Shown: positions 1 to 64,000 of the stretch, in pieces
Layout of the letters: every line of letters starts with the position of its first letter
How positions within the stretch are numbered: position 1 is the first letter of the stretch
DNA from: Candidatus Bathyarchaeota archaeon
GTDB lineage: Archaea > Thermoproteota > Bathyarchaeia > 40CM-2-53-6 > RBG-13-38-9
Length of the DNA: 64,000 nt
Direction: 5' to 3'
NCBI GenBank assembly: GCA_963807605.1
Contig: CAWECG010000005.1
Span: 11,761-75,760, forward strand
Program-made: the position numbers and the translations under genes
Notes under the pieces: model-generated
Told to the model about the DNA's origin: nothing
Seen by the model: the letters and a program-made list of their open reading frames with translations, nothing else
Database searches by the model: none

Positions 1-725
1 AGAAGCACGTTTTCCCTCTTAACTAGTTGAACGCAAGCTTGAATGAGAACGCCAAGACCCTTCGACTTTGTCAGCCTTCCAACAAAAGTGATTATCTTCG
101 ACTCCGGCTGAATCTGGCAATTGATCTCTGATAGTGGGACAGGTTTTGCAGCTTCAAACCTCTCAACATCAACTCCATTGCCTAACAAATCGATTTTCCC
201 GTTAACAAGGCCATACCGCGTATGAACATATCGAATATCATCGGGAGTAAAAAGAAAAATGCCATCTGCATTTTCTAGTGATATTTCCTCCAGGAATCTC
301 AGAATGACTTTCACTATTGACGGCCACTCCGGCTGCCGGGACCCAAAGGCTGGCGCACTTACCAGTAACGGTCTGTTAAGAAGACGCTTCACCAATACCC
401 CGAAAAATCCTGATGTGAAGTCATTTGCGTGCACTAAATGAATCTCATACTTGCTTACTAAGTACAAGGCTACAAAGAAGGAAAACATATTGAAAGTAAA
501 TGTCCGAAAGAGCCTCACGGGAACGTACGGGACTCGATATACGTGCAGAGAACTCTGGTGCTCAGTTGCTTTCTGCCCCACTCCTCTCCTCGTTATTAGG
601 AAAAGTTCCACATTCTTTCTTTGAAGATTCTTCACCACCGCTTGTACATGCACTTCTATTCCCCCACAGCCCTCCAGCTTGAACAACGCAGGATATTCCT
701 TCGATCCCAAGATCAATGCTCTCAT
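1..725 (-). CDS. GT4 (GT-B) glycosyltransferase, 3' end outside window
   Basis: Manual translation (not in ORF track): MRALILGSKEYP...GGIEVHV...VHANDF...GNGVDVERF...FVGRLTKSKG, typical GT4 motifs; open to the window edge. Confidence 0.85.
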   Translation of the reverse strand, partial: MRALILGSKEYPALFKLEGCGGIEVHVQAVVKNLQRKNVELFLITRRGVGQKATEHQSSLHVYRVPYVPVRLFRTFTFNMFSFFVALYLVSKYEIHLVHANDFTSGFFGVLVKRLLNRPLLVSAPAFGSRQPEWPSIVKVILRFLEEISLENADGIFLFTPDDIRYVHTRYGLVNGKIDLLGNGVDVERFEAAKPVPLSEINCQIQPESKIITFVGRLTKSKGLGVLIQACVQLVKRENVL

Positions 726-804
726 GCACAATTGCTCCAGAGTTGGTGACCGCCTCAATGGGTCTTTTCAGAGTGATCATACCGCGTTAGAATCCAGAGG
801 GGAA

Positions 805-1782
805 TCAAGGATAGAAGATGCTAAGATAGGTAACGAGAACTGCTATACCTCCGAAGATTGCTTCGATGGCGATTAGTATGGTAACAAGTCTTGACTCTCT
901 GAAGCTCCCGAGTTTCATAATTACGTGAGTCAAGGATTCGGTTGGAGATCTTGGAGGTGAGAGTGTGCCGTCCCTATTTACTTGCCCGAAGCACTGGCCT
1001 CTAAACAGGTTTCTTAGCTTAATGAAGAACTCCAAAATATATGGAGCAAGGCAGATGATCCCCGCAACTTGCATCTCTCCAACAATGACACCAGCAGCTA
1101 TAATTGCTCCAATCGCATATGTTCCGGAGTTGCCGGGAAATATTTTTGCCGGACACCAATTAAAGACCAAAAACGCAAGTAATGTTCCAATCATAGGTGT
1201 GAGAATAACCATACCCTTCAGGTTACCGATGAGAAAGGCACAGAGGGAGAGCGACGCAATCGCTACGAGGCCCATTCCAACTTCCAAACCATTGAAGCCT
1301 GCGAGCAAGTTAGTGAGATTAGCGGCCCCGACCACGCCGATCGGAACAAGCAATAGCGGATAGAAAATGCCAACCTTGACAAGACCTATGAGGGGAAGCG
1401 TCATTACCCTGTCTTCGCTAACCACAAGTATCAGGGGCAATGAAGCAATTATTGGCAGTATCACCTTGATACTGTGTTGCAGCTGCAGAATATCGTCAAT
1501 CATCCCTACCATTGAGATCATGAGGATAGTTGACAAGATGCCGGTCAATTCTTTGAAGAAATCGGGAAACGCAGCCAAGGACCATAGAATACCAGCCAAA
1601 TAGCCAGCTACTAAGACCAGGCCGCCCATAGTCGGGACCGAAGGTTTCTCTGGCTTATGCACGTCAACGCCTGTCACCCCTCTTTCTTTTAGTCTTCGAG
1701 CGGCTCTAGGGGTTGTGAAGTAGACGACTATGAACCCAATAATCACGGAGATTAAGATATTAAGATACGGCCCTGGAAGCAA
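805..1782 (-). CDS. MraY/GPT-family UDP-GlcNAc:polyprenol-phosphate GlcNAc-1-P transferase (AglH/Alg7-like)
   Basis: GVDVHKP..VPTMGG, GMIDD, ANLTNLLAGFNGLE and PAKIFPGNSGT motifs; about 10 TM segments; the FG..NRDGTL tail is typical of the archaeal/eukaryotic type. Confidence 0.88.
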   Translation of the reverse strand: MLPGPYLNILISVIIGFIVVYFTTPRAARRLKERGVTGVDVHKPEKPSVPTMGGLVLVAGYLAGILWSLAAFPDFFKELTGILSTILMISMVGMIDDILQLQHSIKVILPIIASLPLILVVSEDRVMTLPLIGLVKVGIFYPLLLVPIGVVGAANLTNLLAGFNGLEVGMGLVAIASLSLCAFLIGNLKGMVILTPMIGTLLAFLVFNWCPAKIFPGNSGTYAIGAIIAAGVIVGEMQVAGIICLAPYILEFFIKLRNLFRGQCFGQVNRDGTLSPPRSPTESLTHVIMKLGSFRESRLVTILIAIEAIFGGIAVLVTYLSIFYP

Positions 1783-1985
1783 TCATTTCTCCTCTTATCA
1801 ATTGAGGCCTATCACGTAAGCTTAGGGATGGCCCACAACATATTATCCCTTTCCATCGCTAGTAGACAATGGTTTTAAACACAACCCACTTAAGTATCGA
1901 CCTAAGGCAGGCATGAGTCTTGCTGATGGATATTTCTTCTTATCGCGCGAAAGATTGGATCACAGATCCGGCTTAGGACCGGAGG

Positions 1986-3350
1986 TTGCAATACGAACGA
2001 CTCAAATCGTGTAATAGCATGAGAACGCTGTTTACTCGAGCCCTGTCGTTCATTGACGAGCATCCGAAGCTCTCACTGGTATTCCTGTGCGTTATGATTG
2101 CAAAAGTCGTACTCGCCATTTTTACACCCCTTAGTGAAGATTTCTTGAACAGTGCTTTGTTCATTGGTCCTCTGGACCTGTGGGCGCTTGTTAAGGCCGA
2201 CGGCGCATATTTCCTTTGGATGTTGATGGAAAAAGGAATCTACACAGTTTGGCAGCTGCTTCCACTCGACCATCCTCCAATGCAATCGATTGCGGGTTTT
2301 TGGTACTTCATTCCCTCCCTGAGCTCTCAAGTGCTAATTTTACTCTTGAAGTTGCCTCTGATCATATTTGACGGTTTATGCGCCTTCGCGATTTACAAGA
2401 TCGCCTTTTGGTACACTGGTTCGTCTAACAGGTCATTAACCGCATCAGCCTTGTGGCTTCTCAATCCCTACGTGACAATAACATCGGAGATGTTCGGAAA
2501 CTATGATGTGATAGTTGTATTCTTCTTCCTGATGAGCATTTTCTACTTCCTCAAGGGTCGGTACATTCTAACGGGTGCAACATTGATGGTCAGCACATTT
2601 CTCAAACCCTATCCAATCCTTTTGCTTCCAATCTTTATCATAGTACTCGGAAAACAGAAGGAGGTAAAGGGCGCGCTAAAGTTTGGAGCAACAGTAATAC
2701 TATTTGCAGTCGGAATTCTGATCCCCCTGCTTAGCAGAACATCAGCACTCAAGCCTTTAGCAGGACTTCTTGACTACTACTTCGAGAAGGGATCCACCTT
2801 CTTCATTGGATTCTTTCTTGAAACCTATGCTACGAAAACCAGCTATATTCACGTACAAATCGGATTGACTATAGTCCTCTGTGTGCTTTACATCTTCGTT
2901 ATGTCCGAATTCTGGCAAACTGGGAAGAAGTCCATATTAGATGCCATCCTGGGCTTCTGCCTAATAATTTTTGGCCTTTCATTTTGGCATCCGCAATTGC
3001 TATTATGGATTCTGCCAATCATAACATTAGACTATCTACTTAACAGAACGCCCAGGCCCTACCCCATACTATTCACATTAACTGCATTTTTATTCGAATT
3101 AATATACTTCAGCTACTATTTCGCATCCCATGGCCACAGTTTCTTTTTCATACCCGACTACAATACTCGACTGTTCGAACTGTCGCAGTTGATTCTAGGC
3201 CTTTACAAAGCCCCATTATGGATTGGACCCATCGCAATAATGGCAAGATCCATCTTCATGAGTATCTGCATATTCTATGTAATTAGGATACTCCTCAGAA
3301 ACACTCACATTACGGTCACTAACTATTCTCAGAATCACGACTCTAGCTAA
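1986..3350 (+). CDS. Polytopic GT-C glycosyltransferase (GT87/PIG-M-like); start probably ATG at 2019
   Basis: KLPLIIFD, LWLLNP, GNYD, KPYP and HPQ..LW motifs; many TM helices. Confidence 0.7.
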   Translation: MQYERLKSCNSMRTLFTRALSFIDEHPKLSLVFLCVMIAKVVLAIFTPLSEDFLNSALFIGPLDLWALVKADGAYFLWMLMEKGIYTVWQLLPLDHPPMQSIAGFWYFIPSLSSQVLILLLKLPLIIFDGLCAFAIYKIAFWYTGSSNRSLTASALWLLNPYVTITSEMFGNYDVIVVFFFLMSIFYFLKGRYILTGATLMVSTFLKPYPILLLPIFIIVLGKQKEVKGALKFGATVILFAVGILIPLLSRTSALKPLAGLLDYYFEKGSTFFIGFFLETYATKTSYIHVQIGLTIVLCVLYIFVMSEFWQTGKKSILDAILGFCLIIFGLSFWHPQLLLWILPIITLDYLLNRTPRPYPILFTLTAFLFELIYFSYYFASHGHSFFFIPDYNTRLFELSQLILGLYKAPLWIGPIAIMARSIFMSICIFYVIRILLRNTHITVTNYSQNHDSS

Positions 3351-3404
3351 CTGACTCAGTAAATATAGCATCTTAGAGAAGCGAATTGCAGATAGGGAAC
3401 TGAA

Positions 3405-4118
3405 ATGAGCCAAATCAAGATTCAACTGAGAACGTACTACGACGAAATTCAAGACTACTCCAAAGGATATTCATCGAAAGCAGGACTTTACTTCAAGAAA
3501 AGAAAGATTGTGACCTTCCTTAGGCTCGCAACCTCGCCATCAAGTCCTATGTTGGAAGTCGGGTGCGCTGATGGGTCGTATACTATGGAATTCGCTAATA
3601 TGGGGTTCGCTGTAACAGGCTTGGATCTTTCACGAAGACAATTGGAGAAGCTGAAAACTCTATGTAAGGAGGCTAATCTTAACAATATTAGCGTCGTATT
3701 GGCTGACGCTGAATACTTACCCTTCAAATCAGGCTCATTCAATATGGTCGCTTCACTCTCAACTGTCAGGTATATTCCGAACCCACAAAGGGCTATCAAT
3801 GAATTTTCAAGAACAGCAGCCACAGGAGGATCGGTGGTGGTTGATTTTCCTAACAAGTACTCTCCCTATTTTCTGTTTCTCAAACGTTTACTAGTCGCAC
3901 CCCATCCCCATGACAGACACTTTTCAGTCAATGAAGTAAGGCGCCTATTTGAGACTGCTAAACTCTCCTCGGTATGCTGTAAAATAATCCTTATCACTTC
4001 TAAAAGTCTCCCAGACGCTTGCCTTCCAATAATAGTATTCCTTGAAAAGATCATCGAAATGACTCCAATTCTAAACGGACTCGCGTCGATAATCGTATGT
4101 TCGGGCAGGAAGGCTTAG
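3405..4118 (+). CDS. Class I SAM-dependent methyltransferase
   Basis: LEVGCADG, GLDLS, ADAEYLPF..SF motifs. Confidence 0.88.
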   Translation: MSQIKIQLRTYYDEIQDYSKGYSSKAGLYFKKRKIVTFLRLATSPSSPMLEVGCADGSYTMEFANMGFAVTGLDLSRRQLEKLKTLCKEANLNNISVVLADAEYLPFKSGSFNMVASLSTVRYIPNPQRAINEFSRTAATGGSVVVDFPNKYSPYFLFLKRLLVAPHPHDRHFSVNEVRRLFETAKLSSVCCKIILITSKSLPDACLPIIVFLEKIIEMTPILNGLASIIVCSGRKA

Positions 4119-4122
4119 CAAA

Positions 4123-4908
4123 TTGACTGCGAAGATTAGCATTACTTTTGATGTAGAAAGCCCTGACTTAGATTCTCTCGTTATCAGAGACCTGTTGAGC
4201 CTTCTCAACAGATATCGTGCAAAAAGTACGTTCTTCGTTCTCGGCAGTTCGATTAAGCAAGATACGGGTGTAGTAAATAAGATTCTTGATGACGGTCACG
4301 AAGTAGGCTGCCACGGTTACATTCACGATCCCCCCTACAACAGGAGAAGCTTAAGCTCGGTTCAAAATGACGTACGAGGGGCAACACGAATTCTCCAACA
4401 ATTTTGCGAAGTTTCAGCATTCAGGTGCCCCTATTTCCTCCCTCACACGGGTCTAGCAATAGTTCTGGAGGATTTGAATTACTCTATTGATTCATCCGTT
4501 CCTGCTCAACGATTCGATTTCTTTGTGGGAAGAAGTAATAGATTCGAAGCCATGTTCGCTTCAAGAAGACCATATCATCCTTCGTACGCGAACATATACC
4601 GCGAAAATGAGGACAATTTGGACCTTATTGAGATACCGTTATCGTGCTTCTTGTTGCCGCTAGCGGGCGTTACCTTGAGGAACTTTGATCTGAAAGCTTT
4701 CATGCGTATTCTAGGCATTTGTCGCCTATTCTCCAACAGCATTGTTATGGACTTTCATCTCTGGGAGTTCAAAATCCAAGCCCCAGCAGCAATGCCATAC
4801 CGTCACAGAAAGAGAATCGGCAAGGAAATGCTATCTCTATTTCAGAATTTACTGCAAATCCTAAGTCGCAACGGTTATCCAATGGTCCCCATTTCCCAAA
4901 TAAGTTGA
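4123..4908 (+). CDS. Polysaccharide deacetylase (CE4-like)
   Basis: TFDVE, STFFVLG, HEVGCHGYIH, FRCPY, YSIDSS motifs. Confidence 0.85.
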   Translation: MTAKISITFDVESPDLDSLVIRDLLSLLNRYRAKSTFFVLGSSIKQDTGVVNKILDDGHEVGCHGYIHDPPYNRRSLSSVQNDVRGATRILQQFCEVSAFRCPYFLPHTGLAIVLEDLNYSIDSSVPAQRFDFFVGRSNRFEAMFASRRPYHPSYANIYRENEDNLDLIEIPLSCFLLPLAGVTLRNFDLKAFMRILGICRLFSNSIVMDFHLWEFKIQAPAAMPYRHRKRIGKEMLSLFQNLLQILSRNGYPMVPISQIS

Positions 4909-4952
4909 GTACAGCCGTCGACAGATTTCAACACGATCAGTTGAGATACTTA

Positions 4953-5645
4953 TCATCTATGCTCCACATTGCTTTTCACCCACGCAAAGGAGGCAGATCC
5001 TCCCACGGACCTCTCAGAGTCTGCATGCCCCAGAATGAGATACGTGAACGTCTGAACGTTAGGGATAGAAGCGACAAACCGCCCATCCCAGTAAACTTCT
5101 CTTCCTGAATAGCCAAAATGAATCTTGAAGGAATGCCAATTGCTATCAATACTATTTTGAAGCGAATATCCAGTGCCTCCCACCTCGTCATAGTATATGA
5201 GCTGCGAGTTGACAACGCCAGCCCAACCGCCATCAATCCTCGCCAGCTTCAGTGACGCTTTCTTATCTGACAGATTATTGAGCCTTACCGAGAATTCAAT
5301 AGAGCCCATCCAAGCTCCGGAGTTCACTCCTGAAGGCCAAAAGGTTACGTAGGAATGTCTTAAGAAACTGACTCCACCTGGGGGGGCGTTCAAAGTAATC
5401 TCTGAATTTTGGATGGAATAGGTACCTTTGGGAGCGTCTGTGTTTGGATATTCTCCGACAAATCGCCATAGATTTAAATTTAGTATGGGATCCGAAAAAT
5501 TCTCAGTGAAGGTGTTAGGGTCGTAGGAGGGAAGCCAACGACTCACGTTGAGTGAAAGAGTGATTGTTACTATGCCTATCAAAAAAACAATGATAAATAG
5601 GCACTGACTCCATTTCAAGGGCATTCCGGTCTTGCCACCTTTCAC
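4953..5645 (-). CDS. Membrane-anchored hypothetical protein with a probable beta-sandwich (ConA/LamG-like) domain
   Basis: N-terminal TM helix; WHSFKI...VYWDG..V pattern resembles LamG/ConA folds. Confidence 0.5.
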   Translation of the reverse strand: MKGGKTGMPLKWSQCLFIIVFLIGIVTITLSLNVSRWLPSYDPNTFTENFSDPILNLNLWRFVGEYPNTDAPKGTYSIQNSEITLNAPPGGVSFLRHSYVTFWPSGVNSGAWMGSIEFSVRLNNLSDKKASLKLARIDGGWAGVVNSQLIYYDEVGGTGYSLQNSIDSNWHSFKIHFGYSGREVYWDGRFVASIPNVQTFTYLILGHADSERSVGGSASFAWVKSNVEHR

Positions 5646-5659
5646 TAGTAGAACTTGCC

Positions 5660-6148
5660 TTATCTTTGAACTCGTGCGATGTCGATGGTGAGATCCATCT
5701 CCCTAGCATATGGCCAAGTTAACAGAAATATAAGCCCTATTATCAGCAGCTCCACAGAGTATGTTACGACAGTGAAAAGACTCGAGTAGTCCTTTAGGAT
5801 CATATGTCCCCCTTCAACGGGAATGAATTCACCGAGTACAACTAAGGCTGAAATGAGAAATAGTATGGCTGAGGCAAAGAGGAAGAGAACAGGCGGATTC
5901 TTGTCAAAGATCCGAACTCGTTTAATCGGGAGAAGCGCGTTGACGTGGGGTTCCACAAGGAGGAAGAAAACCAGAAAAGATAGGACAGCGATTACGCCAA
6001 GTAGGGGATCGCCGTTTCTGGCGAGCTGCACATATAGAAAGAAGCTTGATGAGACAATCGCGATCATTGATAGAGTCGTAGTCTTTGGATGCCTACATTT
6101 CTCAATGCACGATTTCCTGAGATAAACTCCCTTAATTCTCTGCAGCAT
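5660..6148 (-). CDS. Hypothetical membrane protein (about 4 TM)
   Basis: Hydrophobic segments; co-oriented with the adjacent ORF. Confidence 0.55.
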   Translation of the reverse strand: MLQRIKGVYLRKSCIEKCRHPKTTTLSMIAIVSSSFFLYVQLARNGDPLLGVIAVLSFLVFFLLVEPHVNALLPIKRVRIFDKNPPVLFLFASAILFLISALVVLGEFIPVEGGHMILKDYSSLFTVVTYSVELLIIGLIFLLTWPYAREMDLTIDIARVQR

Positions 6149-6233
6149 CTACTCTCTCTCTCTACACTCATCGATACCAAAGGAAACTGCACAATTCTCT
6201 GTTTGAACAAATTAAAGTTTTACACAGATCCGT

Positions 6234-7397
6234 GTGCAGCTCTTCATCATCCTTATTAGCGGTTTAGAACCAGTTGAACTGCGCATTAAGATTTTTCATG
6301 TCGCGGGGCTAAGACTTTTGAGAGCCAGCATGGCAAAGGAATCCCCCTTCGTGACTGTCATAGTGCTTAACCACAACGGAAAAGACACCATTGAGAAATG
6401 CCTCGCCTCAGTCCTATCACAGGACTATCTTGATTACGAGGTCGTAATCGTCGATAATGCTTCAAGTGATCGGAGTCTCTCCGTGCTAGAGAAATATGCA
6501 ACTCGAATCAACAAAATCCTCGAAAACTCCGAAAACCTCGGTTACGCCGCTGGAATGAACTTAGGGGCGGCAAGTGCATCAGACAAATCACGATTTCTAG
6601 CCTTCATCACCCAAGATGTCGTTTTGCCGCCTCACTGGATCCGCAAGATGGTTCAACATGCAATCGCCAATATGGAACTGGCAGCAGTCAGCCCAAGAAT
6701 CTACGATGAGTCGAAACGAGCATACATCTCTGAACTCAAAATACTCTATCCATCAGCACATTACTATATCCCGCTGGACACCGAAAATCCCTCTCCTAAG
6801 GTAGACTTCCCAGCGGGCGAGGCGTTCCTCATGAACAAGTCTCATTTTCATAAACTTGGAATGTTCGATGCTGATTACTTTGCCTACTATGAGGATGGAG
6901 ATCTCGGTTGGCGGACTAGACTAGCAGGTCTAAAGATATTACTTGCTCCTAATGTGGAAGTGAAGCATTATAGATCTTCTGTTTTTGGACAGCACCCGCT
7001 CCGGTATCGCGTTTACCTACACGAGAAGAATAGAATATCATCGTGTATCAAGAATCTAGGCTCAAGATCCTTACTGGCATTTCTTCTGTGCGAAGCCTTC
7101 ATGCTCCTTTTTCACTTCAGCAGAACTGTGACACAGAAGGATTCAGATGACACAGGGAAGGCATACGCTCAAGCTCTATTTTACGTCATGCGTCAGCTTC
7201 CGCGGACTCTGAAAAAGAGAAGAACCGTGCAAAAAATGCGTAGGCTTAGTGACGGAATCCTATTTCGCGACAGCTTACCTAAGGATGCGATGAGACGCCC
7301 CGGCTTAGTCTTAGCTTACTCTTCCAAGCATAAGAGGAAAGAATACTATTATCTCGTACTCCTAAGCATCGTTGCTAAAATCATACCGCCCATGTAG
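6234..7397 (+). CDS. GT2 glycosyltransferase (start probably ATG at 6330)
   Basis: VTVIVLNHNG, VDNASSD, NLGYAAG.N, FD.DYFAYYEDGDL. Confidence 0.9.
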   Translation: MQLFIILISGLEPVELRIKIFHVAGLRLLRASMAKESPFVTVIVLNHNGKDTIEKCLASVLSQDYLDYEVVIVDNASSDRSLSVLEKYATRINKILENSENLGYAAGMNLGAASASDKSRFLAFITQDVVLPPHWIRKMVQHAIANMELAAVSPRIYDESKRAYISELKILYPSAHYYIPLDTENPSPKVDFPAGEAFLMNKSHFHKLGMFDADYFAYYEDGDLGWRTRLAGLKILLAPNVEVKHYRSSVFGQHPLRYRVYLHEKNRISSCIKNLGSRSLLAFLLCEAFMLLFHFSRTVTQKDSDDTGKAYAQALFYVMRQLPRTLKKRRTVQKMRRLSDGILFRDSLPKDAMRRPGLVLAYSSKHKRKEYYYLVLLSIVAKIIPPM

Positions 7398-8427
7398 CCG
7401 AGCACTGACTGTTTGTGCCTTTGAACAAGCCTCGCAGGAACCCTGTCCCGTATGCTGTATGGACCAACCAAAAAGTCAGCATCAAAGGAAAAAAATATGC
7501 AAACTTCACTTTTTCTGCAAGAATCATCTGAACTGAGGCAATTGCGTCAAGCGCAAGATACATCAAGACTGCGGAACCATAGACCAGACCGACATATGAG
7601 TTGGCAAAGGATAAGGTGAAGCCTAAAACGAGCCCAATAACAAAGATTGGCGGAATCATGTAAACGGCTTTGAAAGACGAAGCAGACCTTCTTATCATCA
7701 GCGCTCTTCCTTTTCCATACGAGTAAATCTGCCTTACAAACGGAAGGAATACATGGCGACGCTTGTGCCAAACGTACAACGATGAGACATAGACCAGCTT
7801 AAACCCGCTCTGCTTCATTCGGTGCAAGAGCTCGTTTTCTTCACATGGGATCTGCCCTGGGTCGAATAAGCCCACCGCCTCCAAGGCCGTCTTACGTAGG
7901 AAAAGGTTGCACGAAATCAATTTGGACTCATCAACCTCTCTAAATTGGGCCTCGTCATTGACTATTGAATAACGACGCACGCTGGGGCCAGTTCCAAACC
8001 ACGAACTCAGTGCCATGCCTGCACATCTCTCTCGAGAGGTTGAGTCTTCTGGTGTTAGGTTTGGCCCTCCGACAGCCCCCACCGAAGCATTACTAAAGTG
8101 ATTGCAGCCTTTTTCTACCCATCCTTCCGGAACTACACAATCATCATCTGTTAAAGCGATGACATCACCAGTTGCACAAGTGACCCCTAAATTCCGCGCC
8201 TCAGATTTGTTTTTTCCCGGCGCATGAATCAGTCTAACGGGGTACTTCGAAACCTTCTCTCTAGTCGCATCATTTGAGTCGTCTACAATTATAATCTCAT
8301 GGACGCTCTGGTTTTTCAGCAAAGACGTTAAACAAGCGTCAATCGTTCGTTCCGAGTTTCTTGTTGGAACTACTACCGAAACCTTCGGATTCAACTGAAC
8401 CACAACCTGATGAGTGCTTTTTTCCAA
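7381..8427 (-). CDS. GT2 glycosyltransferase with C-terminal TM helices
   Basis: VSVVVPTRN, ARNLG, TDDD (DxD), EENEL; hydrophobic C-terminus. Confidence 0.9.
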   Translation of the reverse strand: MEKSTHQVVVQLNPKVSVVVPTRNSERTIDACLTSLLKNQSVHEIIIVDDSNDATREKVSKYPVRLIHAPGKNKSEARNLGVTCATGDVIALTDDDCVVPEGWVEKGCNHFSNASVGAVGGPNLTPEDSTSRERCAGMALSSWFGTGPSVRRYSIVNDEAQFREVDESKLISCNLFLRKTALEAVGLFDPGQIPCEENELLHRMKQSGFKLVYVSSLYVWHKRRHVFLPFVRQIYSYGKGRALMIRRSASSFKAVYMIPPIFVIGLVLGFTLSFANSYVGLVYGSAVLMYLALDAIASVQMILAEKVKFAYFFPLMLTFWLVHTAYGTGFLRGLFKGTNSQCSATWAV

Positions 8428-8496
8428 GATACTTGGATTCTTTTCTTAGATTTCATTTCTCTCCATTGCGTAATACGGTCCAATGGCTTAGCAAAT

Positions 8497-9705
8497 CTAG
8501 GATCCACTTCTGTCGATTGAGAATAAGCCGATATGCTTCACATATAATTCACTATAGGGACTTAATGAGAAAACCAGTAAGACGATCCCAGCAGCTGTGG
8601 GGTGCTCTCCAGATGGCAGACCCACTCCTCTCATCTGCAGAGTATCATTTATGGTCCCTTGTCCTTCCACTTGGTAGGACATGTAGCCGACTGCTGAAGA
8701 CACAATAAATGGTTCTTTGCCCTCGAGTCGATAGAAGGTTTTTGGCGAAAAGGGCAATCCACTCCACAATATCTTTGCGATATCTCGTGCAACAGAGTCT
8801 TCCCCCATAATTGAGCCGGGATATCCTATTCCTCCCCCGAAAATAACAATCTTGCCCGATCCTTTGGAATCCTGTACAAAAGAGATGGACGAGTATGTTG
8901 GACCTTCTTTTGATCTGTAAATGCCGCCTAGGGCAAGGCCTCCATGTTCAATCAGGATGTCCAGATTCGGGCCCATCCACGCATGACCATAGGATAAAGC
9001 TAGACCCTTGGCGAACCCTGTCCAGTTGTCTACAATCGCATCTGGCGACGAGAGGTTCCCGTTCCCTAACTCGTAGCCAAGCAATTTCCTTTGTCCGGAG
9101 GCGCCGATGAATCCTAATGTGCCGTTTCTATATGCTATCTCGTATCCGAATTTGTATCCTGCCCAAACCAGAACCCCGCCTCTCTCCAGCCAACTGGAGA
9201 TTAGTCCACCCGTCGGGTCGTATACAGTATCGGGGAGAGCCCCTGAAGGGATAATAATGGGATCGTCTACCTCACGTAGTATTTGCTCTTTCAGTTCATC
9301 TGCGTCCACGATCTTGCTGGCAATCCCAACCTTTTCTAACTCTATTGGAATATGATCTTTTAGACCGATCCACTCTCTCAGCCCAAGTCCTGAAGTAGCG
9401 TATCTATCGTCGAAGTAAATGCAGACCATTTTGAAGCCCTTCAAGGGCACTACGATCGGTACCGCGGCAATTCTGACGGAGCTCTTAAATGGCATCGAGT
9501 AATGGAGACTGAACGATGCATTGATATCCAAATTATTGTTATTATCTATCTCCGAGCGGACATCATATACTTCTACGTCACCTGAAGCTTTGCTCAACTT
9601 CTTGAAATCGACATAATAAAGATAAAACGATTCGAAGATTAAAAGGCAAAGGATGACAATAGAGATTACAAGAACATCAGGCTTCCTCTGAGCTGCCGTC
9701 TTCAT
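8497..9705 (-). CDS. Membrane-anchored hypothetical protein
   Basis: 402-aa ORF with N-terminal TM helix; SWLERGGVLVWAG resembles the GATase-like segments of archaeal surface proteins. Confidence 0.6.
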   Translation of the reverse strand: MKTAAQRKPDVLVISIVILCLLIFESFYLYYVDFKKLSKASGDVEVYDVRSEIDNNNNLDINASFSLHYSMPFKSSVRIAAVPIVVPLKGFKMVCIYFDDRYATSGLGLREWIGLKDHIPIELEKVGIASKIVDADELKEQILREVDDPIIIPSGALPDTVYDPTGGLISSWLERGGVLVWAGYKFGYEIAYRNGTLGFIGASGQRKLLGYELGNGNLSSPDAIVDNWTGFAKGLALSYGHAWMGPNLDILIEHGGLALGGIYRSKEGPTYSSISFVQDSKGSGKIVIFGGGIGYPGSIMGEDSVARDIAKILWSGLPFSPKTFYRLEGKEPFIVSSAVGYMSYQVEGQGTINDTLQMRGVGLPSGEHPTAAGIVLLVFSLSPYSELYVKHIGLFSIDRSGS

Positions 9706-9780
9706 GAAGATGTCTCCAAACCTAACCTATTAATCTACGAACAGCCGCAAAGATTACACCCTCGGACCTGAGGATAAAAG

Positions 9781-11193
9781 ATGTTCAGCTCGCATGGTTA
9801 TCCGACGCGCGTCCTATTGATTGGATTGACCGTGAGGCTGTTACTCGCCCCTTTCTTCGTTCAATCTTATGATTTTGTTCATCTCTACTACTCCGCGTTT
9901 GACATCGTGAAGGGCATCAACCCATATGTTGTATACGATTTCGCCTACCCGCCTGTCATGCTGTACGTATTGTCTTTCCTAACCATCATCTACTTTAGAG
10001 CTGGCTTATTCTTGGAGAATTTAGGTTGGCCTTCTGCAATAGATTGGCCGCCTTCACTGTTCAAAGCTGCGTTCATCTCGACTCCACTTATCGGGTTCGA
10101 TGTCCCCCCACCTTTATTTAATCTTGTCTTCAAGATCCCGATTTTAGTGGCAGACACGGCGGTTGCAATACTTCTCTACAAGATCTGCTACATGCAAATG
10201 ATGGACATAGGTCTTGCCAAGAAATCCATGCTGCTATGGTATCTTAACCCTCTCACAATCTGGATGAGTTCAATACATGGCGCCTTCGATTCGGTAGCTG
10301 TTTTTTTTGCACTATTTGCATTCTACCTTCTAATCAGGAACCGATACTGTCTCGGCGCTTTCTCCCTCGGCATAGGTACTCTAACTAAGTTGTACCCCGC
10401 TTTCATCATTCCGGTAGCCTTTTCTTGGAGTCTCAGAGCCAAGCGCGCTTATTTGTTCGCGGCAGGTTTGGCAACTTCTCTTATTATCTGCCTAGCTCCA
10501 CTTTTCATGACCGACAGTAAGTCTTTCTACTACGTTCTTTTTGGAACACGAAGTTCCACTCTTTTCGTGGGCGGCCTCAATCCATGGGGGGTAAAATACC
10601 TATATCAACCAATAGAGTTGTGGACATCTGCTAATCCACAGGCAATCTTTCTGACAATGAGTTTCCTTCTTGGATTCTCAATTCTACTGATCTGTATGAG
10701 AGCATGGAGAAAACCTCCCAAACAGAACATTGTCGAGATGAATCATTTTGTATTGGCGTCGTTGGCGGCGGTATACATTTTTTCTCCCGTAATAATCCAG
10801 GCACAGTACGCACTTTGGGCACTTCCCTTTCTAATAATAAACTGCATGCCCTTCTACAGTAACCATTCATCTTCCTATGCACTCAAGATTCAGACTTTCG
10901 CATCGAGGTTCAAGTTCACTATACAACACAAGTTCTCATACGTATTCTACCTTCACTTATTCTGGATGTCAGCCTTAGCCTTCGAAATCTCTCTGCAGGC
11001 TTTTTCTGTGGCCCTCCCAATTGTTCTGAGGACGGGCTTTTCAATGGATTTCTTCTCTGCGGTAATGGAATACTGGGTTGTCCATTCTGTCTACATTAGA
11101 GCGCTCATCTTCTTCTTGTCAGCCATGTTCTTTACAATCTCTTACCTCATTGCCCTGACGGCACCAAGACAATATCCATATTCAGCGAATTAG
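9781..11193 (+). CDS. Polytopic GT-C glycosyltransferase (GT87/PIG-M-like)
   Basis: YD, YPP, KIP...D, WYLNP, HGAFD, KLYP and QY.LW motifs; paralogous to 1986-3350. Confidence 0.75.
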   Translation: MFSSHGYPTRVLLIGLTVRLLLAPFFVQSYDFVHLYYSAFDIVKGINPYVVYDFAYPPVMLYVLSFLTIIYFRAGLFLENLGWPSAIDWPPSLFKAAFISTPLIGFDVPPPLFNLVFKIPILVADTAVAILLYKICYMQMMDIGLAKKSMLLWYLNPLTIWMSSIHGAFDSVAVFFALFAFYLLIRNRYCLGAFSLGIGTLTKLYPAFIIPVAFSWSLRAKRAYLFAAGLATSLIICLAPLFMTDSKSFYYVLFGTRSSTLFVGGLNPWGVKYLYQPIELWTSANPQAIFLTMSFLLGFSILLICMRAWRKPPKQNIVEMNHFVLASLAAVYIFSPVIIQAQYALWALPFLIINCMPFYSNHSSSYALKIQTFASRFKFTIQHKFSYVFYLHLFWMSALAFEISLQAFSVALPIVLRTGFSMDFFSAVMEYWVVHSVYIRALIFFLSAMFFTISYLIALTAPRQYPYSAN

Positions 11194-11329
11194 TGTACAA
11201 TCGTTAGGTCTAGAGCCTAGACCAGACAAACCTGTCTCAAAAGCTCTAATCAAATGCGCTTAGGTGGACGGCCCTTTTTTAGATCCGGCAGAATAGCGTC
11301 CACTCAATTTAAATTCTGCATACAAAACA

Positions 11330-12439
11330 TTGTACCGACCACGATACACAGAGCGAGCTATTTTGGTCGAAGCTGCCCCTAGAGTTGCGGTCATCGTAAT
11401 CAACTATAATGGAAAGAGGTGGCTGGATCGATGCTTGGGCAGTCTGGCAAAGACGAATTATCCGAATTACTCCGTATATCTGGTTGATAATGCAAGCACA
11501 GATGGATCTGTCAATCACGTCCGAGCAAGTTTCCCTTGGGTCAAGATTATTCAACTCCAGAAGAACTTCGGTTTCGCGAGAGGCTACAATCTCGCGATGA
11601 AGTATGTCGAGGCGGAGTATGTTGCTCTTTTGAACAATGACACCGAGATCCTAGAACCGAATTGGCTAGGGATAATGGTGAGCGTAGCCGAGAAAGATAG
11701 CCTAGTTGGCGCAATAGCATGCAAGATTGTATTCCTTTCAAATCCAGCTATACTGAACTCTGTGGGAGGTTTCGGCATACCATATTGGCGCGGTACAGCC
11801 GACTTAGGCTATGGCGAGATAGATCAGGGGCAGTTCGATAACCCACCGATCGAGCCTTTCTCTTTTTGTGGTGGAGCCGCCCTGATCCGGCTGGGCCTCT
11901 TCCGTGAAGCTGAGGGCTTCGACGAATCCTTTTTCGCTTTCTTTGAGGACACCGATTTCTCTTGGAGACTTCGAATTAGAGGTTATCGAATTGTTTATGT
12001 TCCAGGCGCCAAGGTTGCTCACTACTCTTCTGGGACTTGGTCGAATGAGACGGAGAAGACGTATCTCTGCAAGAGGAATTTGTTTCGGTCAATTCTAAAG
12101 AATTGTAGCAGAGACGTCCTGTTACGCTGGGCCCTTCCGTATTATCTGCTATTCACGATCATGGCTTCAATATCTTACCTGATTGTCGAACATGCCCCAC
12201 TGATGTCATTGGCACTTTTGAAGAACATTCTGTGGAATGTTTGGCACTTGAAGACCACTTATAGGAAACGAAAGCTGATACAAATGGCTCGTGAGATTGA
12301 AGATGAAATGATCCTTGTGGCAATGTACCCGCCTAGACTGTTACGAAGTCCTAGACGTGATTCCCTTGAATCCCTTCTAGGAGATACTATATTCGGCATA
12401 CCGCCCAAACATTGGGCACCTCTGTCACAGACCCGCTAA
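11330..12439 (+). CDS. GT2 glycosyltransferase
   Basis: VAVIVINYNG, VDNASTDGS, NFGFARG.N, LLNND, FFEDTD. Confidence 0.9.
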   Translation: MYRPRYTERAILVEAAPRVAVIVINYNGKRWLDRCLGSLAKTNYPNYSVYLVDNASTDGSVNHVRASFPWVKIIQLQKNFGFARGYNLAMKYVEAEYVALLNNDTEILEPNWLGIMVSVAEKDSLVGAIACKIVFLSNPAILNSVGGFGIPYWRGTADLGYGEIDQGQFDNPPIEPFSFCGGAALIRLGLFREAEGFDESFFAFFEDTDFSWRLRIRGYRIVYVPGAKVAHYSSGTWSNETEKTYLCKRNLFRSILKNCSRDVLLRWALPYYLLFTIMASISYLIVEHAPLMSLALLKNILWNVWHLKTTYRKRKLIQMAREIEDEMILVAMYPPRLLRSPRRDSLESLLGDTIFGIPPKHWAPLSQTR

Positions 12440-12569
12440 GTGAGCGCTTTTTTCTCAACTAACTAAAATAGGGAGGGTAATAATGTGAATGACTGTTGAA
12501 AAGGTAATGTTTTGATCTCACTGCTGGGTTATAATTGGAATGGAAAGTATCCCATCTAAGATGTATGTA

Positions 12570-12582
12570 CTAGCGCGCGCTT
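12570..12582. repeat. GC-palindrome junction motif CTAGCGCGCGCTT (intergenic)
   Basis: Same motif as the demonstrable junction fillers at 20251, 20399 and 21221. Confidence 0.6.
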
Positions 12583-12695
12583 ACATTTTGGTGTGTTTCC
12601 AATGGAAGCGCAGGCGCAGTCGAACGAACTCAACGGGAACAACTAGCAAATCAGAAGACGATTAGGGTGCGGGTACTCGATGGCATCCGTCTTCT

Positions 12696-13664
12696 TTACG
12701 TGTTCAGTCTCTTACTCTCTTTCCATTCCACAAACCTTCTGAGTCCCTCTTTTAGGGAGAACTTGGGTTGGTAACCTAACACCCTCTTCGCTTTGGTTAT
12801 GTCCCCGCAACTGTGCCTAACATCCCCACGTCTAGGCTCATCATGGTTCGGTTTAACCCGCGTTACATTCATTACATCCATCAACGTTTCCGTCAACTGA
12901 TTTATCGTTGCAGCGAGTCCGGTTCCCACGTTGATCACCTCTCCGGGAGCCTCTTTAGATACTGAAGCAAGAACCTGCGCTTCAACAACGTCTTCTACAT
13001 ACGCAAAGTCCCTTGTCTGTTCACCATCACCATGGATGATAGGCGGTTCGCTTCTAAACAGCCTATCAACAAGCTTCGCTATGACTCCACTGTACTCTCC
13101 GGACACCTGCCTGGGACCGTAGACGTTAAAGAGACGAAGAGAGACCGTTCCGAGGCCGTAAACCTCATGGAACGCCTTGCAATATGCTTCAGCTGAAGCT
13201 TTGGAAGCGGCATAAGGAGAAAGAGGGGAAGATGGTAAGCCCTCATGCTGAGGCGTAACATTGGAATCTCCGTAGACTGCACATGAAGAAGCAAGAATGA
13301 ATCTTCCAAGATTTGAGTTGAGGCTAGCCTCTAGCAGATTCAATGTGCCATTTACATTCACGTCGTGAACAGATTTAGGATCCTTAACGGACAGGGGGAC
13401 TTCTATGATAGCCGCCTGGTGAAAGACGACATCGACCTCCTTGATCAGGTGTCGAACTAACTTGGGATCCCTTATGTCGCCTTTCACGAAATGAAAACTC
13501 TTCTTCCCGACATATGCTGAAAGATTTTCTTCTCTTCCAGAAACAAGATTGTCAAGAACTGTAATCTCGAGATCGTTCCTGATCAGCCTATCAACTATGT
13601 GACTGCCGATAAAGCCTGCACCGCCAGTCACTAGAGCTGTCGAATAACCCCTAGACAAAGACAA
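12696..13664 (-). CDS. NAD-dependent nucleotide-sugar epimerase/dehydratase (UDP-Glc/GlcNAc 4-epimerase-like)
   Basis: GGAGFIG, HQAA, YAASK, FNVYGP, TRDF. Confidence 0.92.
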   Translation of the reverse strand: MSLSRGYSTALVTGGAGFIGSHIVDRLIRNDLEITVLDNLVSGREENLSAYVGKKSFHFVKGDIRDPKLVRHLIKEVDVVFHQAAIIEVPLSVKDPKSVHDVNVNGTLNLLEASLNSNLGRFILASSCAVYGDSNVTPQHEGLPSSPLSPYAASKASAEAYCKAFHEVYGLGTVSLRLFNVYGPRQVSGEYSGVIAKLVDRLFRSEPPIIHGDGEQTRDFAYVEDVVEAQVLASVSKEAPGEVINVGTGLAATINQLTETLMDVMNVTRVKPNHDEPRRGDVRHSCGDITKAKRVLGYQPKFSLKEGLRRFVEWKESKRLNT

Positions 13665-13719
13665 TAATCCCCTTCCAAAGCACCAATCAAACCAGTTCGG
13701 GAACCATGATTACACCAAT

Positions 13720-14105
13720 TCAGAGGCTCATGAACGCGTTTTCGCCAGCCATCAGCTTTTATCCTTTAGGCAAATTTGTATCCGCAGAACAATCTTGGAA
13801 TTGGTGCCTATCAGACTGTCGACTATTTGCTTCCCACATTGAATGATTGAGTTATCCAGGACTATTGTATTCTCTATCTCGCCGCCGTCAATGACAACAT
13901 TGTCAACGATGGATGTGTAACGTCCGATATATGTTCCAGCGCCGATCTCGCAATTCTTACCTATAATCTCAGGGCTTCTAACGCAACATCCTTTAGGAAT
14001 CACTGTTCCCTCACAAACGCCAACCCTGCCCATTATGGTCATCTCAGCCTCAACCTTACCCCTATTGAACAGCTCCAGCTCTGATAGAACAAGCTGGTTT
14101 GCTTC
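13720..14105 (-). pseudogene. C-terminal fragment of a glucose-1-phosphate thymidylyltransferase (RmlA long-form paralog)
   Basis: EANQLVLSEL...IIGKNCEIG.GTYIG.YTSI...GGEIENTI...ENAFMSL aligns with the C-terminus of 51928-53001; frameshifted; starts directly after TAGCGCGC. Confidence 0.85.
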
Positions 14106-14143
14106 GCGCGCTAAAAGACTGAGCGGTTTACCAAGAAAGGTGT

Positions 14144-15259
14144 CTATGTCGACAAACCTTTGCGCCCAATGTTCCTCCATATCACCATCTCCAAGAAAGC
14201 CTCTCTTAAACCACTCATAAAAGAGGTATTGGCGCACGCTAGTATGCGCCGTAGGTAAACGTGTTCAGAAGGCTCACACTTCTTAATGGGCAGGTACATG
14301 CTGGAAAGTATCTCCTCCTCGCTAGTAACTCTACTGGCCTGCACTCTTAGCCGCCAAGCATATGTATACCTGAAATTGAGCAGATTCCACAGGATCGCTC
14401 TTGCGACCACGATCGCCTTCCTAGGCTCATAGATTAAGAAGCCTGCAGCGGCTATTAGGCTCAAAAGAAAATAGCTGTTTAGAGCCCAAGGGAGTGAGGA
14501 GCCGCAATTTTTGAGGATCGCAGTCAAAAGATGTCTATGACAATAGTAGAGCCTACGTGTGTTCACGGTCTTATCTCCGAATGTACCAGAGAAATAGTGG
14601 GCAACCTTGGCTTCAGGTGCAAAAGCTACACAATATCCTAAGAGTCTCAGCCGCCAACACAATTCGGGTTCTTCACTAAAAAGGAAGAACCTGCCATCAA
14701 AGCCTCCAACCTTTACAAAGATGTTCCTCCTGATCAGGGCAGCCGCCCCACAGAATGAGAAAGGTTCGAAACTCCCAGAGTCATACTGCCTTTGGTCAAG
14801 CTCTTTTCGCCCTATGTCAACGAAGCCTCTCCAGAAGGGTATTCCCATTCCCCCAACTGAGTCCAGTCGTGAGTGATCCTCCATTGAGACCAACTTGGAA
14901 GCGACAGCAGCGATTCTTGAATCTGCTGTAGCGGCATCAACTAAACACTTAACCCAACTCGTATTCAAAACCTGAGTGTCAGTATTCATTAGCAGAACAT
15001 AATCAGCCTCAACCTTCTCTATTGCTCTGTCATATCCCTCTGCATAACCCAAGTTCCTTCCGTAGCGGATTATCTTAACCCCTGGAAAACGTTTCTGAAC
15101 ATAATCCACAGATTCATCGGTACTCCCATTATCCACCAAGTAAATGTCTAGGTTTGGATAATCAGTATTAGCGATGCTTGATAGACAGTTGGGTAGCCAC
15201 CTCAATCCATTATAGTTAAGTACCATCACTGCAACACGCACGCATGCTCCACCAACCAA
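14144..15259 (-). CDS. GT2 glycosyltransferase, paralog of 11330-12439; C-terminal tail probably scrambled
   Basis: VAVMVLNYNG, VGGMGIPFWRG, EPFSFCG shared with 11330-12439; a TAGCGTGCGC motif sits at 14232-14241 near the end. Confidence 0.85.
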   Translation of the reverse strand: MVGGACVRVAVMVLNYNGLRWLPNCLSSIANTDYPNLDIYLVDNGSTDESVDYVQKRFPGVKIIRYGRNLGYAEGYDRAIEKVEADYVLLMNTDTQVLNTSWVKCLVDAATADSRIAAVASKLVSMEDHSRLDSVGGMGIPFWRGFVDIGRKELDQRQYDSGSFEPFSFCGAAALIRRNIFVKVGGFDGRFFLFSEEPELCWRLRLLGYCVAFAPEAKVAHYFSGTFGDKTVNTRRLYYCHRHLLTAILKNCGSSLPWALNSYFLLSLIAAAGFLIYEPRKAIVVARAILWNLLNFRYTYAWRLRVQASRVTSEEEILSSMYLPIKKCEPSEHVYLRRILACANTSFMSGLREAFLEMVIWRNIGRKGLST

Positions 15260-15426
15260 AGACCCTCCAATCAGGTTCAGTCACCTACTCAATATTCGGA
15301 TTATGGGAACCGCCCGCCGGCGTTGCCAATATGATGCCAATCTTCCACCAACCTTCCATTGTGAGTATAGAAGCCTTTCTGAATCATGGACCCCAGCGCG
15401 CGTAATCCTCCCTCCCTCAGCGCACG

Positions 15427-15590
15427 CTCCTTCCATTGTAGTTGATGACAACTACAGCGACTTCTGCAATCTTGGTCAATTTGCCTCTCTCTGCACCCGG
15501 GTTGTCTCAGGGTTCAAGCGCTGTGCGATATTTAATGGAAGTTTGGGTAGCCTATACTGATATTGTTATTTCATTCTTTCCACCTGACCA
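15427..15590 (-). repeat. 164-bp dispersed repeat, copy 1 (upstream region plus first codons of a GT2 gene)
   Basis: Near-identical to 19412-19575; encodes TTG-TKIAEVAVVVINYNGR on the minus strand and is cut at AGCGCACG. Confidence 0.9.
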
Positions 15591-15723
15591 TGTGAGAGGA
15601 CCTAGACCGAGTCGTTAAAACGATGGTTGATGGTTCTTCCGTTCTTGGATAGGGAGTCACCATTAAGGACAGGGCTAAGTGAGCCCCGCCTTGGAACCTC
15701 CCCATTTGCGCGACCTTTTGCCC

Positions 15724-15975
15724 ATGAATGTTGAAGGCCTGATCGCTCACCTGATAAGCGCTGTATTCCGTAATTGGCTACATGAAGAATTTAAACTCAG
15801 GGAGGATCATGTCAAGAACATAGAAGAATTGCTGCAATTCAGAAACGTAGAGATCCAAGAGATCCACAAAAGCATAAGTTGGCAGATCCTGAGAAAGTAC
15901 GAGAATTTTCTACACAAATTATTCCCTTTAGGCACTAGGAGAAGACATTACTATGAACTGATACTCGGAGGCCTC
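15724..15975 (+). pseudogene. Orphan coiled-coil/linker fragment of a WsaE-like glycosyltransferase
   Basis: IHKSISWQILRKY...LFPLGTRRRHYYE resembles IEGSLGWQLILGYRQ...LPPKSLRRRILE of 22363-25368. Confidence 0.6.
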
Positions 15976-16108
15976 AGATCGGGTCCAAGCCCTTTAGAAA
16001 GAGCGCTTGATCAAAATAAGAAGACCGACAATATACATTTAAGTGAAAATCGCGACCAACATTCGAGTTCTGAATGATATCGAGGAGTAGAATAGAGGAT
16101 CTATCTGC

Positions 16109-19084
16109 ATGAGATCTGGATTGAATCGAAGACTCCCATTTGATATGTTCCAGAGGTACATGCTTACAAAGGAGATCATCGATGCCGTCAAGGGAATTCG
16201 AAACGCGGCTATCTTGGATGTCGGCGGTCATCCAGGCGTCATTTCAGACTTTTTGCCCATGGATGAAACGTACGTTATAGACTTGAAGGTTTGCAGGAAG
16301 AGAAATTTCATAAGAGCCGACTGTCAATTCTTGCCCTTTAGGAGCAGAGTTTTCGATGCCGTTACCAGCATCGATGTTTTGGATCATCTTCCTAAAGGAA
16401 AACGTCTTCCAGTTCTGTACGAACTACTTAGAGTGAGCAGACGCTTCGTAGCCATAGCCGCCCCTTTTGATTCGGAAGACGTGAGAAGGGCAGAAGATAC
16501 TCTCTACGACTACGTCGTGAATGTGCTTAGACGAGAGGACGAGAATCTCAGGGAGCACGCCATGTATGGCCTTCCGAATCTAAATGAGCTCCGAAATTTC
16601 CTCGATTCCCAGAAGCTAGTTCATTTGGAGTTCTCAAACGGTTTCTTGAGCAGCTGGCTTCCAATGCAAATGTTGAACTTTCGCATCTCAAGTCCAGAAG
16701 TCTATCAACGGGTGAACCAACTTTACAACTTTGCATTCTACCAGTACGACAATCTAGAACCCTCCTATCGAAAAATCATATTGATCGACAAAATTTCTAA
16801 GGACTCAACAGAACTTTCAGCTAGGACTGAGTCCATTAAGAAGAGAGAACTGGAAGACCGCTCATCGGAGAAACTCGAGCTCCTTCAGCGCGCACGCGCT
16901 AAGCTTGCCCTGGCTCTGGGCATCGCTCTGGATGAAGGTTTGCAGGGCCTATTTCGAAAGACCGTCGATCATTATGTTAAGCGACGTAAGCAATTCTTTG
17001 AGCTTGATCGTGATGAACAGTATCAGATATGGCTAAAGAACAATGACTTGACTGAAAAGAAAGTTCTTGAAATGCAGCAGGAAATTTCAAAGCTGAGTTT
17101 CAAACCGAAGATCAGTATTGTTATGCCTGTCTACAATACGAGTGAAGAATGGCTCAAATTAGCGATAGAATCCGTTTCAAATCAATCCTATCCCAACTTG
17201 GAACTCTGCATAGTTGATGATGCCTCAACAAATGCATATGTCAGGAAGATTCTCAAGTCTTATGGCGCAAGGGATAACAGAATCAAGGTTAGATTTCTGG
17301 AAAAAAATCTCGGGATCTCTGGGGCGTCGAACGAAGCCTTAGCGATGGCTAGTGGGGATTTTGTGGGATTTTTGGACCATGATGATGAGCTTACAAAGGA
17401 TGCCCTGTTTGAGGTTGTCAAGGTTCTTGATCAGAATCCGAAATTGGATTTGATCTATAGTGATGAAGATAAGAAGGATTTGAATGACCGCAGGGTTGAG
17501 CCCTTCTTCAAGCCTGATTGGTCCCCAGACCTTTTGCTGTCTATGAACTACTTATGCCATTTCAATGTGATAAGAAAGAGCTTGATAGATGAGGTTGGCG
17601 GTTTCCGCTTGGGCTTCGAGGGTAGCCAAGATTATGATCTGTTCTTGAGGGTTACGGAGTTGACCGATAAGATTGCGCACCTTCCAAGACCTCTCTACAG
17701 CTGGCGTAAAGTTCGCGGCTCCGCTGCAGCCTCGACGGAGGCGAAGCCATACGCTCGGGAGGCTTCAAAGAAGGCCTTACGCGAGGCTATTAATAGGCGT
17801 GGGCTGTCCGGAGAAGTAACAGACGGCTTTGGCGGTCACTACCACATTCAATACTCAATCAGAGGCACACCCCTAGTGAGCATCATAATACCGACAAAGG
17901 ACCGGCTTGATCTATTGAATCGTTGCATAGAGAGCATCGAGTCAAACACATTTTACAAGAACTACGAGATAGTCATCGTTGATAACGAAAGCATCGAACC
18001 CGCTACCCTTGACTATCTTAAATCTCAACCTCATACCGTCGTAAGGTTTGAGGGCCCCTTCAACTTCTCAAAGATCAATAATTTCGGTGCTAAGCATGCT
18101 AAAGGTGAACATCTACTTTTCTTGAATAATGATGTTGAGGTTGTTGATGGGGATTGGCTGGGCGCAATGCTTGAGCACTCACAGCGTACTGAGGTCGGAA
18201 TAGTTGGGGGGCTCCTGCTATATCCTAGTGATGAAACCGTGCATGCTCCAAGCACAATTCAGCATGCAGGAGTGATCGTAGGGGTTGGAGGAGTGGCTGG
18301 GCACGCATTCAAGTACAAGCTGGCAGACGACTCTCAATACTTCGATCTACACAGGGTCATTCGAAATTGCAGTGCAGTGACGGCCGCCTGTGCAATGATG
18401 AAGCGAAACGTATTCGAGGAGGTTGGCGGGTTCGATGAGAATCTCAAGGTGGCATTCGGCGATATAGACCTCTGTCTACGTGTGAGGGAGAAGGGATACC
18501 GAATCGTCTATACACCACACGCCGTGCTGCGCCATCATGAGAGCGCAACTAGAGGCGAGATGCATCCGTTCGAGGACGAGACCTACATGATAGATCGGTG
18601 GAGAAGCTTCTTCATTAGAGGCGATCCTTACTACAACCCCAACTTGACGCTTCTCAAAGAGGACTATTCTCTTGCATCGAAAGGATCCGTCATCAGACCT
18701 CTCTCAGTGCTTTTCGACATTTACTATCTCAGACCAGATTTACGGAGGATCTGCCCTGAAGCGCGTAATGGTGATTATCAGAGGCTTATCGACTGGGCGG
18801 CCACTAGTGGCATAACAGTCGGTGCTGTGAGAGTGGCACTTCGACCCTACGGTGCCTACTATGCCTCCAATGCTTCTGATGGTGTAAAGCCGCTAGCCGC
18901 TTTGATAAATCTCTACAATTATAGGATAGAGCTCCAAAGTGGGTATCCTGAGGTTTTGAGAGGGGAATTTCGACGCTTGGTCAGCTGGGCAAATGAGGTG
19001 ATTGCTAAGACTTTTGATGATAAAGCGTATACTGCCTTGAAGCCATACGAGGCAAGCTACCGTTCACTCATGGAAAGCATATGA
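16109..19084 (+). CDS. Multidomain methyltransferase-GT2-GT2 glycosyltransferase (WsaE-like) with two C-terminal RxDL/EL...PE repeats
   Basis: ILDVGG MTase motif; ISIVMPVYN...FLDHDD...YSDEDK...FKPDWSPD...GSQDYD; VSIIIPTKD...FLNND...SAVTAAC. Confidence 0.88.
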   Translation: MRSGLNRRLPFDMFQRYMLTKEIIDAVKGIRNAAILDVGGHPGVISDFLPMDETYVIDLKVCRKRNFIRADCQFLPFRSRVFDAVTSIDVLDHLPKGKRLPVLYELLRVSRRFVAIAAPFDSEDVRRAEDTLYDYVVNVLRREDENLREHAMYGLPNLNELRNFLDSQKLVHLEFSNGFLSSWLPMQMLNFRISSPEVYQRVNQLYNFAFYQYDNLEPSYRKIILIDKISKDSTELSARTESIKKRELEDRSSEKLELLQRARAKLALALGIALDEGLQGLFRKTVDHYVKRRKQFFELDRDEQYQIWLKNNDLTEKKVLEMQQEISKLSFKPKISIVMPVYNTSEEWLKLAIESVSNQSYPNLELCIVDDASTNAYVRKILKSYGARDNRIKVRFLEKNLGISGASNEALAMASGDFVGFLDHDDELTKDALFEVVKVLDQNPKLDLIYSDEDKKDLNDRRVEPFFKPDWSPDLLLSMNYLCHFNVIRKSLIDEVGGFRLGFEGSQDYDLFLRVTELTDKIAHLPRPLYSWRKVRGSAAASTEAKPYAREASKKALREAINRRGLSGEVTDGFGGHYHIQYSIRGTPLVSIIIPTKDRLDLLNRCIESIESNTFYKNYEIVIVDNESIEPATLDYLKSQPHTVVRFEGPFNFSKINNFGAKHAKGEHLLFLNNDVEVVDGDWLGAMLEHSQRTEVGIVGGLLLYPSDETVHAPSTIQHAGVIVGVGGVAGHAFKYKLADDSQYFDLHRVIRNCSAVTAACAMMKRNVFEEVGGFDENLKVAFGDIDLCLRVREKGYRIVYTPHAVLRHHESATRGEMHPFEDETYMIDRWRSFFIRGDPYYNPNLTLLKEDYSLASKGSVIRPLSVLFDIYYLRPDLRRICPEARNGDYQRLIDWAATSGITVGAVRVALRPYGAYYASNASDGVKPLAALINLYNYRIELQSGYPEVLRGEFRRLVSWANEVIAKTFDDKAYTALKPYEASYRSLMESI

Positions 19085-19199
19085 AATTATTTCATTCATC
19101 AAAACGTGAGGCCGCTTCTTACGGAAGCGTAAGTTCGCTTCCTCCTTCCAATGTTAGGGATGCTTAGTTCTCATATACTTCGGAAGATGGATACTCACC

Positions 19200-19464
19200 C
19201 GTGCCATCATGTTTTATTATAGTTTTTTGGGACGCCATAACCGTAGGACAAGCTCCTACTTGGACTGATTGAGGAGGTTTCTGGAAAATAGCGTGTCGGA
19301 CAAGAGAATTCTCCAATCCGAAAACCATGCCACAACACTTGGGCAATGATCTCGTTATCAAAAACGAAGTTGTTAGAATTATCTGCATGGGGTCTTTATC
19401 GATGAAGCCACCTCCTTCCATTGTAGTTGATGACAACTACAGCGACTTCTGCAATCTTGGACAA
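19200..19464 (-). pseudogene. Chimeric GT2 remnants: N-terminus of one GT2 joined to the C-terminus of a DPM1-like GT2
   Basis: Translates as MSKIAEVAVVVINYNGRRWLHR* then NSNNFVFDNEIIAQVLWHGFRIGEFSCPTRYFPETSSIS. Confidence 0.7.
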
Positions 19465-19575
19465 TTTGCCTCTCTCAGCAGCCGGGTTGTCTCAGCGTTC
19501 CAGCGCTGTTTGATATTGAATGGAAGTTTGGGTAGCCTATACTGATATTGTTATCTCATCCTTTCCGTCTGACCA
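19412..19575 (-). repeat. 164-bp dispersed repeat, copy 2
   Basis: Matches 15427-15590; identity stops exactly at GCGCGCG 19576-19582. Confidence 0.9.
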
Positions 19576-19904
19576 GCGCGCGTTCCTAGCTTTACAGGCT
19601 AGTAGAGCTCAGCGATTCGACTCCCCACTTTCCACCTCACAGCTCCGGATGTGTCCGGCCGTCGCCTGTCCATGCAGACTATTGATCGAAGAGGCGCGGT
19701 CAGATACTTAAGTGCAGAGGCGATGTCATCGGAGGAGTCCCCAGGCAAGCCCGACACTTGTTTCGGCCAGTATTCCCGAGGAGACAAATTCTCACGACGC
19801 ATCGGTGCAAGAGACACAAGCCAGTTCCGTAAGAATGCTTTCTGAGTTCTCAGAAATATATAGAACAACCAGATGAGTCACACAATATGATCTAGCTAGC
19901 AACA

Positions 19905-20836
19905 TGTGTCCCTCTATATGAAGGAGGAGAATAGTCATGAAGAGTTGGGAGAGGGACATAATTGGATCTCGTGCTGCGTCGAAGAAGGTGGATTATCCAT
20001 AGAAAACTGAAAGGCCGGAAGATCAGGGATATCGTTAGTGCGCTGCGGATAAACGAGAAGACCGTTGACCGATGGTGTATCGTCCATCAGAAAGATGGGT
20101 GGGAGAGGCGGGTAGTAAAGTCTAGAAGACCACACCGATATTACAAGACCCCACAGTCAACAGTGAACCTCATCGTCGAGCTGAGACACAGCAAACGTTG
20201 GGGGCCAAACAAGATCGAAGGATACCTAAGAAACTACAAGGTCGAAGGCAAGCGCGCGCGTCGAAGGCATCACACCTGTCAACCATAGAACCATCCATCA
20301 AATCCTAGTCGAAGACAGACTGAATAATCCTATCTCTGCACCCAGAAAGGTCTGGGGTAAGCACAGATTCCAGCGGGAGCACAGCAACAGCCCATGGCAA
20401 GCGCGCGCTAGGCGACCATATCCGCTTCATTCCAGGCTCAAGAATCCACCACAACCCAACAACAGAGCAGGCGATCAAGCTCCTTGAAGAATACATGATA
20501 CAATGCGGGAAGCCCAAACAGATACTGCCAGATAGAGGAACCCAGTTCTATCCTGCCAGAGGAGGCAGGTCAGAGTTCACAAAGTTCTGCAGTGGAAATA
20601 GTATCGAGCATATTGTCACAAGCGTAAGGAGACCATCCACAATCGGCAAGATCGAGTCCTTCCACAAAGCGTACGTCTGTGAGTCATGGATGTTTCCCAC
20701 CCATGAAAATTTTGTGAGTTACTGGAATTACGAAAGACCTCCTCAGGGAATCAGTTATCTATATCCAGCAGACACATATTTTAGAGAGCTAAACATACTC
20801 ACAGATGTGGGGGGGATAGAAGACTGGGAAGTTTGA
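19905..20836 (+). mobile_element. IS481-family transposase, inactivated (ends approximate)
   Basis: HTH plus SRRPH, WGPNKI, REHSNSPWQ, DH.RF, P..IL.DRGTQF and TIGKIESFHK integrase-core motifs; broken at 20251 and 20401. Confidence 0.85.
20241..20269 (+). repeat. 10-bp direct duplication GTCGAAGGCA flanking filler AGCGCGCGC
   Basis: gtcgaaggca-agcgcgcgc-gtcgaaggca read directly from the sequence. Confidence 0.95.
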
Positions 20837-21028
20837 ACGGTTGGCGCTACTCTCAGTCACGCGCGCGCTTCATTGTGTGCTGATCACGCGTCTGTTCTGA
20901 GATCTCTCTGAACCTTTGATGTCCGTATTCTACTTCTCTCCAGATATCGCCCACCATCAGTGCAGCACCGAATGATTGAATTGTTGCGAAGCGAATTGAC
21001 TGGCTCAGGTTACTTGTGGCGATCTTGA

Positions 21029-22351
21029 GTGATGGGAACTCTTAAGCTCGCGATCCAATATGCACGCAGGTTTGGTTTGAGGAGATCGGCCGCAGCACTT
21101 CTTCTGTACCTCAGTCGGAGATTGAACTCAGATATAGGCGTGAGCCATGTGGACGCGTTGCTCAAGTGTCGGTACTATGTGAAGAGGGAGTTGCTGAGTT
21201 ATGATTTCTCGTCAACGGATAGCGCGCGCTATGTGAAGAGGGAGTTGCTGAGTTATGATTTCTCGTCAACGGATCTCGCGAAGAACAAAGCCATCATGGA
21301 TAAATGGAATGCGACTTCGCCCAAGACGATATCTTGTGTGAACTGGTTTCTCCCGGACTATCATTCACCTTACGCTGGCGGTATTTATACTGCTCTGCGT
21401 TTTGCTAAGGCTTTCTCAACAGAAGGCGTATTGAACAGGATCATCATATTTGATGGCCCCTACCATCGAGACCCTCGTGCTACAGCTTCGGAGATCAGAT
21501 CTCTGTTTCCGAAAATGGGTAGACTCGAAGTCCTCGTCAACCCTTCTAAGATACCGGACAGCACAATATGTATTGCAACATTTTGGCCGACTGCATACGT
21601 CGCGCTGAAGTTCAACAACACACAAGGCAAGTACTACCTCATCCAAGATTTCGAGCCACTATTCTACGCAGCGGGACCATACTATGGACTTGCAGAAGCG
21701 ACCTACAGATTTGGGTTCCTAGGGATCACGAATGGTCCGAGACTGAAAGAGATCTATCGAAACCAGTACGGAGGTGACGCTGAATACTTCTTTCCTACCC
21801 CAGATACGAATCTGTTCTATCCCTCGCCTGATCAGCCTAGGTCCAAGGTATCCCGCGTCTTCTTCTATGCCAGACCCGCGATGGAGAGGAATGCTTTCGA
21901 CCTGGGAATCCTGGCACTGGAAAGACTCAAGAGAGCTCATCCGGATTTGGAAATCGTTACTGCTGGCTGGGATCTGACTGCACACGAGATGCCAATCCCC
22001 GTCACGAACTATGGCTTGCTTAGCTTGAAGAAAACTGCTGAACTTTATCGGAGCTGTGACATGGGGTTGGTCTTCATGTTCACTAGGCATCCTTCGTACC
22101 TTCCAGGGGAGTTGATGGCAAGCGGATGTGTCGTCATCACCAACAAGAATCCTGATAATGCGTGGCTGCTGCGTGACCGAGAGAACTGCCTGCTAACTGA
22201 GCCGACCGTATCCAGCATCCTGGAGACATTTGAGCTGGCCATGGCGGATTATGATCTGCGAAGGAGTATTGTGAGGAGAGGGTCGGAGACTGTGAAGCAA
22301 ACGAACTGGGACTTGGAGATACGTCGCGTCATGAAGTTCATAACTGGCTAG
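21029..22351 (+). CDS. GT4 glycosyltransferase, WsaF-like rhamnosyltransferase family
   Basis: NWFLP...GGIYTALRF, ATFWPTAY, YLIQDFEP.FY, FFYARP...RN.F.LG, HPSYLP.ELMASG. Confidence 0.8.
   Translation: MMGTLKLAIQYARRFGLRRSAAALLLYLSRRLNSDIGVSHVDALLKCRYYVKRELLSYDFSSTDSARYVKRELLSYDFSSTDLAKNKAIMDKWNATSPKTISCVNWFLPDYHSPYAGGIYTALRFAKAFSTEGVLNRIIIFDGPYHRDPRATASEIRSLFPKMGRLEVLVNPSKIPDSTICIATFWPTAYVALKFNNTQGKYYLIQDFEPLFYAAGPYYGLAEATYRFGFLGITNGPRLKEIYRNQYGGDAEYFFPTPDTNLFYPSPDQPRSKVSRVFFYARPAMERNAFDLGILALERLKRAHPDLEIVTAGWDLTAHEMPIPVTNYGLLSLKKTAELYRSCDMGLVFMFTRHPSYLPGELMASGCVVITNKNPDNAWLLRDRENCLLTEPTVSSILETFELAMADYDLRRSIVRRGSETVKQTNWDLEIRRVMKFITG
21175..21274 (+). repeat. 46-bp direct duplication flanking filler AGCGCGCG (in-frame, +18 codons)
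   Basis: 21175-21220 equals 21229-21274; protein reads YVKRELLSYDFSSTD-SAR-YVKRELLSYDFSSTD. Confidence 0.97.
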
Positions 22352-22362
22352 GAGTCATTGGC

Positions 22363-25300
22363 TCAGAAGCCGAGCAGGCGCGGATTGATGAGGTAACAGG
22401 CATGTTCAGATTCGGTTGACAGATTCTTGTTGTAAAACGGGTCACCATTCGCAATATCATCTCTTAGCTTCTTAATGAAGTAGTTGTAGTCGGAAGACGG
22501 GAATGCCTTCCCTCTTGTTGCCCCTTCACGATGATAGAGGACTGCATAAGGATTGTACACAATCTGGTATCCTGCCTTTCTCATTCTGATGCAAAGATCG
22601 ACATCGTTTCCTCCAACCACAAGGCGTTCATCGAAACCTCCTACAGCCTTGAAGACATCTCTCCTAACAAGCATGCAGGCTGCGGTGACTGCTGAGCAGT
22701 TGCGGATCATGTGTGCTAATCCAAAGTAGCCTGGTTCGGCGTTTGGCATTCCGCGAAAAGGATGACCTGCTGTTCCTCCCAGTCCCAAGACCACGCTTGC
22801 ATGTTGGATTCGACCATCGGGATAGAGCAACTTCGCTCCAACACAGGCCACATCGTTTCTGGTGTCAAGTATCCCGACCATCTCCCCTAGCCAATCCGCT
22901 TGCATGGCCTCGGTGTCGTCGTTGAGGAACAGTAAGTAGCGTCCCCGTGCTGTGCTAGATGCGGAGTTGTTGAATTTTGCGAAGTTGAATTCATCCTCGA
23001 ATCTGATGATCCTGTGGCCAAGAGATCGCAGATAATCCAACGTTTCCGGCTTTCGACTATCGTGATCAACTACCACTATCTCGAAGTTTCTATATGCCGT
23101 TTTCTTCTGAACGCTCTCTATGCAAGTCTTCAACAAGTTCGGATTGTCATGTGTTACTATGATGATGCTTACGAGCGAGTCGCCCTTCGGGATGTACTTT
23201 ACGCGGTACCATTGGTTATAGCCATCGAGGATTCCCCCATGAATTCCTCGTCGCTCAAGAGCTTGTGCGAGCGCCTGTTTTGCCGCCTCCCTTGCTGTCG
23301 GTTTGGCTGACAAGGATAGTGCAGTCGAGGTAGGGGTCATCCTCCAACTGTAGATGGACTTCGAGACGTGATAGATTTGGTTAGTCCTCTCGACCGCCCT
23401 CAGTGCAAGATCGTAATCTTGACTCCCTTCAAAGCCTGCGCGGAAGCTCCCGAGCTCTTCAAGAAGAGAACGTCGGTAGACTATGAAATGCGGGATGTAG
23501 TTCATCGAGAGGAATAAGTCAGGAGACCAGTCCGGCTTGAAGAAGGGATCGATTCGTTTGTCGTCAACGTCTATCTTGTCCTCATCAGAGTATATGATAT
23601 GTGCGTCAGGGTGCTCATTGACGCACTTGACCACTTCATACAGGGCTTGATCAGTCAGCTGATCATCGTGATCAAGAAACGCTACGAATTCTCCCATTGC
23701 AAGCTCTATCGCCGCGTTGGATGCCTGTGCAATACCCGATCTCTTGCGGAGGAAACTGACTTTCACTCTGTGATCAAGTTTGCGATAGTAGTCCAGCGTT
23801 CGTGCCACGGACTGGCGCGTCGAGCTATCGTCTACTATGCACAACTCCCAGTTCTCGTAGATCTGACATCGTACTGATTCTATTGCCGCTCTGAGACATC
23901 TATCATCAGTCTCAAAAACGGGCATGACTATGCTGACAAGTGGTTTCTTGAACATCTTCGCAATTTCCAGCCTGAGTTTCGGGATTCTCACCTGGTCTGG
24001 CGGATCGCTAGCAAGGAAGATTTGATACTGTTTATTCAATGGAAGAGCCATGAAGGCCTTACGCGAAATGTGATGACTTGCTGGTGGCGCCGCATTCTTT
24101 CTGGAGGCTACCAATCTTGCCATCATCATGGTCTGAGAAAAGAGCATCTCCAGAATCCTGCGTCTCAGGCTCTTAGGTGGAAGCTTCTCGACCAGAAGTT
24201 GCCTGTAGCCAAGAATTAGTTGCCACCCAAGGCTTCCTTCTATTTCCCCAAGTTTGCGCTGCACTGAGTCTTTCTCGTCTGCAGTTCTGGCTAACGCTTC
24301 TCTTATTTCCCCAAGTTTGCGCTGCACTGAGTCTTTCTCGTCTGCAGTTCTGGCTAACGCTTCTCTTATTTCCCCAAGTTTGCGCTGCACTGAGTCTTTC
24401 TCGTCTGCAGTTCTGGCTAACGCTTCTCTTATTTCCCCAAGTTTGCGCTGCACTGAGTCTTTCTCGTCTGCAGTTCTGGCTAACGCTTCTCTTATTCGAG
24501 CAAGTTCGACCCAGGGACTCGACTTGTACCATTCAGCATACCGCATCAGTCGGCGATAATCTTGATCAACACGATCGTCGACAGTATTCCCGGCCCATTC
24601 CACGAGACGACCATAGTCGCCTGCCAGAACTTCTGGAAAAGCTTGCTGGAGATCGCCTCTCATCATATACAATTGGAGAAGCACTGAAAGAGGATCGGAG
24701 AGAGATTTCGAGAGCCTGTTAATTAGCGCATTTCTTGACGCAACCGCTCGCGCGTTAGCCTTCAGGTATTCTGCCTCGCTCCCCCATATCAGCCCCTGCA
24801 CTTCAGTAGAGATTTGTCGTTTTCCTGTTCGTCGTATCGGTTTGAAGGCTTCAACTCTCAGTTCATATAATTCCCTGGCCTTCTTTTCCCTAAGGTTGCC
24901 GATTCTCTCCGCTGAAGGCAGCCGCGTGATTCTGCTGAACCCAGTCTTCAAGAGCTGGTGACTGAGTAGATCGTAATCATATCCTGAGCGGTGAAAATCT
25001 GACCAGTGACTTTGATTACCATAGAATGTCGAGGCAAGGCGGTCTAGGTCTCCAATTCTATGCTCTAGATTTTGAGTCAGAAGGTAGATGCGACATAGGG
25101 CAGAAAAGTCCGGGCAAGAGATCTCGAGCCGTGAGCCTTTCTTCATGATACGGTAGGATTCTTTGAGGAAGAGCAATCCGTCAGCGTAAGAAAGGTGCTC
25201 TAGTAGATGCGAGCAGTAAACCCCCTTAGTGACTTCCGAGTCGAAAGGCAAACACGTGGCATCCGCAACAACATCAATTCCAGGAGCAGGTCTCACGTCA

Positions 25301-25368
25301 ACCTGGATAGCTTCCGGCCAGTGCTGGAACTGTCCGCTTCCAATCTCAATATGCACATCTCCTTTCAT
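22363..25368 (-). CDS. Multidomain methyltransferase-coiled coil-GT2-GT2 glycosyltransferase (WsaE-like)
   Basis: IEIGSG...DA..LPF...SHLLEH MTase; 21-aa heptad repeats; two GT2 domains paralogous to 16109-19084. Confidence 0.9.
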   Translation of the reverse strand: MKGDVHIEIGSGQFQHWPEAIQVDVRPAPGIDVVADATCLPFDSEVTKGVYCSHLLEHLSYADGLLFLKESYRIMKKGSRLEISCPDFSALCRIYLLTQNLEHRIGDLDRLASTFYGNQSHWSDFHRSGYDYDLLSHQLLKTGFSRITRLPSAERIGNLREKKARELYELRVEAFKPIRRTGKRQISTEVQGLIWGSEAEYLKANARAVASRNALINRLSKSLSDPLSVLLQLYMMRGDLQQAFPEVLAGDYGRLVEWAGNTVDDRVDQDYRRLMRYAEWYKSSPWVELARIREALARTADEKDSVQRKLGEIREALARTADEKDSVQRKLGEIREALARTADEKDSVQRKLGEIREALARTADEKDSVQRKLGEIEGSLGWQLILGYRQLLVEKLPPKSLRRRILEMLFSQTMMMARLVASRKNAAPPASHHISRKAFMALPLNKQYQIFLASDPPDQVRIPKLRLEIAKMFKKPLVSIVMPVFETDDRCLRAAIESVRCQIYENWELCIVDDSSTRQSVARTLDYYRKLDHRVKVSFLRKRSGIAQASNAAIELAMGEFVAFLDHDDQLTDQALYEVVKCVNEHPDAHIIYSDEDKIDVDDKRIDPFFKPDWSPDLFLSMNYIPHFIVYRRSLLEELGSFRAGFEGSQDYDLALRAVERTNQIYHVSKSIYSWRMTPTSTALSLSAKPTAREAAKQALAQALERRGIHGGILDGYNQWYRVKYIPKGDSLVSIIIVTHDNPNLLKTCIESVQKKTAYRNFEIVVVDHDSRKPETLDYLRSLGHRIIRFEDEFNFAKFNNSASSTARGRYLLFLNDDTEAMQADWLGEMVGILDTRNDVACVGAKLLYPDGRIQHASVVLGLGGTAGHPFRGMPNAEPGYFGLAHMIRNCSAVTAACMLVRRDVFKAVGGFDERLVVGGNDVDLCIRMRKAGYQIVYNPYAVLYHREGATRGKAFPSSDYNYFIKKLRDDIANGDPFYNKNLSTESEHACYLINPRLLGF
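24241..24496 (-). repeat. Perfect tandem repeat, 4 x 63 bp (IREALARTADEKDSVQRKLGE)
   Basis: Identical units start at 24241, 24304, 24367 and 24430, with no spacers. Confidence 0.97.
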
Positions 25369-25460
25369 AGTCTGACTAGTTCTCCTATGCCTGAGAATGA
25401 TTCGGTCCCTTGTAGCGCTAGCAGGAAAGGGTGACTTAAAGACAGCGCCAGGAGATCATA

Positions 25461-25492
25461 TTTAGCTGTTGATTGAATCCCTCTGGCTTCAG
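25461..25492 (-). repeat. 32-bp dispersed repeat CTGAAGCCAGAGGGATTCAATCAACAGCTAAA, copy 1
   Basis: Exact matches at 61148-61179 and 61872-61903. Confidence 0.9.
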
Positions 25493-26055
25493 TCCAAGTG
25501 TGTGGAGCCATTCTGCTCCTTTCTGGGTGAATAATCCTTATTCTGCTGGAGGCTTGACGCCTTCGTATGTGAGGAGGTTCTTTATCTTGACTCGCAGTTT
25601 GACGCGTTCCCTGACCAGGAATGCTCTTCTTCTTACCTGCTCTCGGAGTGCCGCTGTCTCCTCATCAGGCATTTATGCTGAAGGTAACGCATTCAACCTT
25701 ACCAACTCAGCTATCACTTTAGAGTCGACTCTATCACTCTTTATCTTTGCCTCAGCGATGTAGCGTGTCTTCTTCGGATGAGAGACAGATACGTCATAAC
25801 CTTTCTTTCTCAGCTGTCTGTACAGCGGTACTACTTGATAGGAGGCTTCCATACCGATTCTATTTATTTGATAATCCGAGAGTATGAGAGAATTCTATCA
25901 TTCGCCATTCTTTTCTGACTGACTATTTCACCGTCACAACTCACGATTGTTGCATAGGTTGAATCCTTATGCACATCTAAACCGCAAAAGTAAGCGCTCA
26001 TAGTATGGCATGAGCGCTGACGCTTACCAAAAGCTCTTCCCATACCATCGCGCTA
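25493..26055 (-). mobile_element. IS110-family transposase remnant (5' part, with stops and a frameshift)
   Basis: ATG at 26001: MSAYFCGLDVHKDS...IGMEAS...HPKKTRYIAEAKIKSDRVDSKVIAEL (DEDD RuvC-like domain). Confidence 0.85.
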
Positions 26056-26085
26056 ACAACCCCCAACCTCACCCTTCTAGCGCGC

Positions 26086-27211
26086 TAGCCTCTTGCAATA
26101 TTCTTGGGCTTAACATGAAGATGTATACGTGTTTTTGATCATAAGATCGATGAGCTTTACACCCGCTCATGCCGTTTCTGGTGAAAAAGGAGTGAGCGAG
26201 TGTAAGGCTCTGTATGATCTGTTTCAGGCTTTGGATTTAACGTTTGTAGAACAAGTCTTGGAAAGAAGCTATGGGAGAAGAAGCAGGGTCGGCAGACCCC
26301 ATAGAAATTTACTTGGAATGTTCAAAGCAGAGCTCATCAAACGGCTAAGACATATCGAAAGCTATGAGGAATTGTATCGGCTCTTGTGGAGTGACGGTGA
26401 ACTCTGCAAACTCTGCGACATCAAGGAATCAGAGAATCCGTATCACCCATCAATACTTCTGAGGTTTCGACGTAGAATAGGCCCTCAAGGATTTCACCGC
26501 CTCATGAACCGTCTGATCAAACAGCTCGACCACAGCGGCATTCTGGACTCTGAAATCCTAGCGTTAGACGCCACATTCATCAAAGCTTACAGTCGAAGAG
26601 ATCCTCACAATACCCAGTGTGGATTATCTGATTCTGAAGCCAGATTACGAAAACAAGGTAGAAACGTTGTCTTAGGCTACGGCATCCATCTGGCTGTAGA
26701 TGCTGATAGTGAGATGCCGGTGGCAGTCACAGTGGAACCTGCAAACGTCAACGAAAAGAAGATCGCATCCCACCTACTCCATAAGACCTTGAAGTACAAA
26801 CATAGGTGGAAGAGCGTGACTGCAGACTCACAATACTCCAGCGAATCCTTCAGGGATAAGGCAAGATCCATAAGTGTTGAGCCTGTCATCCCCTACCCCA
26901 AGAACCAGATGAAAGGCAAAAGAGTTCTACGTGTTGACAGAAGATTCCACACCCACGGACCTGCAAGGCTGAGACGTCTCTACCGAAAACGATCCTCTGT
27001 TGAGAGAACCGTCTCACGATTGAAGACACACTTCGGACTGTGCCAACTTAGAACCCGAGGATTAAGAAACGTCCTGTCACATGTAGTCCTATGCTTGATC
27101 GCAATGTTGACGGCTGCTCTATCAGCGATCAAGCAAGGATACACCCACAGAATGCGGTCACCAGTCCAACTCATGAAATTGACAGGACTAAAGTAATATT
27201 GCAAGAGGCTG
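26086..27211 (+). mobile_element. IS1182/IS5-like insertion sequence with 17-bp terminal IRs and GCGCGC target duplication
   Basis: IRL tagcctcttgcaatatt 26086-26102; IRR aatattgcaagaggctg 27195-27211; GCGCGC at 26080-26085 and 27212-27217. Confidence 0.88.
26129..27196 (+). CDS. DDE transposase (DUF772 + DDE_Tnp_1 type), apparently intact
   Basis: GRP, P.HPS.L.RFR.R, ALDAT, GY..HLAVD, ADSQYSS, YRKRSSVER...RLK. Confidence 0.88.
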   Translation: MFLIIRSMSFTPAHAVSGEKGVSECKALYDLFQALDLTFVEQVLERSYGRRSRVGRPHRNLLGMFKAELIKRLRHIESYEELYRLLWSDGELCKLCDIKESENPYHPSILLRFRRRIGPQGFHRLMNRLIKQLDHSGILDSEILALDATFIKAYSRRDPHNTQCGLSDSEARLRKQGRNVVLGYGIHLAVDADSEMPVAVTVEPANVNEKKIASHLLHKTLKYKHRWKSVTADSQYSSESFRDKARSISVEPVIPYPKNQMKGKRVLRVDRRFHTHGPARLRRLYRKRSSVERTVSRLKTHFGLCQLRTRGLRNVLSHVVLCLIAMLTAALSAIKQGYTHRMRSPVQLMKLTGLK

Positions 27212-27217
27212 GCGCGC

Positions 27218-27655
27218 TAGGACTACTCCCTTGCATCCAAGGGATCTAGCATCAGACCCCTAGCGGTTCTTCTGGACATCTACTATTTCAGGCCAGAACT
27301 ACAGAGGACCTATCCTGAAGCAGGTAATGGAGATTATCAGAGGCTCATCGATTTGGCGGCCATCAACGGAGTGACAGTTGACGCTGCAAGGGCGTCGCTT
27401 AGACCCTATGGCTTCTACTACGCATCTAACACTTCTGATCGCAAAAAACCTCTTGCCACCTCAGTCGATCTTTATAATTCTAGGGTAGACCTTCAAAGCA
27501 TATACCCTGAGGTTTTGATGGGCGAGTTTCGAGGGCTGATTGGGTGGGCTAATGAAGTGCTCAGCAGTGATATTAGGGATGAAGCGTATTTCGTTTTGAA
27601 GCCTTATGAGGTCAGCTACCCTTCGCTGAGTGTACGAGAATTGGCGAATGCTTGA
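27218..27655 (+). pseudogene. C-terminal fragment of a paralog of 16109-19084 (continues at 26056-26079, left of the IS)
   Basis: DYSLASKGSSIRPLAVLLDIYYFRPELQR..PE...DYQRLID aligns with 18662-19084; 26056-26078 matches YNPNLTLL at 18632-18655. Confidence 0.88.
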
Positions 27656-28039
27656 GTATTCGCAGCGACAACGAGCGATATTTCGCATACACGTCATCGA
27701 AGGTGAGGAAGTTAATCGGCGAGAAGAAAGTTATAGTGGCGATGAACCGACGGACAACGCATCGAAGAAGCTTCGCATGATCTACGCGTGCGTAGAATGT
27801 TACAGTCCTCTTGGATTCTGAGTTCGAACAGTAGCTACTAACAAATGTTTTCAATGACGTATCACTAACATACAAGGGCAAACGTGCCCGCAATGATGGT
27901 GTAGCCGATTTCATACTCTAGACATAGGCGAGGTCGCTGACATTGCCTAAATTCAGTTTACTTTCGAGTTTAAGCCTGTCAAATCGGATTTCACAGAAGC
28001 TGAGGATGGTCAGCGCGCACTAGACTTGAGGTGTTCTAA

Positions 28040-30679
28040 GTGAAGTATCTTACATGTGAACAAAGCAGGGGATTTTCGATAGCGGTCAAGGAATACATAA
28101 ATGAATTGTCAAGAAGACACGAATATCTTTACGCGGCAGCAAGTCTCTTAATCGTTACTTCGCTGGTGTATGGAGTAATAGTCTTCTTTGGCTTTAGTCT
28201 TTCTGCTGCCACATATAACCCTGGCGTCACGTCCTCCGGACCTTATAGCTATGAAGGAAGACGTATCGGGATGCTCCCTGTTGTAGATCCAGCTGCTGAG
28301 GGGTACCAGACCCTACCTTTAAAAAAGTTAGTGATGCAGTACATACTTCGCGGTAAACTTCCGCTGTGGAATCCTTATCTAGCTGCCGGCACGCCACTTG
28401 CAGCAGACACTTCTTTCAGCGCTTATGCGCCTCTTCAATTTCTCAGTTTCCTTCCAAACCAGCTTTGGGATTTGCTCACTCTTACCAACTTCTGGCTTGC
28501 AGGCTTCTTCATGTTCATTTTTCTCAGAGGCCTCAAATTGAGCAAACACAGCGCCTTCGCCGGAGCTGTTTTTTATATGTTATCAGGATCATTCACATTG
28601 TACCCAAATATGTCTTGGATAAATGTGATCGTTTTTACTCCGCTTCTCTTGTTTTACACTGAAAAACTTGCTCAGAGAGCTTGCATAGAATACATCACTC
28701 TGACTAGTATAGTTGTAGCTATTTGCATTCTAGGCGGATTCCTAGAAGTGATAGCTCTCCAACTCACACTAGCAGTTCTCTATTTACTCTTCAGAACCTT
28801 CGAAGCTCGAAGAGAACATTTTTGGAAAGCTCCTGTTGCATTCACATCATCACTTATCCTAGGTTTTGGGTTATCCGCATTTTTCACGATACCAATCTTG
28901 GAATATATTTCATACTCATTTAATGCGCATAGCACAGGAATTGGTTTAGCAGCCGCTCCAGCCCTCATTGCAATCACTTATTTCATCCCATATTTCATAG
29001 GTGGAGTACAATCTTATTGGACAGAAGCATTTCGCGCAACAGGGAATCCTTGGGATATAGTTACTGGCTATGTGGGTGTTACCTGTTTATTTCTGTTGTC
29101 GCTTGGAGTGATATCATTGTTTAATAAGAAGTGCAAGATAGAAAATAAGCGTCTTGTTATCTTCTTTATGATTGCGGGAATAGTTGCTCTGCTCAAAACA
29201 TTTGGAGCCCCGCTGGTCAATTGGGTCGGTTATCTTCCAGTCCTAGACCGAGTATTATTTCCTCGATACTCTGGGACGATATGGGTTTTTTGTTTCGCTG
29301 CGACTGCAGCTTATGGCGTGGAGGCACTCACCTCACACCAGACAAGGCTCAAACATGTCTTGATGGCTTCTGCAGTGACCATTTTGACCGTGATATTTCT
29401 TGTCTCCTTTAATATTCCATTTTTCGTCGATGTAGCCTCGATCGCGTACTATTATCCTTCTTGGAGATTATTGGAAGGTTTTCTGTTTCTATTCGCGATC
29501 ACAATGTGTTCTACAAAAATTTGCCAGAAGCAAGACTCGAGCCAGTTCCTTGGCTTAGCGAGTATCATCATACTTGAAATGTCCTTGCATATTCCTCTGG
29601 CTCTACCTTATTCCTTCGAAGCGTGCCGTTCTCTATTTATTCTCTCGATGACATTATGCTTAGCTGGGTGGATTTTAACAAGCGATATACACTTCACGTT
29701 TTCTCTGAGAGGCGTCAGAGTTTCAAGAACCGTCATCATGATTTTCATCCTCTCCGTCGCTTTGTTTGGTCAGATGATTATAGCTGCCACTAGTCCCTTC
29801 GGCCTACCACGACAATACGATGCCTTTAAGACAGCTCCTTATCTTCAGTTTCTAGGTGAAAATGCAGGATTTTCAAGAGTGTATTCACTTGACGGCGTAC
29901 TTGCTCCGAACTTCGCAGGCGTTTTCGGATTATATCATATAGGGATAATGTCAGGCATCAATATCAATTCATTCCATAGTTTCGTACTCAATAATCTTGA
30001 TTCACGATCTGTTACACCAATGTTTACGGGCGCATTTAGATTACCTGGTACCAGCTCTGTTGATGAGCTGAGGACTAACGAAAGGTTCTATAGTTTTCTC
30101 GGTGTCAAATATGTAGTTACAAATGGTACAGATCTATCTCACATGTTTCAGCTTGTCTATAGCGATGGAATCGCTAATATCTACGAGAATCCTAACGTCT
30201 TTCCACGAGCCTTTATAGTTCACAGATACCAAGTGGCTTCTTCCTTTGAAGAAGCCCAAGACATACTAAAGAATCCGAATTTCAACCTAAGAGAGAAGGT
30301 TATTTTGGAAGGAAGCTTGCCAGAAATCGGAGTGAATGCTCTGGAACAGACGCCTTTGGCGGACAGCTCCACAGCTAAAATAGAATGTTACGAACCGGAC
30401 AGGGTTTTCATTAAAGCCTTCGCCGAACATCCCGAGATACTAATCCTTACTGATACCTTCTATCCAGGATGGGAGGCACATGTAGACGGAGTGCCAACAA
30501 CCATCTACCGAGTAGACGGTCTTGTGAGAGCTGTATATCTGAGCAAGGGAGAACACACGGTAGAATTCATCTACTTCCCTGAATCGTTTAAAATTGGTTT
30601 AACGATTAGTGTCATCTCGGCTATCACCTTGATTATGCTGCTACTCATCGACAAATTCAAGTTGCAAAAATATGCTTGA
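28040..30679 (+). CDS. YfhO-family polytopic membrane protein (GT-C-like)
   Basis: LPLWNPY..AG.PL.A near the N-terminus; C-terminal YEN...PRAF, L.LTDT.YPGW.A.VDG, RAV.L..G.H.VEF.Y.P. Confidence 0.85.
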   Translation: MKYLTCEQSRGFSIAVKEYINELSRRHEYLYAAASLLIVTSLVYGVIVFFGFSLSAATYNPGVTSSGPYSYEGRRIGMLPVVDPAAEGYQTLPLKKLVMQYILRGKLPLWNPYLAAGTPLAADTSFSAYAPLQFLSFLPNQLWDLLTLTNFWLAGFFMFIFLRGLKLSKHSAFAGAVFYMLSGSFTLYPNMSWINVIVFTPLLLFYTEKLAQRACIEYITLTSIVVAICILGGFLEVIALQLTLAVLYLLFRTFEARREHFWKAPVAFTSSLILGFGLSAFFTIPILEYISYSFNAHSTGIGLAAAPALIAITYFIPYFIGGVQSYWTEAFRATGNPWDIVTGYVGVTCLFLLSLGVISLFNKKCKIENKRLVIFFMIAGIVALLKTFGAPLVNWVGYLPVLDRVLFPRYSGTIWVFCFAATAAYGVEALTSHQTRLKHVLMASAVTILTVIFLVSFNIPFFVDVASIAYYYPSWRLLEGFLFLFAITMCSTKICQKQDSSQFLGLASIIILEMSLHIPLALPYSFEACRSLFILSMTLCLAGWILTSDIHFTFSLRGVRVSRTVIMIFILSVALFGQMIIAATSPFGLPRQYDAFKTAPYLQFLGENAGFSRVYSLDGVLAPNFAGVFGLYHIGIMSGININSFHSFVLNNLDSRSVTPMFTGAFRLPGTSSVDELRTNERFYSFLGVKYVVTNGTDLSHMFQLVYSDGIANIYENPNVFPRAFIVHRYQVASSFEEAQDILKNPNFNLREKVILEGSLPEIGVNALEQTPLADSSTAKIECYEPDRVFIKAFAEHPEILILTDTFYPGWEAHVDGVPTTIYRVDGLVRAVYLSKGEHTVEFIYFPESFKIGLTISVISAITLIMLLLIDKFKLQKYA

Positions 30680-30805
30680 GGTTCTAGAGGCGGAAGGCAA
30701 ATAATTAGATCTTGCTATAATCCGATAAATGATCTCACCCGTTTGCTTATCACATACAGGATGCTGTAACGATTTTAGTTCGGCGCTTGGACACTATTCA
30801 ACGTT

Positions 30806-31278
30806 GCGCGCGAGACCAGGAGTATCCCTTCCAAGATTGTTATCATAAGCGACATATATCAGTACAGTCCATTGTCTGGAAGGAGGATTTGGGGCAAAAT
30901 TGGCGGTTAGTGTTCCAGGCCCATTCACAGTCAAAGTAGTCGGACTTACTGTCAAGCTCGTAACACTAAGCATTCCGGATACAGAGCAAGAAGTAAAGTG
31001 ATAATTTGTTGGCGGATTGGCCGTAATAGTCACCGTGTTACCGTAGTTTGGAGGCAGACTTCCCTCCCATCGCGTTTGACCATGCGTATAGGTGTTGCTG
31101 CTACCATGTGATCGATCGACCACTGGAAGGATTCGTATTGGTGATACCAGAGCTGCATACTCTCCAATAATCCAACCGTTCCCATTCACATCCATCGTTG
31201 TAGGATTCGCGGCAACGTTCGGAACATAAACCCTTGTTGGCTAGCTTCCACCACCAGGATTCCGGTTATCATATGTCC
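30806..31278 (-). pseudogene. Internal fragment of a secreted/surface protein (InlB-B-repeat-like unit followed by the start of a clostripain C11-like domain)
   Basis: YGNTVTITANPPTNYHF...TLTANF then WTVLIYVAYDNNL; in-frame stop upstream; bounded by GCGCGC motifs at both ends. Confidence 0.65.
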
Positions 31279-31490
31279 AGCGCGCGCTTGCCAAATTATG
31301 AGAATAGGCTCAAGAAAACACCGATTATTTTGTAGCGACCGCAGCAAATGTCCAAATATTTTCTGGCCATTCATCAGATATGACTACTAGGTCTAAGATC
31401 TGGTGGTGTCCCAACAATTTTTAGGATAATAGCTATCGACATCAGTCTCATCAATTAGGACGGAACTGAAAAGCATATTTCTGCACCCGC

Positions 31491-33260
31491 TTACTTTCTC
31501 CCCTCTTGTTGTCTTTTTGGATCAGTAGCTACCTCTCCCAAGATATTGACGCGCGCGTACGTAAACGAATCTTGTGATTGCGAAATCGAGTATAAGGTGG
31601 GCTTTGCATAAATCCTGATGTTCATCAGGCCTGCATCGGTACTAAGCAGGGTCTGCAGCTTCGAGAAATCCATGCGTGCTAGGCTAGGTGCGTCGAAGAA
31701 GTTGATCATGGGCATGTCATTCCTAAAGCTAGCTATAAGAATCATTTGAGAGATGCATGACGTGATTCGTCCATATTGCGAGCTCACGCTGGCCAAGTAA
31801 TCCAGGACAACAAAGTCTGCATGATCGATTCCATCAATGGCGCGCTCGGATGGATCATCAAAGGTTACGTTGATATTCTTCTCACTTAGTCTCAGATATG
31901 TGAGCAATACTTCTTGAGTCTTTATCCAGACGGAGGCTCCTTCAGGAACATGCGCCAAGATGAATTCCGCCGCGTTCCGATATCCAGAGTGTGGGTTTGT
32001 TACGACAGACAGGGAGGACGGCAGGATTGTGACAATCAGACTAATGACGAGGATTGTCTTTGATACCCGTCCGAACCTGTGAGTCCTGAAATGAACCTGA
32101 CCAAGCTTGTCTATCTCTCTCGCAAGCGACACTGTACCACGAGCTGAGAGTATTGCAATTGGCACCAGTGCCGGAAGAATTACGCGAGCGTATGGTGGCC
32201 ATAAAGACGAGAAATACACAAAAAATGTGGAGAACCATATAATTAGGAGGATGTCGTCAACGCTCCTCTTGACTATCCCCCTTGCACCACCCACCACAGC
32301 AAGTGCTAGAACTGGGACGGCAACAGAACCTAGTAGGACTCTCAAATAGAAATCAGCGGTCACAAAGGGTTGGAGGTTGTTTATCATTGCTTTTGTCGGC
32401 AAAACCACGTCATTTAGGAAGATGAATCCGTGAGCGACTCGTGATGGAATGTTTAACATCATAGCAAGGAAGGCATTCAAATCTGTGTAGGGGAATGGTT
32501 CGGCGATGTAAGCTAGAAACAGCAATACGAATACGAAGAAGGGGGCAGCTGACAGCCAAAGTCCAGAAATTGCTCGCGCTAATCGTCGACTCGCACGTGT
32601 AACGAGCATATGAATATGGAGGCCGTTCTTCCAACTATCTGAAACCGCGAAGATTGGTAGGAAAACCAAGATTACGATTAACGCTTGGAAGCCATAATAC
32701 TTGGTCGCAGTTGCCAGAGCTAGCAGAATCCCCCCCATCAAATAGATTGAGTTCTTTTGCTTGGCAATGGCCTGCGCGTATACGAAGATCGTGCAACTGA
32801 CGAACAATGTGAAGACCATGTCGGCTAGTGCCATTCTAGCGAAGAGAAGAAAAAAACCAGTGCTCGTCAGGATGGTGGTAGCGACTGCGGCTGTTGTCAA
32901 ATCATATGTGTTCCTAGTCCACACAAACGTCACAATGCACAAGAGGAGCGCTGCTATGCCAGATGTCGCCACTGCCACGTAATCATGCACTCCGAACATT
33001 CTAAACATGATCGACACGATCAAAGAGAAGAGACCCGGATCGTAGAACAAAAAGATCCCTCGCCCGAGGCCGCCGAAAGCAAGTGCAGACTCAACCCAGT
33101 AGAATTCATCCCAATGACAGAGACCATTCGCCGCGAAATTCCAGAAAATCATTAGGCCAGCCAGAACAAAAGGGCCGGCTACGCAGGAGATCTCAATTAA
33201 GGAAGACCTTTGAGTAATCACAACCCACCGGCTTCGAAAATCCCTTCGCATGTCAACCAC
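31491..33260 (-). CDS. ArnT/PMT-like (GT39/GT83) GT-C glycosyltransferase
   Basis: WDE..Y-type motif, ARMALADM, LATATKY, ARVILP.L; about 12 TM plus an external domain. Confidence 0.82.
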   Translation of the reverse strand: MVDMRRDFRSRWVVITQRSSLIEISCVAGPFVLAGLMIFWNFAANGLCHWDEFYWVESALAFGGLGRGIFLFYDPGLFSLIVSIMFRMFGVHDYVAVATSGIAALLLCIVTFVWTRNTYDLTTAAVATTILTSTGFFLLFARMALADMVFTLFVSCTIFVYAQAIAKQKNSIYLMGGILLALATATKYYGFQALIVILVFLPIFAVSDSWKNGLHIHMLVTRASRRLARAISGLWLSAAPFFVFVLLFLAYIAEPFPYTDLNAFLAMMLNIPSRVAHGFIFLNDVVLPTKAMINNLQPFVTADFYLRVLLGSVAVPVLALAVVGGARGIVKRSVDDILLIIWFSTFFVYFSSLWPPYARVILPALVPIAILSARGTVSLAREIDKLGQVHFRTHRFGRVSKTILVISLIVTILPSSLSVVTNPHSGYRNAAEFILAHVPEGASVWIKTQEVLLTYLRLSEKNINVTFDDPSERAIDGIDHADFVVLDYLASVSSQYGRITSCISQMILIASFRNDMPMINFFDAPSLARMDFSKLQTLLSTDAGLMNIRIYAKPTLYSISQSQDSFTYARVNILGEVATDPKRQQEGRK

Positions 33261-33309
33261 ACACGATCACAAATCCTATTAAATAGGACTAAGGACCGAA
33301 TAGCGCCTT

Positions 33310-34014
33310 GTGCTAATAAAGACGAACGACGGAATCAGATCGCGAGCATTGATACTAACCACTATGAACGAAGCCGAGGGTCTGCATGCTATTTGGGATC
33401 AGATTCCATTTTACCTGTTTACTCGCGTGGTTGTTGTAGATGGTTCGTCGACAGATGGAACTCTTGAATTCCTAGCTGACAAGAGATGTGAGCTATTTTC
33501 TCAGAAATCACCAGGCAGAGGGAATGCGATCAGAGAGGCAATGGATCGTATAACAGAGAAAGTTGTTGTGCTGATGGCTTCCGATGGAAATGACAATCCT
33601 ACATACATACCTCATTTATTATCTAAACTTGAAGAAGGATATGACCTTGTGTCTGGTTCAAGGTTCGCCAAGGGAGGAGAAAGCGATGACAGCGATGATC
33701 CTGTAAGGATAAGAAAACTTGGAAACAGACTGTTCACGATGCTAGTGAACTTCTTCTGGAATGGTCACTTGACTGACGCAGCATACGGTCTAAGAGCTTT
33801 CCGAACTGAAGCTTGGCGACAGATGAGAGTAAAGGTTGCAAAGAATGAGACGGAATTTCTTATGAGCATCCGTGGAGCAAAGCTAAGGCTTCGGACTTGT
33901 CAGATACCTGTTGTTGAAGGAACTCGTCGAGGAGGAAAAGTGAAGGCGAAGACGGTGTTGAACAGGTTATTCGCTACTCAGACTGCTTGTCTCCGAGATT
34001 ATTCGAGGGAATGA
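33310..34014 (+). CDS. DPM1-like GT2 (polyprenol-phosphate glycosyltransferase); probable frameshift near 33960
   Basis: NEA, VDGSSTDGT, SDG, DLVSGSRF, R.LGN, D...G.RAF; the alternative frame TGYSLLRLLVSEII fits the family C-terminus better. Confidence 0.8.
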   Translation: MLIKTNDGIRSRALILTTMNEAEGLHAIWDQIPFYLFTRVVVVDGSSTDGTLEFLADKRCELFSQKSPGRGNAIREAMDRITEKVVVLMASDGNDNPTYIPHLLSKLEEGYDLVSGSRFAKGGESDDSDDPVRIRKLGNRLFTMLVNFFWNGHLTDAAYGLRAFRTEAWRQMRVKVAKNETEFLMSIRGAKLRLRTCQIPVVEGTRRGGKVKAKTVLNRLFATQTACLRDYSRE

Positions 34015-34056
34015 CTTCTAACAATCGTTTTTCCTAACCAAGTGAGGCGTGTCTTA

Positions 34057-35073
34057 CTACCTTCTGTACCATGACACTGCACCCTTGAACGGTGTTTTGA
34101 ACTTGATCTTGTTTTGTGTTATCCATTCTACAGTGAGTCGCAGCCCAACTTCAAGTGGCACTTCAGGCGTCCATTCCAGAAGCTTCTTCGCTTTGGAATT
34201 ATCGCAAATCAGTCTGTTTACATCGAAAGGTCGTACTCTGGAAACATCGTGTTCAAGAGCAAAGTCGGTTTTGATGAGTTGAGCGATCAGTTTCGCTAAT
34301 TCTTGGATTCTTATCTCTGTTCCTGAGCCGATGTTTATTACTTCACCTATCGCAGCCTTACTAAGCGATCCCATCATAATTGCCCGAGCAGTATCTTCTA
34401 CAAAGGTAAAGTCCCTTGAACTTTCCGCATTTCCCAATCTGAGACACCCCTTGCCTTCGAGTAGTTGAATCGTTATCTCTGGAATTATGTATGGTTGAGT
34501 TATTCTTGGACCGTAGCTGTTGAAAGGTCTGAGAATCACTACAGGGAAATCCTGTTCTTTATGCAACGTGAATACTGCTCTGTCTGCAGCAAGCTTACTG
34601 ACAGCATATGTAGAGTGAGGTTGAGTAGGATGGTTCTCATCCATAGGTATCCTTTGCGCAGTCCCATAGACCTCTGATGATGAGACGTACACGAAACGCT
34701 CCACGCATTCTGAGTTGATGGCTTGCCACAAGAGGTTTAGGGAGCCTTCGGTGTTCACCCTGAAGAATTCCTGTGGGTTGACGAAGGAATCCGGTATGAA
34801 AGGCAGAGCTGCAAGATGATATACGATTTCATGATCTTTTATGCACCGCGAAACCTTGTGCTTGTCGCAAATGTCCACGTTCGCAATCTTCACGGGCAGA
34901 TCTCTGATATACTCCTTCTTACCCGATGCAAAATTATCTAGAACCGTCACCTTGGAGCCGACGCTTACCAATTGTCTCGTGAGCGCAGATCCAATAAATC
35001 CTGCTCCGCCCGTCACAAGAACTCGGCGATCTATCAACTGCTTATATGACATAGAGACTCGCGAGTTGGTCAA
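34057..35073 (-). CDS. NAD-dependent nucleotide-sugar 4,6-dehydratase/epimerase
   Basis: GGAGFIG, HLAA, SSSEVYG, YAVSK, RPFNSYGP. Confidence 0.9.
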   Translation of the reverse strand: MTNSRVSMSYKQLIDRRVLVTGGAGFIGSALTRQLVSVGSKVTVLDNFASGKKEYIRDLPVKIANVDICDKHKVSRCIKDHEIVYHLAALPFIPDSFVNPQEFFRVNTEGSLNLLWQAINSECVERFVYVSSSEVYGTAQRIPMDENHPTQPHSTYAVSKLAADRAVFTLHKEQDFPVVILRPFNSYGPRITQPYIIPEITIQLLEGKGCLRLGNAESSRDFTFVEDTARAIMMGSLSKAAIGEVINIGSGTEIRIQELAKLIAQLIKTDFALEHDVSRVRPFDVNRLICDNSKAKKLLEWTPEVPLEVGLRLTVEWITQNKIKFKTPFKGAVSWYRR

Positions 35074-35105
35074 CTTCCAACTATTTATATCTACTCACGC
35101 TATCA

Positions 35106-35852
35106 TTGAAATTGACAATCCGACAGGAACAGGATGCAATGCGCAAGCCAAGTCTAAGATTGTACATCCCAGATCGTGACACACTAGCTGAACTCAGGGT
35201 TTTCGACAAAGAAAAATTCGCTGACGCCCTATGGGCTTACGTAGATGCCCCATTCATAATCAGGAAATTGTACATAAGTCGACTTTTGAACACACTGAAA
35301 ATGATCCCAGAGAGGGCCTCCCCACGAATCCTAGAAATCGGCGCCGGATCGGGTATCCTGATGTGTTCCTTGAAGGCGGTAGGCGATCTTGTAGTTGGTG
35401 TCGATTCATCTGATCATCTTGCATCTGTTCGACGAATAATGAAGCAATCGGGCTTCGACCTCGATCTGGTTAGGAGCGACGTAACGTATTTGCCTTTTAG
35501 AGAAGGGTCGATTGATTTGACTGTGGGAGTCAGCGTATTGGAGCATGTCCCGCCAGAAAATCTACGTGGTGTCATGGAAGAGATCAATACCGTTCTATCA
35601 TCTTCTGGCTACTTCGTTTTGGGATACCCCATTGAAAGCCTTCTCGTGAGAGTATTCTTCCGAAGCATTGGTTTTGATTTCGTTGCGCATCACAGCTCGA
35701 AGGCGCATGAGATTCGAAAAGCAATGCTAGATGTCTTCGGCAGAATTGTCAAGGAGAAACGGATGCCACTTGGTTGGCTACCTAGCACGGTCTCATTCTA
35801 CGAGACTGTCTTGGTCGGCAAGAGTTTGAATGTTGGACAACTGATTGAGTGA
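35106..35852 (+). CDS. Class I SAM-dependent methyltransferase (start probably ATG at 35139)
   Basis: ILEIGAGSG, GVD, DVTYLPF, SVLEH. Confidence 0.88.
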   Translation: MKLTIRQEQDAMRKPSLRLYIPDRDTLAELRVFDKEKFADALWAYVDAPFIIRKLYISRLLNTLKMIPERASPRILEIGAGSGILMCSLKAVGDLVVGVDSSDHLASVRRIMKQSGFDLDLVRSDVTYLPFREGSIDLTVGVSVLEHVPPENLRGVMEEINTVLSSSGYFVLGYPIESLLVRVFFRSIGFDFVAHHSSKAHEIRKAMLDVFGRIVKEKRMPLGWLPSTVSFYETVLVGKSLNVGQLIE

Positions 35853-36812
<960 letters not shown>

Positions 36813-36856
36813 GCATTCTATACTTACGCAGCCACTCTGCCGAACGATGATGGGCC

Positions 36857-37534
36857 TCATGTGTCGTGAAATCTTTCCCTTAACAGCGCAATAACTGCTT
36901 TCAATCCTTGTGAGACAGCGGGTAGCTTGCTCACGCCTGTCTTCCGTCCTCTGTCCTTGCAGGGAACTTCTGTGATCCGGTATCGGTTCTTCTTGGCCAT
37001 CGCGTAGATGACTGGCTCGTATCCAAATCCAGTCCTCATAAAGTCCAAGTTAAGTATAGCGCTACGTCTGAAGGCGTTGAAACCACAAGTGACATCTGTG
37101 AATGTTGCCATGTAGATTAAATCCGTAAAAAGTGTGAGCACAATGTTCAGGTATTGGCGATGAAACGACATCCTTGGTGAGCCGGCCAAGAACCTTGAGC
37201 CCTTCGCAATATCATTCTTTTTCATAATTGCCTCTACAAACTTCGGAATTTCGGATGGATCTGAAGAGCCATCACTGTCAAGGGTAACTATGATATCGCC
37301 TGTCGCCGCTTCTATTCCCTGGCGCAAGGCAACAGCTTTGCCTCTCCCGCGTTGAATGATCACTTTTGCATCTGAACGGGTTTTCCTCGCTATTTCGAGA
37401 GTTCTGTCTTTGGAGTGACCATCTACAATAATTATTTCGAAGACTGAATCAGGTATATTCTTCAGCGTTTCGTAGATGCTCTTTTCCTCGTTCAGAGTGC
37501 ACACGACCACTGAGACGAGGACAGGGTAATGCAT
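36857..37534 (-). CDS. DPM1-like GT2 glycosyltransferase
   Basis: TLNEE, VDGHSKD.T, GK..AL, DSDGS.DP, KGSRF, TD...G.NAFRR. Confidence 0.88.
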   Translation of the reverse strand: MHYPVLVSVVVCTLNEEKSIYETLKNIPDSVFEIIIVDGHSKDRTLEIARKTRSDAKVIIQRGRGKAVALRQGIEAATGDIIVTLDSDGSSDPSEIPKFVEAIMKKNDIAKGSRFLAGSPRMSFHRQYLNIVLTLFTDLIYMATFTDVTCGFNAFRRSAILNLDFMRTGFGYEPVIYAMAKKNRYRITEVPCKDRGRKTGVSKLPAVSQGLKAVIALLRERFHDT

Positions 37535-37605
37535 GGGTCAGCACTTCAGAATCAGATTGCCAACTCCAGTCTCCCTGGGTAGCAAGAAGTCACAGAATTC
37601 ATTAA

Positions 37606-38910
37606 TTATGCATCCAGCGAGCCTCTACCTATGCCCACGACTCTGAAGTATCCTATTGTTTTACCTCTTTCCAGAAGATTTTGTGTGTCAAGCACTAGAG
37701 GATTCCTTATGAGCTTTCTCAGTCTTTCGAAATCAAGGTCACCGAATTCAGGTAAGTCGTTCATGATGACTATTGCATCTGCATTCTCGCAAGTTGCATA
37801 GGCATCTTCGCACAGAAGAAAGGTCTTTGACTCCAAGTCAGACTTTGAAACGTTGGGATCGAAAGCCTTGACGAAGGCTCCTTTCTGTTGCATGTCTCTG
37901 ATGATTTCAAGAGCGGCAGATCTCCTTAGAGTACTGGTTCCTGACTTGTATGTGAGTCCCAGCACAGCTATGCGTTTACCACTCAGTTCGCCTACCAGTT
38001 GCTCGAGCCTATCTATAATTGATGCGTTTTGCCTCTCGTTGACATCAAGGACCGCATCGATGAGGTCGGTATTGCATCCGTATTCTCCTGCCTTCTCCTG
38101 TAGAATTCTCAGATCACGCGCCAATGTTCCGCCAGAGAATCCAAGACCCGGCTTAAGCAAAGCCTTTGGGCCGATTCTGGAATCTGATTTTAGTGCCTCC
38201 GCTATCTTCAGGGCGTCGGCCCCGACTAAGTCGCAGATGTTTCCTACTTCGTTAGCAAAACTGATCGATGTAGCCAAGAACGCGTTGAGAGCGTGTTTGG
38301 TCATCTCAGCAGAGATCAGATCCATCTCAAAAAATTTTGTCTCTATGGGTGAGAAGAGCGCCCGGGCCTTAGCCGTTGCTGCTGGGTTGTCGCTACCTAT
38401 TACTATCATCTCGGGCTTCATGAAGCGCTCAACAGCCTGACCGAGTCTCAAGTTCTCTGGAACATAAGCCAAATTAGCTTCCCTAGAACTCCTGCAGAGT
38501 AGCGAAGCCATTTTCTTGCATGTTCCAACTGGAACTTGGCTGCTAACAATGATCGTTGGATTCGACGCGATCTCCTTGAGTCTTTCGGCGGTTTGGAGAA
38601 TAACTGAAGGATCGACTCTGTCTTTGACATCGAGGGGTGTGTCGTAGGCAATCACTACATAGTCGGCCATTTCAACTGCTTCTTGCAAGGAGTTGACAAA
38701 AACCAGATTACCCCGGTTCACACCGTCCGCCAAAAGGCGGTCTAGACCGGGCTCAGATATCGGAGGTTTGCCCATCCTCAAGTCTTTGAGAGTTCTGCTA
38801 CTATCATCTGTTCCTCGTACTACATAACCTAAACTAGCGAGACAGGCCGAGTAAACGCACCCCATGTGCCACAGCCCTACAACGCATACACGCACATCAG
38901 TTGTTCTCAA
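37606..38910 (-). CDS. UDP-glucose/GDP-mannose dehydrogenase family protein lacking the usual catalytic Cys
   Basis: VVGLWHMG, EPGL, PE.LR.G, AE..K...NAFLA..ISF.NE, LGLTYK; GFSGGTLARD in place of GFGGSC.PKD. Confidence 0.88.
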   Translation of the reverse strand: MRTTDVRVCVVGLWHMGCVYSACLASLGYVVRGTDDSSRTLKDLRMGKPPISEPGLDRLLADGVNRGNLVFVNSLQEAVEMADYVVIAYDTPLDVKDRVDPSVILQTAERLKEIASNPTIIVSSQVPVGTCKKMASLLCRSSREANLAYVPENLRLGQAVERFMKPEMIVIGSDNPAATAKARALFSPIETKFFEMDLISAEMTKHALNAFLATSISFANEVGNICDLVGADALKIAEALKSDSRIGPKALLKPGLGFSGGTLARDLRILQEKAGEYGCNTDLIDAVLDVNERQNASIIDRLEQLVGELSGKRIAVLGLTYKSGTSTLRRSAALEIIRDMQQKGAFVKAFDPNVSKSDLESKTFLLCEDAYATCENADAIVIMNDLPEFGDLDFERLRKLIRNPLVLDTQNLLERGKTIGYFRVVGIGRGSLDA

Positions 38911-38953
38911 ATCCTATCTTCCGCCAGTCGTGATCAATCAAGAGATTCTATAA

Positions 38954-39841
38954 ATGATAGAAACGCTCATAAATTGTTTGCATTACGATCGGTGCCGAAT
39001 AATGTCGCTAGAGAAAAAAGTTTGTTTGATTACTGGTGCTGGAAGAGGAATTGGGGGTAGCATAGCCATAGCGTTTGCGCAGCAAGGCGCAACTCTTGCC
39101 CTGTGCTCCAGAACCCTTGAGGAAGTCGAGAGGGTTGCACAACGGACTAGGGCGATTGGCAGCTTCACAATGGCCTTCAGAACTGACGTGTCTGATTTTG
39201 ATCAGATCTCAGAAACCGTATCAGAGATTGTCTCCCGTCTTGGGAAGATCGATGTCTTGATAAACAACGCTGGAATCTATGGGCCAATAGGCCCGATATG
39301 GAGAAACGACATAACTCAATGGAAAGAAACAATTGAGACCAATCTGTTTGGAACAGCACACTGCATCAAAGCAGTCGTTCCACACATGATCCGAGCTCGA
39401 AAGGGTAAGATCATCAACATCGCAGGCGGGGGGGAGGGGGCCTTCCCTAGATTCAGTTCCTACGCGTGTTCGAAGAGCGCGGTGGTAAGACTAACTGAGA
39501 CTTTGGCAGATGAACTAAAGGAATTCGATATACAGGTTAATGCAATTGCACCTGGCGCAGTAAACACAAGATTCCTGGATCAAATCTTGAAGGCGGGAGA
39601 AGACGCAGGAGCTCATTATGAGAAAGCCAAAAAACAGAAGGCTACTGGAGGTGTGCCGCCAGAAAAAACGGCCGATCTCGCGGTTTACCTAGCATCCAAT
39701 GCTTCAAAGGATTTGACGGGCAGATTACTCAGTGCTGTTTGGGACAGTTGGCAGAAACTTGACATTGCCAAGATAGAAGGTACAGCCCTTTATCAAGTCC
39801 GGCGAATAGATGGAGTTCGATTCTTTGAGTCGAAAGGATAA
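38954..39841 (+). CDS. SDR-family oxidoreductase (start probably ATG at 39002)
   Basis: TGAGRGIG, NNAG, YACSK, VNAIAPG. Confidence 0.9.
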   Translation: MIETLINCLHYDRCRIMSLEKKVCLITGAGRGIGGSIAIAFAQQGATLALCSRTLEEVERVAQRTRAIGSFTMAFRTDVSDFDQISETVSEIVSRLGKIDVLINNAGIYGPIGPIWRNDITQWKETIETNLFGTAHCIKAVVPHMIRARKGKIINIAGGGEGAFPRFSSYACSKSAVVRLTETLADELKEFDIQVNAIAPGAVNTRFLDQILKAGEDAGAHYEKAKKQKATGGVPPEKTADLAVYLASNASKDLTGRLLSAVWDSWQKLDIAKIEGTALYQVRRIDGVRFFESKG

Positions 39842-39946
39842 GCTTGAGAACTGAACTCCTAAAGGCGTGGAGTCTAGCACGTGTATGAAGTGATCGCCAA
39901 GTTCATCACAATCTGAAAATGATTCCGCATATACGAAGTTAAAATT

Positions 39947-40912
39947 TCAAATCGTCTGTTTCTTTGACGAGCACGCTTTCGCAATGTCTTTCGTCCAGTT
40001 GATCGTACGTTTAATCGCATCTTCAGATGAGATCTTAGGTTTCCATCCAAGTTTCTTTATCCGCTCCAGATCAAGTTCAACTACTGGGTTATCACCAATC
40101 CAACCACGCGACCCGCCAACATATTTTCTCTTGACATCTTTCAGCCCCATTTCTGAGATAACTAGATCTGCAACTCTGTCAACAATAGTCTGCTCTTCCA
40201 TGCCAAGATTGAATGTATTGGCTTCATTCGAGGACTCCTGATAGCCGAGCATTATTCCATTTACGCAGTCGCTAACATACAGATACTCTTTGCTCTGCTT
40301 TCCATCGCCCAAGATCTCAAGTTTGTTTGGATCCTCGAGCAGCTTGTGGACAAGGTCCCAGACGACTCCCCTACGACATCTTTCACCAACAACATTAGCA
40401 AATCTGAAGGCCCATAATCTAATCTGCGAGAATTCTGTGTAAGCTTGAGCGTAGGCTTCACATGCCAATTTAGAGGCACCGTAGAGAGAGGTCTGAACAG
40501 GAGAATAATCTTCAGGCGTAGGTCTAATTGTCGCCTCGCCGTAAATTGCAGAACTCGATGCAAACACTAGATCGCTGACACTATTCTTGATCATCGCCTC
40601 GAGAATATTTATCGTTCCGATTAGATTGTTCTCTAAGTCAGACATATGATCAGATAGACTCTCTCTTATATTCGCGTGAGCAGCCATGTGGAAAACTACG
40701 TCATTTCCTGCGATGAGTTTCTCAATCTTTTCTGCGGCCCTGATATCGACATTGTGAATAGTCAAGCGAGGATTGCCTGAGTGTTGCGCTAGGTTTTCAT
40801 AACATCCACAAGTCATGTTATCCAGAACTGTAACTGAGAATCCATCATCGAGGAGTCGATCAACCAAGTGGCTTCCTATGAAGCCCGCGCCACCTGTAAC
40901 AATTGCCTTCAT
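39947..40912 (-). CDS. NAD-dependent epimerase (archaeal UDP-glucose 4-epimerase-like)
   Basis: GGAGFIGSH, YGASK, RFANVVG, ILGDG.Q.K.Y, GW.GD. Confidence 0.9.
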   Translation of the reverse strand: MKAIVTGGAGFIGSHLVDRLLDDGFSVTVLDNMTCGCYENLAQHSGNPRLTIHNVDIRAAEKIEKLIAGNDVVFHMAAHANIRESLSDHMSDLENNLIGTINILEAMIKNSVSDLVFASSSAIYGEATIRPTPEDYSPVQTSLYGASKLACEAYAQAYTEFSQIRLWAFRFANVVGERCRRGVVWDLVHKLLEDPNKLEILGDGKQSKEYLYVSDCVNGIMLGYQESSNEANTFNLGMEEQTIVDRVADLVISEMGLKDVKRKYVGGSRGWIGDNPVVELDLERIKKLGWKPKISSEDAIKRTINWTKDIAKACSSKKQTI

Positions 40913-40985
40913 AAAACCTCAGTATCCGCAGGCTAACATTATGATGACTGTATCCTAGAACATTTCTGTGAGCATGCAGGTGCAA

Positions 40986-41990
40986 TCAGACTAGCGATAC
41001 TACGCAGTTTTTTCTGGCAGAGTCGTACAAGGCGGATGCCAATTTCTGCGACTCTAAACCATCCAAACCGTTCCCCAACGGTTCCCGGTTTTCCTTTATC
41101 GCAGTTGTGAACTCCTTCCATTCCTCGAACCAGGATTTGTCCTCGCCACGAAATTCGATTTTTTCTTCTCTGAACGGTTCAACAAATGACCTTTTCCCGA
41201 GAACTATCTGCTCGACGCCGTAGCTTCCGCCAAGCCCCTTAACCTCGATATACCCCTCCTTTCCGAAGATCTCAAAGGAGAATAAGTTTCTCCATTGCGT
41301 CCAACTCACGTGAAAAGACGCCGTCTTTCCTGTCTTCGTGCGCAGTAGACCAAATGCATTGTCCTCGACTGGAGCTATGTCCCAGTATGCCGTACTAGTA
41401 AAGCATGCAGCCTGAGAGAAATCTCCAGCGAACCATCGGAGAAGATCCAATATATGAATACCTTGGTCCAGAAGCTCACCGCCCCCTGACAACTCACACT
41501 TCGCTCTCCATTCTTTGTCGTAGTCAGGTCGACCACACATTCCATACCTACAGCGAAGAAAGATGATGTCACCAACAAGTCCTTCGTTGACCCATTTTCT
41601 TGCTTGCTGTATGCTCGGGTGGTGGCGCAGTGTAAATCCACATTTGAGCTTTGACCCACTTCCGCTAGCCGCATCCACGATCGCCTTTGCCTCCTCCAGG
41701 TTTCTGGCTAGAGGTTTCTCGCAGAGGACATGTTTTCTCCTCTTCAGGGCTGCGATGCTTATCGGTGCATGAAGACTGTTGGGGGTACAGACAATTATTG
41801 CCTCCAAATCCTTCCTCGCGACAGCATCTTCCCAATTGTTCATCGCTTCGCATCCTACGTCATGAGCAAGATTTCTCGCCGCATCTAAGTCATTGTCAAC
41901 GACGACAACAAGTTCTGTCTCATAATGTGCCTTGACTGCTTGCGCTCGGCGCCTGCCTTGGCGGCCAGCACCAATCAACCCAACCTTCAT
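40986..41990 (-). CDS. Gfo/Idh/MocA oxidoreductase
   Basis: MKVGLIGAG, HVLCEKP, GGG.LLDQGIH..D. Confidence 0.9.
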   Translation of the reverse strand: MKVGLIGAGRQGRRRAQAVKAHYETELVVVVDNDLDAARNLAHDVGCEAMNNWEDAVARKDLEAIIVCTPNSLHAPISIAALKRRKHVLCEKPLARNLEEAKAIVDAASGSGSKLKCGFTLRHHPSIQQARKWVNEGLVGDIIFLRCRYGMCGRPDYDKEWRAKCELSGGGELLDQGIHILDLLRWFAGDFSQAACFTSTAYWDIAPVEDNAFGLLRTKTGKTASFHVSWTQWRNLFSFEIFGKEGYIEVKGLGGSYGVEQIVLGKRSFVEPFREEKIEFRGEDKSWFEEWKEFTTAIKENREPLGNGLDGLESQKLASALYDSARKNCVVSLV

Positions 41991-42078
41991 ATCATGATTT
42001 CCTTCCAACATATTGCTACAGTCATTCCGTTGTCTACGGAGCAATACCTGAAAACACGTACCCCTTATGAAAATGTTC

Positions 42079-42084
42079 TTATAA
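42079..42084 (+). promoter_or_regulatory. Candidate archaeal TATA box (TTATAA) in the divergent gap upstream of hddA
   Basis: TTATAA preceded by purine-rich GAAAA, about 42 bp before ATG 42126. Confidence 0.4.
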
Positions 42085-42125
42085 TTCCCGCCAGTGGTCT
42101 ATTGATTCGATCTTGCGTGTCTTGA

Positions 42126-44315
42126 ATGATAATTTCTAGGAGTCCTGTGCGGCTTCCCCTAGGAGGCGGTGGCACTGATCTCGCATCCTATTACTCCAAG
42201 TTCGGAGGGTTCTTCGTCAGTGCAGCTATAGACAAGCATAATTACCTAGCTGTAAAAGACAGATTCGAGAATGGCTTCAGGGTCAGCTACTCTACAACTG
42301 AGATCACAGACAACGTTGATAGCATTAAGCAGCCGTTAGTTAGGGAAGCACTGAAGTTACTCAACATCAATGATTCCTTAGAGATAGTCTCCATAGCCGA
42401 TGTTCCAGGCCGCTCCGGTTTGGGCGGCTCCAGCAGCTACACCGTGGGTGTCTTGAATGCATTGCATGCTTTCAAGAGAGAGAATGTTTCACGTCAAACA
42501 CTTGCCGAGGAAGCCTGCCACATAGAGATAGACTTACTAAAGGAGTCCATTGGAAAGCAGGATCAGTATGTTGCTTCCTTTGGTGGAATCAACTCCTATG
42601 AGATTGAAAGGGACGGCACTGTGAACGTGAGGCCTTTGGCCATCTCGTCTCACGGTACAGCTGAGCTAGAGAACAATCTCCTACTATTCTACACAGGGAT
42701 CAAGAGAGATGCCTCACAGATACTCGGACGCCAGAAACAAGATCAAGAGAAAGGCGACAAACGAGTCATTGACACTATGCATGAGATCAAGAGGATCGGG
42801 TACCAAGTCCGAGATTCTTTGGCAAACGGAGACATACGAAACTTCGGTGAGTTGCTCGACCTCCATTGGCGCACGAAGAAGAACCTGTCAGAGCAGATCA
42901 GCAATAGTCGTATTGACCAACTGTATGAACTCGCGATGCGGAACGGTGCCATAGGCGGAAAGGTTTGCTTTTCTCCTGAAACAATGATCAAGACAGAAGA
43001 CGGTTACAAGCCGGTCAAGGAGGTAAGGGAAGGGGATAGAGTTTGCGACCATCGAAACGTGGCTCAGCGTGTGTTGCGGGTCTTCAAGAGGCATCACAAA
43101 GGCGTAATGCTAGAGTTCACGGTCAAGGGGCTCGACAACAAGATCGGAGTCACGCCAGAGCATCCGATATTCACAACTATGAAGCATCCAGGGAATCAGC
43201 GCGAGGGCAGAAAGATCGTCAACCTGCCAATCTTCAGAGAAGCGAGAGACTTCCGGAAGGGAGATGTTTTTCTGATTCCGATTGACGATACCGCAGCTGA
43301 TTTGGAATACGTCGATTTCGAAACAGTCATCGAACCATCCAAATTCAGCAACAATGACATTTACGAGAACATTCCCAGGAAACTCAAGGTGGGATGGGAT
43401 TTGCTAAATTTGCTGGGCTGGTACATCGCTGAAGGATCCAGAAGCAGAAAAGAGTTCTTCCTGACATTGAATGGGAAGGAGATGCCTATCGCCGAGGAGA
43501 TCTTGGAGAATATCAGTCAATTATTCTCTAAAGAGGCAGTCATCGCGGCGGCCAACGGAGCTGCCAGCTCGATAATCGTTCGATGTTCCTCAATAGTTCT
43601 GAGCCAGTTCTTCGACGATTTGTGCGGTTCTGGGGCTACCAATAAGCATCTCCCGAACTTCGTTATGAAGCTACCACTTGAAAAGCAGTTCATTATGTTG
43701 CGGGCCTTGTGGCGAGGAGACGGGTGCCTGCGAACTGTGTTCGACAAAAGGTACGGTGGCAGATCTCCTGTTTGCAACTTCAAGACTGTTTCGTTCACGC
43801 TTGCCAAACAAGTTCAGCAGTTGTGTCTCAGACTGGGATATCTGTGTAGCATCAGAAGCGAGCAATCACGGGAATGTTACATAGCCAATAACAGGAAGCC
43901 CTCCAAAACGAGCATCATGTACAATGTGACCTTGCATGGTGACGATGCTGCCGCTTTCATCGAATCAATAAGCAGAGGTTCGCCCGTCCCAGTAAGCAGA
44001 AGCAACCAGAAGCATGTCTCCCAGAAGAAGGAGTTTGTTGAGATTGACGGAATAAGATACGCTAAACGGACCGTCTTGAAGATTGAGGAGAAGAATTACG
44101 AAGGCGACGTCTTTAACCTAGACGTAGAGAATAGTCATACGTACGTAGCCGAAGACGTGGCCGTGCACAATTGCGGCGCGGGGGGCGGGGGCTTCTTCAT
44201 GTTCTACGTTGAGAACAACAAGGAGAAGCTTCGTAATGTCATGGCGAGGGAAGGATTGAAAGAGTTAAGGTTCAGGTTTGACTTTGATGGGTCAAAGACC
44301 CTACTGAATCTGTAG
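42126..44315 (+). CDS. hddA: GHMP sugar kinase (D-glycero-alpha-D-manno-heptose-7-phosphate kinase, HddA-like) containing an intein
   Basis: SP.R...GGGGTD, P..SGLGGSS, GKQDQY...FGG and GGK..GAGGGG (split by the intein); 327 aa after splicing; next to gmhA and gmhB. Confidence 0.88.
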   Translation: MIISRSPVRLPLGGGGTDLASYYSKFGGFFVSAAIDKHNYLAVKDRFENGFRVSYSTTEITDNVDSIKQPLVREALKLLNINDSLEIVSIADVPGRSGLGGSSSYTVGVLNALHAFKRENVSRQTLAEEACHIEIDLLKESIGKQDQYVASFGGINSYEIERDGTVNVRPLAISSHGTAELENNLLLFYTGIKRDASQILGRQKQDQEKGDKRVIDTMHEIKRIGYQVRDSLANGDIRNFGELLDLHWRTKKNLSEQISNSRIDQLYELAMRNGAIGGKVCFSPETMIKTEDGYKPVKEVREGDRVCDHRNVAQRVLRVFKRHHKGVMLEFTVKGLDNKIGVTPEHPIFTTMKHPGNQREGRKIVNLPIFREARDFRKGDVFLIPIDDTAADLEYVDFETVIEPSKFSNNDIYENIPRKLKVGWDLLNLLGWYIAEGSRSRKEFFLTLNGKEMPIAEEILENISQLFSKEAVIAAANGAASSIIVRCSSIVLSQFFDDLCGSGATNKHLPNFVMKLPLEKQFIMLRALWRGDGCLRTVFDKRYGGRSPVCNFKTVSFTLAKQVQQLCLRLGYLCSIRSEQSRECYIANNRKPSKTSIMYNVTLHGDDAAAFIESISRGSPVPVSRSNQKHVSQKKEFVEIDGIRYAKRTVLKIEEKNYEGDVFNLDVENSHTYVAEDVAVHNCGAGGGGFFMFYVENNKEKLRNVMAREGLKELRFRFDFDGSKTLLNL
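42966..44171 (+). mobile_element. Intein (402 aa) with LAGLIDADG homing endonuclease
   Basis: Starts CFSPET, block B TPEHP, LAGLIDADG blocks LLGWYIAEGS and LRALWRGDG, ends VFNLDV...VAVHN followed by Cys+1. Confidence 0.95.
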
Positions 44316-44334
44316 ACTTTGGAGCTGTTATGGT

Positions 44335-44934
44335 TTGAGCAATGAAGCTTTTGTGAGGAGGTTCCTAGCTGAATTTGCTGAGGTCGCTGAGCGCTTCCCA
44401 GTAGACGACATAGACAAGGCCATCGAACTACTCTTTGACGCCTGGAAGAATGAAGGCAAGGTCTTCATAATAGGTAATGGCGGTTCAGCCTCTACAGCCA
44501 CCCACTTCGCCTGTGACCTCGCAAAGACCACCATTGTCGAGGGAAAGAAGCGATTCAAGGTCATCAGTCTAACAGATAATGTACCGCTGATCACAGCCCT
44601 GATGAATGATGAGGGCCCAGCAAGCATCTTCATAGAGCAGCTGAGAAACCTGCTGACAGAAGGCGACGTCGTCGTTGCGATCAGCGTCCACGGTGGGTCA
44701 GGTCAGGACAAGGCAGGCCCCTGGTCACAGAACCTACTCGCAGCACTACAATACGCGAAAGACAGCGGCGCGAGGACTATCGGTTTGGCGGGTTTCGACG
44801 GGGGCGCCTTCAAGAAGATGGCGGACGTCTGCATAGTCGTTCCGGCAGATTCGACACCATACGTTGAGTCCTGGCATGCAACCCTTGAGCACCTAATATC
44901 GAGCTGCCTTAAGGAGAAAATCCAGAAGACTTGA
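44335..44934 (+). CDS. gmhA: Phosphoheptose (sedoheptulose-7-P) isomerase, SIS domain
   Basis: GNGGSAS.A.HF..DL, TA..ND, GD....IS, GFDGG, E..H. Confidence 0.88.
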   Translation: MSNEAFVRRFLAEFAEVAERFPVDDIDKAIELLFDAWKNEGKVFIIGNGGSASTATHFACDLAKTTIVEGKKRFKVISLTDNVPLITALMNDEGPASIFIEQLRNLLTEGDVVVAISVHGGSGQDKAGPWSQNLLAALQYAKDSGARTIGLAGFDGGAFKKMADVCIVVPADSTPYVESWHATLEHLISSCLKEKIQKT

Positions 44935-45515
44935 ATCGAGGAGTCCTTCTCGACCGTGACGGTGTAATAAACGAGCTCGTCTATCTCCCCGAGCTGGGCA
45001 TAGTGGATTCACCGCTTAACCCAGAGCAGTTCAGGCTTCAGCCTGGCGCTGCCCAAGCCATCAAGACTCTTAATGATCTGGGTTTCAGGGTTGCTGTAGT
45101 CTCGAATCAGCCTGGGATCGCGAAAGGCAAGATGACCCTGAAACTCTTCGAGGAGATCACGCTGAAGATGAAGAGAGAACTGGAGCGTGAAGGAGCACAC
45201 TTGGACGCTGAATACTACTGCCTTCACCATCCAGACGCTGTCAAGGATGAGTACAGGGTCAACTGTGACTGCAGAAAACCCAAACCTGGACTCCTCCTAA
45301 AGGCCACATCCGAACTTAACCTGAACCCCTCAAGTTCATATGTGGTGGGCGACAACCTGACCGATATCAAAGCAGCCAAAGCTGCAGGGTACAACACTAT
45401 CCTAATTGGAACGATGAGATGCGATCTCTGTAGGATTATGGATGAAGAAGATGCCCACCCAGACTTTGTAGTTAACAGCTTAATCAAGGCGGTTGAGATA
45501 ATTCGCAGAAATTAA
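44931..45515 (+). CDS. gmhB: D,D-heptose-1,7-bisphosphate phosphatase (HAD IIIA)
   Basis: DRDGVIN, SNQPG, C.HHP, CDCRKPKPG, GD...D. Confidence 0.9.
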   Translation: MNRGVLLDRDGVINELVYLPELGIVDSPLNPEQFRLQPGAAQAIKTLNDLGFRVAVVSNQPGIAKGKMTLKLFEEITLKMKRELEREGAHLDAEYYCLHHPDAVKDEYRVNCDCRKPKPGLLLKATSELNLNPSSSYVVGDNLTDIKAAKAAGYNTILIGTMRCDLCRIMDEEDAHPDFVVNSLIKAVEIIRRN

Positions 45516-45556
45516 GTGTGCGTCGACGACAGATCACACCATGACTTGACTAGGCT

Positions 45557-46492
45557 ATGGACACCTTACACAGACGTAGTCACCGAGAGACCTCAATTCT
45601 TGTGACAGGTGCTGCCGGCTTCTTGGGCCAGCACCTTGTGGCGAGGCTCAGGCAGATGAGGCGTAGAGTTGTGGCTACGGATCTGCTGGCCGGCGGCAAG
45701 GTGATTCCTCTGGATTTACTAGACAAGGGCGTCGTAGATGAAGCCTTAAAGACGGCAGCGCCCGAGATTGTTGTGCATCTGGCTGCTAAGGTGAGCAATG
45801 ATGAGAGTCTTGAAAAGCCATACGACTTCTATGTCAACAATCTTTTAGGAACTCTAAATGTTTGTGACGCTGCGGCGCGCTGCGACGTGAAGAAGATCGT
45901 GTACCTTTCGAGCTCAGCGGTCTATGGGAACGTTGGAGACGCGGATCTTCCCATCACTGAAGAAACTACAGTCAACCCGATCACACCGTACGCTGCAGGC
46001 AAATTATGTGGGGAGATACTGGTTAAGGAATACGCAAGCCGGACAGACATGAAACCCGTGATATTTAGGCCAACAAACATCTACGGGCCGAAGCAGACAG
46101 AGATGAGCACGATTCAGAAGTTCATAGATAGCGCGATCAGGGGAGTGCCTATCGAACTTTATGGTGATGGAAGTCATACGCGAGAGTTCGTATTTGTTGA
46201 AGACGCCATTGACGCGATCATGGCAGCGATAGATGCTAATGAACTGAGCTTTGACAAGTTTGTCATATCCACCGGTGAGCCCATTAAATTGAGTAACCTC
46301 GCAAAAATGATCTCTGAAAAGGTTGGCGGCGCATCCGTGCGTTATGTAGAGGCTTCAAGGCCGATGTTATCTCAGAGATTTGACGTTTCAAGAGCGCAGA
46401 CATGCTTGAGGTGGAGACCGGGAGTGTCGCTGGAAGATGGGCTGGCTCGGACCATTGAATGGCGGAGAGAGATCTCACCTAGTCAAACATGA
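45557..46492 (+). CDS. NAD-dependent epimerase/dehydratase
   Basis: TGAAGFLG, HLAA, YAAGK, NIYGP, TREF. Confidence 0.88.
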   Translation: MDTLHRRSHRETSILVTGAAGFLGQHLVARLRQMRRRVVATDLLAGGKVIPLDLLDKGVVDEALKTAAPEIVVHLAAKVSNDESLEKPYDFYVNNLLGTLNVCDAAARCDVKKIVYLSSSAVYGNVGDADLPITEETTVNPITPYAAGKLCGEILVKEYASRTDMKPVIFRPTNIYGPKQTEMSTIQKFIDSAIRGVPIELYGDGSHTREFVFVEDAIDAIMAAIDANELSFDKFVISTGEPIKLSNLAKMISEKVGGASVRYVEASRPMLSQRFDVSRAQTCLRWRPGVSLEDGLARTIEWRREISPSQT

Positions 46493-46647
46493 GGATTCGC
46501 TTCCAGGATGCGCCGCCCGTTCGCCTCTCTCGAGGGAAATTTTTCGATCTCAACGATCTACACTTAAGCCACTCATTCTTGGCCATCTTGACGAGAGAAG
46601 CAAGTCGAGCACGTGTTGGAGTTACTGGGTCAATGGCGCCGGTCGTG

Positions 46648-47529
46648 CTATGTTCCAAATAGCTCCTGACGACTTCGGTACCCGGGCAGGACAGAAGGGC
46701 CTATCCTGTTGGGCCTCATCGAAGTATTCCATTTACCCTCTCCATCATATTTAGAGAGCGTGTTGGAATCGAGTATGAAAAACTGAGGATTCTCTTTGAA
46801 GTGGTCGTGGTGATAATTCCAGCCTCTCGCGCGGAGTTCCGGAGCGTATCGGGGTAGCCTCTCCCCGAAGACTCTGCGCAGGCCCTGCTCTGGTGATCTA
46901 AATCTGTAATGTCTCATTACGAATTTCTGAGGGTACACCTTTGCTTTGATCGAACTGGGGAATACTGGGTAGTGCCCTGCTGCCTCGCTGTCTGATACTT
47001 CTGGAGAGTATTTCCACGCCTTGTATCTGTAATCATCACTCCAGCTGTAATAGAGAAGCCTACTTCGAATATCAGGTTCACTCCTGAAAAAGGGAAGGTT
47101 CTTCAGAATACTAGGTTTGACGCTTTCGCGATCCTTCTCCGTAAGATAAAACTCGAAATTATCAAATTGGATAATGTTGAATCCACGTCTGTCCACTTCA
47201 GCTATCGCGTCAGACAGCTTCATTCCTGCGTCTTGTGCCTCGAGAAACTCGTCAGCGTCATTGCGCAAGATCCAATCAGGAGTGTACCTGCTAGCCATCT
47301 CATTCAGGCAAGCCAAGTCCAAATTCGGCCAACTGAAATCACGAACTATTACTCTGTGTTCCAGCAGCCCTCTATTCGCGTATCTCTTGGCAATCTCCAC
47401 CGAGCCGTCTTGGGAGCCCCCATCTACGATCACAAAAAAGATCCCTTGTTTGTGAAGGTGGTTAAGGACCTGGCCAAGAATATCGGCCTCATTGTAAACA
47501 CGCATCCCGGCGATTACGCGAACTGCCAA
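46648..47529 (-). CDS. GT2-like glycosyltransferase (Glyco_tranf_2_4 type)
   Basis: YNEAD, VDGGSQDGS, W....DADEF, HY..RS. Confidence 0.8.
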   Translation of the reverse strand: MAVRVIAGMRVYNEADILGQVLNHLHKQGIFFVIVDGGSQDGSVEIAKRYANRGLLEHRVIVRDFSWPNLDLACLNEMASRYTPDWILRNDADEFLEAQDAGMKLSDAIAEVDRRGFNIIQFDNFEFYLTEKDRESVKPSILKNLPFFRSEPDIRSRLLYYSWSDDYRYKAWKYSPEVSDSEAAGHYPVFPSSIKAKVYPQKFVMRHYRFRSPEQGLRRVFGERLPRYAPELRARGWNYHHDHFKENPQFFILDSNTLSKYDGEGKWNTSMRPNRIGPSVLPGYRSRQELFGT

Positions 47530-47874
47530 CGGCTATCCCTTAGTTATGTAACACGTGCTTTTCTATCTCTCTGCACGCAGCGTCATCTATCGATTCAATA
47601 AATCCTATGATGCCCCCATATACTCTGGGAAAAAATTGCACAAAAAAGCTTACTGACGACACCGCCCTTGATTCTACGTCACCATCCAACATCCAGCGAA
47701 CATTTTGTAAGCCATACTTAAGGCTCTCCATTGTAAGAGTTTTCAAACCTCTGTGTGAAATTAAGCAAACCGTATTCTAGAATCCGGAGGAACACCACAA
47801 TCCTTATCGGAATGATGAAATGTGACCTCTTCAGAATGATGAGAGAGGCGCATGCTTGGCAAAGGTGAATCATA

Positions 47875-48549
47875 ATGGAGATATTTCTAGACACCGCCAA
47901 CATCAATGAGATCAAAGATATTCTCCCTTGGGGCATTATCAGCGGAATAACGACCAACCAGAAGATCTTCTGCAACGAGAAGGGCTGCAACTTCAAGGGA
48001 CGCACACTCGAGATACTATCACTCTTCAACGGTCCTCTCAGCGTTGAACTGACGAAGACCGGCGGGACAGATAGGGACCTGATCGACGAAGCCGCAGCAT
48101 ACTCAAAATGGAACCCAAAGAATATCACGATTAAAGTACCCATGTTCAGCAACGGCAGAGGCCTCAAGATCGTCTCCCAACTTCACAAACGAAGAGTAAA
48201 GACTAACATGACCGCCCTCATGTCCACAAACCAGGTCATGTTGGCCGCCAAGGCAGGCGCCACCTACGCAAGCATATTCTACAACAGAGTCAAAGATGCG
48301 GGTGAAGATGCGGATCGGGTTGTCAGGGAATCGCGGGCTCTCCTTGACAGAATGAACACCAAAACCAAGATAATCGTCGGGAGCATCCGCAAACCCGAAG
48401 ATGTCACCCAAGCAGCAATAGCCGGCGCACACATAGTCACCATACCCTACAAGATCCTAGTGCAGATGCCCTTCCACAAGAAGACTGAGGAAACAATAGT
48501 TGAATTCGACCGAGCATGGCAAGAGTTCAAGCAGGCTGAAAAGAAGTAA
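47875..48549 (+). CDS. Transaldolase (TalC/FSA family)
   Basis: FLDTAN, G.TTN, Schiff-base IKVP, N.T, S.F..R..D, GS.R; the Glu in SVE and Phe in SIF favour transaldolase over FSA. Confidence 0.85.
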   Translation: MEIFLDTANINEIKDILPWGIISGITTNQKIFCNEKGCNFKGRTLEILSLFNGPLSVELTKTGGTDRDLIDEAAAYSKWNPKNITIKVPMFSNGRGLKIVSQLHKRRVKTNMTALMSTNQVMLAAKAGATYASIFYNRVKDAGEDADRVVRESRALLDRMNTKTKIIVGSIRKPEDVTQAAIAGAHIVTIPYKILVQMPFHKKTEETIVEFDRAWQEFKQAEKK

Positions 48550-48597
48550 TAGCCGCCATAAACTGTCCTGTGCCATCTCAATAGAAGGATTATAGGA

Positions 48598-49918
48598 AAT
48601 GCGCAGGAAAACCCACGGCTTTAGTCGTGGGATGAATTGCGTTTCAGAGTGAGATGCCAGATGTTTAAATTTTGTTCAAAACATGTATTTGTTGATGGTT
48701 GAGATGCTTCTAGCCTACAAGTACCGTATATACCCTAAGGTGGGGCAGGGAAGGCTGATGAAAAGCCACCTGTCCGCATTGTGTGAGCTATACAACACAC
48801 TTAGGGACCTGAAGATTGGTACTTGGAAACAGGAGCATGTCAGCCTGAGCAGAACCGACTTGAGGCTGAAGGCGCTAGGGCTTAGACGAGAAGACGAGAA
48901 TCTTCAGGGAATACATAGTCAGGTTGTCCAGAGCGTTGCTACAAGGCTTGCGGAGATCATTCAAGAACTACTTTGAGGGTAGAGCAAGATTTCCCAAAAA
49001 TAAACATCCAAAGAAGTATCTCTCTCTCACCTATCCACAATCAGGCTTCAAACTATGCAACAGTAAACTGTACCTCTCGGGGATAGGGGATGTCCGAATC
49101 TTCATGCATAGACTGGTGGAAGGTCAAGTCAAAACTTTGACTGTGAAGTACAATGCTGGACAGTGGTATGTGGTATTCGCCTGCAAAATTCCAGATCAGG
49201 AGAAGACCCCCATCGAGAAGATTCCTGATGGACGGATCAAAGGGGGAGACATAGGGCTGATTAAGTTCCTAACGCTTTCAGATGCAACCACAATGGAGCC
49301 ACCGAGATTTCTGAGAAAGTCTGAGGATAAGATCAAGAGGCTGCAGCGAGTAATGTCAAGAGCAAAGAAGGGTTCAAGAAATAGGAGAAAGCTGGCTTTG
49401 AGACTGGCAAAGCAACACCATCATGTAGCATGTCAGAGAGCTGATTACCAAAACAAGACGCTAGCAACGCTGTACAAAACCGCTGATATCCTATTCTTGG
49501 AAAGACTGGCTGTAGCTAACATGGTAAAGAACCACTGCCTAGCCAAGAGCCTCCAAGACGCTTCGCCCGGAAGGTTCTTCCGTAAGGCACAATTCAAAGC
49601 CAACCTACTCGGTAAATGGTTCATGCCGGTCGACCCATGGGGTACTACACAATTCTGCCACAACTGCCTATCATGGGTGGCGAAAGACCTGAGCGAGAGA
49701 GATCATATGTGTCCGAATTGCGGTGAGTCGATTCCAAGAGACGAGAATTCAGCTAAACTAATCAAGAAGATTGGTCTGTCAGGCTTCAAACCCGACTATG
49801 CCCACGGACGGTGGGTGAATACGCCCGTAGAGTCTAAGCCTCTGCCATCCCTAAGGGGAATGGTAAGCAAAGATGTTGAAGCGGGAAGCCCACGGCTTTA
49901 ACCGTGAGAGGATGTCAC
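48598..49918 (+). mobile_element. tnpB: IS200/IS605-family solo tnpB element (tnpB 48683-49901, +1 frameshift near 48951)
   Basis: Hairpin ends cccacggctttagtcgtggg and gcccacggctttaaccgtgag...gatgtcac; AYKYRIYP, D-E-D RuvC residues, Zn-finger CxxC...CxxC. Confidence 0.9.
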
Positions 49919-49929
49919 AGGCCCAAATC

Positions 49930-50688
49930 TTGAGAGCCCTGATTCTGGCGGGAGGCTATGCAAAAAGGATGTGGCCTCTCACGAGGGACATCCCAAAAAC
50001 CCTGCTTACTATTGACGGCCGACCTGCGATAGACTACCTCGTAGAGCGGCTAGTCGAAGCCAAGATGACTCGCATAGTTGTGTCTACAAATCTGAAATTC
50101 AAACCTCAATTCGAGGCTTGGCTCCAAGGTAGACAAGACAGCAACGTTGAGATCGTGGCAGAGAGTTCAACAAGGGAGGAAGAGAAACTTGGTGCAGTCA
50201 AAGCACTAGCGGAACTCGGTCCAGGACTGGAATCTGATGACTATTTGATAATAGCTGGCGACAACATATTCAATACTAGATTGAATGGCATAATCAACTT
50301 CTACAAACGGAAGAGAGCTTCTGTAGTGGCCATCATAAAGGCTAACAACGAGGACGAGGTCAAACTAGGCTCTTCAGTCCTGCTCGCTAATGACATGAGG
50401 ATAACCAGTTTTGAGGAAAAACCATCCCAACCTAGAAGTATGCTTATTGGCGCGTGTATCTACCTCATGTCTAAGGACACCATTTTGAGATCCATCGAAT
50501 ATTTGAGTCAAGGTGGAAGAACAGATGAACCTGGCAACTTCGTAGCTTGGTTATGTAAAAAGGAGCCTGTATACGGATATGTGCTACAAGGGCGTCTCTG
50601 GGACATCGGCACGATCGAAAGCTACGAGCGACTCAAACAGGAATTCGCTGGCCCAGAAGTGAATTCATCTACGAAAACAACCATATGA
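49930..50688 (+). CDS. Sugar-1-phosphate nucleotidyltransferase (possibly HddC-like)
   Basis: TTG start, ALILAGG...R..PLT...PK.LL, AGDN, EEKP, W.DIGT. Confidence 0.82.
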   Translation: MRALILAGGYAKRMWPLTRDIPKTLLTIDGRPAIDYLVERLVEAKMTRIVVSTNLKFKPQFEAWLQGRQDSNVEIVAESSTREEEKLGAVKALAELGPGLESDDYLIIAGDNIFNTRLNGIINFYKRKRASVVAIIKANNEDEVKLGSSVLLANDMRITSFEEKPSQPRSMLIGACIYLMSKDTILRSIEYLSQGGRTDEPGNFVAWLCKKEPVYGYVLQGRLWDIGTIESYERLKQEFAGPEVNSSTKTTI

Positions 50689-50900
50689 AACAATCCAAAG
50701 AATGACATAAAGGGCTTCATTGATCCTCGAATATTCTCAACCTGCCATCTCTGCAATTGCACGCCTATGTGAAGTTTCTATTTAGTTCCTTCTCCTCGCC
50801 GGGATATCGTAAGGGCATGCACCTATTCGCCCACAGGTGGAGCATTATGGCTTCGCATCCAGGAGAGAAAGACAGAAGAGAGGCCTTCACATAGGCGCGC

Positions 50901-51398
50901 CTACTTTTCAAAGCTCGGATTTTTCAACCAGTCCCGGAGCATCCTCTTGTAGTTAGCACCGATAGGTTTGATCCTGTCGATATTGTCGGCTTCAAACCAT
51001 GTATATCGTGAAAGTTCAGGCGTCGGTGTAGGATTTCCAGATCTCCATTCTGCGGCTATACAAATTGCTATGTCATGGCGAGAAGGCAATCTTACAGGGT
51101 ATAACCCCACAAAATAGGGCTTGTGAATTTTCAGTCCACTTTCTCTGCATTGACGTATTGCGGTCTGGCTGAATGATTCTCCACGAGTAATTCTTCCTCC
51201 AATCAAAGCCCAGACATTCTTGTACGGCTGGATTGTTCGCCAGCCCATCAGAAATCTATGCTCAGTCCAGACTATTGTGTCAACACATGGAATTGGCATC
51301 TTTCCAGTAACTTCACGCCAACAATCCTCACTTATCAGACATGATCTTTGAGGCGGCATATCCATGTCACATATGGAGATCAGAATGAGTAGAATCAT
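50901..51398 (-). CDS. Nudix hydrolase (GDP-mannose mannosyl hydrolase-like)
   Basis: MPIPCVD, R...PYK..W...GGR...GE....A.R...E.G. Confidence 0.75.
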   Translation of the reverse strand: MILLILISICDMDMPPQRSCLISEDCWREVTGKMPIPCVDTIVWTEHRFLMGWRTIQPYKNVWALIGGRITRGESFSQTAIRQCRESGLKIHKPYFVGLYPVRLPSRHDIAICIAAEWRSGNPTPTPELSRYTWFEADNIDRIKPIGANYKRMLRDWLKNPSFEK

Positions 51399-51747
51399 TC
51401 ACTAAAAGACGCATAAGAGACTTTCTTCAAAATCAACTGATTCATCGCCAACTTTGGCCAGTAGTAGTCAGCCAGCGTAACAATTTGTATGCAAAACACA
51501 CGCTTAGCCAGCATGTACTGCTATCTCGTATAGCATGTTAGCGACCCCCCTCATATGCGCATTACCTGTTCAAATGTTCATTAAAATAGGCACTAGAACA
51601 AGCACTGTTTCCTGAGTATTGACTACTAAACCTTCAATATTACTCAATAACAATAGTATATTCTGACCAGTTCTGGGCAACTACTGTTTTTGTACATTTG
51701 AACAGAACTGTGAACATTTGAACGCTAGTCTGAACGAAGTGAACAGA

Positions 51748-51927
51748 ATGCGTCCTCCAGTACCTGAAGCCACCAGAAGAGCGGTCGTTGGCTTATGGCT
51801 TAAACTGGTCGCCTTCGGAGAAATAGCCGCAAGTACGGGTGTCAGCTTCAGCACAGTCTCAAACATTATAGAAGAAGAAAAGAAGAGAGCTCCTGATCTT
51901 GGGAGCCTGAGGCAAGTAATGGTCTGA
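51748..51927 (+). pseudogene. Short HTH-protein fragment
   Basis: EIAASTGVSFSTVSNII helix-turn-helix pattern; ends abruptly at the rmlA stop. Confidence 0.4.
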
Positions 51928-53001
51928 TTACATGCTTACGAAGGTGTTTTCGCCGATTATCAGTCTGTATCCCTTGGGCAGGTCGACATCATTCGAGACG
52001 ATCCTAGAACCTCTGCCTACCAAGCTATCAACTATTCTCTTGTTGCATTCGATAGTCGTATCGTTAAGAATTATTGAGTTCTCAACCTCGCCGCCCTTGA
52101 TCGTTACTTTGTCTCCGATGGATGTGTAAGGCCCCACGTATGTTCCCGGCCCAATCTCACAACCTGCACCGATTATGAGTGGCCCCCTCAGAACGCTCTT
52201 TGACTTAATCACGGTGCCCTCCGCAATGGCTATCTTTCCCGTGGCAGTCACTCCATCCTCGAGCTTGCCTTTGTTGTAAGACGTTATATCTGAGAGAACA
52301 AGATGGTTTGCCTCAAGGATATCCTCAGGCAGACCAGTGTCTTTCCACCAGCCCGACACGACGTGTGAACTCACTTCAAATCCCATGTCTAGGAGTCTCT
52401 GCAATGCGTCAGTGATCTCGAATTCACCCCTCCATGAAGGCTTCAGCCCATCAATAGCGTCAAAGATCTTAGGTCGAAACATGTAGATGCCCACTAGGGC
52501 TAGGTCGCTAGGAGGATCCTTGGGTTTCTCAGTCAACCTCACAACTTTTCCGTTCTTATCGATCTCAGCGACACCAAAAGCCTCAGGATTCTTGACATGA
52601 CATAAAGCAATATGAGCTGCCGCCTTAGAATCTGTGAATCTCTCAACAGAATCCCTTATTCCACCTTTGATCAGATTATCACCAAGGTAAACAACAAATG
52701 AGTCTGTGCCAACAAATTCCCTAGCCAATCCCACGGCGTGGGCTATTCCCCTAGGTTCACCCTGAGGTATATGCGTGATTTTCACATCAAACTTCGAACC
52801 GTCACCATAGTATTCCACAACCTTCTCAGGAGCGATGTCACCCAAGACAATGGCTATATCAGTGATGCCTGCATCCTTAAGATCTTCAAGCGCATACTGG
52901 GACATTGGCTTGTTCGCGATAGGAATCAGCTGCTTCGGGCCTGTATGCGTTAAAGGCCTAAGCCTAGTCCCTTTCCCACCATGAAGAATCACGCCCTTCA
53001 T
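51928..53001 (-). CDS. rmlA: Glucose-1-phosphate thymidylyltransferase, long form
   Basis: MKGVILHGGKGTRLRPLTHTGPKQL, YLGDN, EKP, RGE.EITD, WKDTG, C-terminal hexapeptide repeats. Confidence 0.93.
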   Translation of the reverse strand: MKGVILHGGKGTRLRPLTHTGPKQLIPIANKPMSQYALEDLKDAGITDIAIVLGDIAPEKVVEYYGDGSKFDVKITHIPQGEPRGIAHAVGLAREFVGTDSFVVYLGDNLIKGGIRDSVERFTDSKAAAHIALCHVKNPEAFGVAEIDKNGKVVRLTEKPKDPPSDLALVGIYMFRPKIFDAIDGLKPSWRGEFEITDALQRLLDMGFEVSSHVVSGWWKDTGLPEDILEANHLVLSDITSYNKGKLEDGVTATGKIAIAEGTVIKSKSVLRGPLIIGAGCEIGPGTYVGPYTSIGDKVTIKGGEVENSIILNDTTIECNKRIVDSLVGRGSRIVSNDVDLPKGYRLIIGENTFVSM

Positions 53002-53084
53002 AGGCAAACACGTCTTACACCTTTCTCTAATGCCCTTAAAAGAATAGAGGTTGTCGGAATACACTAGCCTCTTGTTCAAAACGT

Positions 53085-54460
53085 TTGACACTCACCCGCC
53101 TAAAGGCAGGTGATTCTAGCTTCTATCATGTTCAACGGTCTAGTGTTCACTGGCCTGTTAGCCTCCCACTTCATGCCATCCCACTTTAGAAGGTTAGGGC
53201 GTGTCATCGCCCTGTTAATCACTCCCGCAGGGAGCTTAACCCCTTGAGTGAGTCCTATATTTACAACACCAATAGCATCCCTATTTGCTTCTAGTCCACA
53301 GTTAAGGCATTTGAAGAGTCTGCCTTTTCTCTCAATGTTCTCTGAGCCGCATCTTACGCATTTGCTTGAAGTCTTGTATTCGCTGACTTCTTTGACCCGT
53401 ATCCCATACTCCTGCGCTGTATGCTTCAGTCTTTGAATGATGTAGTTGAAGCTCCAGAAGTTGTGGATCATCGAGTTGCTCTTCTTTCCTTTATCGTTGC
53501 CGTCTCTGATGCCTGTTAGGTCTCCTATCATAATCTTTGAAACACCGAGATCATATAGATCTCTTACCATGACTCTTATCATGGCATTGATGGCTTGCCT
53601 GAATCTCCGTTGCCTTGTCCTATACAGTTTGCTGAGTCGCTTCGAATTTTTCTTACCGTTGATTGATTCAAGTATGCCCTGACAGTCTGCTATCCTTCTG
53701 TTCCAGTACCACCAATCAGAGAGTAGATTTCTTCCGCTGAACGCTATCGGTTGCCTCCATCCTTCAAGCCAGATGGTAAACAGGTTAATGATACCGATGT
53801 CGATGTAGCATGTCTTAGAGCCTTTCGGCTTGAATAATGGCCTAACCTTAACTGCCTGAAAGACACGCCACTTCCCATCAACCTCATCATGGACGACCTC
53901 GGCCTTTCCCTGTCTTCCACTCCATCTCGGCTTGCCTCGGATGGGTATCTTCAACTTCTTTGGCAGTCTCATTACTTCATCCTTTACACTGTAGCAGTCT
54001 TTTCTCAGAACCAACATCAGCCTGTATTTCCCATCTTTTTTCCAGAACCCTGGCGTACATACTTTCTCAATGTTTGGAGGTAGTTTACCTTCTCGCTCCA
54101 TCTTCTTGAGGGCAAAGAAGCTCCTCCAAGACTCATTGCTCTTCTGGAGTATTTGTTGTGTTGTCGCTGAATCGATTAGTGGTGTGTACTTTTGATAGAG
54201 GTCTTTGCACTCCCAATCTAGGGGTTGATAGTTCATGTATGCCTGTTTTTTGCGGTAGGTTGCCTCGTTCCAAAGTTTAGCGCAGTTGGTAGCTCTTTCT
54301 CGCAGTATCCTCTCTTGCCCCACTGTTGGGGCAAGGATGAAAGTGTTGGTTCTCCGCATGAAACTACCAGTATTACTATTGGAGTACCAGACGTTTAAAC
54401 CTCAAACGTTTCTGTCTGGTCGCAATTCATCTCCCTGCTAAAGCAGGGGCTTTCTTGCTA
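53085..54460 (-). mobile_element. tnpB: IS200/IS605-family solo tnpB element (tnpB 53100-54359)
   Basis: Hairpins ccctgctaaagcaggg and cacccgcctaaaggcaggtg; IDIG, IGDL, EYKTS..C..C, C..CG...NRD. Confidence 0.9.
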
Positions 54461-55345
54461 ATTCTTTGGTAAGTCGCTGCATCTTGCTCATTTCTTTTAG
54501 CGATTCGTTCAAACTAAGAGGCTGAATGTCTAATTCTTTCTGGAGCTTGTCAACACGTAGTGATGAGTCTTTGGGCCTCCTCGCAATCCAAGAATTCATA
54601 TCAGTCATTTTTGCTGGTTTAACGAAAGACCGTCTAGACCGAATACTTCTGCGATCTTCAAAGCGAAGTCATATCGACTTACTCTATCACTTCCGACTGT
54701 ATGATAGATCCCGCGTGCACCTTGTAGCAGCATCCTCCTAAGTATCTCGCTGAGATCGTTTGAGAGTGTCGGAGAATTGTACTGGTCATCGACAACCGAT
54801 ATCTGTCTCCGATTCGCAAGAGAGTCGATAACCCAGGTTGTGAAGTTCGACTTTTTGGGATGCCATCCATAGATGACGCTCGTTCTAGCTATGACGAATT
54901 CAAGAGGGAGCGCTCTAACAAACTCCTCGCCTTTCAGCTTAGTCATCCCATAATGATTGATCGGATTTGCTTCGTCTTCTTCGCTGTAGGCACCTTTGTC
55001 TCCGTCAAAGACGTAGTCCGTGGAAATGTAGATCAGTTTGGCGCTGACTTTAGCGCATGCCTCAGCAACATTTCTTGTGCCAAGAGCGTTGATGTTCCAA
55101 GCCGATGTTTTATCGGTTTCGCATTTATCGACATTGGTCTCAGCAGCGGCATGAATTACGGCATCTGGATGAGTCCGGTCAACAACTCTAAGAACTGTAT
55201 TCTCATCGCAGACGTCCATTTTGACGGAATTCCTATGAACGGCCTCCCTGTTGTGAGTCGGGACAACTTCGTATTCTTCAGATAAGGCATCAACCAAGCT
55301 GATACCTAACAGGCCGCTTGCGCCAGTTATAAGAATCCTCTTCAA
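54438..55345 (-). pseudogene. rmlD: dTDP-4-dehydrorhamnose reductase with a frameshift near 54630
   Basis: ILITGASGLLG, AA.T.VD.CE, ISTDYVFDG, YG.TK; the conserved ARRPKDSSL C-terminus continues in another frame to a stop at 54438. Confidence 0.85.
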
Positions 55346-55384
55346 CCTGATCGTTCTCTGAGACTGAAATATCCTCAAACGCTA

Positions 55385-56720
55385 GTGAACTTACCCACCC
55401 CTAAAGGGTGTGGCTTCTCTCCTTGCGGATGGAGAAGTTCCTGCTTCAGCGACGAAACATGCCCACCAATAATGGTGGGTAGAGGCTTCATCTCCACAGG
55501 CATGTATTCGGATGGTTCCCACCCTATTCTTTCCAGTCCTAAACGCCTTATATTGAGTGATGCATTGAAGTCCCTATCAATCTTTAGTCCACAATGGGGA
55601 CACTTGTGTATCCTCACTGCAAGAGTCTTAGGAACCTTAGCGCCACATCCACTGCAATCTTGGCTGGTGTTCTGGGGCGGTACTTGGATTCGTAGTTTAC
55701 AGGCGGTTTCAGCCTTGTACCCTACCATCGACCCAAATCTTCCCCATGAAGCATCAGCCATATTCTTGGCATTAGGGATCCCCTGCATCAAATCCTGAAT
55801 ATTCAGATCTTCCATGCAGATTACATCGTGTTTGTCAACGTAGTATCTTGAGAGTTTGTGCAAGAAGTCATTTCTGCAGTTTGTTATGTCCTCATGGATT
55901 GATGCAACCTTGACCTTCTGCTTCATCCTGTTTCTTGATCTCTTCTTCCTTCTTGATAGCCGCCTCTGCTCTCTTTGGAGTCTCTTCAGTTTTTTGTCGA
56001 TGTTATGCGGGTGAGGGGTCACCCTTCCATTAGAATCGTAGGCATAGTTTACTATGCCAACATCTATCCCAACAGTTTTGCTATTGTCCGCTGGCTGAGT
56101 ATTTATCGGATGGTCGTATTCAATGGAGGTTATTGCATACCAATTGTTGTTTGCAGAATGTTTTATGATAACCTGTTTGATCTCACCATCAATATCTTTA
56201 TGCAGCCGTATTGGGATGTCTCCTATCTTGTTGAGGTGGAGTAATCCCATCTGTCGTATCTGCTTGGCACCATGCTTGATTGAGAATCCAGATTGGTTGT
56301 AGATGAAGGCCTTGAACCATCCACGTCCCTTGAATCTTAGCCTCCCAACCTTCCTGCCTCTCTTCTTCATCTGTGAGAGTGCCCTGAGATTGGAGTATAG
56401 TTGGTAGAGGACGTATTGTCGTGTCTTTGAGTGTAGCTTCTCAAGCTCAGGCTTGTATCTGCATAGGGCAGGGATCATCTCTTGTAGAAGTTTCCTGTTT
56501 GGCGCCTTTACACTGCACCTAACTATTCCCAAGAAGTAGTTGTAGAGCCACCGGCAAAGCTCAAGGATTGCAGACATCTCCTCCTCTTGTATCCTTGTTG
56601 GGTAAAGCCTATAGCGCACTGAAGACTGCATTGTACTCACTATATTTTTTGTAAACTCCGCTTATAATGCTGATACCAGTTCGCTTTCATCCCACCCCTA
56701 AAGGGTGGGGGATTTCCCGC
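55385..56720 (-). mobile_element. tnpB: IS200/IS605-family solo tnpB element (tnpB 55375-56640, intact D-E-D)
   Basis: YRLYP, GIDVG, MEDL, DRD.NA, Zn finger; hairpins ccaccccta-aagggtg at both ends. Confidence 0.92.
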
Positions 56721-56775
56721 TCACCTTTTTAAACCCTAATCTGAATCTAATCATCCTGGAAGGGAAGACTCTGCG

Positions 56776-57258
56776 ATGCAAAAGTTGATCGATGGCATTG
56801 AAGTGAAACAGTTGAAGAAGAATGTTGACGAGAGAGGATACCTTTGCGAAATTCTGAGAAAGGATTGGGACATCTACAGGGACTTTGCGATGGCGTACTT
56901 TTCGTTGACTTTTCCCGGCGTTGTAAGGGCATGGCATCGACATCCTCGAACCAGACAAACAGACAACATGTGTATAGTTCAAGGTACCGGCAAGATCGTG
57001 GTCTACGACGACAGAGAAGACTCTTCAACCAAAGGCGTAGTCAACGAGTTCATCATTGGCGAAGACAACCCCACACTACTGAAGATTCCAGGGGAGTGCT
57101 GGCACGGCTTCAAAGCCCTAGGAGTAAGGCCAGCGATCTTACTAAATTTCCCAACAAGAATGTACGATTATGAGAAGCCTGATGAGGAGAGGCTGCCACC
57201 TGATACAGAGAGGATACCTTACGACTGGAAGCTGGCTCCCTGGATCAAACATGGTTGA
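56776..57258 (+). CDS. rmlC: dTDP-4-dehydrorhamnose 3,5-epimerase (cupin)
   Basis: DERG...E, S.T.PGVVRAWH.H, IP...WHGF. Confidence 0.9.
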   Translation: MQKLIDGIEVKQLKKNVDERGYLCEILRKDWDIYRDFAMAYFSLTFPGVVRAWHRHPRTRQTDNMCIVQGTGKIVVYDDREDSSTKGVVNEFIIGEDNPTLLKIPGECWHGFKALGVRPAILLNFPTRMYDYEKPDEERLPPDTERIPYDWKLAPWIKHG

Positions 57259-58265
57259 GCCTGATGAGAATTCTTGTAACCGGCGGACTAGGATTCATAG
57301 CCAGCAACCTCATCAAATACATCCTCAACGAACGTAGCGACGTTAAAATCACAAATGTCGACAACCTATCCACAGCCGCAAACCCCGCAAACCTGAAGGA
57401 CATAAGGAAAGACACAAGATACAAGTTCGTAAAGGCTGACATAGCGGAACCCCGCATAATATCCAAGCTTGTGAAAGATGCGGAGGTCATCGTGAACTCC
57501 GCCGCTGAGACGCATGTCGACAGAAGCATAGCCAACCCACAACCCTTCTTCAAAAGCAACACCCAAGGAACCTTCACACTCCTAGAAGCTGCCAGAAAGA
57601 ATAATCCCAAGGCCAGAATAGTCCAGGTCTCTACCGATGAAATCTACGGAGACATTCTTGAAGGCTCGTTCAACGAAGACCAAAGGCTAAGACCGTCAAA
57701 TCCGTACGCAGCAAGCAAAGCAGCCGGTGACATGTTCGCCCTAGCCTACTGCAGGACCTATGGGCTAGACCTGATAGTTACTCGATGCACAAACAACTTT
57801 GGCCCCTACCAGAATCCTGAGAAGCTCATACCGAAGAGCATTGTAAGAGCATGCCTAAACCTCACCATACCCATCTACGGCCACGGGAAACAAGTAAGGG
57901 ATTGGATATACGTCCTAGACCATTGCGCAGCACTTAATCAAGTCATAGAAAGAGGAAGGGCGGGGAACATTTACAACATCTCCGCTGGAAACGAACTATC
58001 CAACATTCAGGTTGTCGAATTAATCCTTGATCTCTTGGAAAAACCCAGGGATCTAATTAGTCACGTAGATGACCGTCCAGGTCACGACGCCAGATACAGC
58101 CTAGACTCATCAAGAATAAAATCAGAACTAGGCTGGGAGCCAAAATACGTCTTCCCAGACGCTTTGAGAATGACTATTGAATGGTACCAAAAGAACAAGG
58201 CGTGGTGGAAGCCTCTGGCTTCAAAAAAGATTCTGCACCCAACTCCATGGAAATTAAAACAGTAA
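57255..58265 (+). CDS. rmlB: dTDP-glucose 4,6-dehydratase
   Basis: GGLGFI, AAETHVDRSI, STDE.YG, YAASKA, RDW.YV.DH, DRPGHD.RY. Confidence 0.95.
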   Translation: MSLMRILVTGGLGFIASNLIKYILNERSDVKITNVDNLSTAANPANLKDIRKDTRYKFVKADIAEPRIISKLVKDAEVIVNSAAETHVDRSIANPQPFFKSNTQGTFTLLEAARKNNPKARIVQVSTDEIYGDILEGSFNEDQRLRPSNPYAASKAAGDMFALAYCRTYGLDLIVTRCTNNFGPYQNPEKLIPKSIVRACLNLTIPIYGHGKQVRDWIYVLDHCAALNQVIERGRAGNIYNISAGNELSNIQVVELILDLLEKPRDLISHVDDRPGHDARYSLDSSRIKSELGWEPKYVFPDALRMTIEWYQKNKAWWKPLASKKILHPTPWKLKQ

Positions 58266-58293
58266 GATTCTTGTTTAACGGATTCATCATGAC

Positions 58294-58797
58294 TTGATAC
58301 CAGTTAACTCTCTAGAGGGTAGTTTGCAGATGGCTGATTTCATAAGGAACTTCATCTTGGCGAGTCTAGCTGCAATAACAATAATGATCCTGAGCATTCT
58401 CTTCAACATCGCCAGATCCTTTCTCAGCGACAAAACCACTATCTCAATAAAGAGTCTGCTTGATATCAGCTGGCTCTGGGAGTACAAGTATTACTTAGCC
58501 TTCATCTTTGTTATTGGCGTAGCCTACTTCGGCTCCTCAATGTTGATGACGCAGTTCTCAAGCAACCTCAGCCTAGGAAGACACACAGCCACCTTCACAT
58601 TCTTGGTATTTCTCATATGGAGTACCCTCTTCATTCCAATCAACATTTTCGTCTATAATGTCTGGAGGAAAGAAGCCATTCCTGGACTATCTGACAGGTT
58701 CTGGCTCTACGTAAGCGTCATCATCATACTCAACCTAGCTGTGGCGTACTTCGCTTCTCAGGCGATAGACAGACTACAGGAGCTTGGCCAGCTCTGA
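58294..58797 (+). CDS. Small 4-TM hypothetical membrane protein
   Basis: Hydrophobic helices; lies between rmlB and wzm. Confidence 0.6.
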   Translation: MIPVNSLEGSLQMADFIRNFILASLAAITIMILSILFNIARSFLSDKTTISIKSLLDISWLWEYKYYLAFIFVIGVAYFGSSMLMTQFSSNLSLGRHTATFTFLVFLIWSTLFIPINIFVYNVWRKEAIPGLSDRFWLYVSVIIILNLAVAYFASQAIDRLQELGQL

Positions 58798-58991
58798 CTT
58801 CACGTGATCTCAACTGGTATCTAGCACCTGATGAGAAGCAGAACAAAGGGAACAAGAACAATTCTAGGCCTTGATGAGGCCAGCAAATACTAAAATTGGT
58901 CTGGGAAAGAAGGCTTATTAAAGCGGCAAAATTCCCCTATTGAAAGCCATAGGAAACATACACGCTTCAACCTTAAAGAGATGCTCAGTCA

Positions 58992-59747
58992 TTGCCCGAC
59001 TACAGTGAGCTCGTCAAGAATCTTACAGTAAAGGAGTTCAAGCTGAGATATCGGAACTCCTTCTTGGGTTTCTTGTGGTCTTTACTTAACCCGCTCTGCA
59101 TGTTAATCATTCTGACACTCGTCTTCTCAACACTTCTAAGATCTGGAATAAGCAATTTCCCAGTTTTCCTACTTCCAGCCCTATTGTGCTGGAGATTCTT
59201 CTCCATAAGCACATCCATGTCGCTCTCTTCCGTAATTGGCAATGCGCCACTTGTGACAAAGGTCTACTTTCCAAGGTGGCTGCTGGTCCTGTCCAGCAAC
59301 ATTGCCAATCTGATAGGGAGCTCGCTGGAGTTCGCTGCCCTCTTCCCCCTACTAGCAATTCTTGGAATGAGAATCACATTTCTGATACTTCTACTCCCCG
59401 TGATCTTGGCATTTGAATTCCTGCTGATTATAGGAGTATCCCTGATTCTTGCGTCTCTAAACGTCTACTATAGGGATTTCAACCAAATCTGGGACATCAC
59501 ACTTCAAATAGGCTTCTTCCTATGCCCGATAATATACAGCATGAATGTCATACCTGAGAGATACCTTCTAGTCTATTCCCTCAACCCGATGACGCGGGTC
59601 ATTGAGTCTGTCAGGAATATCCTCTACTACAATACGCTTCCAATCCTCACAGATTTCGTGATAGTCCTAGCAAGCGGTGCCCTCCTTTTGTTCGTAGGCT
59701 ACCTCGTCTACCGAAGGTTGGAGCCGGGATTTGCGGAGGAGATCTAA
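58992..59747 (+). CDS. wzm: Polysaccharide ABC exporter permease
   Basis: K.RY..S.LG.LW.LLNP, K.YFP, RD..Q, F..PI.Y, LNP. Confidence 0.92.
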   Translation: MPDYSELVKNLTVKEFKLRYRNSFLGFLWSLLNPLCMLIILTLVFSTLLRSGISNFPVFLLPALLCWRFFSISTSMSLSSVIGNAPLVTKVYFPRWLLVLSSNIANLIGSSLEFAALFPLLAILGMRITFLILLLPVILAFEFLLIIGVSLILASLNVYYRDFNQIWDITLQIGFFLCPIIYSMNVIPERYLLVYSLNPMTRVIESVRNILYYNTLPILTDFVIVLASGALLLFVGYLVYRRLEPGFAEEI

Positions 59748-59749
59748 CG

Positions 59750-60499
59750 GTGAGTCTAATTCAAGTCGAGGATCTCTGGAAGAAATTCAAGATCCCCCAT
59801 GAGAAGAGAACAACCATCCTTGAAAACATATCCGGCGCCCTTCAGATCTTGGATAGAGAGCGCTTCACCTATGAAGAGTTCTGGGCCTTGAGAGCCGTAA
59901 ATTTCTCAGTCGGGCCCGGCGAATTCGTAGGTGTCATCGGGGAGAACGGAAGCGGCAAATCGACCTTACTTGAGATAATAGCAAGAATCCTAAGACCTGA
60001 CAAAGGGAACGTAAGAGTTGCTGGAACGGTAGCGCCGATACTTGAGCTGGGGGTTGGATTCCACCCTGAGTTAACAGCGAGAGAGAACGTCCTAATTTAC
60101 GGCTCCATAATGGGCATGAAAAATAATGAACTCAAGAAGAGAATGTCATCTATACTCCAGTTCGCTGATCTAGAGAGATTCAGAGATGCCAAGCTGAAGA
60201 ACCTCTCCTCAGGAATGCAGGTCAGGCTTGGCTTCTCCGTCGCCGTTGAGACCGACCCCGACATCTTCTTAATAGATGAAGCCCTAGCCGTCGGCGACAT
60301 GCAGTTCCAGAAAAAATGCTTAGACAAGTTCAAAGACTTCAAGACAGAAAAAAAGACAATCCTCTTCGTATCCCATGCCCTCGGTCTGGTTAAGGAGTTT
60401 TGTGAGAAGACATTATTCCTGTCAAAAGGCGAGATGATGAGCTTCGGGCCGACAATAGACGTCATAACCCAGTATACTGGCAACACCCAACGATCGTGA
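59750..60499 (+). CDS. wzt: Polysaccharide ABC exporter ATPase (no C-terminal carbohydrate-binding domain)
   Basis: FWAL, GENGSGKST, GFHPELT.REN, SSGM..RL.F, DE.LAVGD..F..K. Confidence 0.93.
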   Translation: MSLIQVEDLWKKFKIPHEKRTTILENISGALQILDRERFTYEEFWALRAVNFSVGPGEFVGVIGENGSGKSTLLEIIARILRPDKGNVRVAGTVAPILELGVGFHPELTARENVLIYGSIMGMKNNELKKRMSSILQFADLERFRDAKLKNLSSGMQVRLGFSVAVETDPDIFLIDEALAVGDMQFQKKCLDKFKDFKTEKKTILFVSHALGLVKEFCEKTLFLSKGEMMSFGPTIDVITQYTGNTQRS

Positions 60500-60519
60500 C
60501 ATCCTCCCACGGCTGAAAT

Positions 60520-61166
60520 ATCCTGAGCTAAAGCTCAGGGGGTTTGCGCTGCTTAGGTTATGTATTCGCTGAGGGATTTCTGTTTGAATTGTAGGTAGAT
60601 GTCGTGGTCCACGGCCTTCCAGTGTTTCCTCTGGCTGTGTTCAAGGTAGTCCTGATGGCTTCATTCGTGGTGGCGCCGACTGAGCGGTAGAAGTAGCCCG
60701 CTGTCCAGAAGGCGTCACCCCAAAGCTTCGCCCTGACCCTGCTCCAGCATTTCTGGCGGATCCGCCTTGAGCTGGCGCCTTTCAGGAGGCGTGCCAGCTC
60801 CGAGACGGCCAGATTCTTGCATGCGCCCACGAATATGTGGGCATGGTCGGGACTGAACTCTATGGCGTGGACCGCAAAACCATATCTAGCCGCTGTCTCG
60901 CGGAAGCAATCCTCGCAGGCCCTTTTCACCTCGCCATCGCGGAATATGTCGCGCCTGTACTTGGGTGTGAACTGCAGGTGGAAGTTAGCCTCGCCGAGGC
61001 TGTGGGCTGACCTAACCAACTCCATACCGTAACACCTCCTCGCCGGCGAGGAGAGGCCGGAATACGCTCCGCTACCCGCTGGGAGCGAAGAAAGCCCCCC
61101 AGATAGAAGTATCATGGGAAGAATAGAAAAGAGCACCCATCCTCAGGCTGAAGCCAGAGGGATTCA
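60520..61166 (-). mobile_element. tnpA: IS200-type element with tnpA (61025-60553), frameshifted just before the catalytic Tyr
   Basis: H....PKYRR, HUH motif DHAH, LKG.SS, FW..GYF..SVG; YLEHSQ continues in another frame; hairpins cctgagctaaagctcagg and cctcaggctgaagccagagg. Confidence 0.88.
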
Positions 61167-61179
61167 ATCAACAGCTAAA
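61148..61179 (+). repeat. 32-bp dispersed repeat, copy 2
   Basis: Identical to 61872-61903 and to the reverse complement of 25461-25492. Confidence 0.9.
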
Positions 61180-61224
61180 CGGGCAGTGAAATATTTTCGG
61201 GAAACAAGAATCGACTACCTCAAA

Positions 61225-61328
61225 ATTGTTGCATGAATTGAGTCGTTCACATCCACTCCATAAATGCAGGCGCTCATAGAATGGCATTAGCGCTCCTCTG
61301 CAAAAACACTTCCCATACCATCGCGCTA
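61225..61328 (-). mobile_element. Degenerate IS110 5' end, related to 25950-26055
   Basis: Shares cttcccataccatcgcgcta, the gcgctcata...gcgct hairpin and decayed first codons (MSA..G.DV). Confidence 0.7.
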
Positions 61329-61374
61329 GAGACCCTAGGGGCCTTCTATAAGGGCATAGAACTTCATTTGTAAG

Positions 61375-61590
61375 TTAGAGAAACTTGAGAAAATCATCTC
61401 TTGATATGTTACAGTCCTTAAGAATTCTATTGAGAAGGCCAACCCGTATCTCTTTCAATGGAACCGTGACGAAGGTGCGGTTGCGTTCAAGAGTCACATG
61501 GCTACCTCTTTGCCTAACTTTCAGAAAGCCAAAATTGTTACATAGGATCTTAATAAGATCTTTTCCGTCAACTGGTCTCAAGCGAGACAA
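61375..61590 (-). CDS. hicA: HicA-family toxin
   Basis: GF..VRQRGSH, VTVP, GLL..ILK. Confidence 0.88.
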   Translation of the reverse strand: MSRLRPVDGKDLIKILCNNFGFLKVRQRGSHVTLERNRTFVTVPLKEIRVGLLNRILKDCNISRDDFLKFL

Positions 61591-61606
61591 GGAGGTAGAC
61601 CAAACA

Positions 61607-61816
61607 TCAGTGGTGGACCAAGGCGGTAGCTATCTCTTTCTTTGCCTTCTCTCTTATGACGGACAGGTGAAGATCGAGAGCTTCTTCGAAGTTTCGCTTA
61701 GCTTCTTTCAAGGTCTTGCCTACCGAATACACACCAAGCGCTGAGCACACGATTGCGTAGCTTCCATCATCTTCTTTGACTACTTCAGTCTTGATATCCT
61801 TCGGCTTCAAGGCCAA
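61607..61816 (-). CDS. hicB: HicB-family antitoxin (short form, upstream of hicA)
   Basis: EDDGSY...C..L.V.S.GKT..EA..N..EAL.L.L. Confidence 0.85.
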   Translation of the reverse strand: MALKPKDIKTEVVKEDDGSYAIVCSALGVYSVGKTLKEAKRNFEEALDLHLSVIREKAKKEIATALVHH

Positions 61817-61871
61817 CTGCTCACACCTAGTTTCAAGAAGAATTGTCGCCCTTATAAGTTCTATAACATGT

Positions 61872-61903
61872 CTGAAGCCAGAGGGATTCAATCAACAGCT
61901 AAA
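61872..61903 (+). repeat. 32-bp dispersed repeat, copy 3
   Basis: Identical to 61148-61179. Confidence 0.9.
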
Positions 61904-62562
61904 ACTTCAGGCCCTTTGGCGCAGCCTTGGGTAACATGAGTTACGATGCGAGACACTCTTAGCCCGAGAAAAGCGGGGCTCACAGCATCATTTTGGAGTG
62001 CCGACTAGCCGCATACATAGCGTTCGAATCAGCGAAAGGGGGATTTTGTTGATTTCGAACCCAATTGACATGAGATGGTGGTTGCTTTAGCATATCCCTG
62101 CATCGATATGGCCATGGGGCCACTGCCATTTGCTTTTCGAGGTAGAAACTACTGCCGTGATTCTTATACGAGACCCAGATAAGTCAGCCTGTCGGAAAAT
62201 TCAGGTTTTATGCTTGGTCGCTATTTTCGTCTAGGTTCTAATGTTTGAATGTTTAGGGTCTAAGGATATGAACCAGATTTTTCCACTAAGATGCTCTAAC
62301 TAGCTTTGACGGACGATATGTCCTCCCTGAGCACACGCTTCAACTGCGGCTCAATCAGTATGGGGAAATACAAACTCCTTCTGTGGGTAGGTTGTCAGCT
62401 CACCGACGCCAGCCAAGGTGTACAAACAAAGAGATGTTATCAATAGATAGATCTTAGGCTACGATGTGGGGTTGACCTTTGCACATGTGCCCTGAACACG
62501 GACTGACTGAGGGGGAAGGTTTCGTCTGGCTGTCTGCAACACCGTTTTCGCTTCAATTTTCC

Positions 62563-63872
62563 GGTCGTGTGCAGTGATGGGTTAGATTGGTGTTGTGAGT
62601 GTGGGTTGGTATTGTGATGGGCGGATATAGGTTTCCCAGAATTGCTTGTAGAATTGTGGGTTTGTGTATCTGACCAAGATGATTTGGAGCATGTTTTCTA
62701 GTCCTTCTGTGCTCCAGTGCATCCATTTATGTTTGCAGCGTTTGGAGATCTCGCCCATGAGTCGTTCGATGGCGTTGGATGTGTAGGGTATCTGGATGTT
62801 CTTCAGGGCGAGTTTCGATAATGTCACCATGAACCTGGCGTTTGATTTTATGAAGGCAGCCGTCTTAGGGTATCCTTTCAATTTCAGGTCTTCTGCGAGG
62901 GCTATGAGTCCTTTCACGGTGTTCTTTATCCTTCTCTTGAGCGCTTCAGTGTCATCGTCTTCCAGATGTTTCTTGACAGAGTTGACGAGGGTGTAGAGGA
63001 GCTGCTTCATCTCCAGGCTTACGGCTTCTCTCTCCTGTCTGTTCATGCCTTCAGCCCACAGCTTGTAGAGGGAATCCTTCACAGCATGGACCAGGTCTAA
63101 CTGTCTCGTCTCATAGGCTAGGTTGAGGCGTATGCTTCGGTCTGCATCTCCAACGAGGCTGCTGTTGCTGGTGTTGACGTCTCTTCCTATTTGGCTTCAG
63201 TCTTGGTTGACTGAAGCGTAGAGAAGCGTCTTTCTATGGGTGTCTGGGTCGTATCCGATTACTATGCGTACCTGGTTCAGGGTGGGATAGACGCTCTGGG
63301 TCTTGGTGCCGTCAACCATCACTACAGGTGGCTCCTCACAACTAACCCTAGCCAGGTTTGCCTCCCCTAGCTGTCTGCCTATCTCCTGTACGAAGCTGTG
63401 AATGGTGCGTTTGGGTATCTTGACGCCTGTATGGTTCTGGAAGTCTATCATAGCGTCCTGGTAGGATAGGCGTGAAGCCTTATCCGCCAGGAGCATCCTC
63501 ACCTCTTGACTATACTTGCGCTTCTCGATGTTCAACGCATAAATGATAGGGGAGAACACTCTGCCGCCTCTCTTCATCTTAACAACTGTGAAGACCACTC
63601 TTCCAAGCTTGGTCACCAAGCTACGTTGATAGTTGGTTGAGTATCTCCAACCTAAAGCCTGAAGATCCTCCGCCAACTCGGCCTGAAGAGCTTCTATCGC
63701 TCTGGATAGGTTCTCAAGGGTCTTGATCTGCTCCCGCTCAATCAAGTCCGCTAAATCTATACGTTCCGCTACCTCGGTTTCCAACAGGGGCTTACTCTCC
63801 TCCATCGTGCTGTCACTCACAACACTTGGAGGCGGGTAAGCCTCACAAATCTAACCCGTCACTGCGCGGCAC
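62563..63872 (-). mobile_element. ISH6/UPF0236-like IS with terminal IRs; transposase 63820-62582 has one in-frame TGA at 63197-63199
   Basis: IRs gcagtgatgggttagatt and aatctaacccgtcactgc; the two ORFs are in one frame; VDGTK, GDAD, TSN.IER.MGE...R.K....WS..G. Confidence 0.8.
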
Positions 63873-64000
63873 GAATTCTTTGGTAATAGGTACTGGGTAG
63901 CTGGAGCTTCGTATTCACGGTGGATCTATTGTCACATTATTGGATCCTCGTCATCCTCGAATATCCTTGATGTGTGCAAGCAAATCCTGACAAACGCTAG

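Follow-up and report, generated by a model that had tools for sequence, protein, structure and literature searches.

The question raised by this locus is how one short palindrome of alternating G and C came to stand at the edges of duplicated, deleted and truncated segments in the genome (G000) of an uncultured bathyarchaeon from soil. The window, which is the whole 64-kb stretch of DNA analysed, contained GCGCGCGC six times against 0.4-0.6 expected and A(GC)4T four times against 0.03-0.05 expected under Markov models of order 1-3, and all of these copies were confined to 12-32 kb. The initial annotation had proposed a genome-wide count against such a background, and the enrichment was far beyond chance: the 2.65-Mb genome carried 298 copies of GCGCGCGC against 14-18 expected (17-21 fold) and 106 of A(GC)4T against about 1.3 (about 80 fold), an over-representation of the HIP1 type (15-fold or more) in both cases.

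The palindrome in the window and in the genome

The run-length distribution showed a bump at 8, and (GC)4 formed the core of 246 of the 269 in-phase sites of this genome. Only the A and T adjoining the core were enriched; no G was enriched at -3, and palindromic symmetry stopped at ±2, beyond which it was at chance level. By crude ORF calls, about 85% of the runs of at least 8 nt were located outside ORFs, and no preferred orientation relative to gene starts or ends was found. Clusters of runs sat in variable islands, and one 80-nt repeat family carried its run at a constant distance from the family's end. Old copies decay via CpG transitions. The features of the window are as follows (unstranded unless + is given).

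12573-12580: (GC)4 run, CTA-GCGCGCGC-TTA, between convergent GT2 glycosyltransferase and epimerase genes; no comparator
14105-14111: 7-nt run ending a truncated orphan hexapeptide-transferase fragment; protein homology, Pfam Hexapep
14232-14240: decayed run GCGCACGC; no comparator
15396-15402: 7-nt run, followed 17 nt downstream by the decayed run of 15420; no comparator
15420-15427: decayed run (GCGCACGC) marking the left border of a 164-bp segment repeated at 19412-19575; paralogue alignment
16888-16900, +: GCGCGCACGCGC in an intact 991-aa glycosyltransferase gene, in frame (QRARA); paralogue comparison
19576-19582: 7-nt run marking the right border of the second 164-bp copy; homology stops flush between ...ACCA and GCGCGCG
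20241-20269, +: GTCGAAGGCA duplicated (10 bp) on either side of the 9-nt filler AGCGCGCGC, within a transposase pseudogene; paralogue C3:309531-309797
20401-20408, +: (GC)4 in place of about 50 nt in the same pseudogene (net loss about 38 nt); paralogue C4:657249-657793
20860-20868: 9-nt run upstream of the WsaF-like gene, at a distance of about 160 bp; no comparator
21175-21274, +: perfect 46-bp tandem duplication around AGCGCGCG in the WsaF-like glycosyltransferase gene; outgroup L011
26077-26085: left half of a split CTA(GC)4TAG palindrome, with one GCGC target copy at 26082-26085; paralogue 18633-18680
26086-27211, +: IS5/IS1182-like insertion sequence, 1126 bp; Pfam DDE_Tnp_1, DUF772
27212-27220: right half of the split palindrome, with the second GCGC copy at 27212-27215, followed by a fragment paralogous to 18660-19068
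28013-28018: AGCGCGCAC just upstream of a YfhO-like gene; no comparator
30806-30812: 7-nt run; no comparator
31280-31287: A(GC)4T; no comparator
31550-31557: (CG)4 near the 3' end of a PMT-like gene; no comparator
50895-50900: TAGGCGCGCCTA, a different palindrome core

The initial annotation had treated 17 window sites as one family of GC-alternating motifs. A motif was present at every one of them, four in decayed form as it had said of some copies (14232, 15419, 16887 and 28012), but the site at 50892 has a different core, GGCGCGCC, and its palindrome TAGGCGCGCCTA probably falls outside the family. The motif was placed at the breakpoint at roughly ten of these sites; this could be demonstrated at 7 of the 17, all independent (14105, 15420, 19576, 20252, 20401, 21222 and the split site 26080/27212). 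The remaining window sites had no paralogue or relative for comparison; at 16888, homology between the 991-aa glycosyltransferase and its 1001-aa paralogue begins 25 codons downstream of GCGCGCACGCGC.

Runs at the ends of rearranged segments

The clearest breakpoint of the window is the 46-bp duplication with AGCGCGCG in an intact gene. The two 46-bp copies (21175-21220 and 21229-21274) enclose the filler at 21221-21228, and the 54-bp insert adds 18 codons in frame about 60 codons into the WsaF-like gene (21029-22351). The outgroup locus L011, a metagenomic homologue with 78% aa identity and a collinear N-terminus, has a single 46-bp copy without the run, so the insert is derived. At 20241-20269 the 10-bp copies (20241-20250 and 20260-20269) have AGCGCGCGC between them, and the paralogue, which aligns to either side, is offset by 19 nt and changes frame; the offset to the second paralogue shifts by 38 nt across the run at 20401. 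The Pfam matches of this pseudogene (rve/HTH) are weak. The 164-bp segments 15427-15590 and 19412-19575 share 93% identity, the orphan fragment 13788-14105 matches 51997-52314 of the window at the protein level (54% identity, 106 aa) with homology halting at the run, and the paralogue 18633-18680 reads CAAAG where the rebuilt 26080/27212 site reads A(GC)4T. The picture drawn earlier of a motif between duplicated copies, in place of deleted DNA or at the end of orphan fragments thus stands as one of derived insertion at junctions, with the polarity of the 46-bp site given by the outgroup; its duplication lengths of 10 and 46 bp were both exact, and runs in intact genes do stay in frame (the 18-codon insertion at 21175-21274 and GCGCGCACGCGC at 16888).

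The same association was observed throughout the genome, in which 447 runs of at least 7 nt were counted. A run ended a within-genome paralogous segment in 102 of these, and repeat endpoints fell no more than 8 bp from a run 95 times, compared with 9-16 times when they were shifted by 100-400 bp, which is the enrichment at breakpoints that had been predicted; the excess also held against random intergenic positions (5.9% vs 1.0%). Among low-copy pairs, the partner copy lacked the run in 49 of 54. The events resolved on both sides were +46, +42 (an older one, with an 18-nt decayed filler), +10, +8, +8, +12, -4/+7, -5/+10, -6/+10, about -38 and -252/+8, and this span from +46 to -252 bp agrees with the earlier remark that junction lengths vary, unlike a fixed transposon footprint. 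Flank duplications at runs were rare (11/447) and 8 to 46 bp long, deletions measured 4 to 252 bp, and near-pure insertions were few, such as one of 12 nt at C1:249149. In one 99%-identical 1.8-kb pair, the run lay at one end of the first copy and at the other end of the second, the pattern that two staggered breaks joined elsewhere would produce. Some recent repeat boundaries had no run, so not every joint gets a patch. Since most of this evidence comes from within-genome paralogues, polarity was assigned by parsimony except at the outgroup-checked site.

The edges of the runs were examined at 46 one-sided junctions, of which 14 were flush, 7 had one extra A and 15 had an overlap of 1-4 nt. 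The base before the run was A in 35 of the 46, and in 23 of those 35 the A was ancestral, being common to the uncut paralogue. With only the neighbouring A/T enriched, the TAG/CTA edges that had been regarded as part of the filler find no support as such. At about one junction in three, 1-4 bases from the start of the block were already present in the ancestral sequence, which suggests that microhomology or annealing is involved where the ends meet. No local template for the filler exists near the breaks, and flank sharing between palindromes was barely above a column-shuffled null. Our results showed that the insertion is derived, that the duplications, deletions and mosaic joints are of variable size, that the core length is fixed and that the ends are biased to A/T.

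Insertion sequences, repair enzymes and relatives

The IS of the window has 17-bp terminal inverted repeats and a 355-aa DDE transposase (26129-27196), which the NCBIfam IS1182 and IS5 models match below their cut-offs, and its family has seven copies in the genome. A second IS5/IS1182-like family also inserts at the (GC)4 centre with a 4-bp GCGC duplication. In 13 of the 14 copies of both families, 5-9 nt of alternating GC, mostly 6+6, stood on each side; the other copy had it on the right side only. The 4-bp duplication was present in 13 of 14 copies, and the last 4 nt of the left flank equalled the first 4 of the right in 6/7 and 7/7 copies of the respective families; one copy had the non-palindromic duplication ACGC and no GC run on the left. 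The rebuilt target is (T)A(GC)4T(A), and five copies mutually 99.9-100% identical differed in the run length of the right flank. As read from these flanks, the flanking GC is target sequence and not IS end. Both families are users of the motif and not its source; their fixed position within the palindrome describes this use and not the motif's origin. The IS arrived later, as had been noted: it took the run as its target and split the 26080/27212 palindrome, with duplication of GCGC.

The enzymes suggested as makers of the filler were tracked across Bathyarchaeia in 41-201 genomes per test. Neither Ku/LigD, PolX, Prim-Pol, Y1 transposase, m5C methylase nor the two IS tracks the motif's patchy spread among the Bathyarchaeia sampled. 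G000 has an operon of Ku, LigD Prim-Pol and a (split) ligase (C1:589.6-592.2 kb); searches of the 15 other family members and of G083, G091, G100 and G095 found no Ku, whereas all four genomes of family f2, each with at most 2 A(GC)4T, have it. PolX is present in G000, G004, G083, G095 and G100, was not found in G001, G002, G003, G007, G015, G091, G094 and others, and occurs in 48 of 50 f22 and 4 of 4 f19 genomes, two families without specific enrichment of the motif. In G000 a search for RVT_1, the one RT family covered, gave no match, and pRN1-type Prim-Pol (PF09250) had none in G000 or the 15 other family genomes searched. Y1_Tnp was not found in G003, G083 and G091, three of the four run-rich relatives checked; PF00145 (m5C) methylases, the methylase class covered, were in only one other genome of the family, and the IS transposase was not found in most run-rich genomes. 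The initial annotation was right that no such enzyme is encoded in the window, Ku/LigD and PolX being encoded elsewhere in the genome; the correlation of scars with Ku/LigD, Prim-Pol and PolX genes that it envisaged did not appear, and none of its named enzyme classes tracked the motif or, for RVT_1 and pRN1-type Prim-Pol, was found. Ku/LigD is not supported as the source, as Ku was not found in the motif-rich relatives searched and is present in motif-poor f2; nor is PolX, given the genomes where it was not found and its frequency in f22 and f19, which show no specific enrichment.

The spread of the motif is sharply patchy: sister genera have 0 versus 30-120 copies, and one species (G183) has 14 copies, compared with 0-1 in ten of its eleven sampled genus-mates and 3 in the remaining one. 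G083, a single-contig genome from a different family, carries 601 GCGCGCGC against 7-27 expected, and 33 of its repeat endpoints coincide with runs, compared with 9-11 in shifted controls; IS, Ku and LigD were not found in it, nor was any repeat family with runs at both ends. (GC)5 makes up 29% of its sites, so the core length is not universally fixed, and the partner copy also carries the run in 10 of 29.

Origin of the runs and comparison with known systems

No known repair enzyme or jumping gene accounts for GCGCGCGC at the joints, and we found no published description of the motif. We give a probability of about one half to the reading that the runs are a fixed self-complementary filler left at rejoined breaks by a putative activity. 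Ends joined without homology would keep between them a short self-complementary block, almost always exactly (GC)4. The ends so joined might be the two sides of a single break, lie 5-250 bp apart, be staggered between sister chromosome copies or come from different loci; they would usually stop at A, so that the other side starts with T. Each 3' end may gain (GC)4 as a tail, or a ready-made (GC)4 duplex may be used; self-complementary tails could anneal before ligation, and the tail might be made by the putative activity or copied from existing palindromes by microhomology-primed synthesis.

A rather unlikely competitor is that the site came before the break, the palindrome being inserted alone by a putative integrase- or transposase-like activity or a minimal mobile unit and becoming a hot spot afterwards, through cutting or exchange by IS transposases at its centre or through cruciform/Z-DNA fragility. 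Two IS families do recognise and cut the (GC)4 centre, and the clustering in variable islands, the few near-pure insertions (C1:249149) and the run-bearing partners in G083 also favour this order, as does the patchy, island-like distribution across the class, which fits a spreading element. However, no fixed integration geometry matches flank duplications of 8-46 bp and deletions of 4-252 bp, each mosaic would need an insertion and a later exchange since the partner lacks the run in 49 of 54 pairs, the 1.8-kb pair would take several steps within 1% divergence, and the IS was not found in most run-rich genomes searched. Excision footprints, i.e. terminal bases and target duplication left by a cut-and-paste element, are very improbable. 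The inverted-repeat ends of transposons do make such footprints palindromic, and GCGCGC flanks IS copies of both families here (13/14 on both sides) and in four relatives; but this flanking GC is target, as the varying right flanks of near-identical copies and the ACGC copy indicate, a 4-bp duplication would yield (GC)6 or a restored (GC)4 and not new spots with 46- or 10-bp duplications, and neither the repeat families of G083 nor the transposase searches of most run-rich genomes revealed a source. With no full-length element to supply the termini and with variable, rare flank duplications, this explanation is largely refuted.

A selected intergenic signal like HIP1 or REP, acting in protein binding, termination or methylation, is improbable too; the joints would then be only apparent, since paralogue similarity ends at gene borders anyway. 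The 85% of runs outside ORFs, a hyper-abundance like that of HIP1 (15-300 fold there, PMC5861425) and the constant spacing in the 80-nt family speak for such a signal. Against it stand the runs inside an intact gene and pseudogenes with flanking duplications, the enrichment of repeat endpoints over random intergenic positions, the decay of many copies, the lack of orientation preference relative to gene starts or ends and the m5C methyltransferases, which do not track the motif. That the runs mark chimeric joins of the assembly or library is hardly credible: the genome is a metagenome assembly of 5 contigs, but many genomes assembled independently, one of them a single contig, show enrichment of the motif too. 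Moreover, IS insertions into runs have proper target duplications, point mutations erode the copies, and the intact gene stays in frame across its insert.

If the runs are junction filler, a stronger form of that reading, which we regard as speculative and doubtful, is that a dedicated activity, itself spreading horizontally, extends broken 3' ends, preferably after A, by a (GC)4-5 tail of measured length, and that any two ends can then anneal and be ligated because the tail is self-complementary. This would be a sequence-specific archaeal end-joining pathway needing neither Ku, LigD nor PolX, with gene-fragment mosaics and safe landing sites for IS among its consequences. Ku-free rejoining of broken DNA in most archaea is poorly known, and a constant, self-complementary patch at hundreds of joints would offer a readable scar of it, which would date and locate rearrangements, explain how gene fragments are stitched into mosaics in variable islands and show IS elements as specialists on such scars. 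The sharp patchy spread offers comparative genomics a direct way to the gene responsible.

N-nucleotides at joints are added by TdT, Pol mu and the LigD polymerase. Junctions formed by end joining can also contain filler DNA and templated insertions, those of synthesis-dependent MMEJ included (PMC2943611). The archaeal runs resemble such fillers in the extra bases exactly at joints, the small deletions and duplications and the 1-4 nt microhomology; known fillers, however, vary or copy nearby DNA, whereas here one 8-nt palindrome recurs hundreds of times, also in genomes where Ku, LigD and PolX were not found. In de novo telomere addition (chromosome healing), telomerase adds a fixed sequence to broken ends after short alignment. 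The archaeal runs are alike in this, but here a single unit is followed by joining and not capping, and RVT_1 was not found in G000. HIP1 of cyanobacteria lies largely inside genes, whereas some 85% of the archaeal runs stand outside ORFs; these runs originate by insertion at joints and show no tracking by m5C methylases. HIP1 (GCGATCGC) is nevertheless a similarly hyper-abundant (15-300 fold, PMC5861425), lineage-specific 8-nt palindrome of unknown origin (PMC5861425, PMC4390886), tied to cognate methyltransferases (PMC4390886). REP sequences are imperfect hairpins of 20-40 nt with a GTAG or CGTC head, for which the RAYT gene is the proposed spreader (PMC2817692, PMC5678879); in the runs, symmetry ends at ±2 without G at -3, and Y1_Tnp was not found in G003, G083 and G091. 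Palindrome-targeting IS such as IS1397, the IS directed at REP/BIME, and IS1272 of the IS1182 family, which inserts into inverted repeats and replaces the target without duplication (PMC2817692, PMC5678879), share with the present IS the specific insertion into short genomic palindromes, and the transposase here resembles the IS1182/IS5 models; the difference is that a perfect palindrome of 8-12 nt is kept here and 4 bp are duplicated.

Abundance and form of alternating GC runs

The source genome (G000; 2.65 Mb, 5 contigs, 47% GC), whose positions C5:11761-75760 form the window, contained far more alternating G/C runs than expected from its composition. All motif sites listed in the initial annotation exist in the window sequence, and the genome-wide count against a Markov background, which it had proposed, gave a strong excess of both the palindrome GCGCGCGC (298 observed vs 14-18 expected) and A(GC)4T (106 vs ~1.3), with expectations calculated analytically for orders 1-3. 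In the window, the same words were found 6 times vs ~0.5 expected and 4 times vs ~0.05 expected, respectively, all of them inside 12-32 kb; the 11-33 kb region of the window holds a cluster of glycosyltransferase and polysaccharide genes. For a 1001-aa glycosyltransferase gene, the annotation had described a perfect 4 x 63-bp in-frame repeat at window 24241-24496. Rfam and tRNA scans of the window returned no matches, and an exact-protein look-up of the epimerase found none on record.

The numbers of runs fell geometrically from 4 to 7 nt (7041, 1420, 321 and 127) and climbed again to 198 at 8 nt, followed by 74 at 9 nt and 36 at 10 nt. The in-phase core was exactly (GC)4 at 246 of 269 sites, (GC)5 at 18 and (GC)6 at 4, and the flanking pair was A..T at 113 of these sites. 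The left flank of the runs was chiefly A or C and the right flank chiefly T or G; positions ±2 were only A/T-rich, and the symmetry farther out was that of chance. Crude ORFs make up 79% of the genome, and about 85% of the runs of at least 8 nt fell outside them. These runs occupied spacers longer than average and clustered strongly along the contigs.

Runs at rearrangement breakpoints

Roughly ten sites had been proposed as breakpoints in the window; seven of the listed sites were shown to be breakpoints, and the remaining sites were without a comparator.

Window features at breakpoints
21222: two perfect 46-bp copies (21175-21220 and 21229-21274) around AGCGCGCG, compared with the metagenome contig L011
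20252: 10-bp duplication with a 9-nt filler; a paralogue aligns left and right of it, with the offset shifted by 19 nt and the frame changed
20401: run in place of ~50 nt, relative to a second paralogue
26080/27212: site split by an IS, reading CTTCT-A(GC)4T-AGGACT once the IS and one GCGC are removed
15420 and 19576: runs at the edges of a repeated 164-bp segment, left in one copy and right in the other
14105: terminus of an orphan hexapeptide-transferase fragment

Both duplication lengths given earlier, 10 and 46 bp, were thus recovered. The counterpart of the rebuilt site 26080/27212 in a paralogous gene (18650-18665) reads CTTCT-CAAAG-AGGACT, and the core of site 50892 differs from those of the other sites. 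The outgroup comparison consisted of one metagenome contig and served one site: L011 carries a 78%-identical homologue, collinear on both sides, with a single copy and no run, so the 54-bp insert at 21222 (18 codons within an intact WsaF-like gene) is the derived state. When a 13-kb query (window 19000-32000) was compared at the DNA level with a same-genus genome, only the IS matched.

Self-comparison of the genome placed 102 of 447 runs of at least 7 nt at a repeat end. Within 8 bp of the run centre there were 95 distinct repeat endpoints, vs 9-16 for endpoints shifted by 100-400 bp, and the association was 5.9% at runs vs 1.0% at random intergenic positions. In 49 of 54 low-copy pairs, the partner copy read through the corresponding position without interruption or run. 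Further events that could be compared on both sides included (GC)4 in place of a 252-bp stretch (C3:253659), a 42-bp duplication of greater age whose 18-nt filler had decayed (C1:91826-91927), two 8-bp duplications, exchanges of 4-6 nt for 7-10 nt and a near-pure insertion of 12 nt. In a 1.8-kb pair of 99% identity, one run lay at opposite ends of the two copies while the other ends continued natively, a pattern that two staggered breaks joined elsewhere would be expected to give. Some recent repeat boundaries carried no run. Duplication of a flank on both sides of the run was rejected as a general rule, since only 11 of 447 runs had one of at least 6 bp, vs 1.5% in controls.

Other repeats were also observed near runs. 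An 80-nt family (TATAGATAACTGGCT...TTCTAGGAT) occurs at C3:187153-187231 and about 10 other loci, with an intact or decayed GC run regularly 10-15 nt after it; from this regular spacing, the run and the repeat were inherited together. Tandem arrays with a unit of ~120 bp (C1:338700-339650 and C3:456560-456880) lie within an apparently repetitive coding region, and one array end adjoins a 10-nt GC run at C1:518300.

The structure of the joints was read from 46 one-sided junctions. The homology reached exactly to the run in 14 and stopped one base short of it in 10 (the extra base being A in 7), and the ancestral sequence overlapped the run by 1-4 nt in 15; extra CTA or TTAA was occasional. The base preceding the run was A in 35 of 46 junctions, and this A was common to the uncut paralogue in 23 of the 35, vs ~27% expected by chance if A were always inserted. 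Joined ends thus tended to stop at A, and short microhomology was common.

Insertion sequences, candidate enzymes and distribution

26086-27211: IS bounded by 17-bp inverted repeats and encoding a 355-aa DDE transposase

The best NCBIfam matches of this transposase were the IS1182 and IS5 models, both below cut-offs. The element has 7 copies in the genome, as does a second family whose transposase is 42% identical to the first. With boundaries set by the inverted repeats, 13 of the 14 copies were flanked by alternating GC on each side, usually 6 + 6 nt, and in 13 of 14 the 4 nt just before the element were repeated directly after it, which gives a 4-bp target duplication, GCGC, from the centre of (T)A(GC)4T(A). 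In the copy at C3:246504, a run is present on the right only and the target duplication is ACGC, and five copies 99.9-100% identical to one another differ in the length of the right-flank run; the run is therefore the target rather than part of the IS end. The earlier proposal that one motif was later hit by an IS was borne out by this duplication. IS copies in four relatives had the same flanks. Left of the window IS, a 570-bp stretch (25485-26055) without Pfam or Rfam match was 75-90% conserved in ten relatives, with several copies in one; its right end is constant to the same base (26055-26057), and it may be a mobile-element end or an unknown RNA.

A(GC)4T was counted per genome with the reversed word as control. 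It occurred 16-119 times in most genera of this family of Bathyarchaeia and 0-4 times in two of its genera, and at most 3 times in most other families of the order. Across 201 Bathyarchaeia genomes, strong enrichment was patchy but recurrent: family f29 was rich in all five of its genomes (13-131 copies), as were a few genera of f17. In one genus a single species was rich, its runs confined to four or five islands, and of eleven other sampled species ten had 0-1 and one had 3. Genome G083, a single contig of 1.98 Mb and 39.6% GC, had 601 GCGCGCGC words vs 7-27 expected, with (GC)4 at 276 sites, (GC)5 at 124 and repeat endpoints enriched 3-fold at runs; searches of it for the IS of both families, Ku, LigD Prim-Pol and Y1 transposase found none.

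The enzyme classes named in the initial annotation did not account for this distribution: LigD, PolX and Prim-Pol do not track the motif, and RVT_1 had no match in the source genome. Ku, which among 41 relatives searched was confined to the source genome and one other family, occurs in a family without the motif; like LigD, it was rejected as a determinant. The source genome and G083 encode PolX, most rich genomes lack it, and two families that show no specific motif enrichment have it almost throughout. Prim-Pol of the pRN1 type was not found in the source genome or its family. The distribution of m5C methylase does not follow the motif, nor does that of Y1 transposase; one of four IS200/IS605-type Y1 genes in the genome lies at window 60651-60989 (-). 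Searches for the IS transposases were negative in seven rich genomes of this family and in 8 of 10 rich genomes checked from other families. Metagenome bins often lose IS elements, but G083 is assembled as one contig.

Two loci were observed besides. The first is a bacterial-type NHEJ operon in an archaeon:
C1:589600-592250 (L033): LigD Prim-Pol of 287 aa, Ku of 266 aa and, as two ORFs of 91 aa and 215 aa, a split ATP-dependent ligase
The other encodes a full PolX-PHP polymerase of 609 aa (C1:345081-346910; L034:883-2712) and adjoins an IS copy. The PolX proteins of the source genome and G083 are 67% identical, far over the median of 41% for proteins in common, which suggests horizontal transfer.

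A proposed fixed block between joined ends

These observations are compatible with a process in which homology-independent joining of DNA ends would leave a fixed self-complementary block between them, a reading about as likely as not. Its varied outcomes are those expected if ends are processed to different extents and are also joined from one chromosome copy to another. The constancy of the core favours a unit that would be measured or templated over free polymerisation, and the preference for A and the overlaps of 1-4 nt point to the end being aligned with a partner tail or a T(CG)4A-like template. The unit may be made by a dedicated activity or may be copied from existing palindromes; flanks of 4-6 nt were shared between palindromes only 1.1-1.3-fold more often than under a column-shuffled null.

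In the main rival reading, insertion of the palindrome comes before any rearrangement and turns the site into a later hot spot; this is possible but needs more steps for most of the observed joints. IS ends as the source of the runs were rejected on the target-duplication logic and the distribution across genomes, and the reading of the run as an excision footprint is poorly supported, because the run is the IS target and excision could only re-form or extend a run already there, not make one elsewhere. Readings as a regulatory motif or as an artefact are also poorly supported; runs of at least 8 nt favoured neither the starts nor the ends of genes, and run decay consisted chiefly of CpG to TpG or CpA changes.

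No description of the motif in archaea was found in the open-access literature. The nearest published things to the block proposed here include HIP1, REP/BIME with their IS, the targeting of inverted repeats by IS1272 and the templated fillers of alternative end joining.

Follow-up and report, generated by a model that had tools for sequence, protein, structure and literature searches.

Elements of the IS5 subgroup are ~1.2 kb and duplicate 4 bp of a short palindromic target, such as CTAG or YTAR, and elements of the IS1182 family range from 1330 to 1950 bp (both ISfinder). Palindromes or stem-loops serve as insertion targets for IS1272 and further members of the IS1182 family (Wan et al. 2017, PMC5678879, citing Siguier et al.), and in this family the duplication can include part of the palindrome, so that the target mimics an extension of the inverted repeat (IR) (PMC5678879). 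The targets of IS1272 vary in sequence and have loops, and the element replaces the palindrome without making a duplication (PMC5678879). In bacteria, ISPsy8, ISPa11, ISPpu9/10, and ISRm19/22 home to REP palindromes, which are imperfect hairpins of 20–40 bp, such that several unrelated IS families per genome enter an iterated extragenic palindrome and spare the genes (Tobes and Pareja 2006, PMC1525189).

In the genome of a Candidatus Bathyarchaeota archaeon (G000, with loci given below by contig, C1 to C5), there is an intact DDE insertion sequence of IS5/IS1182-like type, here called IS-1, at 26086–27211 of the window, which is the whole stretch of 64,000 nucleotides analysed (contig CAWECG010000005.1, positions 11,761 to 75,760). 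It is quite probable that this IS homes to short CG palindromes, duplicating the central GCGC, and that the window copy entered a pre-existing CTAGCGCGCGCTAG. The features of the element and its target, in window coordinates, are:

26086..27211, + strand: IS-1, the IS proper, 1126 bp, TAGCC... to ...GGCTG, boundaries common to 7 genome copies
26086..26102, + strand: left inverted repeat TAGCCTCTTGCAATATT, 16/17 positions matching the right repeat
27195..27211, - strand: right inverted repeat, reverse complement CAGCCTCTTGCAATATT, 17 bp
26129..27196, + strand: transposase ORF, 355 aa from GTG
26082..26085, no strand: left 4-bp target duplication GCGC, its length of 4 fixed by C3:1080296, C4:41602, and C3:246507
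27212..27215, no strand: right 4-bp target duplication GCGC, abutting the right IS-1 end
26077..26081, no strand: left outer part of the probable pre-existing palindrome, CTAGC
27216..27220, no strand: right outer part of the probable pre-existing palindrome, GCTAG

The transposase ORF matches Pfam DDE_Tnp_1 (PF01609) at 1.2e-25 (90.9 bits against a cut-off of 23), together with DUF772, and the catalytic triad D147, D233, E292 can be located in it, as can Y285-R288-E292-K299 (YREK). The DDE_Tnp_1 domain with its triad and the Y-(2)-R-(3)-E-(6)-K spacing, along with inverted repeats around a single transposase gene, are as in the IS4/IS5 superfamily. The true start is likely to be the ATG at 26150, as relatives align from approximately residue 20. 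The NCBIfam models place the element between IS1182 and IS5, both falling short of their cut-offs: the IS5 model NF033581 gives 109.5 bits against 140, though the match spans 3–280 of its 285 profile positions, and the IS1182 model NF033551 gives 126.8 bits, in three stretches, against 270.

IS-1 resembles the IS5 subgroup in its size, its single ORF, its DDE domain with YREK, its DUF772 N-terminal domain, and its 4-bp duplication of a palindromic tetranucleotide, but here the tetranucleotide is GCGC and lies within a longer CG palindrome. At 1126 bp and 355 aa it is shorter than the IS1182 elements and outside their family range. It is like IS1272 in having an IS5-related DDE transposase that inserts into short non-coding palindromes, and it shares the palindromic-target preference of some IS1182 members (PMC5678879), but it keeps a 4-bp central duplication and has a single defined target, a CG palindrome with no loop.

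The flanking repeats CTAGCGCGCTAG at 26077–26088 and CTGGCGCGCTAG at 27209–27220 are the sole two matches in the window with no more than one mismatch (0.06 by chance), and the inner repeat GCCTCTTGCAATATT at 26088–26102 has its inverted counterpart at 27195–27209. Outside each end of the window copy is GCGCGC, beyond which come CTA (left) and TAG (right). The flanking repeats, inner repeat, ORF, and paralogous string at 18647–18667 are all present in the sequence as the initial annotation had quoted them. That annotation took GCGCGC to be target DNA, the alternative being that it forms part of a 26-bp IR, and tabulation of the flanks across copies bears this out, since the outer run varies and the innermost 4 nt are a direct repeat.

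There are seven full IS-1 copies in the genome. Five of the copies other than that in the window have 0–1 differences over 1058 interior positions, differing only beyond the boundaries, and have therefore moved very recently. Beyond their common end bases, TAGCC.../...AAGCTC, the outer CG stretches are from 3 to 9 nt in length. Faithful copying would be expected of a true terminus, yet the outer CG run varies, which identifies GCGCGC as target. The longest possible direct repeat in C3:1080296 and in C4:41602 is GCGC, and these two copies and C3:246507 allow a duplication of at most 4 bp. At C3:246507, ACGC is present at both ends, which is a direct repeat, where an inverted one would be ACGC/GCGT. 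Indeed, the 4 nt abutting both ends are equal in 18/20 full copies (six genomes, 65–100% transposase identity), and the phase is constant, being GCGC-IS-GCGC and never CGCG.

The variable outer runs and the direct 4-mer repeat therefore define an element of 1126 bp that duplicates 4 bp, with the consensus GCGC and a duplication length as in the IS5 subgroup. GCGC is itself palindromic, so that most copies cannot tell a direct from an inverted repeat, and the target argument leans on the one non-palindromic case (C3:246507) and on the run-length variation. The proposal that the filler was duplicated as the IS target thus stands as to the duplication, which is of 4 bp (GCGC) and not of 6. The 26-bp IR is an illusion, being the 17-bp IR prolonged by the palindromic target, and IS-1 is ordinary in kind and has a neatly defined target.

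Were the CG run instead the true tip of the IS, with a 26-bp IR, the free palindromes elsewhere in the genome would be excision footprints. CGCGC is indeed beside every copy, in five genomes and at identities as low as 70%, and joining AGCGCGC and GCGCGCT with a GCGC overlap gives the 10-mer AGCGCGCGCT, the core of the free palindromes. Short repeats outside the run can be read as duplications in this case, these being CTAG (window), GGGT, TTA, and AGTCTAG (G008), but such an outer repeat is seen in only 4/12 copies and 3–4 nt repeats occur at the control rate (at approximately half of the control sites when these are given equal slack), and this reading of the flanks was rejected. The supposed tips also differ among identical copies. 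CTA/TAG is on both sides of the window copy and elsewhere adjoins no more than one end, and that in few copies, so that neither the CG run nor CTA/TAG is a constant part of the termini. IS-end remnants (TAGCC) are beside free runs in 7/119 cases, the chance rate, and the palindromes are abundant in seven relatives that have no detectable homologue of either transposase, IS-1's or that of the second lineage described below. That the run is an IS tip is therefore highly improbable and strongly disfavoured.

The CG run as a target is shared by a second lineage, IS-2, which is 1105 bp in length and has a transposase with 42% amino acid identity to that of IS-1 and an unrelated IR, GGGGTTGTCCCG...:

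C3:162633, 256831, 458336, 702830, 1082192 and C1:532389, 587492 (genome G000): IS-2, seven copies, each in a palindrome centre

In 7/7 of these copies the flanks are AGCGCGC-IS-GCGCGC(T). Three miniature derivatives of IS-1-like elements are also in CG runs (C1:440992-441105, C3:149317-149785, and one in G001). In total, all 14 of the full copies in the genome from the two lineages, 6 in relatives, and the 3 miniatures abut CG palindromes, and a scan of genome contigs for the element returned four copies, three among relatives already counted and one new (L141). CG runs of at least 6 nt number 768 and make up ~0.2% of the genome, and these contain 14/14 full copies. Deleting the element and 4 bp restores AGCGCGCGCT exactly for the window copy, one G001 copy, 6/7 of the IS-2 copies, and the miniature at C3:149317-149785. 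In G008 and G012, the IS copies are in CG runs despite there being just 4 and 2 canonical palindromes in these genomes.

The six IS-1 copies other than that in the window are all between ORFs of at least 100 aa, at distances of 43–419 bp. The earlier suggestion that scars serve as landing sites for the IS fits these data, since two lineages and the miniatures are all in CG runs and always between ORFs. As with the REP-homing IS, several unrelated IS families per genome enter an iterated extragenic palindrome and spare genes (PMC1525189), and for both IS-1 and IS-2 insertion is confined to such a palindrome, which exists independently of the IS. The palindrome differs from REPs in being a perfect CG palindrome of 8–14 bp, in an archaeon (PMC1525189). 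This match to the REP-homing IS (PMC1525189) and to IS1182 members (PMC5678879) therefore makes it a new instance of a known habit. The palindromes lie in non-coding DNA, so that homing to them would let the IS spread without breaking genes.

An extra A directly follows the right end in two members of the identical set of five IS-1 copies (C1:381542 and C3:246507). At C3:246507 this A belongs to the ACGC/ACGC duplication, but at C1:381542 the left end abuts GCGC and the right end ACGC, which do not match as would be expected of a recent duplication. The stray A of C1:381542 may be a carried donor nucleotide, or the right end may be 1 nt longer. The A followed by a CG run in these two copies is like the A that borders free palindromes, which, with the unequal left and right run lengths in several identical copies, would be in keeping with a free IS copy having been captured at a chromosome break, with CG filler written at each joint between IS and flank, so that scar and insertion were one event. 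There is a reported precedent for an IS entering a break with no duplication of the target (bioRxiv 10.1101/2024.06.02.596822), and the window data alone, with 5 bp lost and a CG run on both sides, are fitted equally well by such a capture. Exact restoration of the modal 10-mer in 9 cases is not what one would expect from two fillers written independently, however, nor does capture agree well with the constant phase of GCGC-IS-GCGC, the direct repeat ACGC/ACGC at C3:246507, or the flanks of the window copy being contiguous in the intact paralog. Break capture is therefore considered unlikely, and homing to a palindrome already present is preferred.

On this preferred account, a DDE transposase of IS5/IS1182 kind would recognise short alternating-CG palindromes, make cuts staggered by 4 nt in the central GCGC, and insert to give ...GCGC-IS-GCGC.... 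The palindromes would be a separate, older, and lineage-wide feature of this archaeal family. At the window locus, the flanks are remnants of a glycosyltransferase paralog, of which an intact copy is present elsewhere in the window:

26056..26076, + strand: left remnant of the glycosyltransferase-paralog tail, homologous to 18635-18654
27219..27655, + strand: right remnant, a pseudogene fragment from the C-terminal repeat domain of that paralog
18647..18667, + strand: intact paralogous site, with CAAAG (18655-18659) where the window locus has the palindrome and IS
25673..26055, - strand: broken IS110-like element adjoining the left remnant, its end ...CCATACCATCGCGCTA common to 4 other copies, after which the flanks diverge

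The left remnant is ~22 bp (26056–26078), with 18/21 positions matching and one 1-nt indel by eye, and the right remnant is 73% identical to 18660–19000 over 341 bp, ungapped (blastn), and 69% over 115 aa (tblastn). The two flanks are contiguous in the intact paralog. Removing IS-1 and one GCGC gives the site before insertion as CTAGCGCGCGCTAG, which the genome contains at 5 further places; the duplication being 4 bp, the pre-insertion scar is therefore this canonical sequence. The filler had been thought to replace about 6 bp of the paralog sequence, and a replacement is indeed seen, of 5 bp (CAAAG). The most economical order would be that the palindrome first replaced these 5 bp in the dead paralog fragment and that IS-1 then entered the palindrome centre.

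Relatives, metagenome contigs, and paralogs yielded no unoccupied allele for any of the IS copies, and this order of scar first is therefore one that we infer. Two 20-kb regions rich in IS and/or palindromes, compared with 3–5 relatives in search of an empty site, gave patchy 65–90% matches only. For the copy at C1:343581, the metagenome loci of the adjoining isocitrate/isopropylmalate dehydrogenase gene have 80–93% protein identity and their upstream DNA is unalignable, giving no empty site, and for the joined flanks of all 14 copies there is no spanning paralog except for the window copy.

On the other side of the left remnant is the IS110-like element, for which Pfam DEDD_Tnp_IS110 matches two ORF fragments, each under the family cut-off. 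Elements of this kind share one end and then diverge:

window 25673-26055; G000 C5:73088, C3:48048, C4:74877, C4:3137: IS110-like elements sharing the end ...CCATACCATCGCGCTA

These may be a third element type that inserts beside CGCGC. The ORF at 22363–25368 on the minus strand encodes a 1001-aa methyltransferase/glycosyltransferase-like protein, in which a 20-aa unit (…IREALARTADEKDSVQRKLGE…) occurs four times in tandem at 24177–24560.

The free palindrome is common across this Bathyarchaeia genome, with 106 copies of the core AGCGCGCGCT against 5 for the reversed control. Counts within the same taxonomic family are 119, 63, 44, 40, 32, 30, 29, 28, and 16, with nearly none outside the family. 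Most are non-coding, 8% of the AGCGCGCGCT sites being in open frames of at least 450 nt, compared to 76% of random positions. In seven motif-rich relatives, with 16–63 palindromes each, there is no homologue (E<1e-10) of either transposase, which is weak evidence given that fragmented MAGs often lose repeats. A literature search for the 10-mer AGCGCGCGCT gave no relevant result. A 40-bp repeat adjoining one palindrome was set aside, as it looked like tRNA similarity. Besides the palindrome occupied by IS-1, the window carries:

12573-12580, 20401-20408, 20860-20868, 31280-31287, 31550-31557: further free CG palindromes of 8–9 nt, all preceded by A and followed by T

The palindromes at 12573 and 31280 are between ORFs of at least 110 aa. 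Between two CG palindromes, at 20495–20836, there is a 113-aa ORF resembling the C-terminal portion of a transposase with an integrase core (rve), and from its position between palindromes it is therefore probably another IS remnant.

Where a paralog spans the site, the runs are seen to have replaced unrelated bases, ACCCTA at C1:353532, ATCA at C3:74808, and CAAAG in the window. At 21175–21274, in the 5' part of the ORF at 21029–22351, there is a 46-bp direct duplication of CG-free DNA with only AGCGCGCG between the copies, which looks like a staggered break that was filled in and joined with CG filler. At 20241–20269 a 10-bp direct repeat, GTCGAAGGCA, flanks AGCGCGCGC, and the 75%-identical paralog at C3:309531-309796 is without both the duplication and the run. 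Ends of paralog homology cluster at the runs, with 65–74 alignment ends per 10-nt bin compared to 10–20 elsewhere, a pile-up to which mobile elements homing to the runs contribute.

These observations bear on whether the IS could itself be the source of the free 10-mers, if it entered a natural AGCGCT and was excised with both copies of GCGC retained. The arithmetic works, in that AGCGCT plus 4 nt gives AGCGCGCGCT, and in the A(GC)nT series n=4, with 106 copies, is conspicuous against 44 for n=3 and 5 for n=5, a pattern that chance decay would not yield. The runs replace non-CG bases in the paralog comparisons, however, some lie between long CG-free duplications (46 bp at 21175–21274, 10 bp at 20241–20269), and the palindromes are abundant where the IS is not found. 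Retention of the duplication is considered highly improbable. The paralogs, the CG-free duplications, and the IS-less genomes rule against the palindromes being either excision footprints or retained duplications.

Candidates for what writes the palindrome were sought in the genome. There is no match to Pfam Prim-Pol in it, and across 40 relatives neither two small PriS-like genes nor a LigD-type polymerase gene co-varies with palindrome abundance. The LigD-type polymerase-domain gene (G000 C1:591371-592240) is directly followed by a Ku-like ORF, both named by eye, and has a weak, sub-threshold match to Pfam DNA_primase_S. The two would be an NHEJ pair, rare in archaea. Among the other genomes of the family the pair was seen just once, in G008 and with stops, and its presence does not follow palindrome abundance.

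As a more speculative proposal, considered less likely than not, the palindromes may be marks left at rejoined DNA ends by an undescribed route, to which at least three kinds of element (two IS5/IS1182-like and one IS110-like) would have independently evolved homing, the shared stray A then reflecting an excised IS that takes the 4-nt duplication of its donor along to a new site, as is the case for piggyBac.

As the CG palindromes are neither IS ends nor IS footprints, they need an explanation of their own; this was a question over which annotation of these genomes could have gone astray. With its 4-bp stagger and its defined palindromic target of 10 bp, the transposase would be a simple system for the study of target choice, and occupied and free palindromes, taken together, would provide a relative clock for both processes. 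The mobile elements of this archaeal lineage would appear to use the palindromes as gene-sparing landing pads, as the REP-homing IS do in bacteria.
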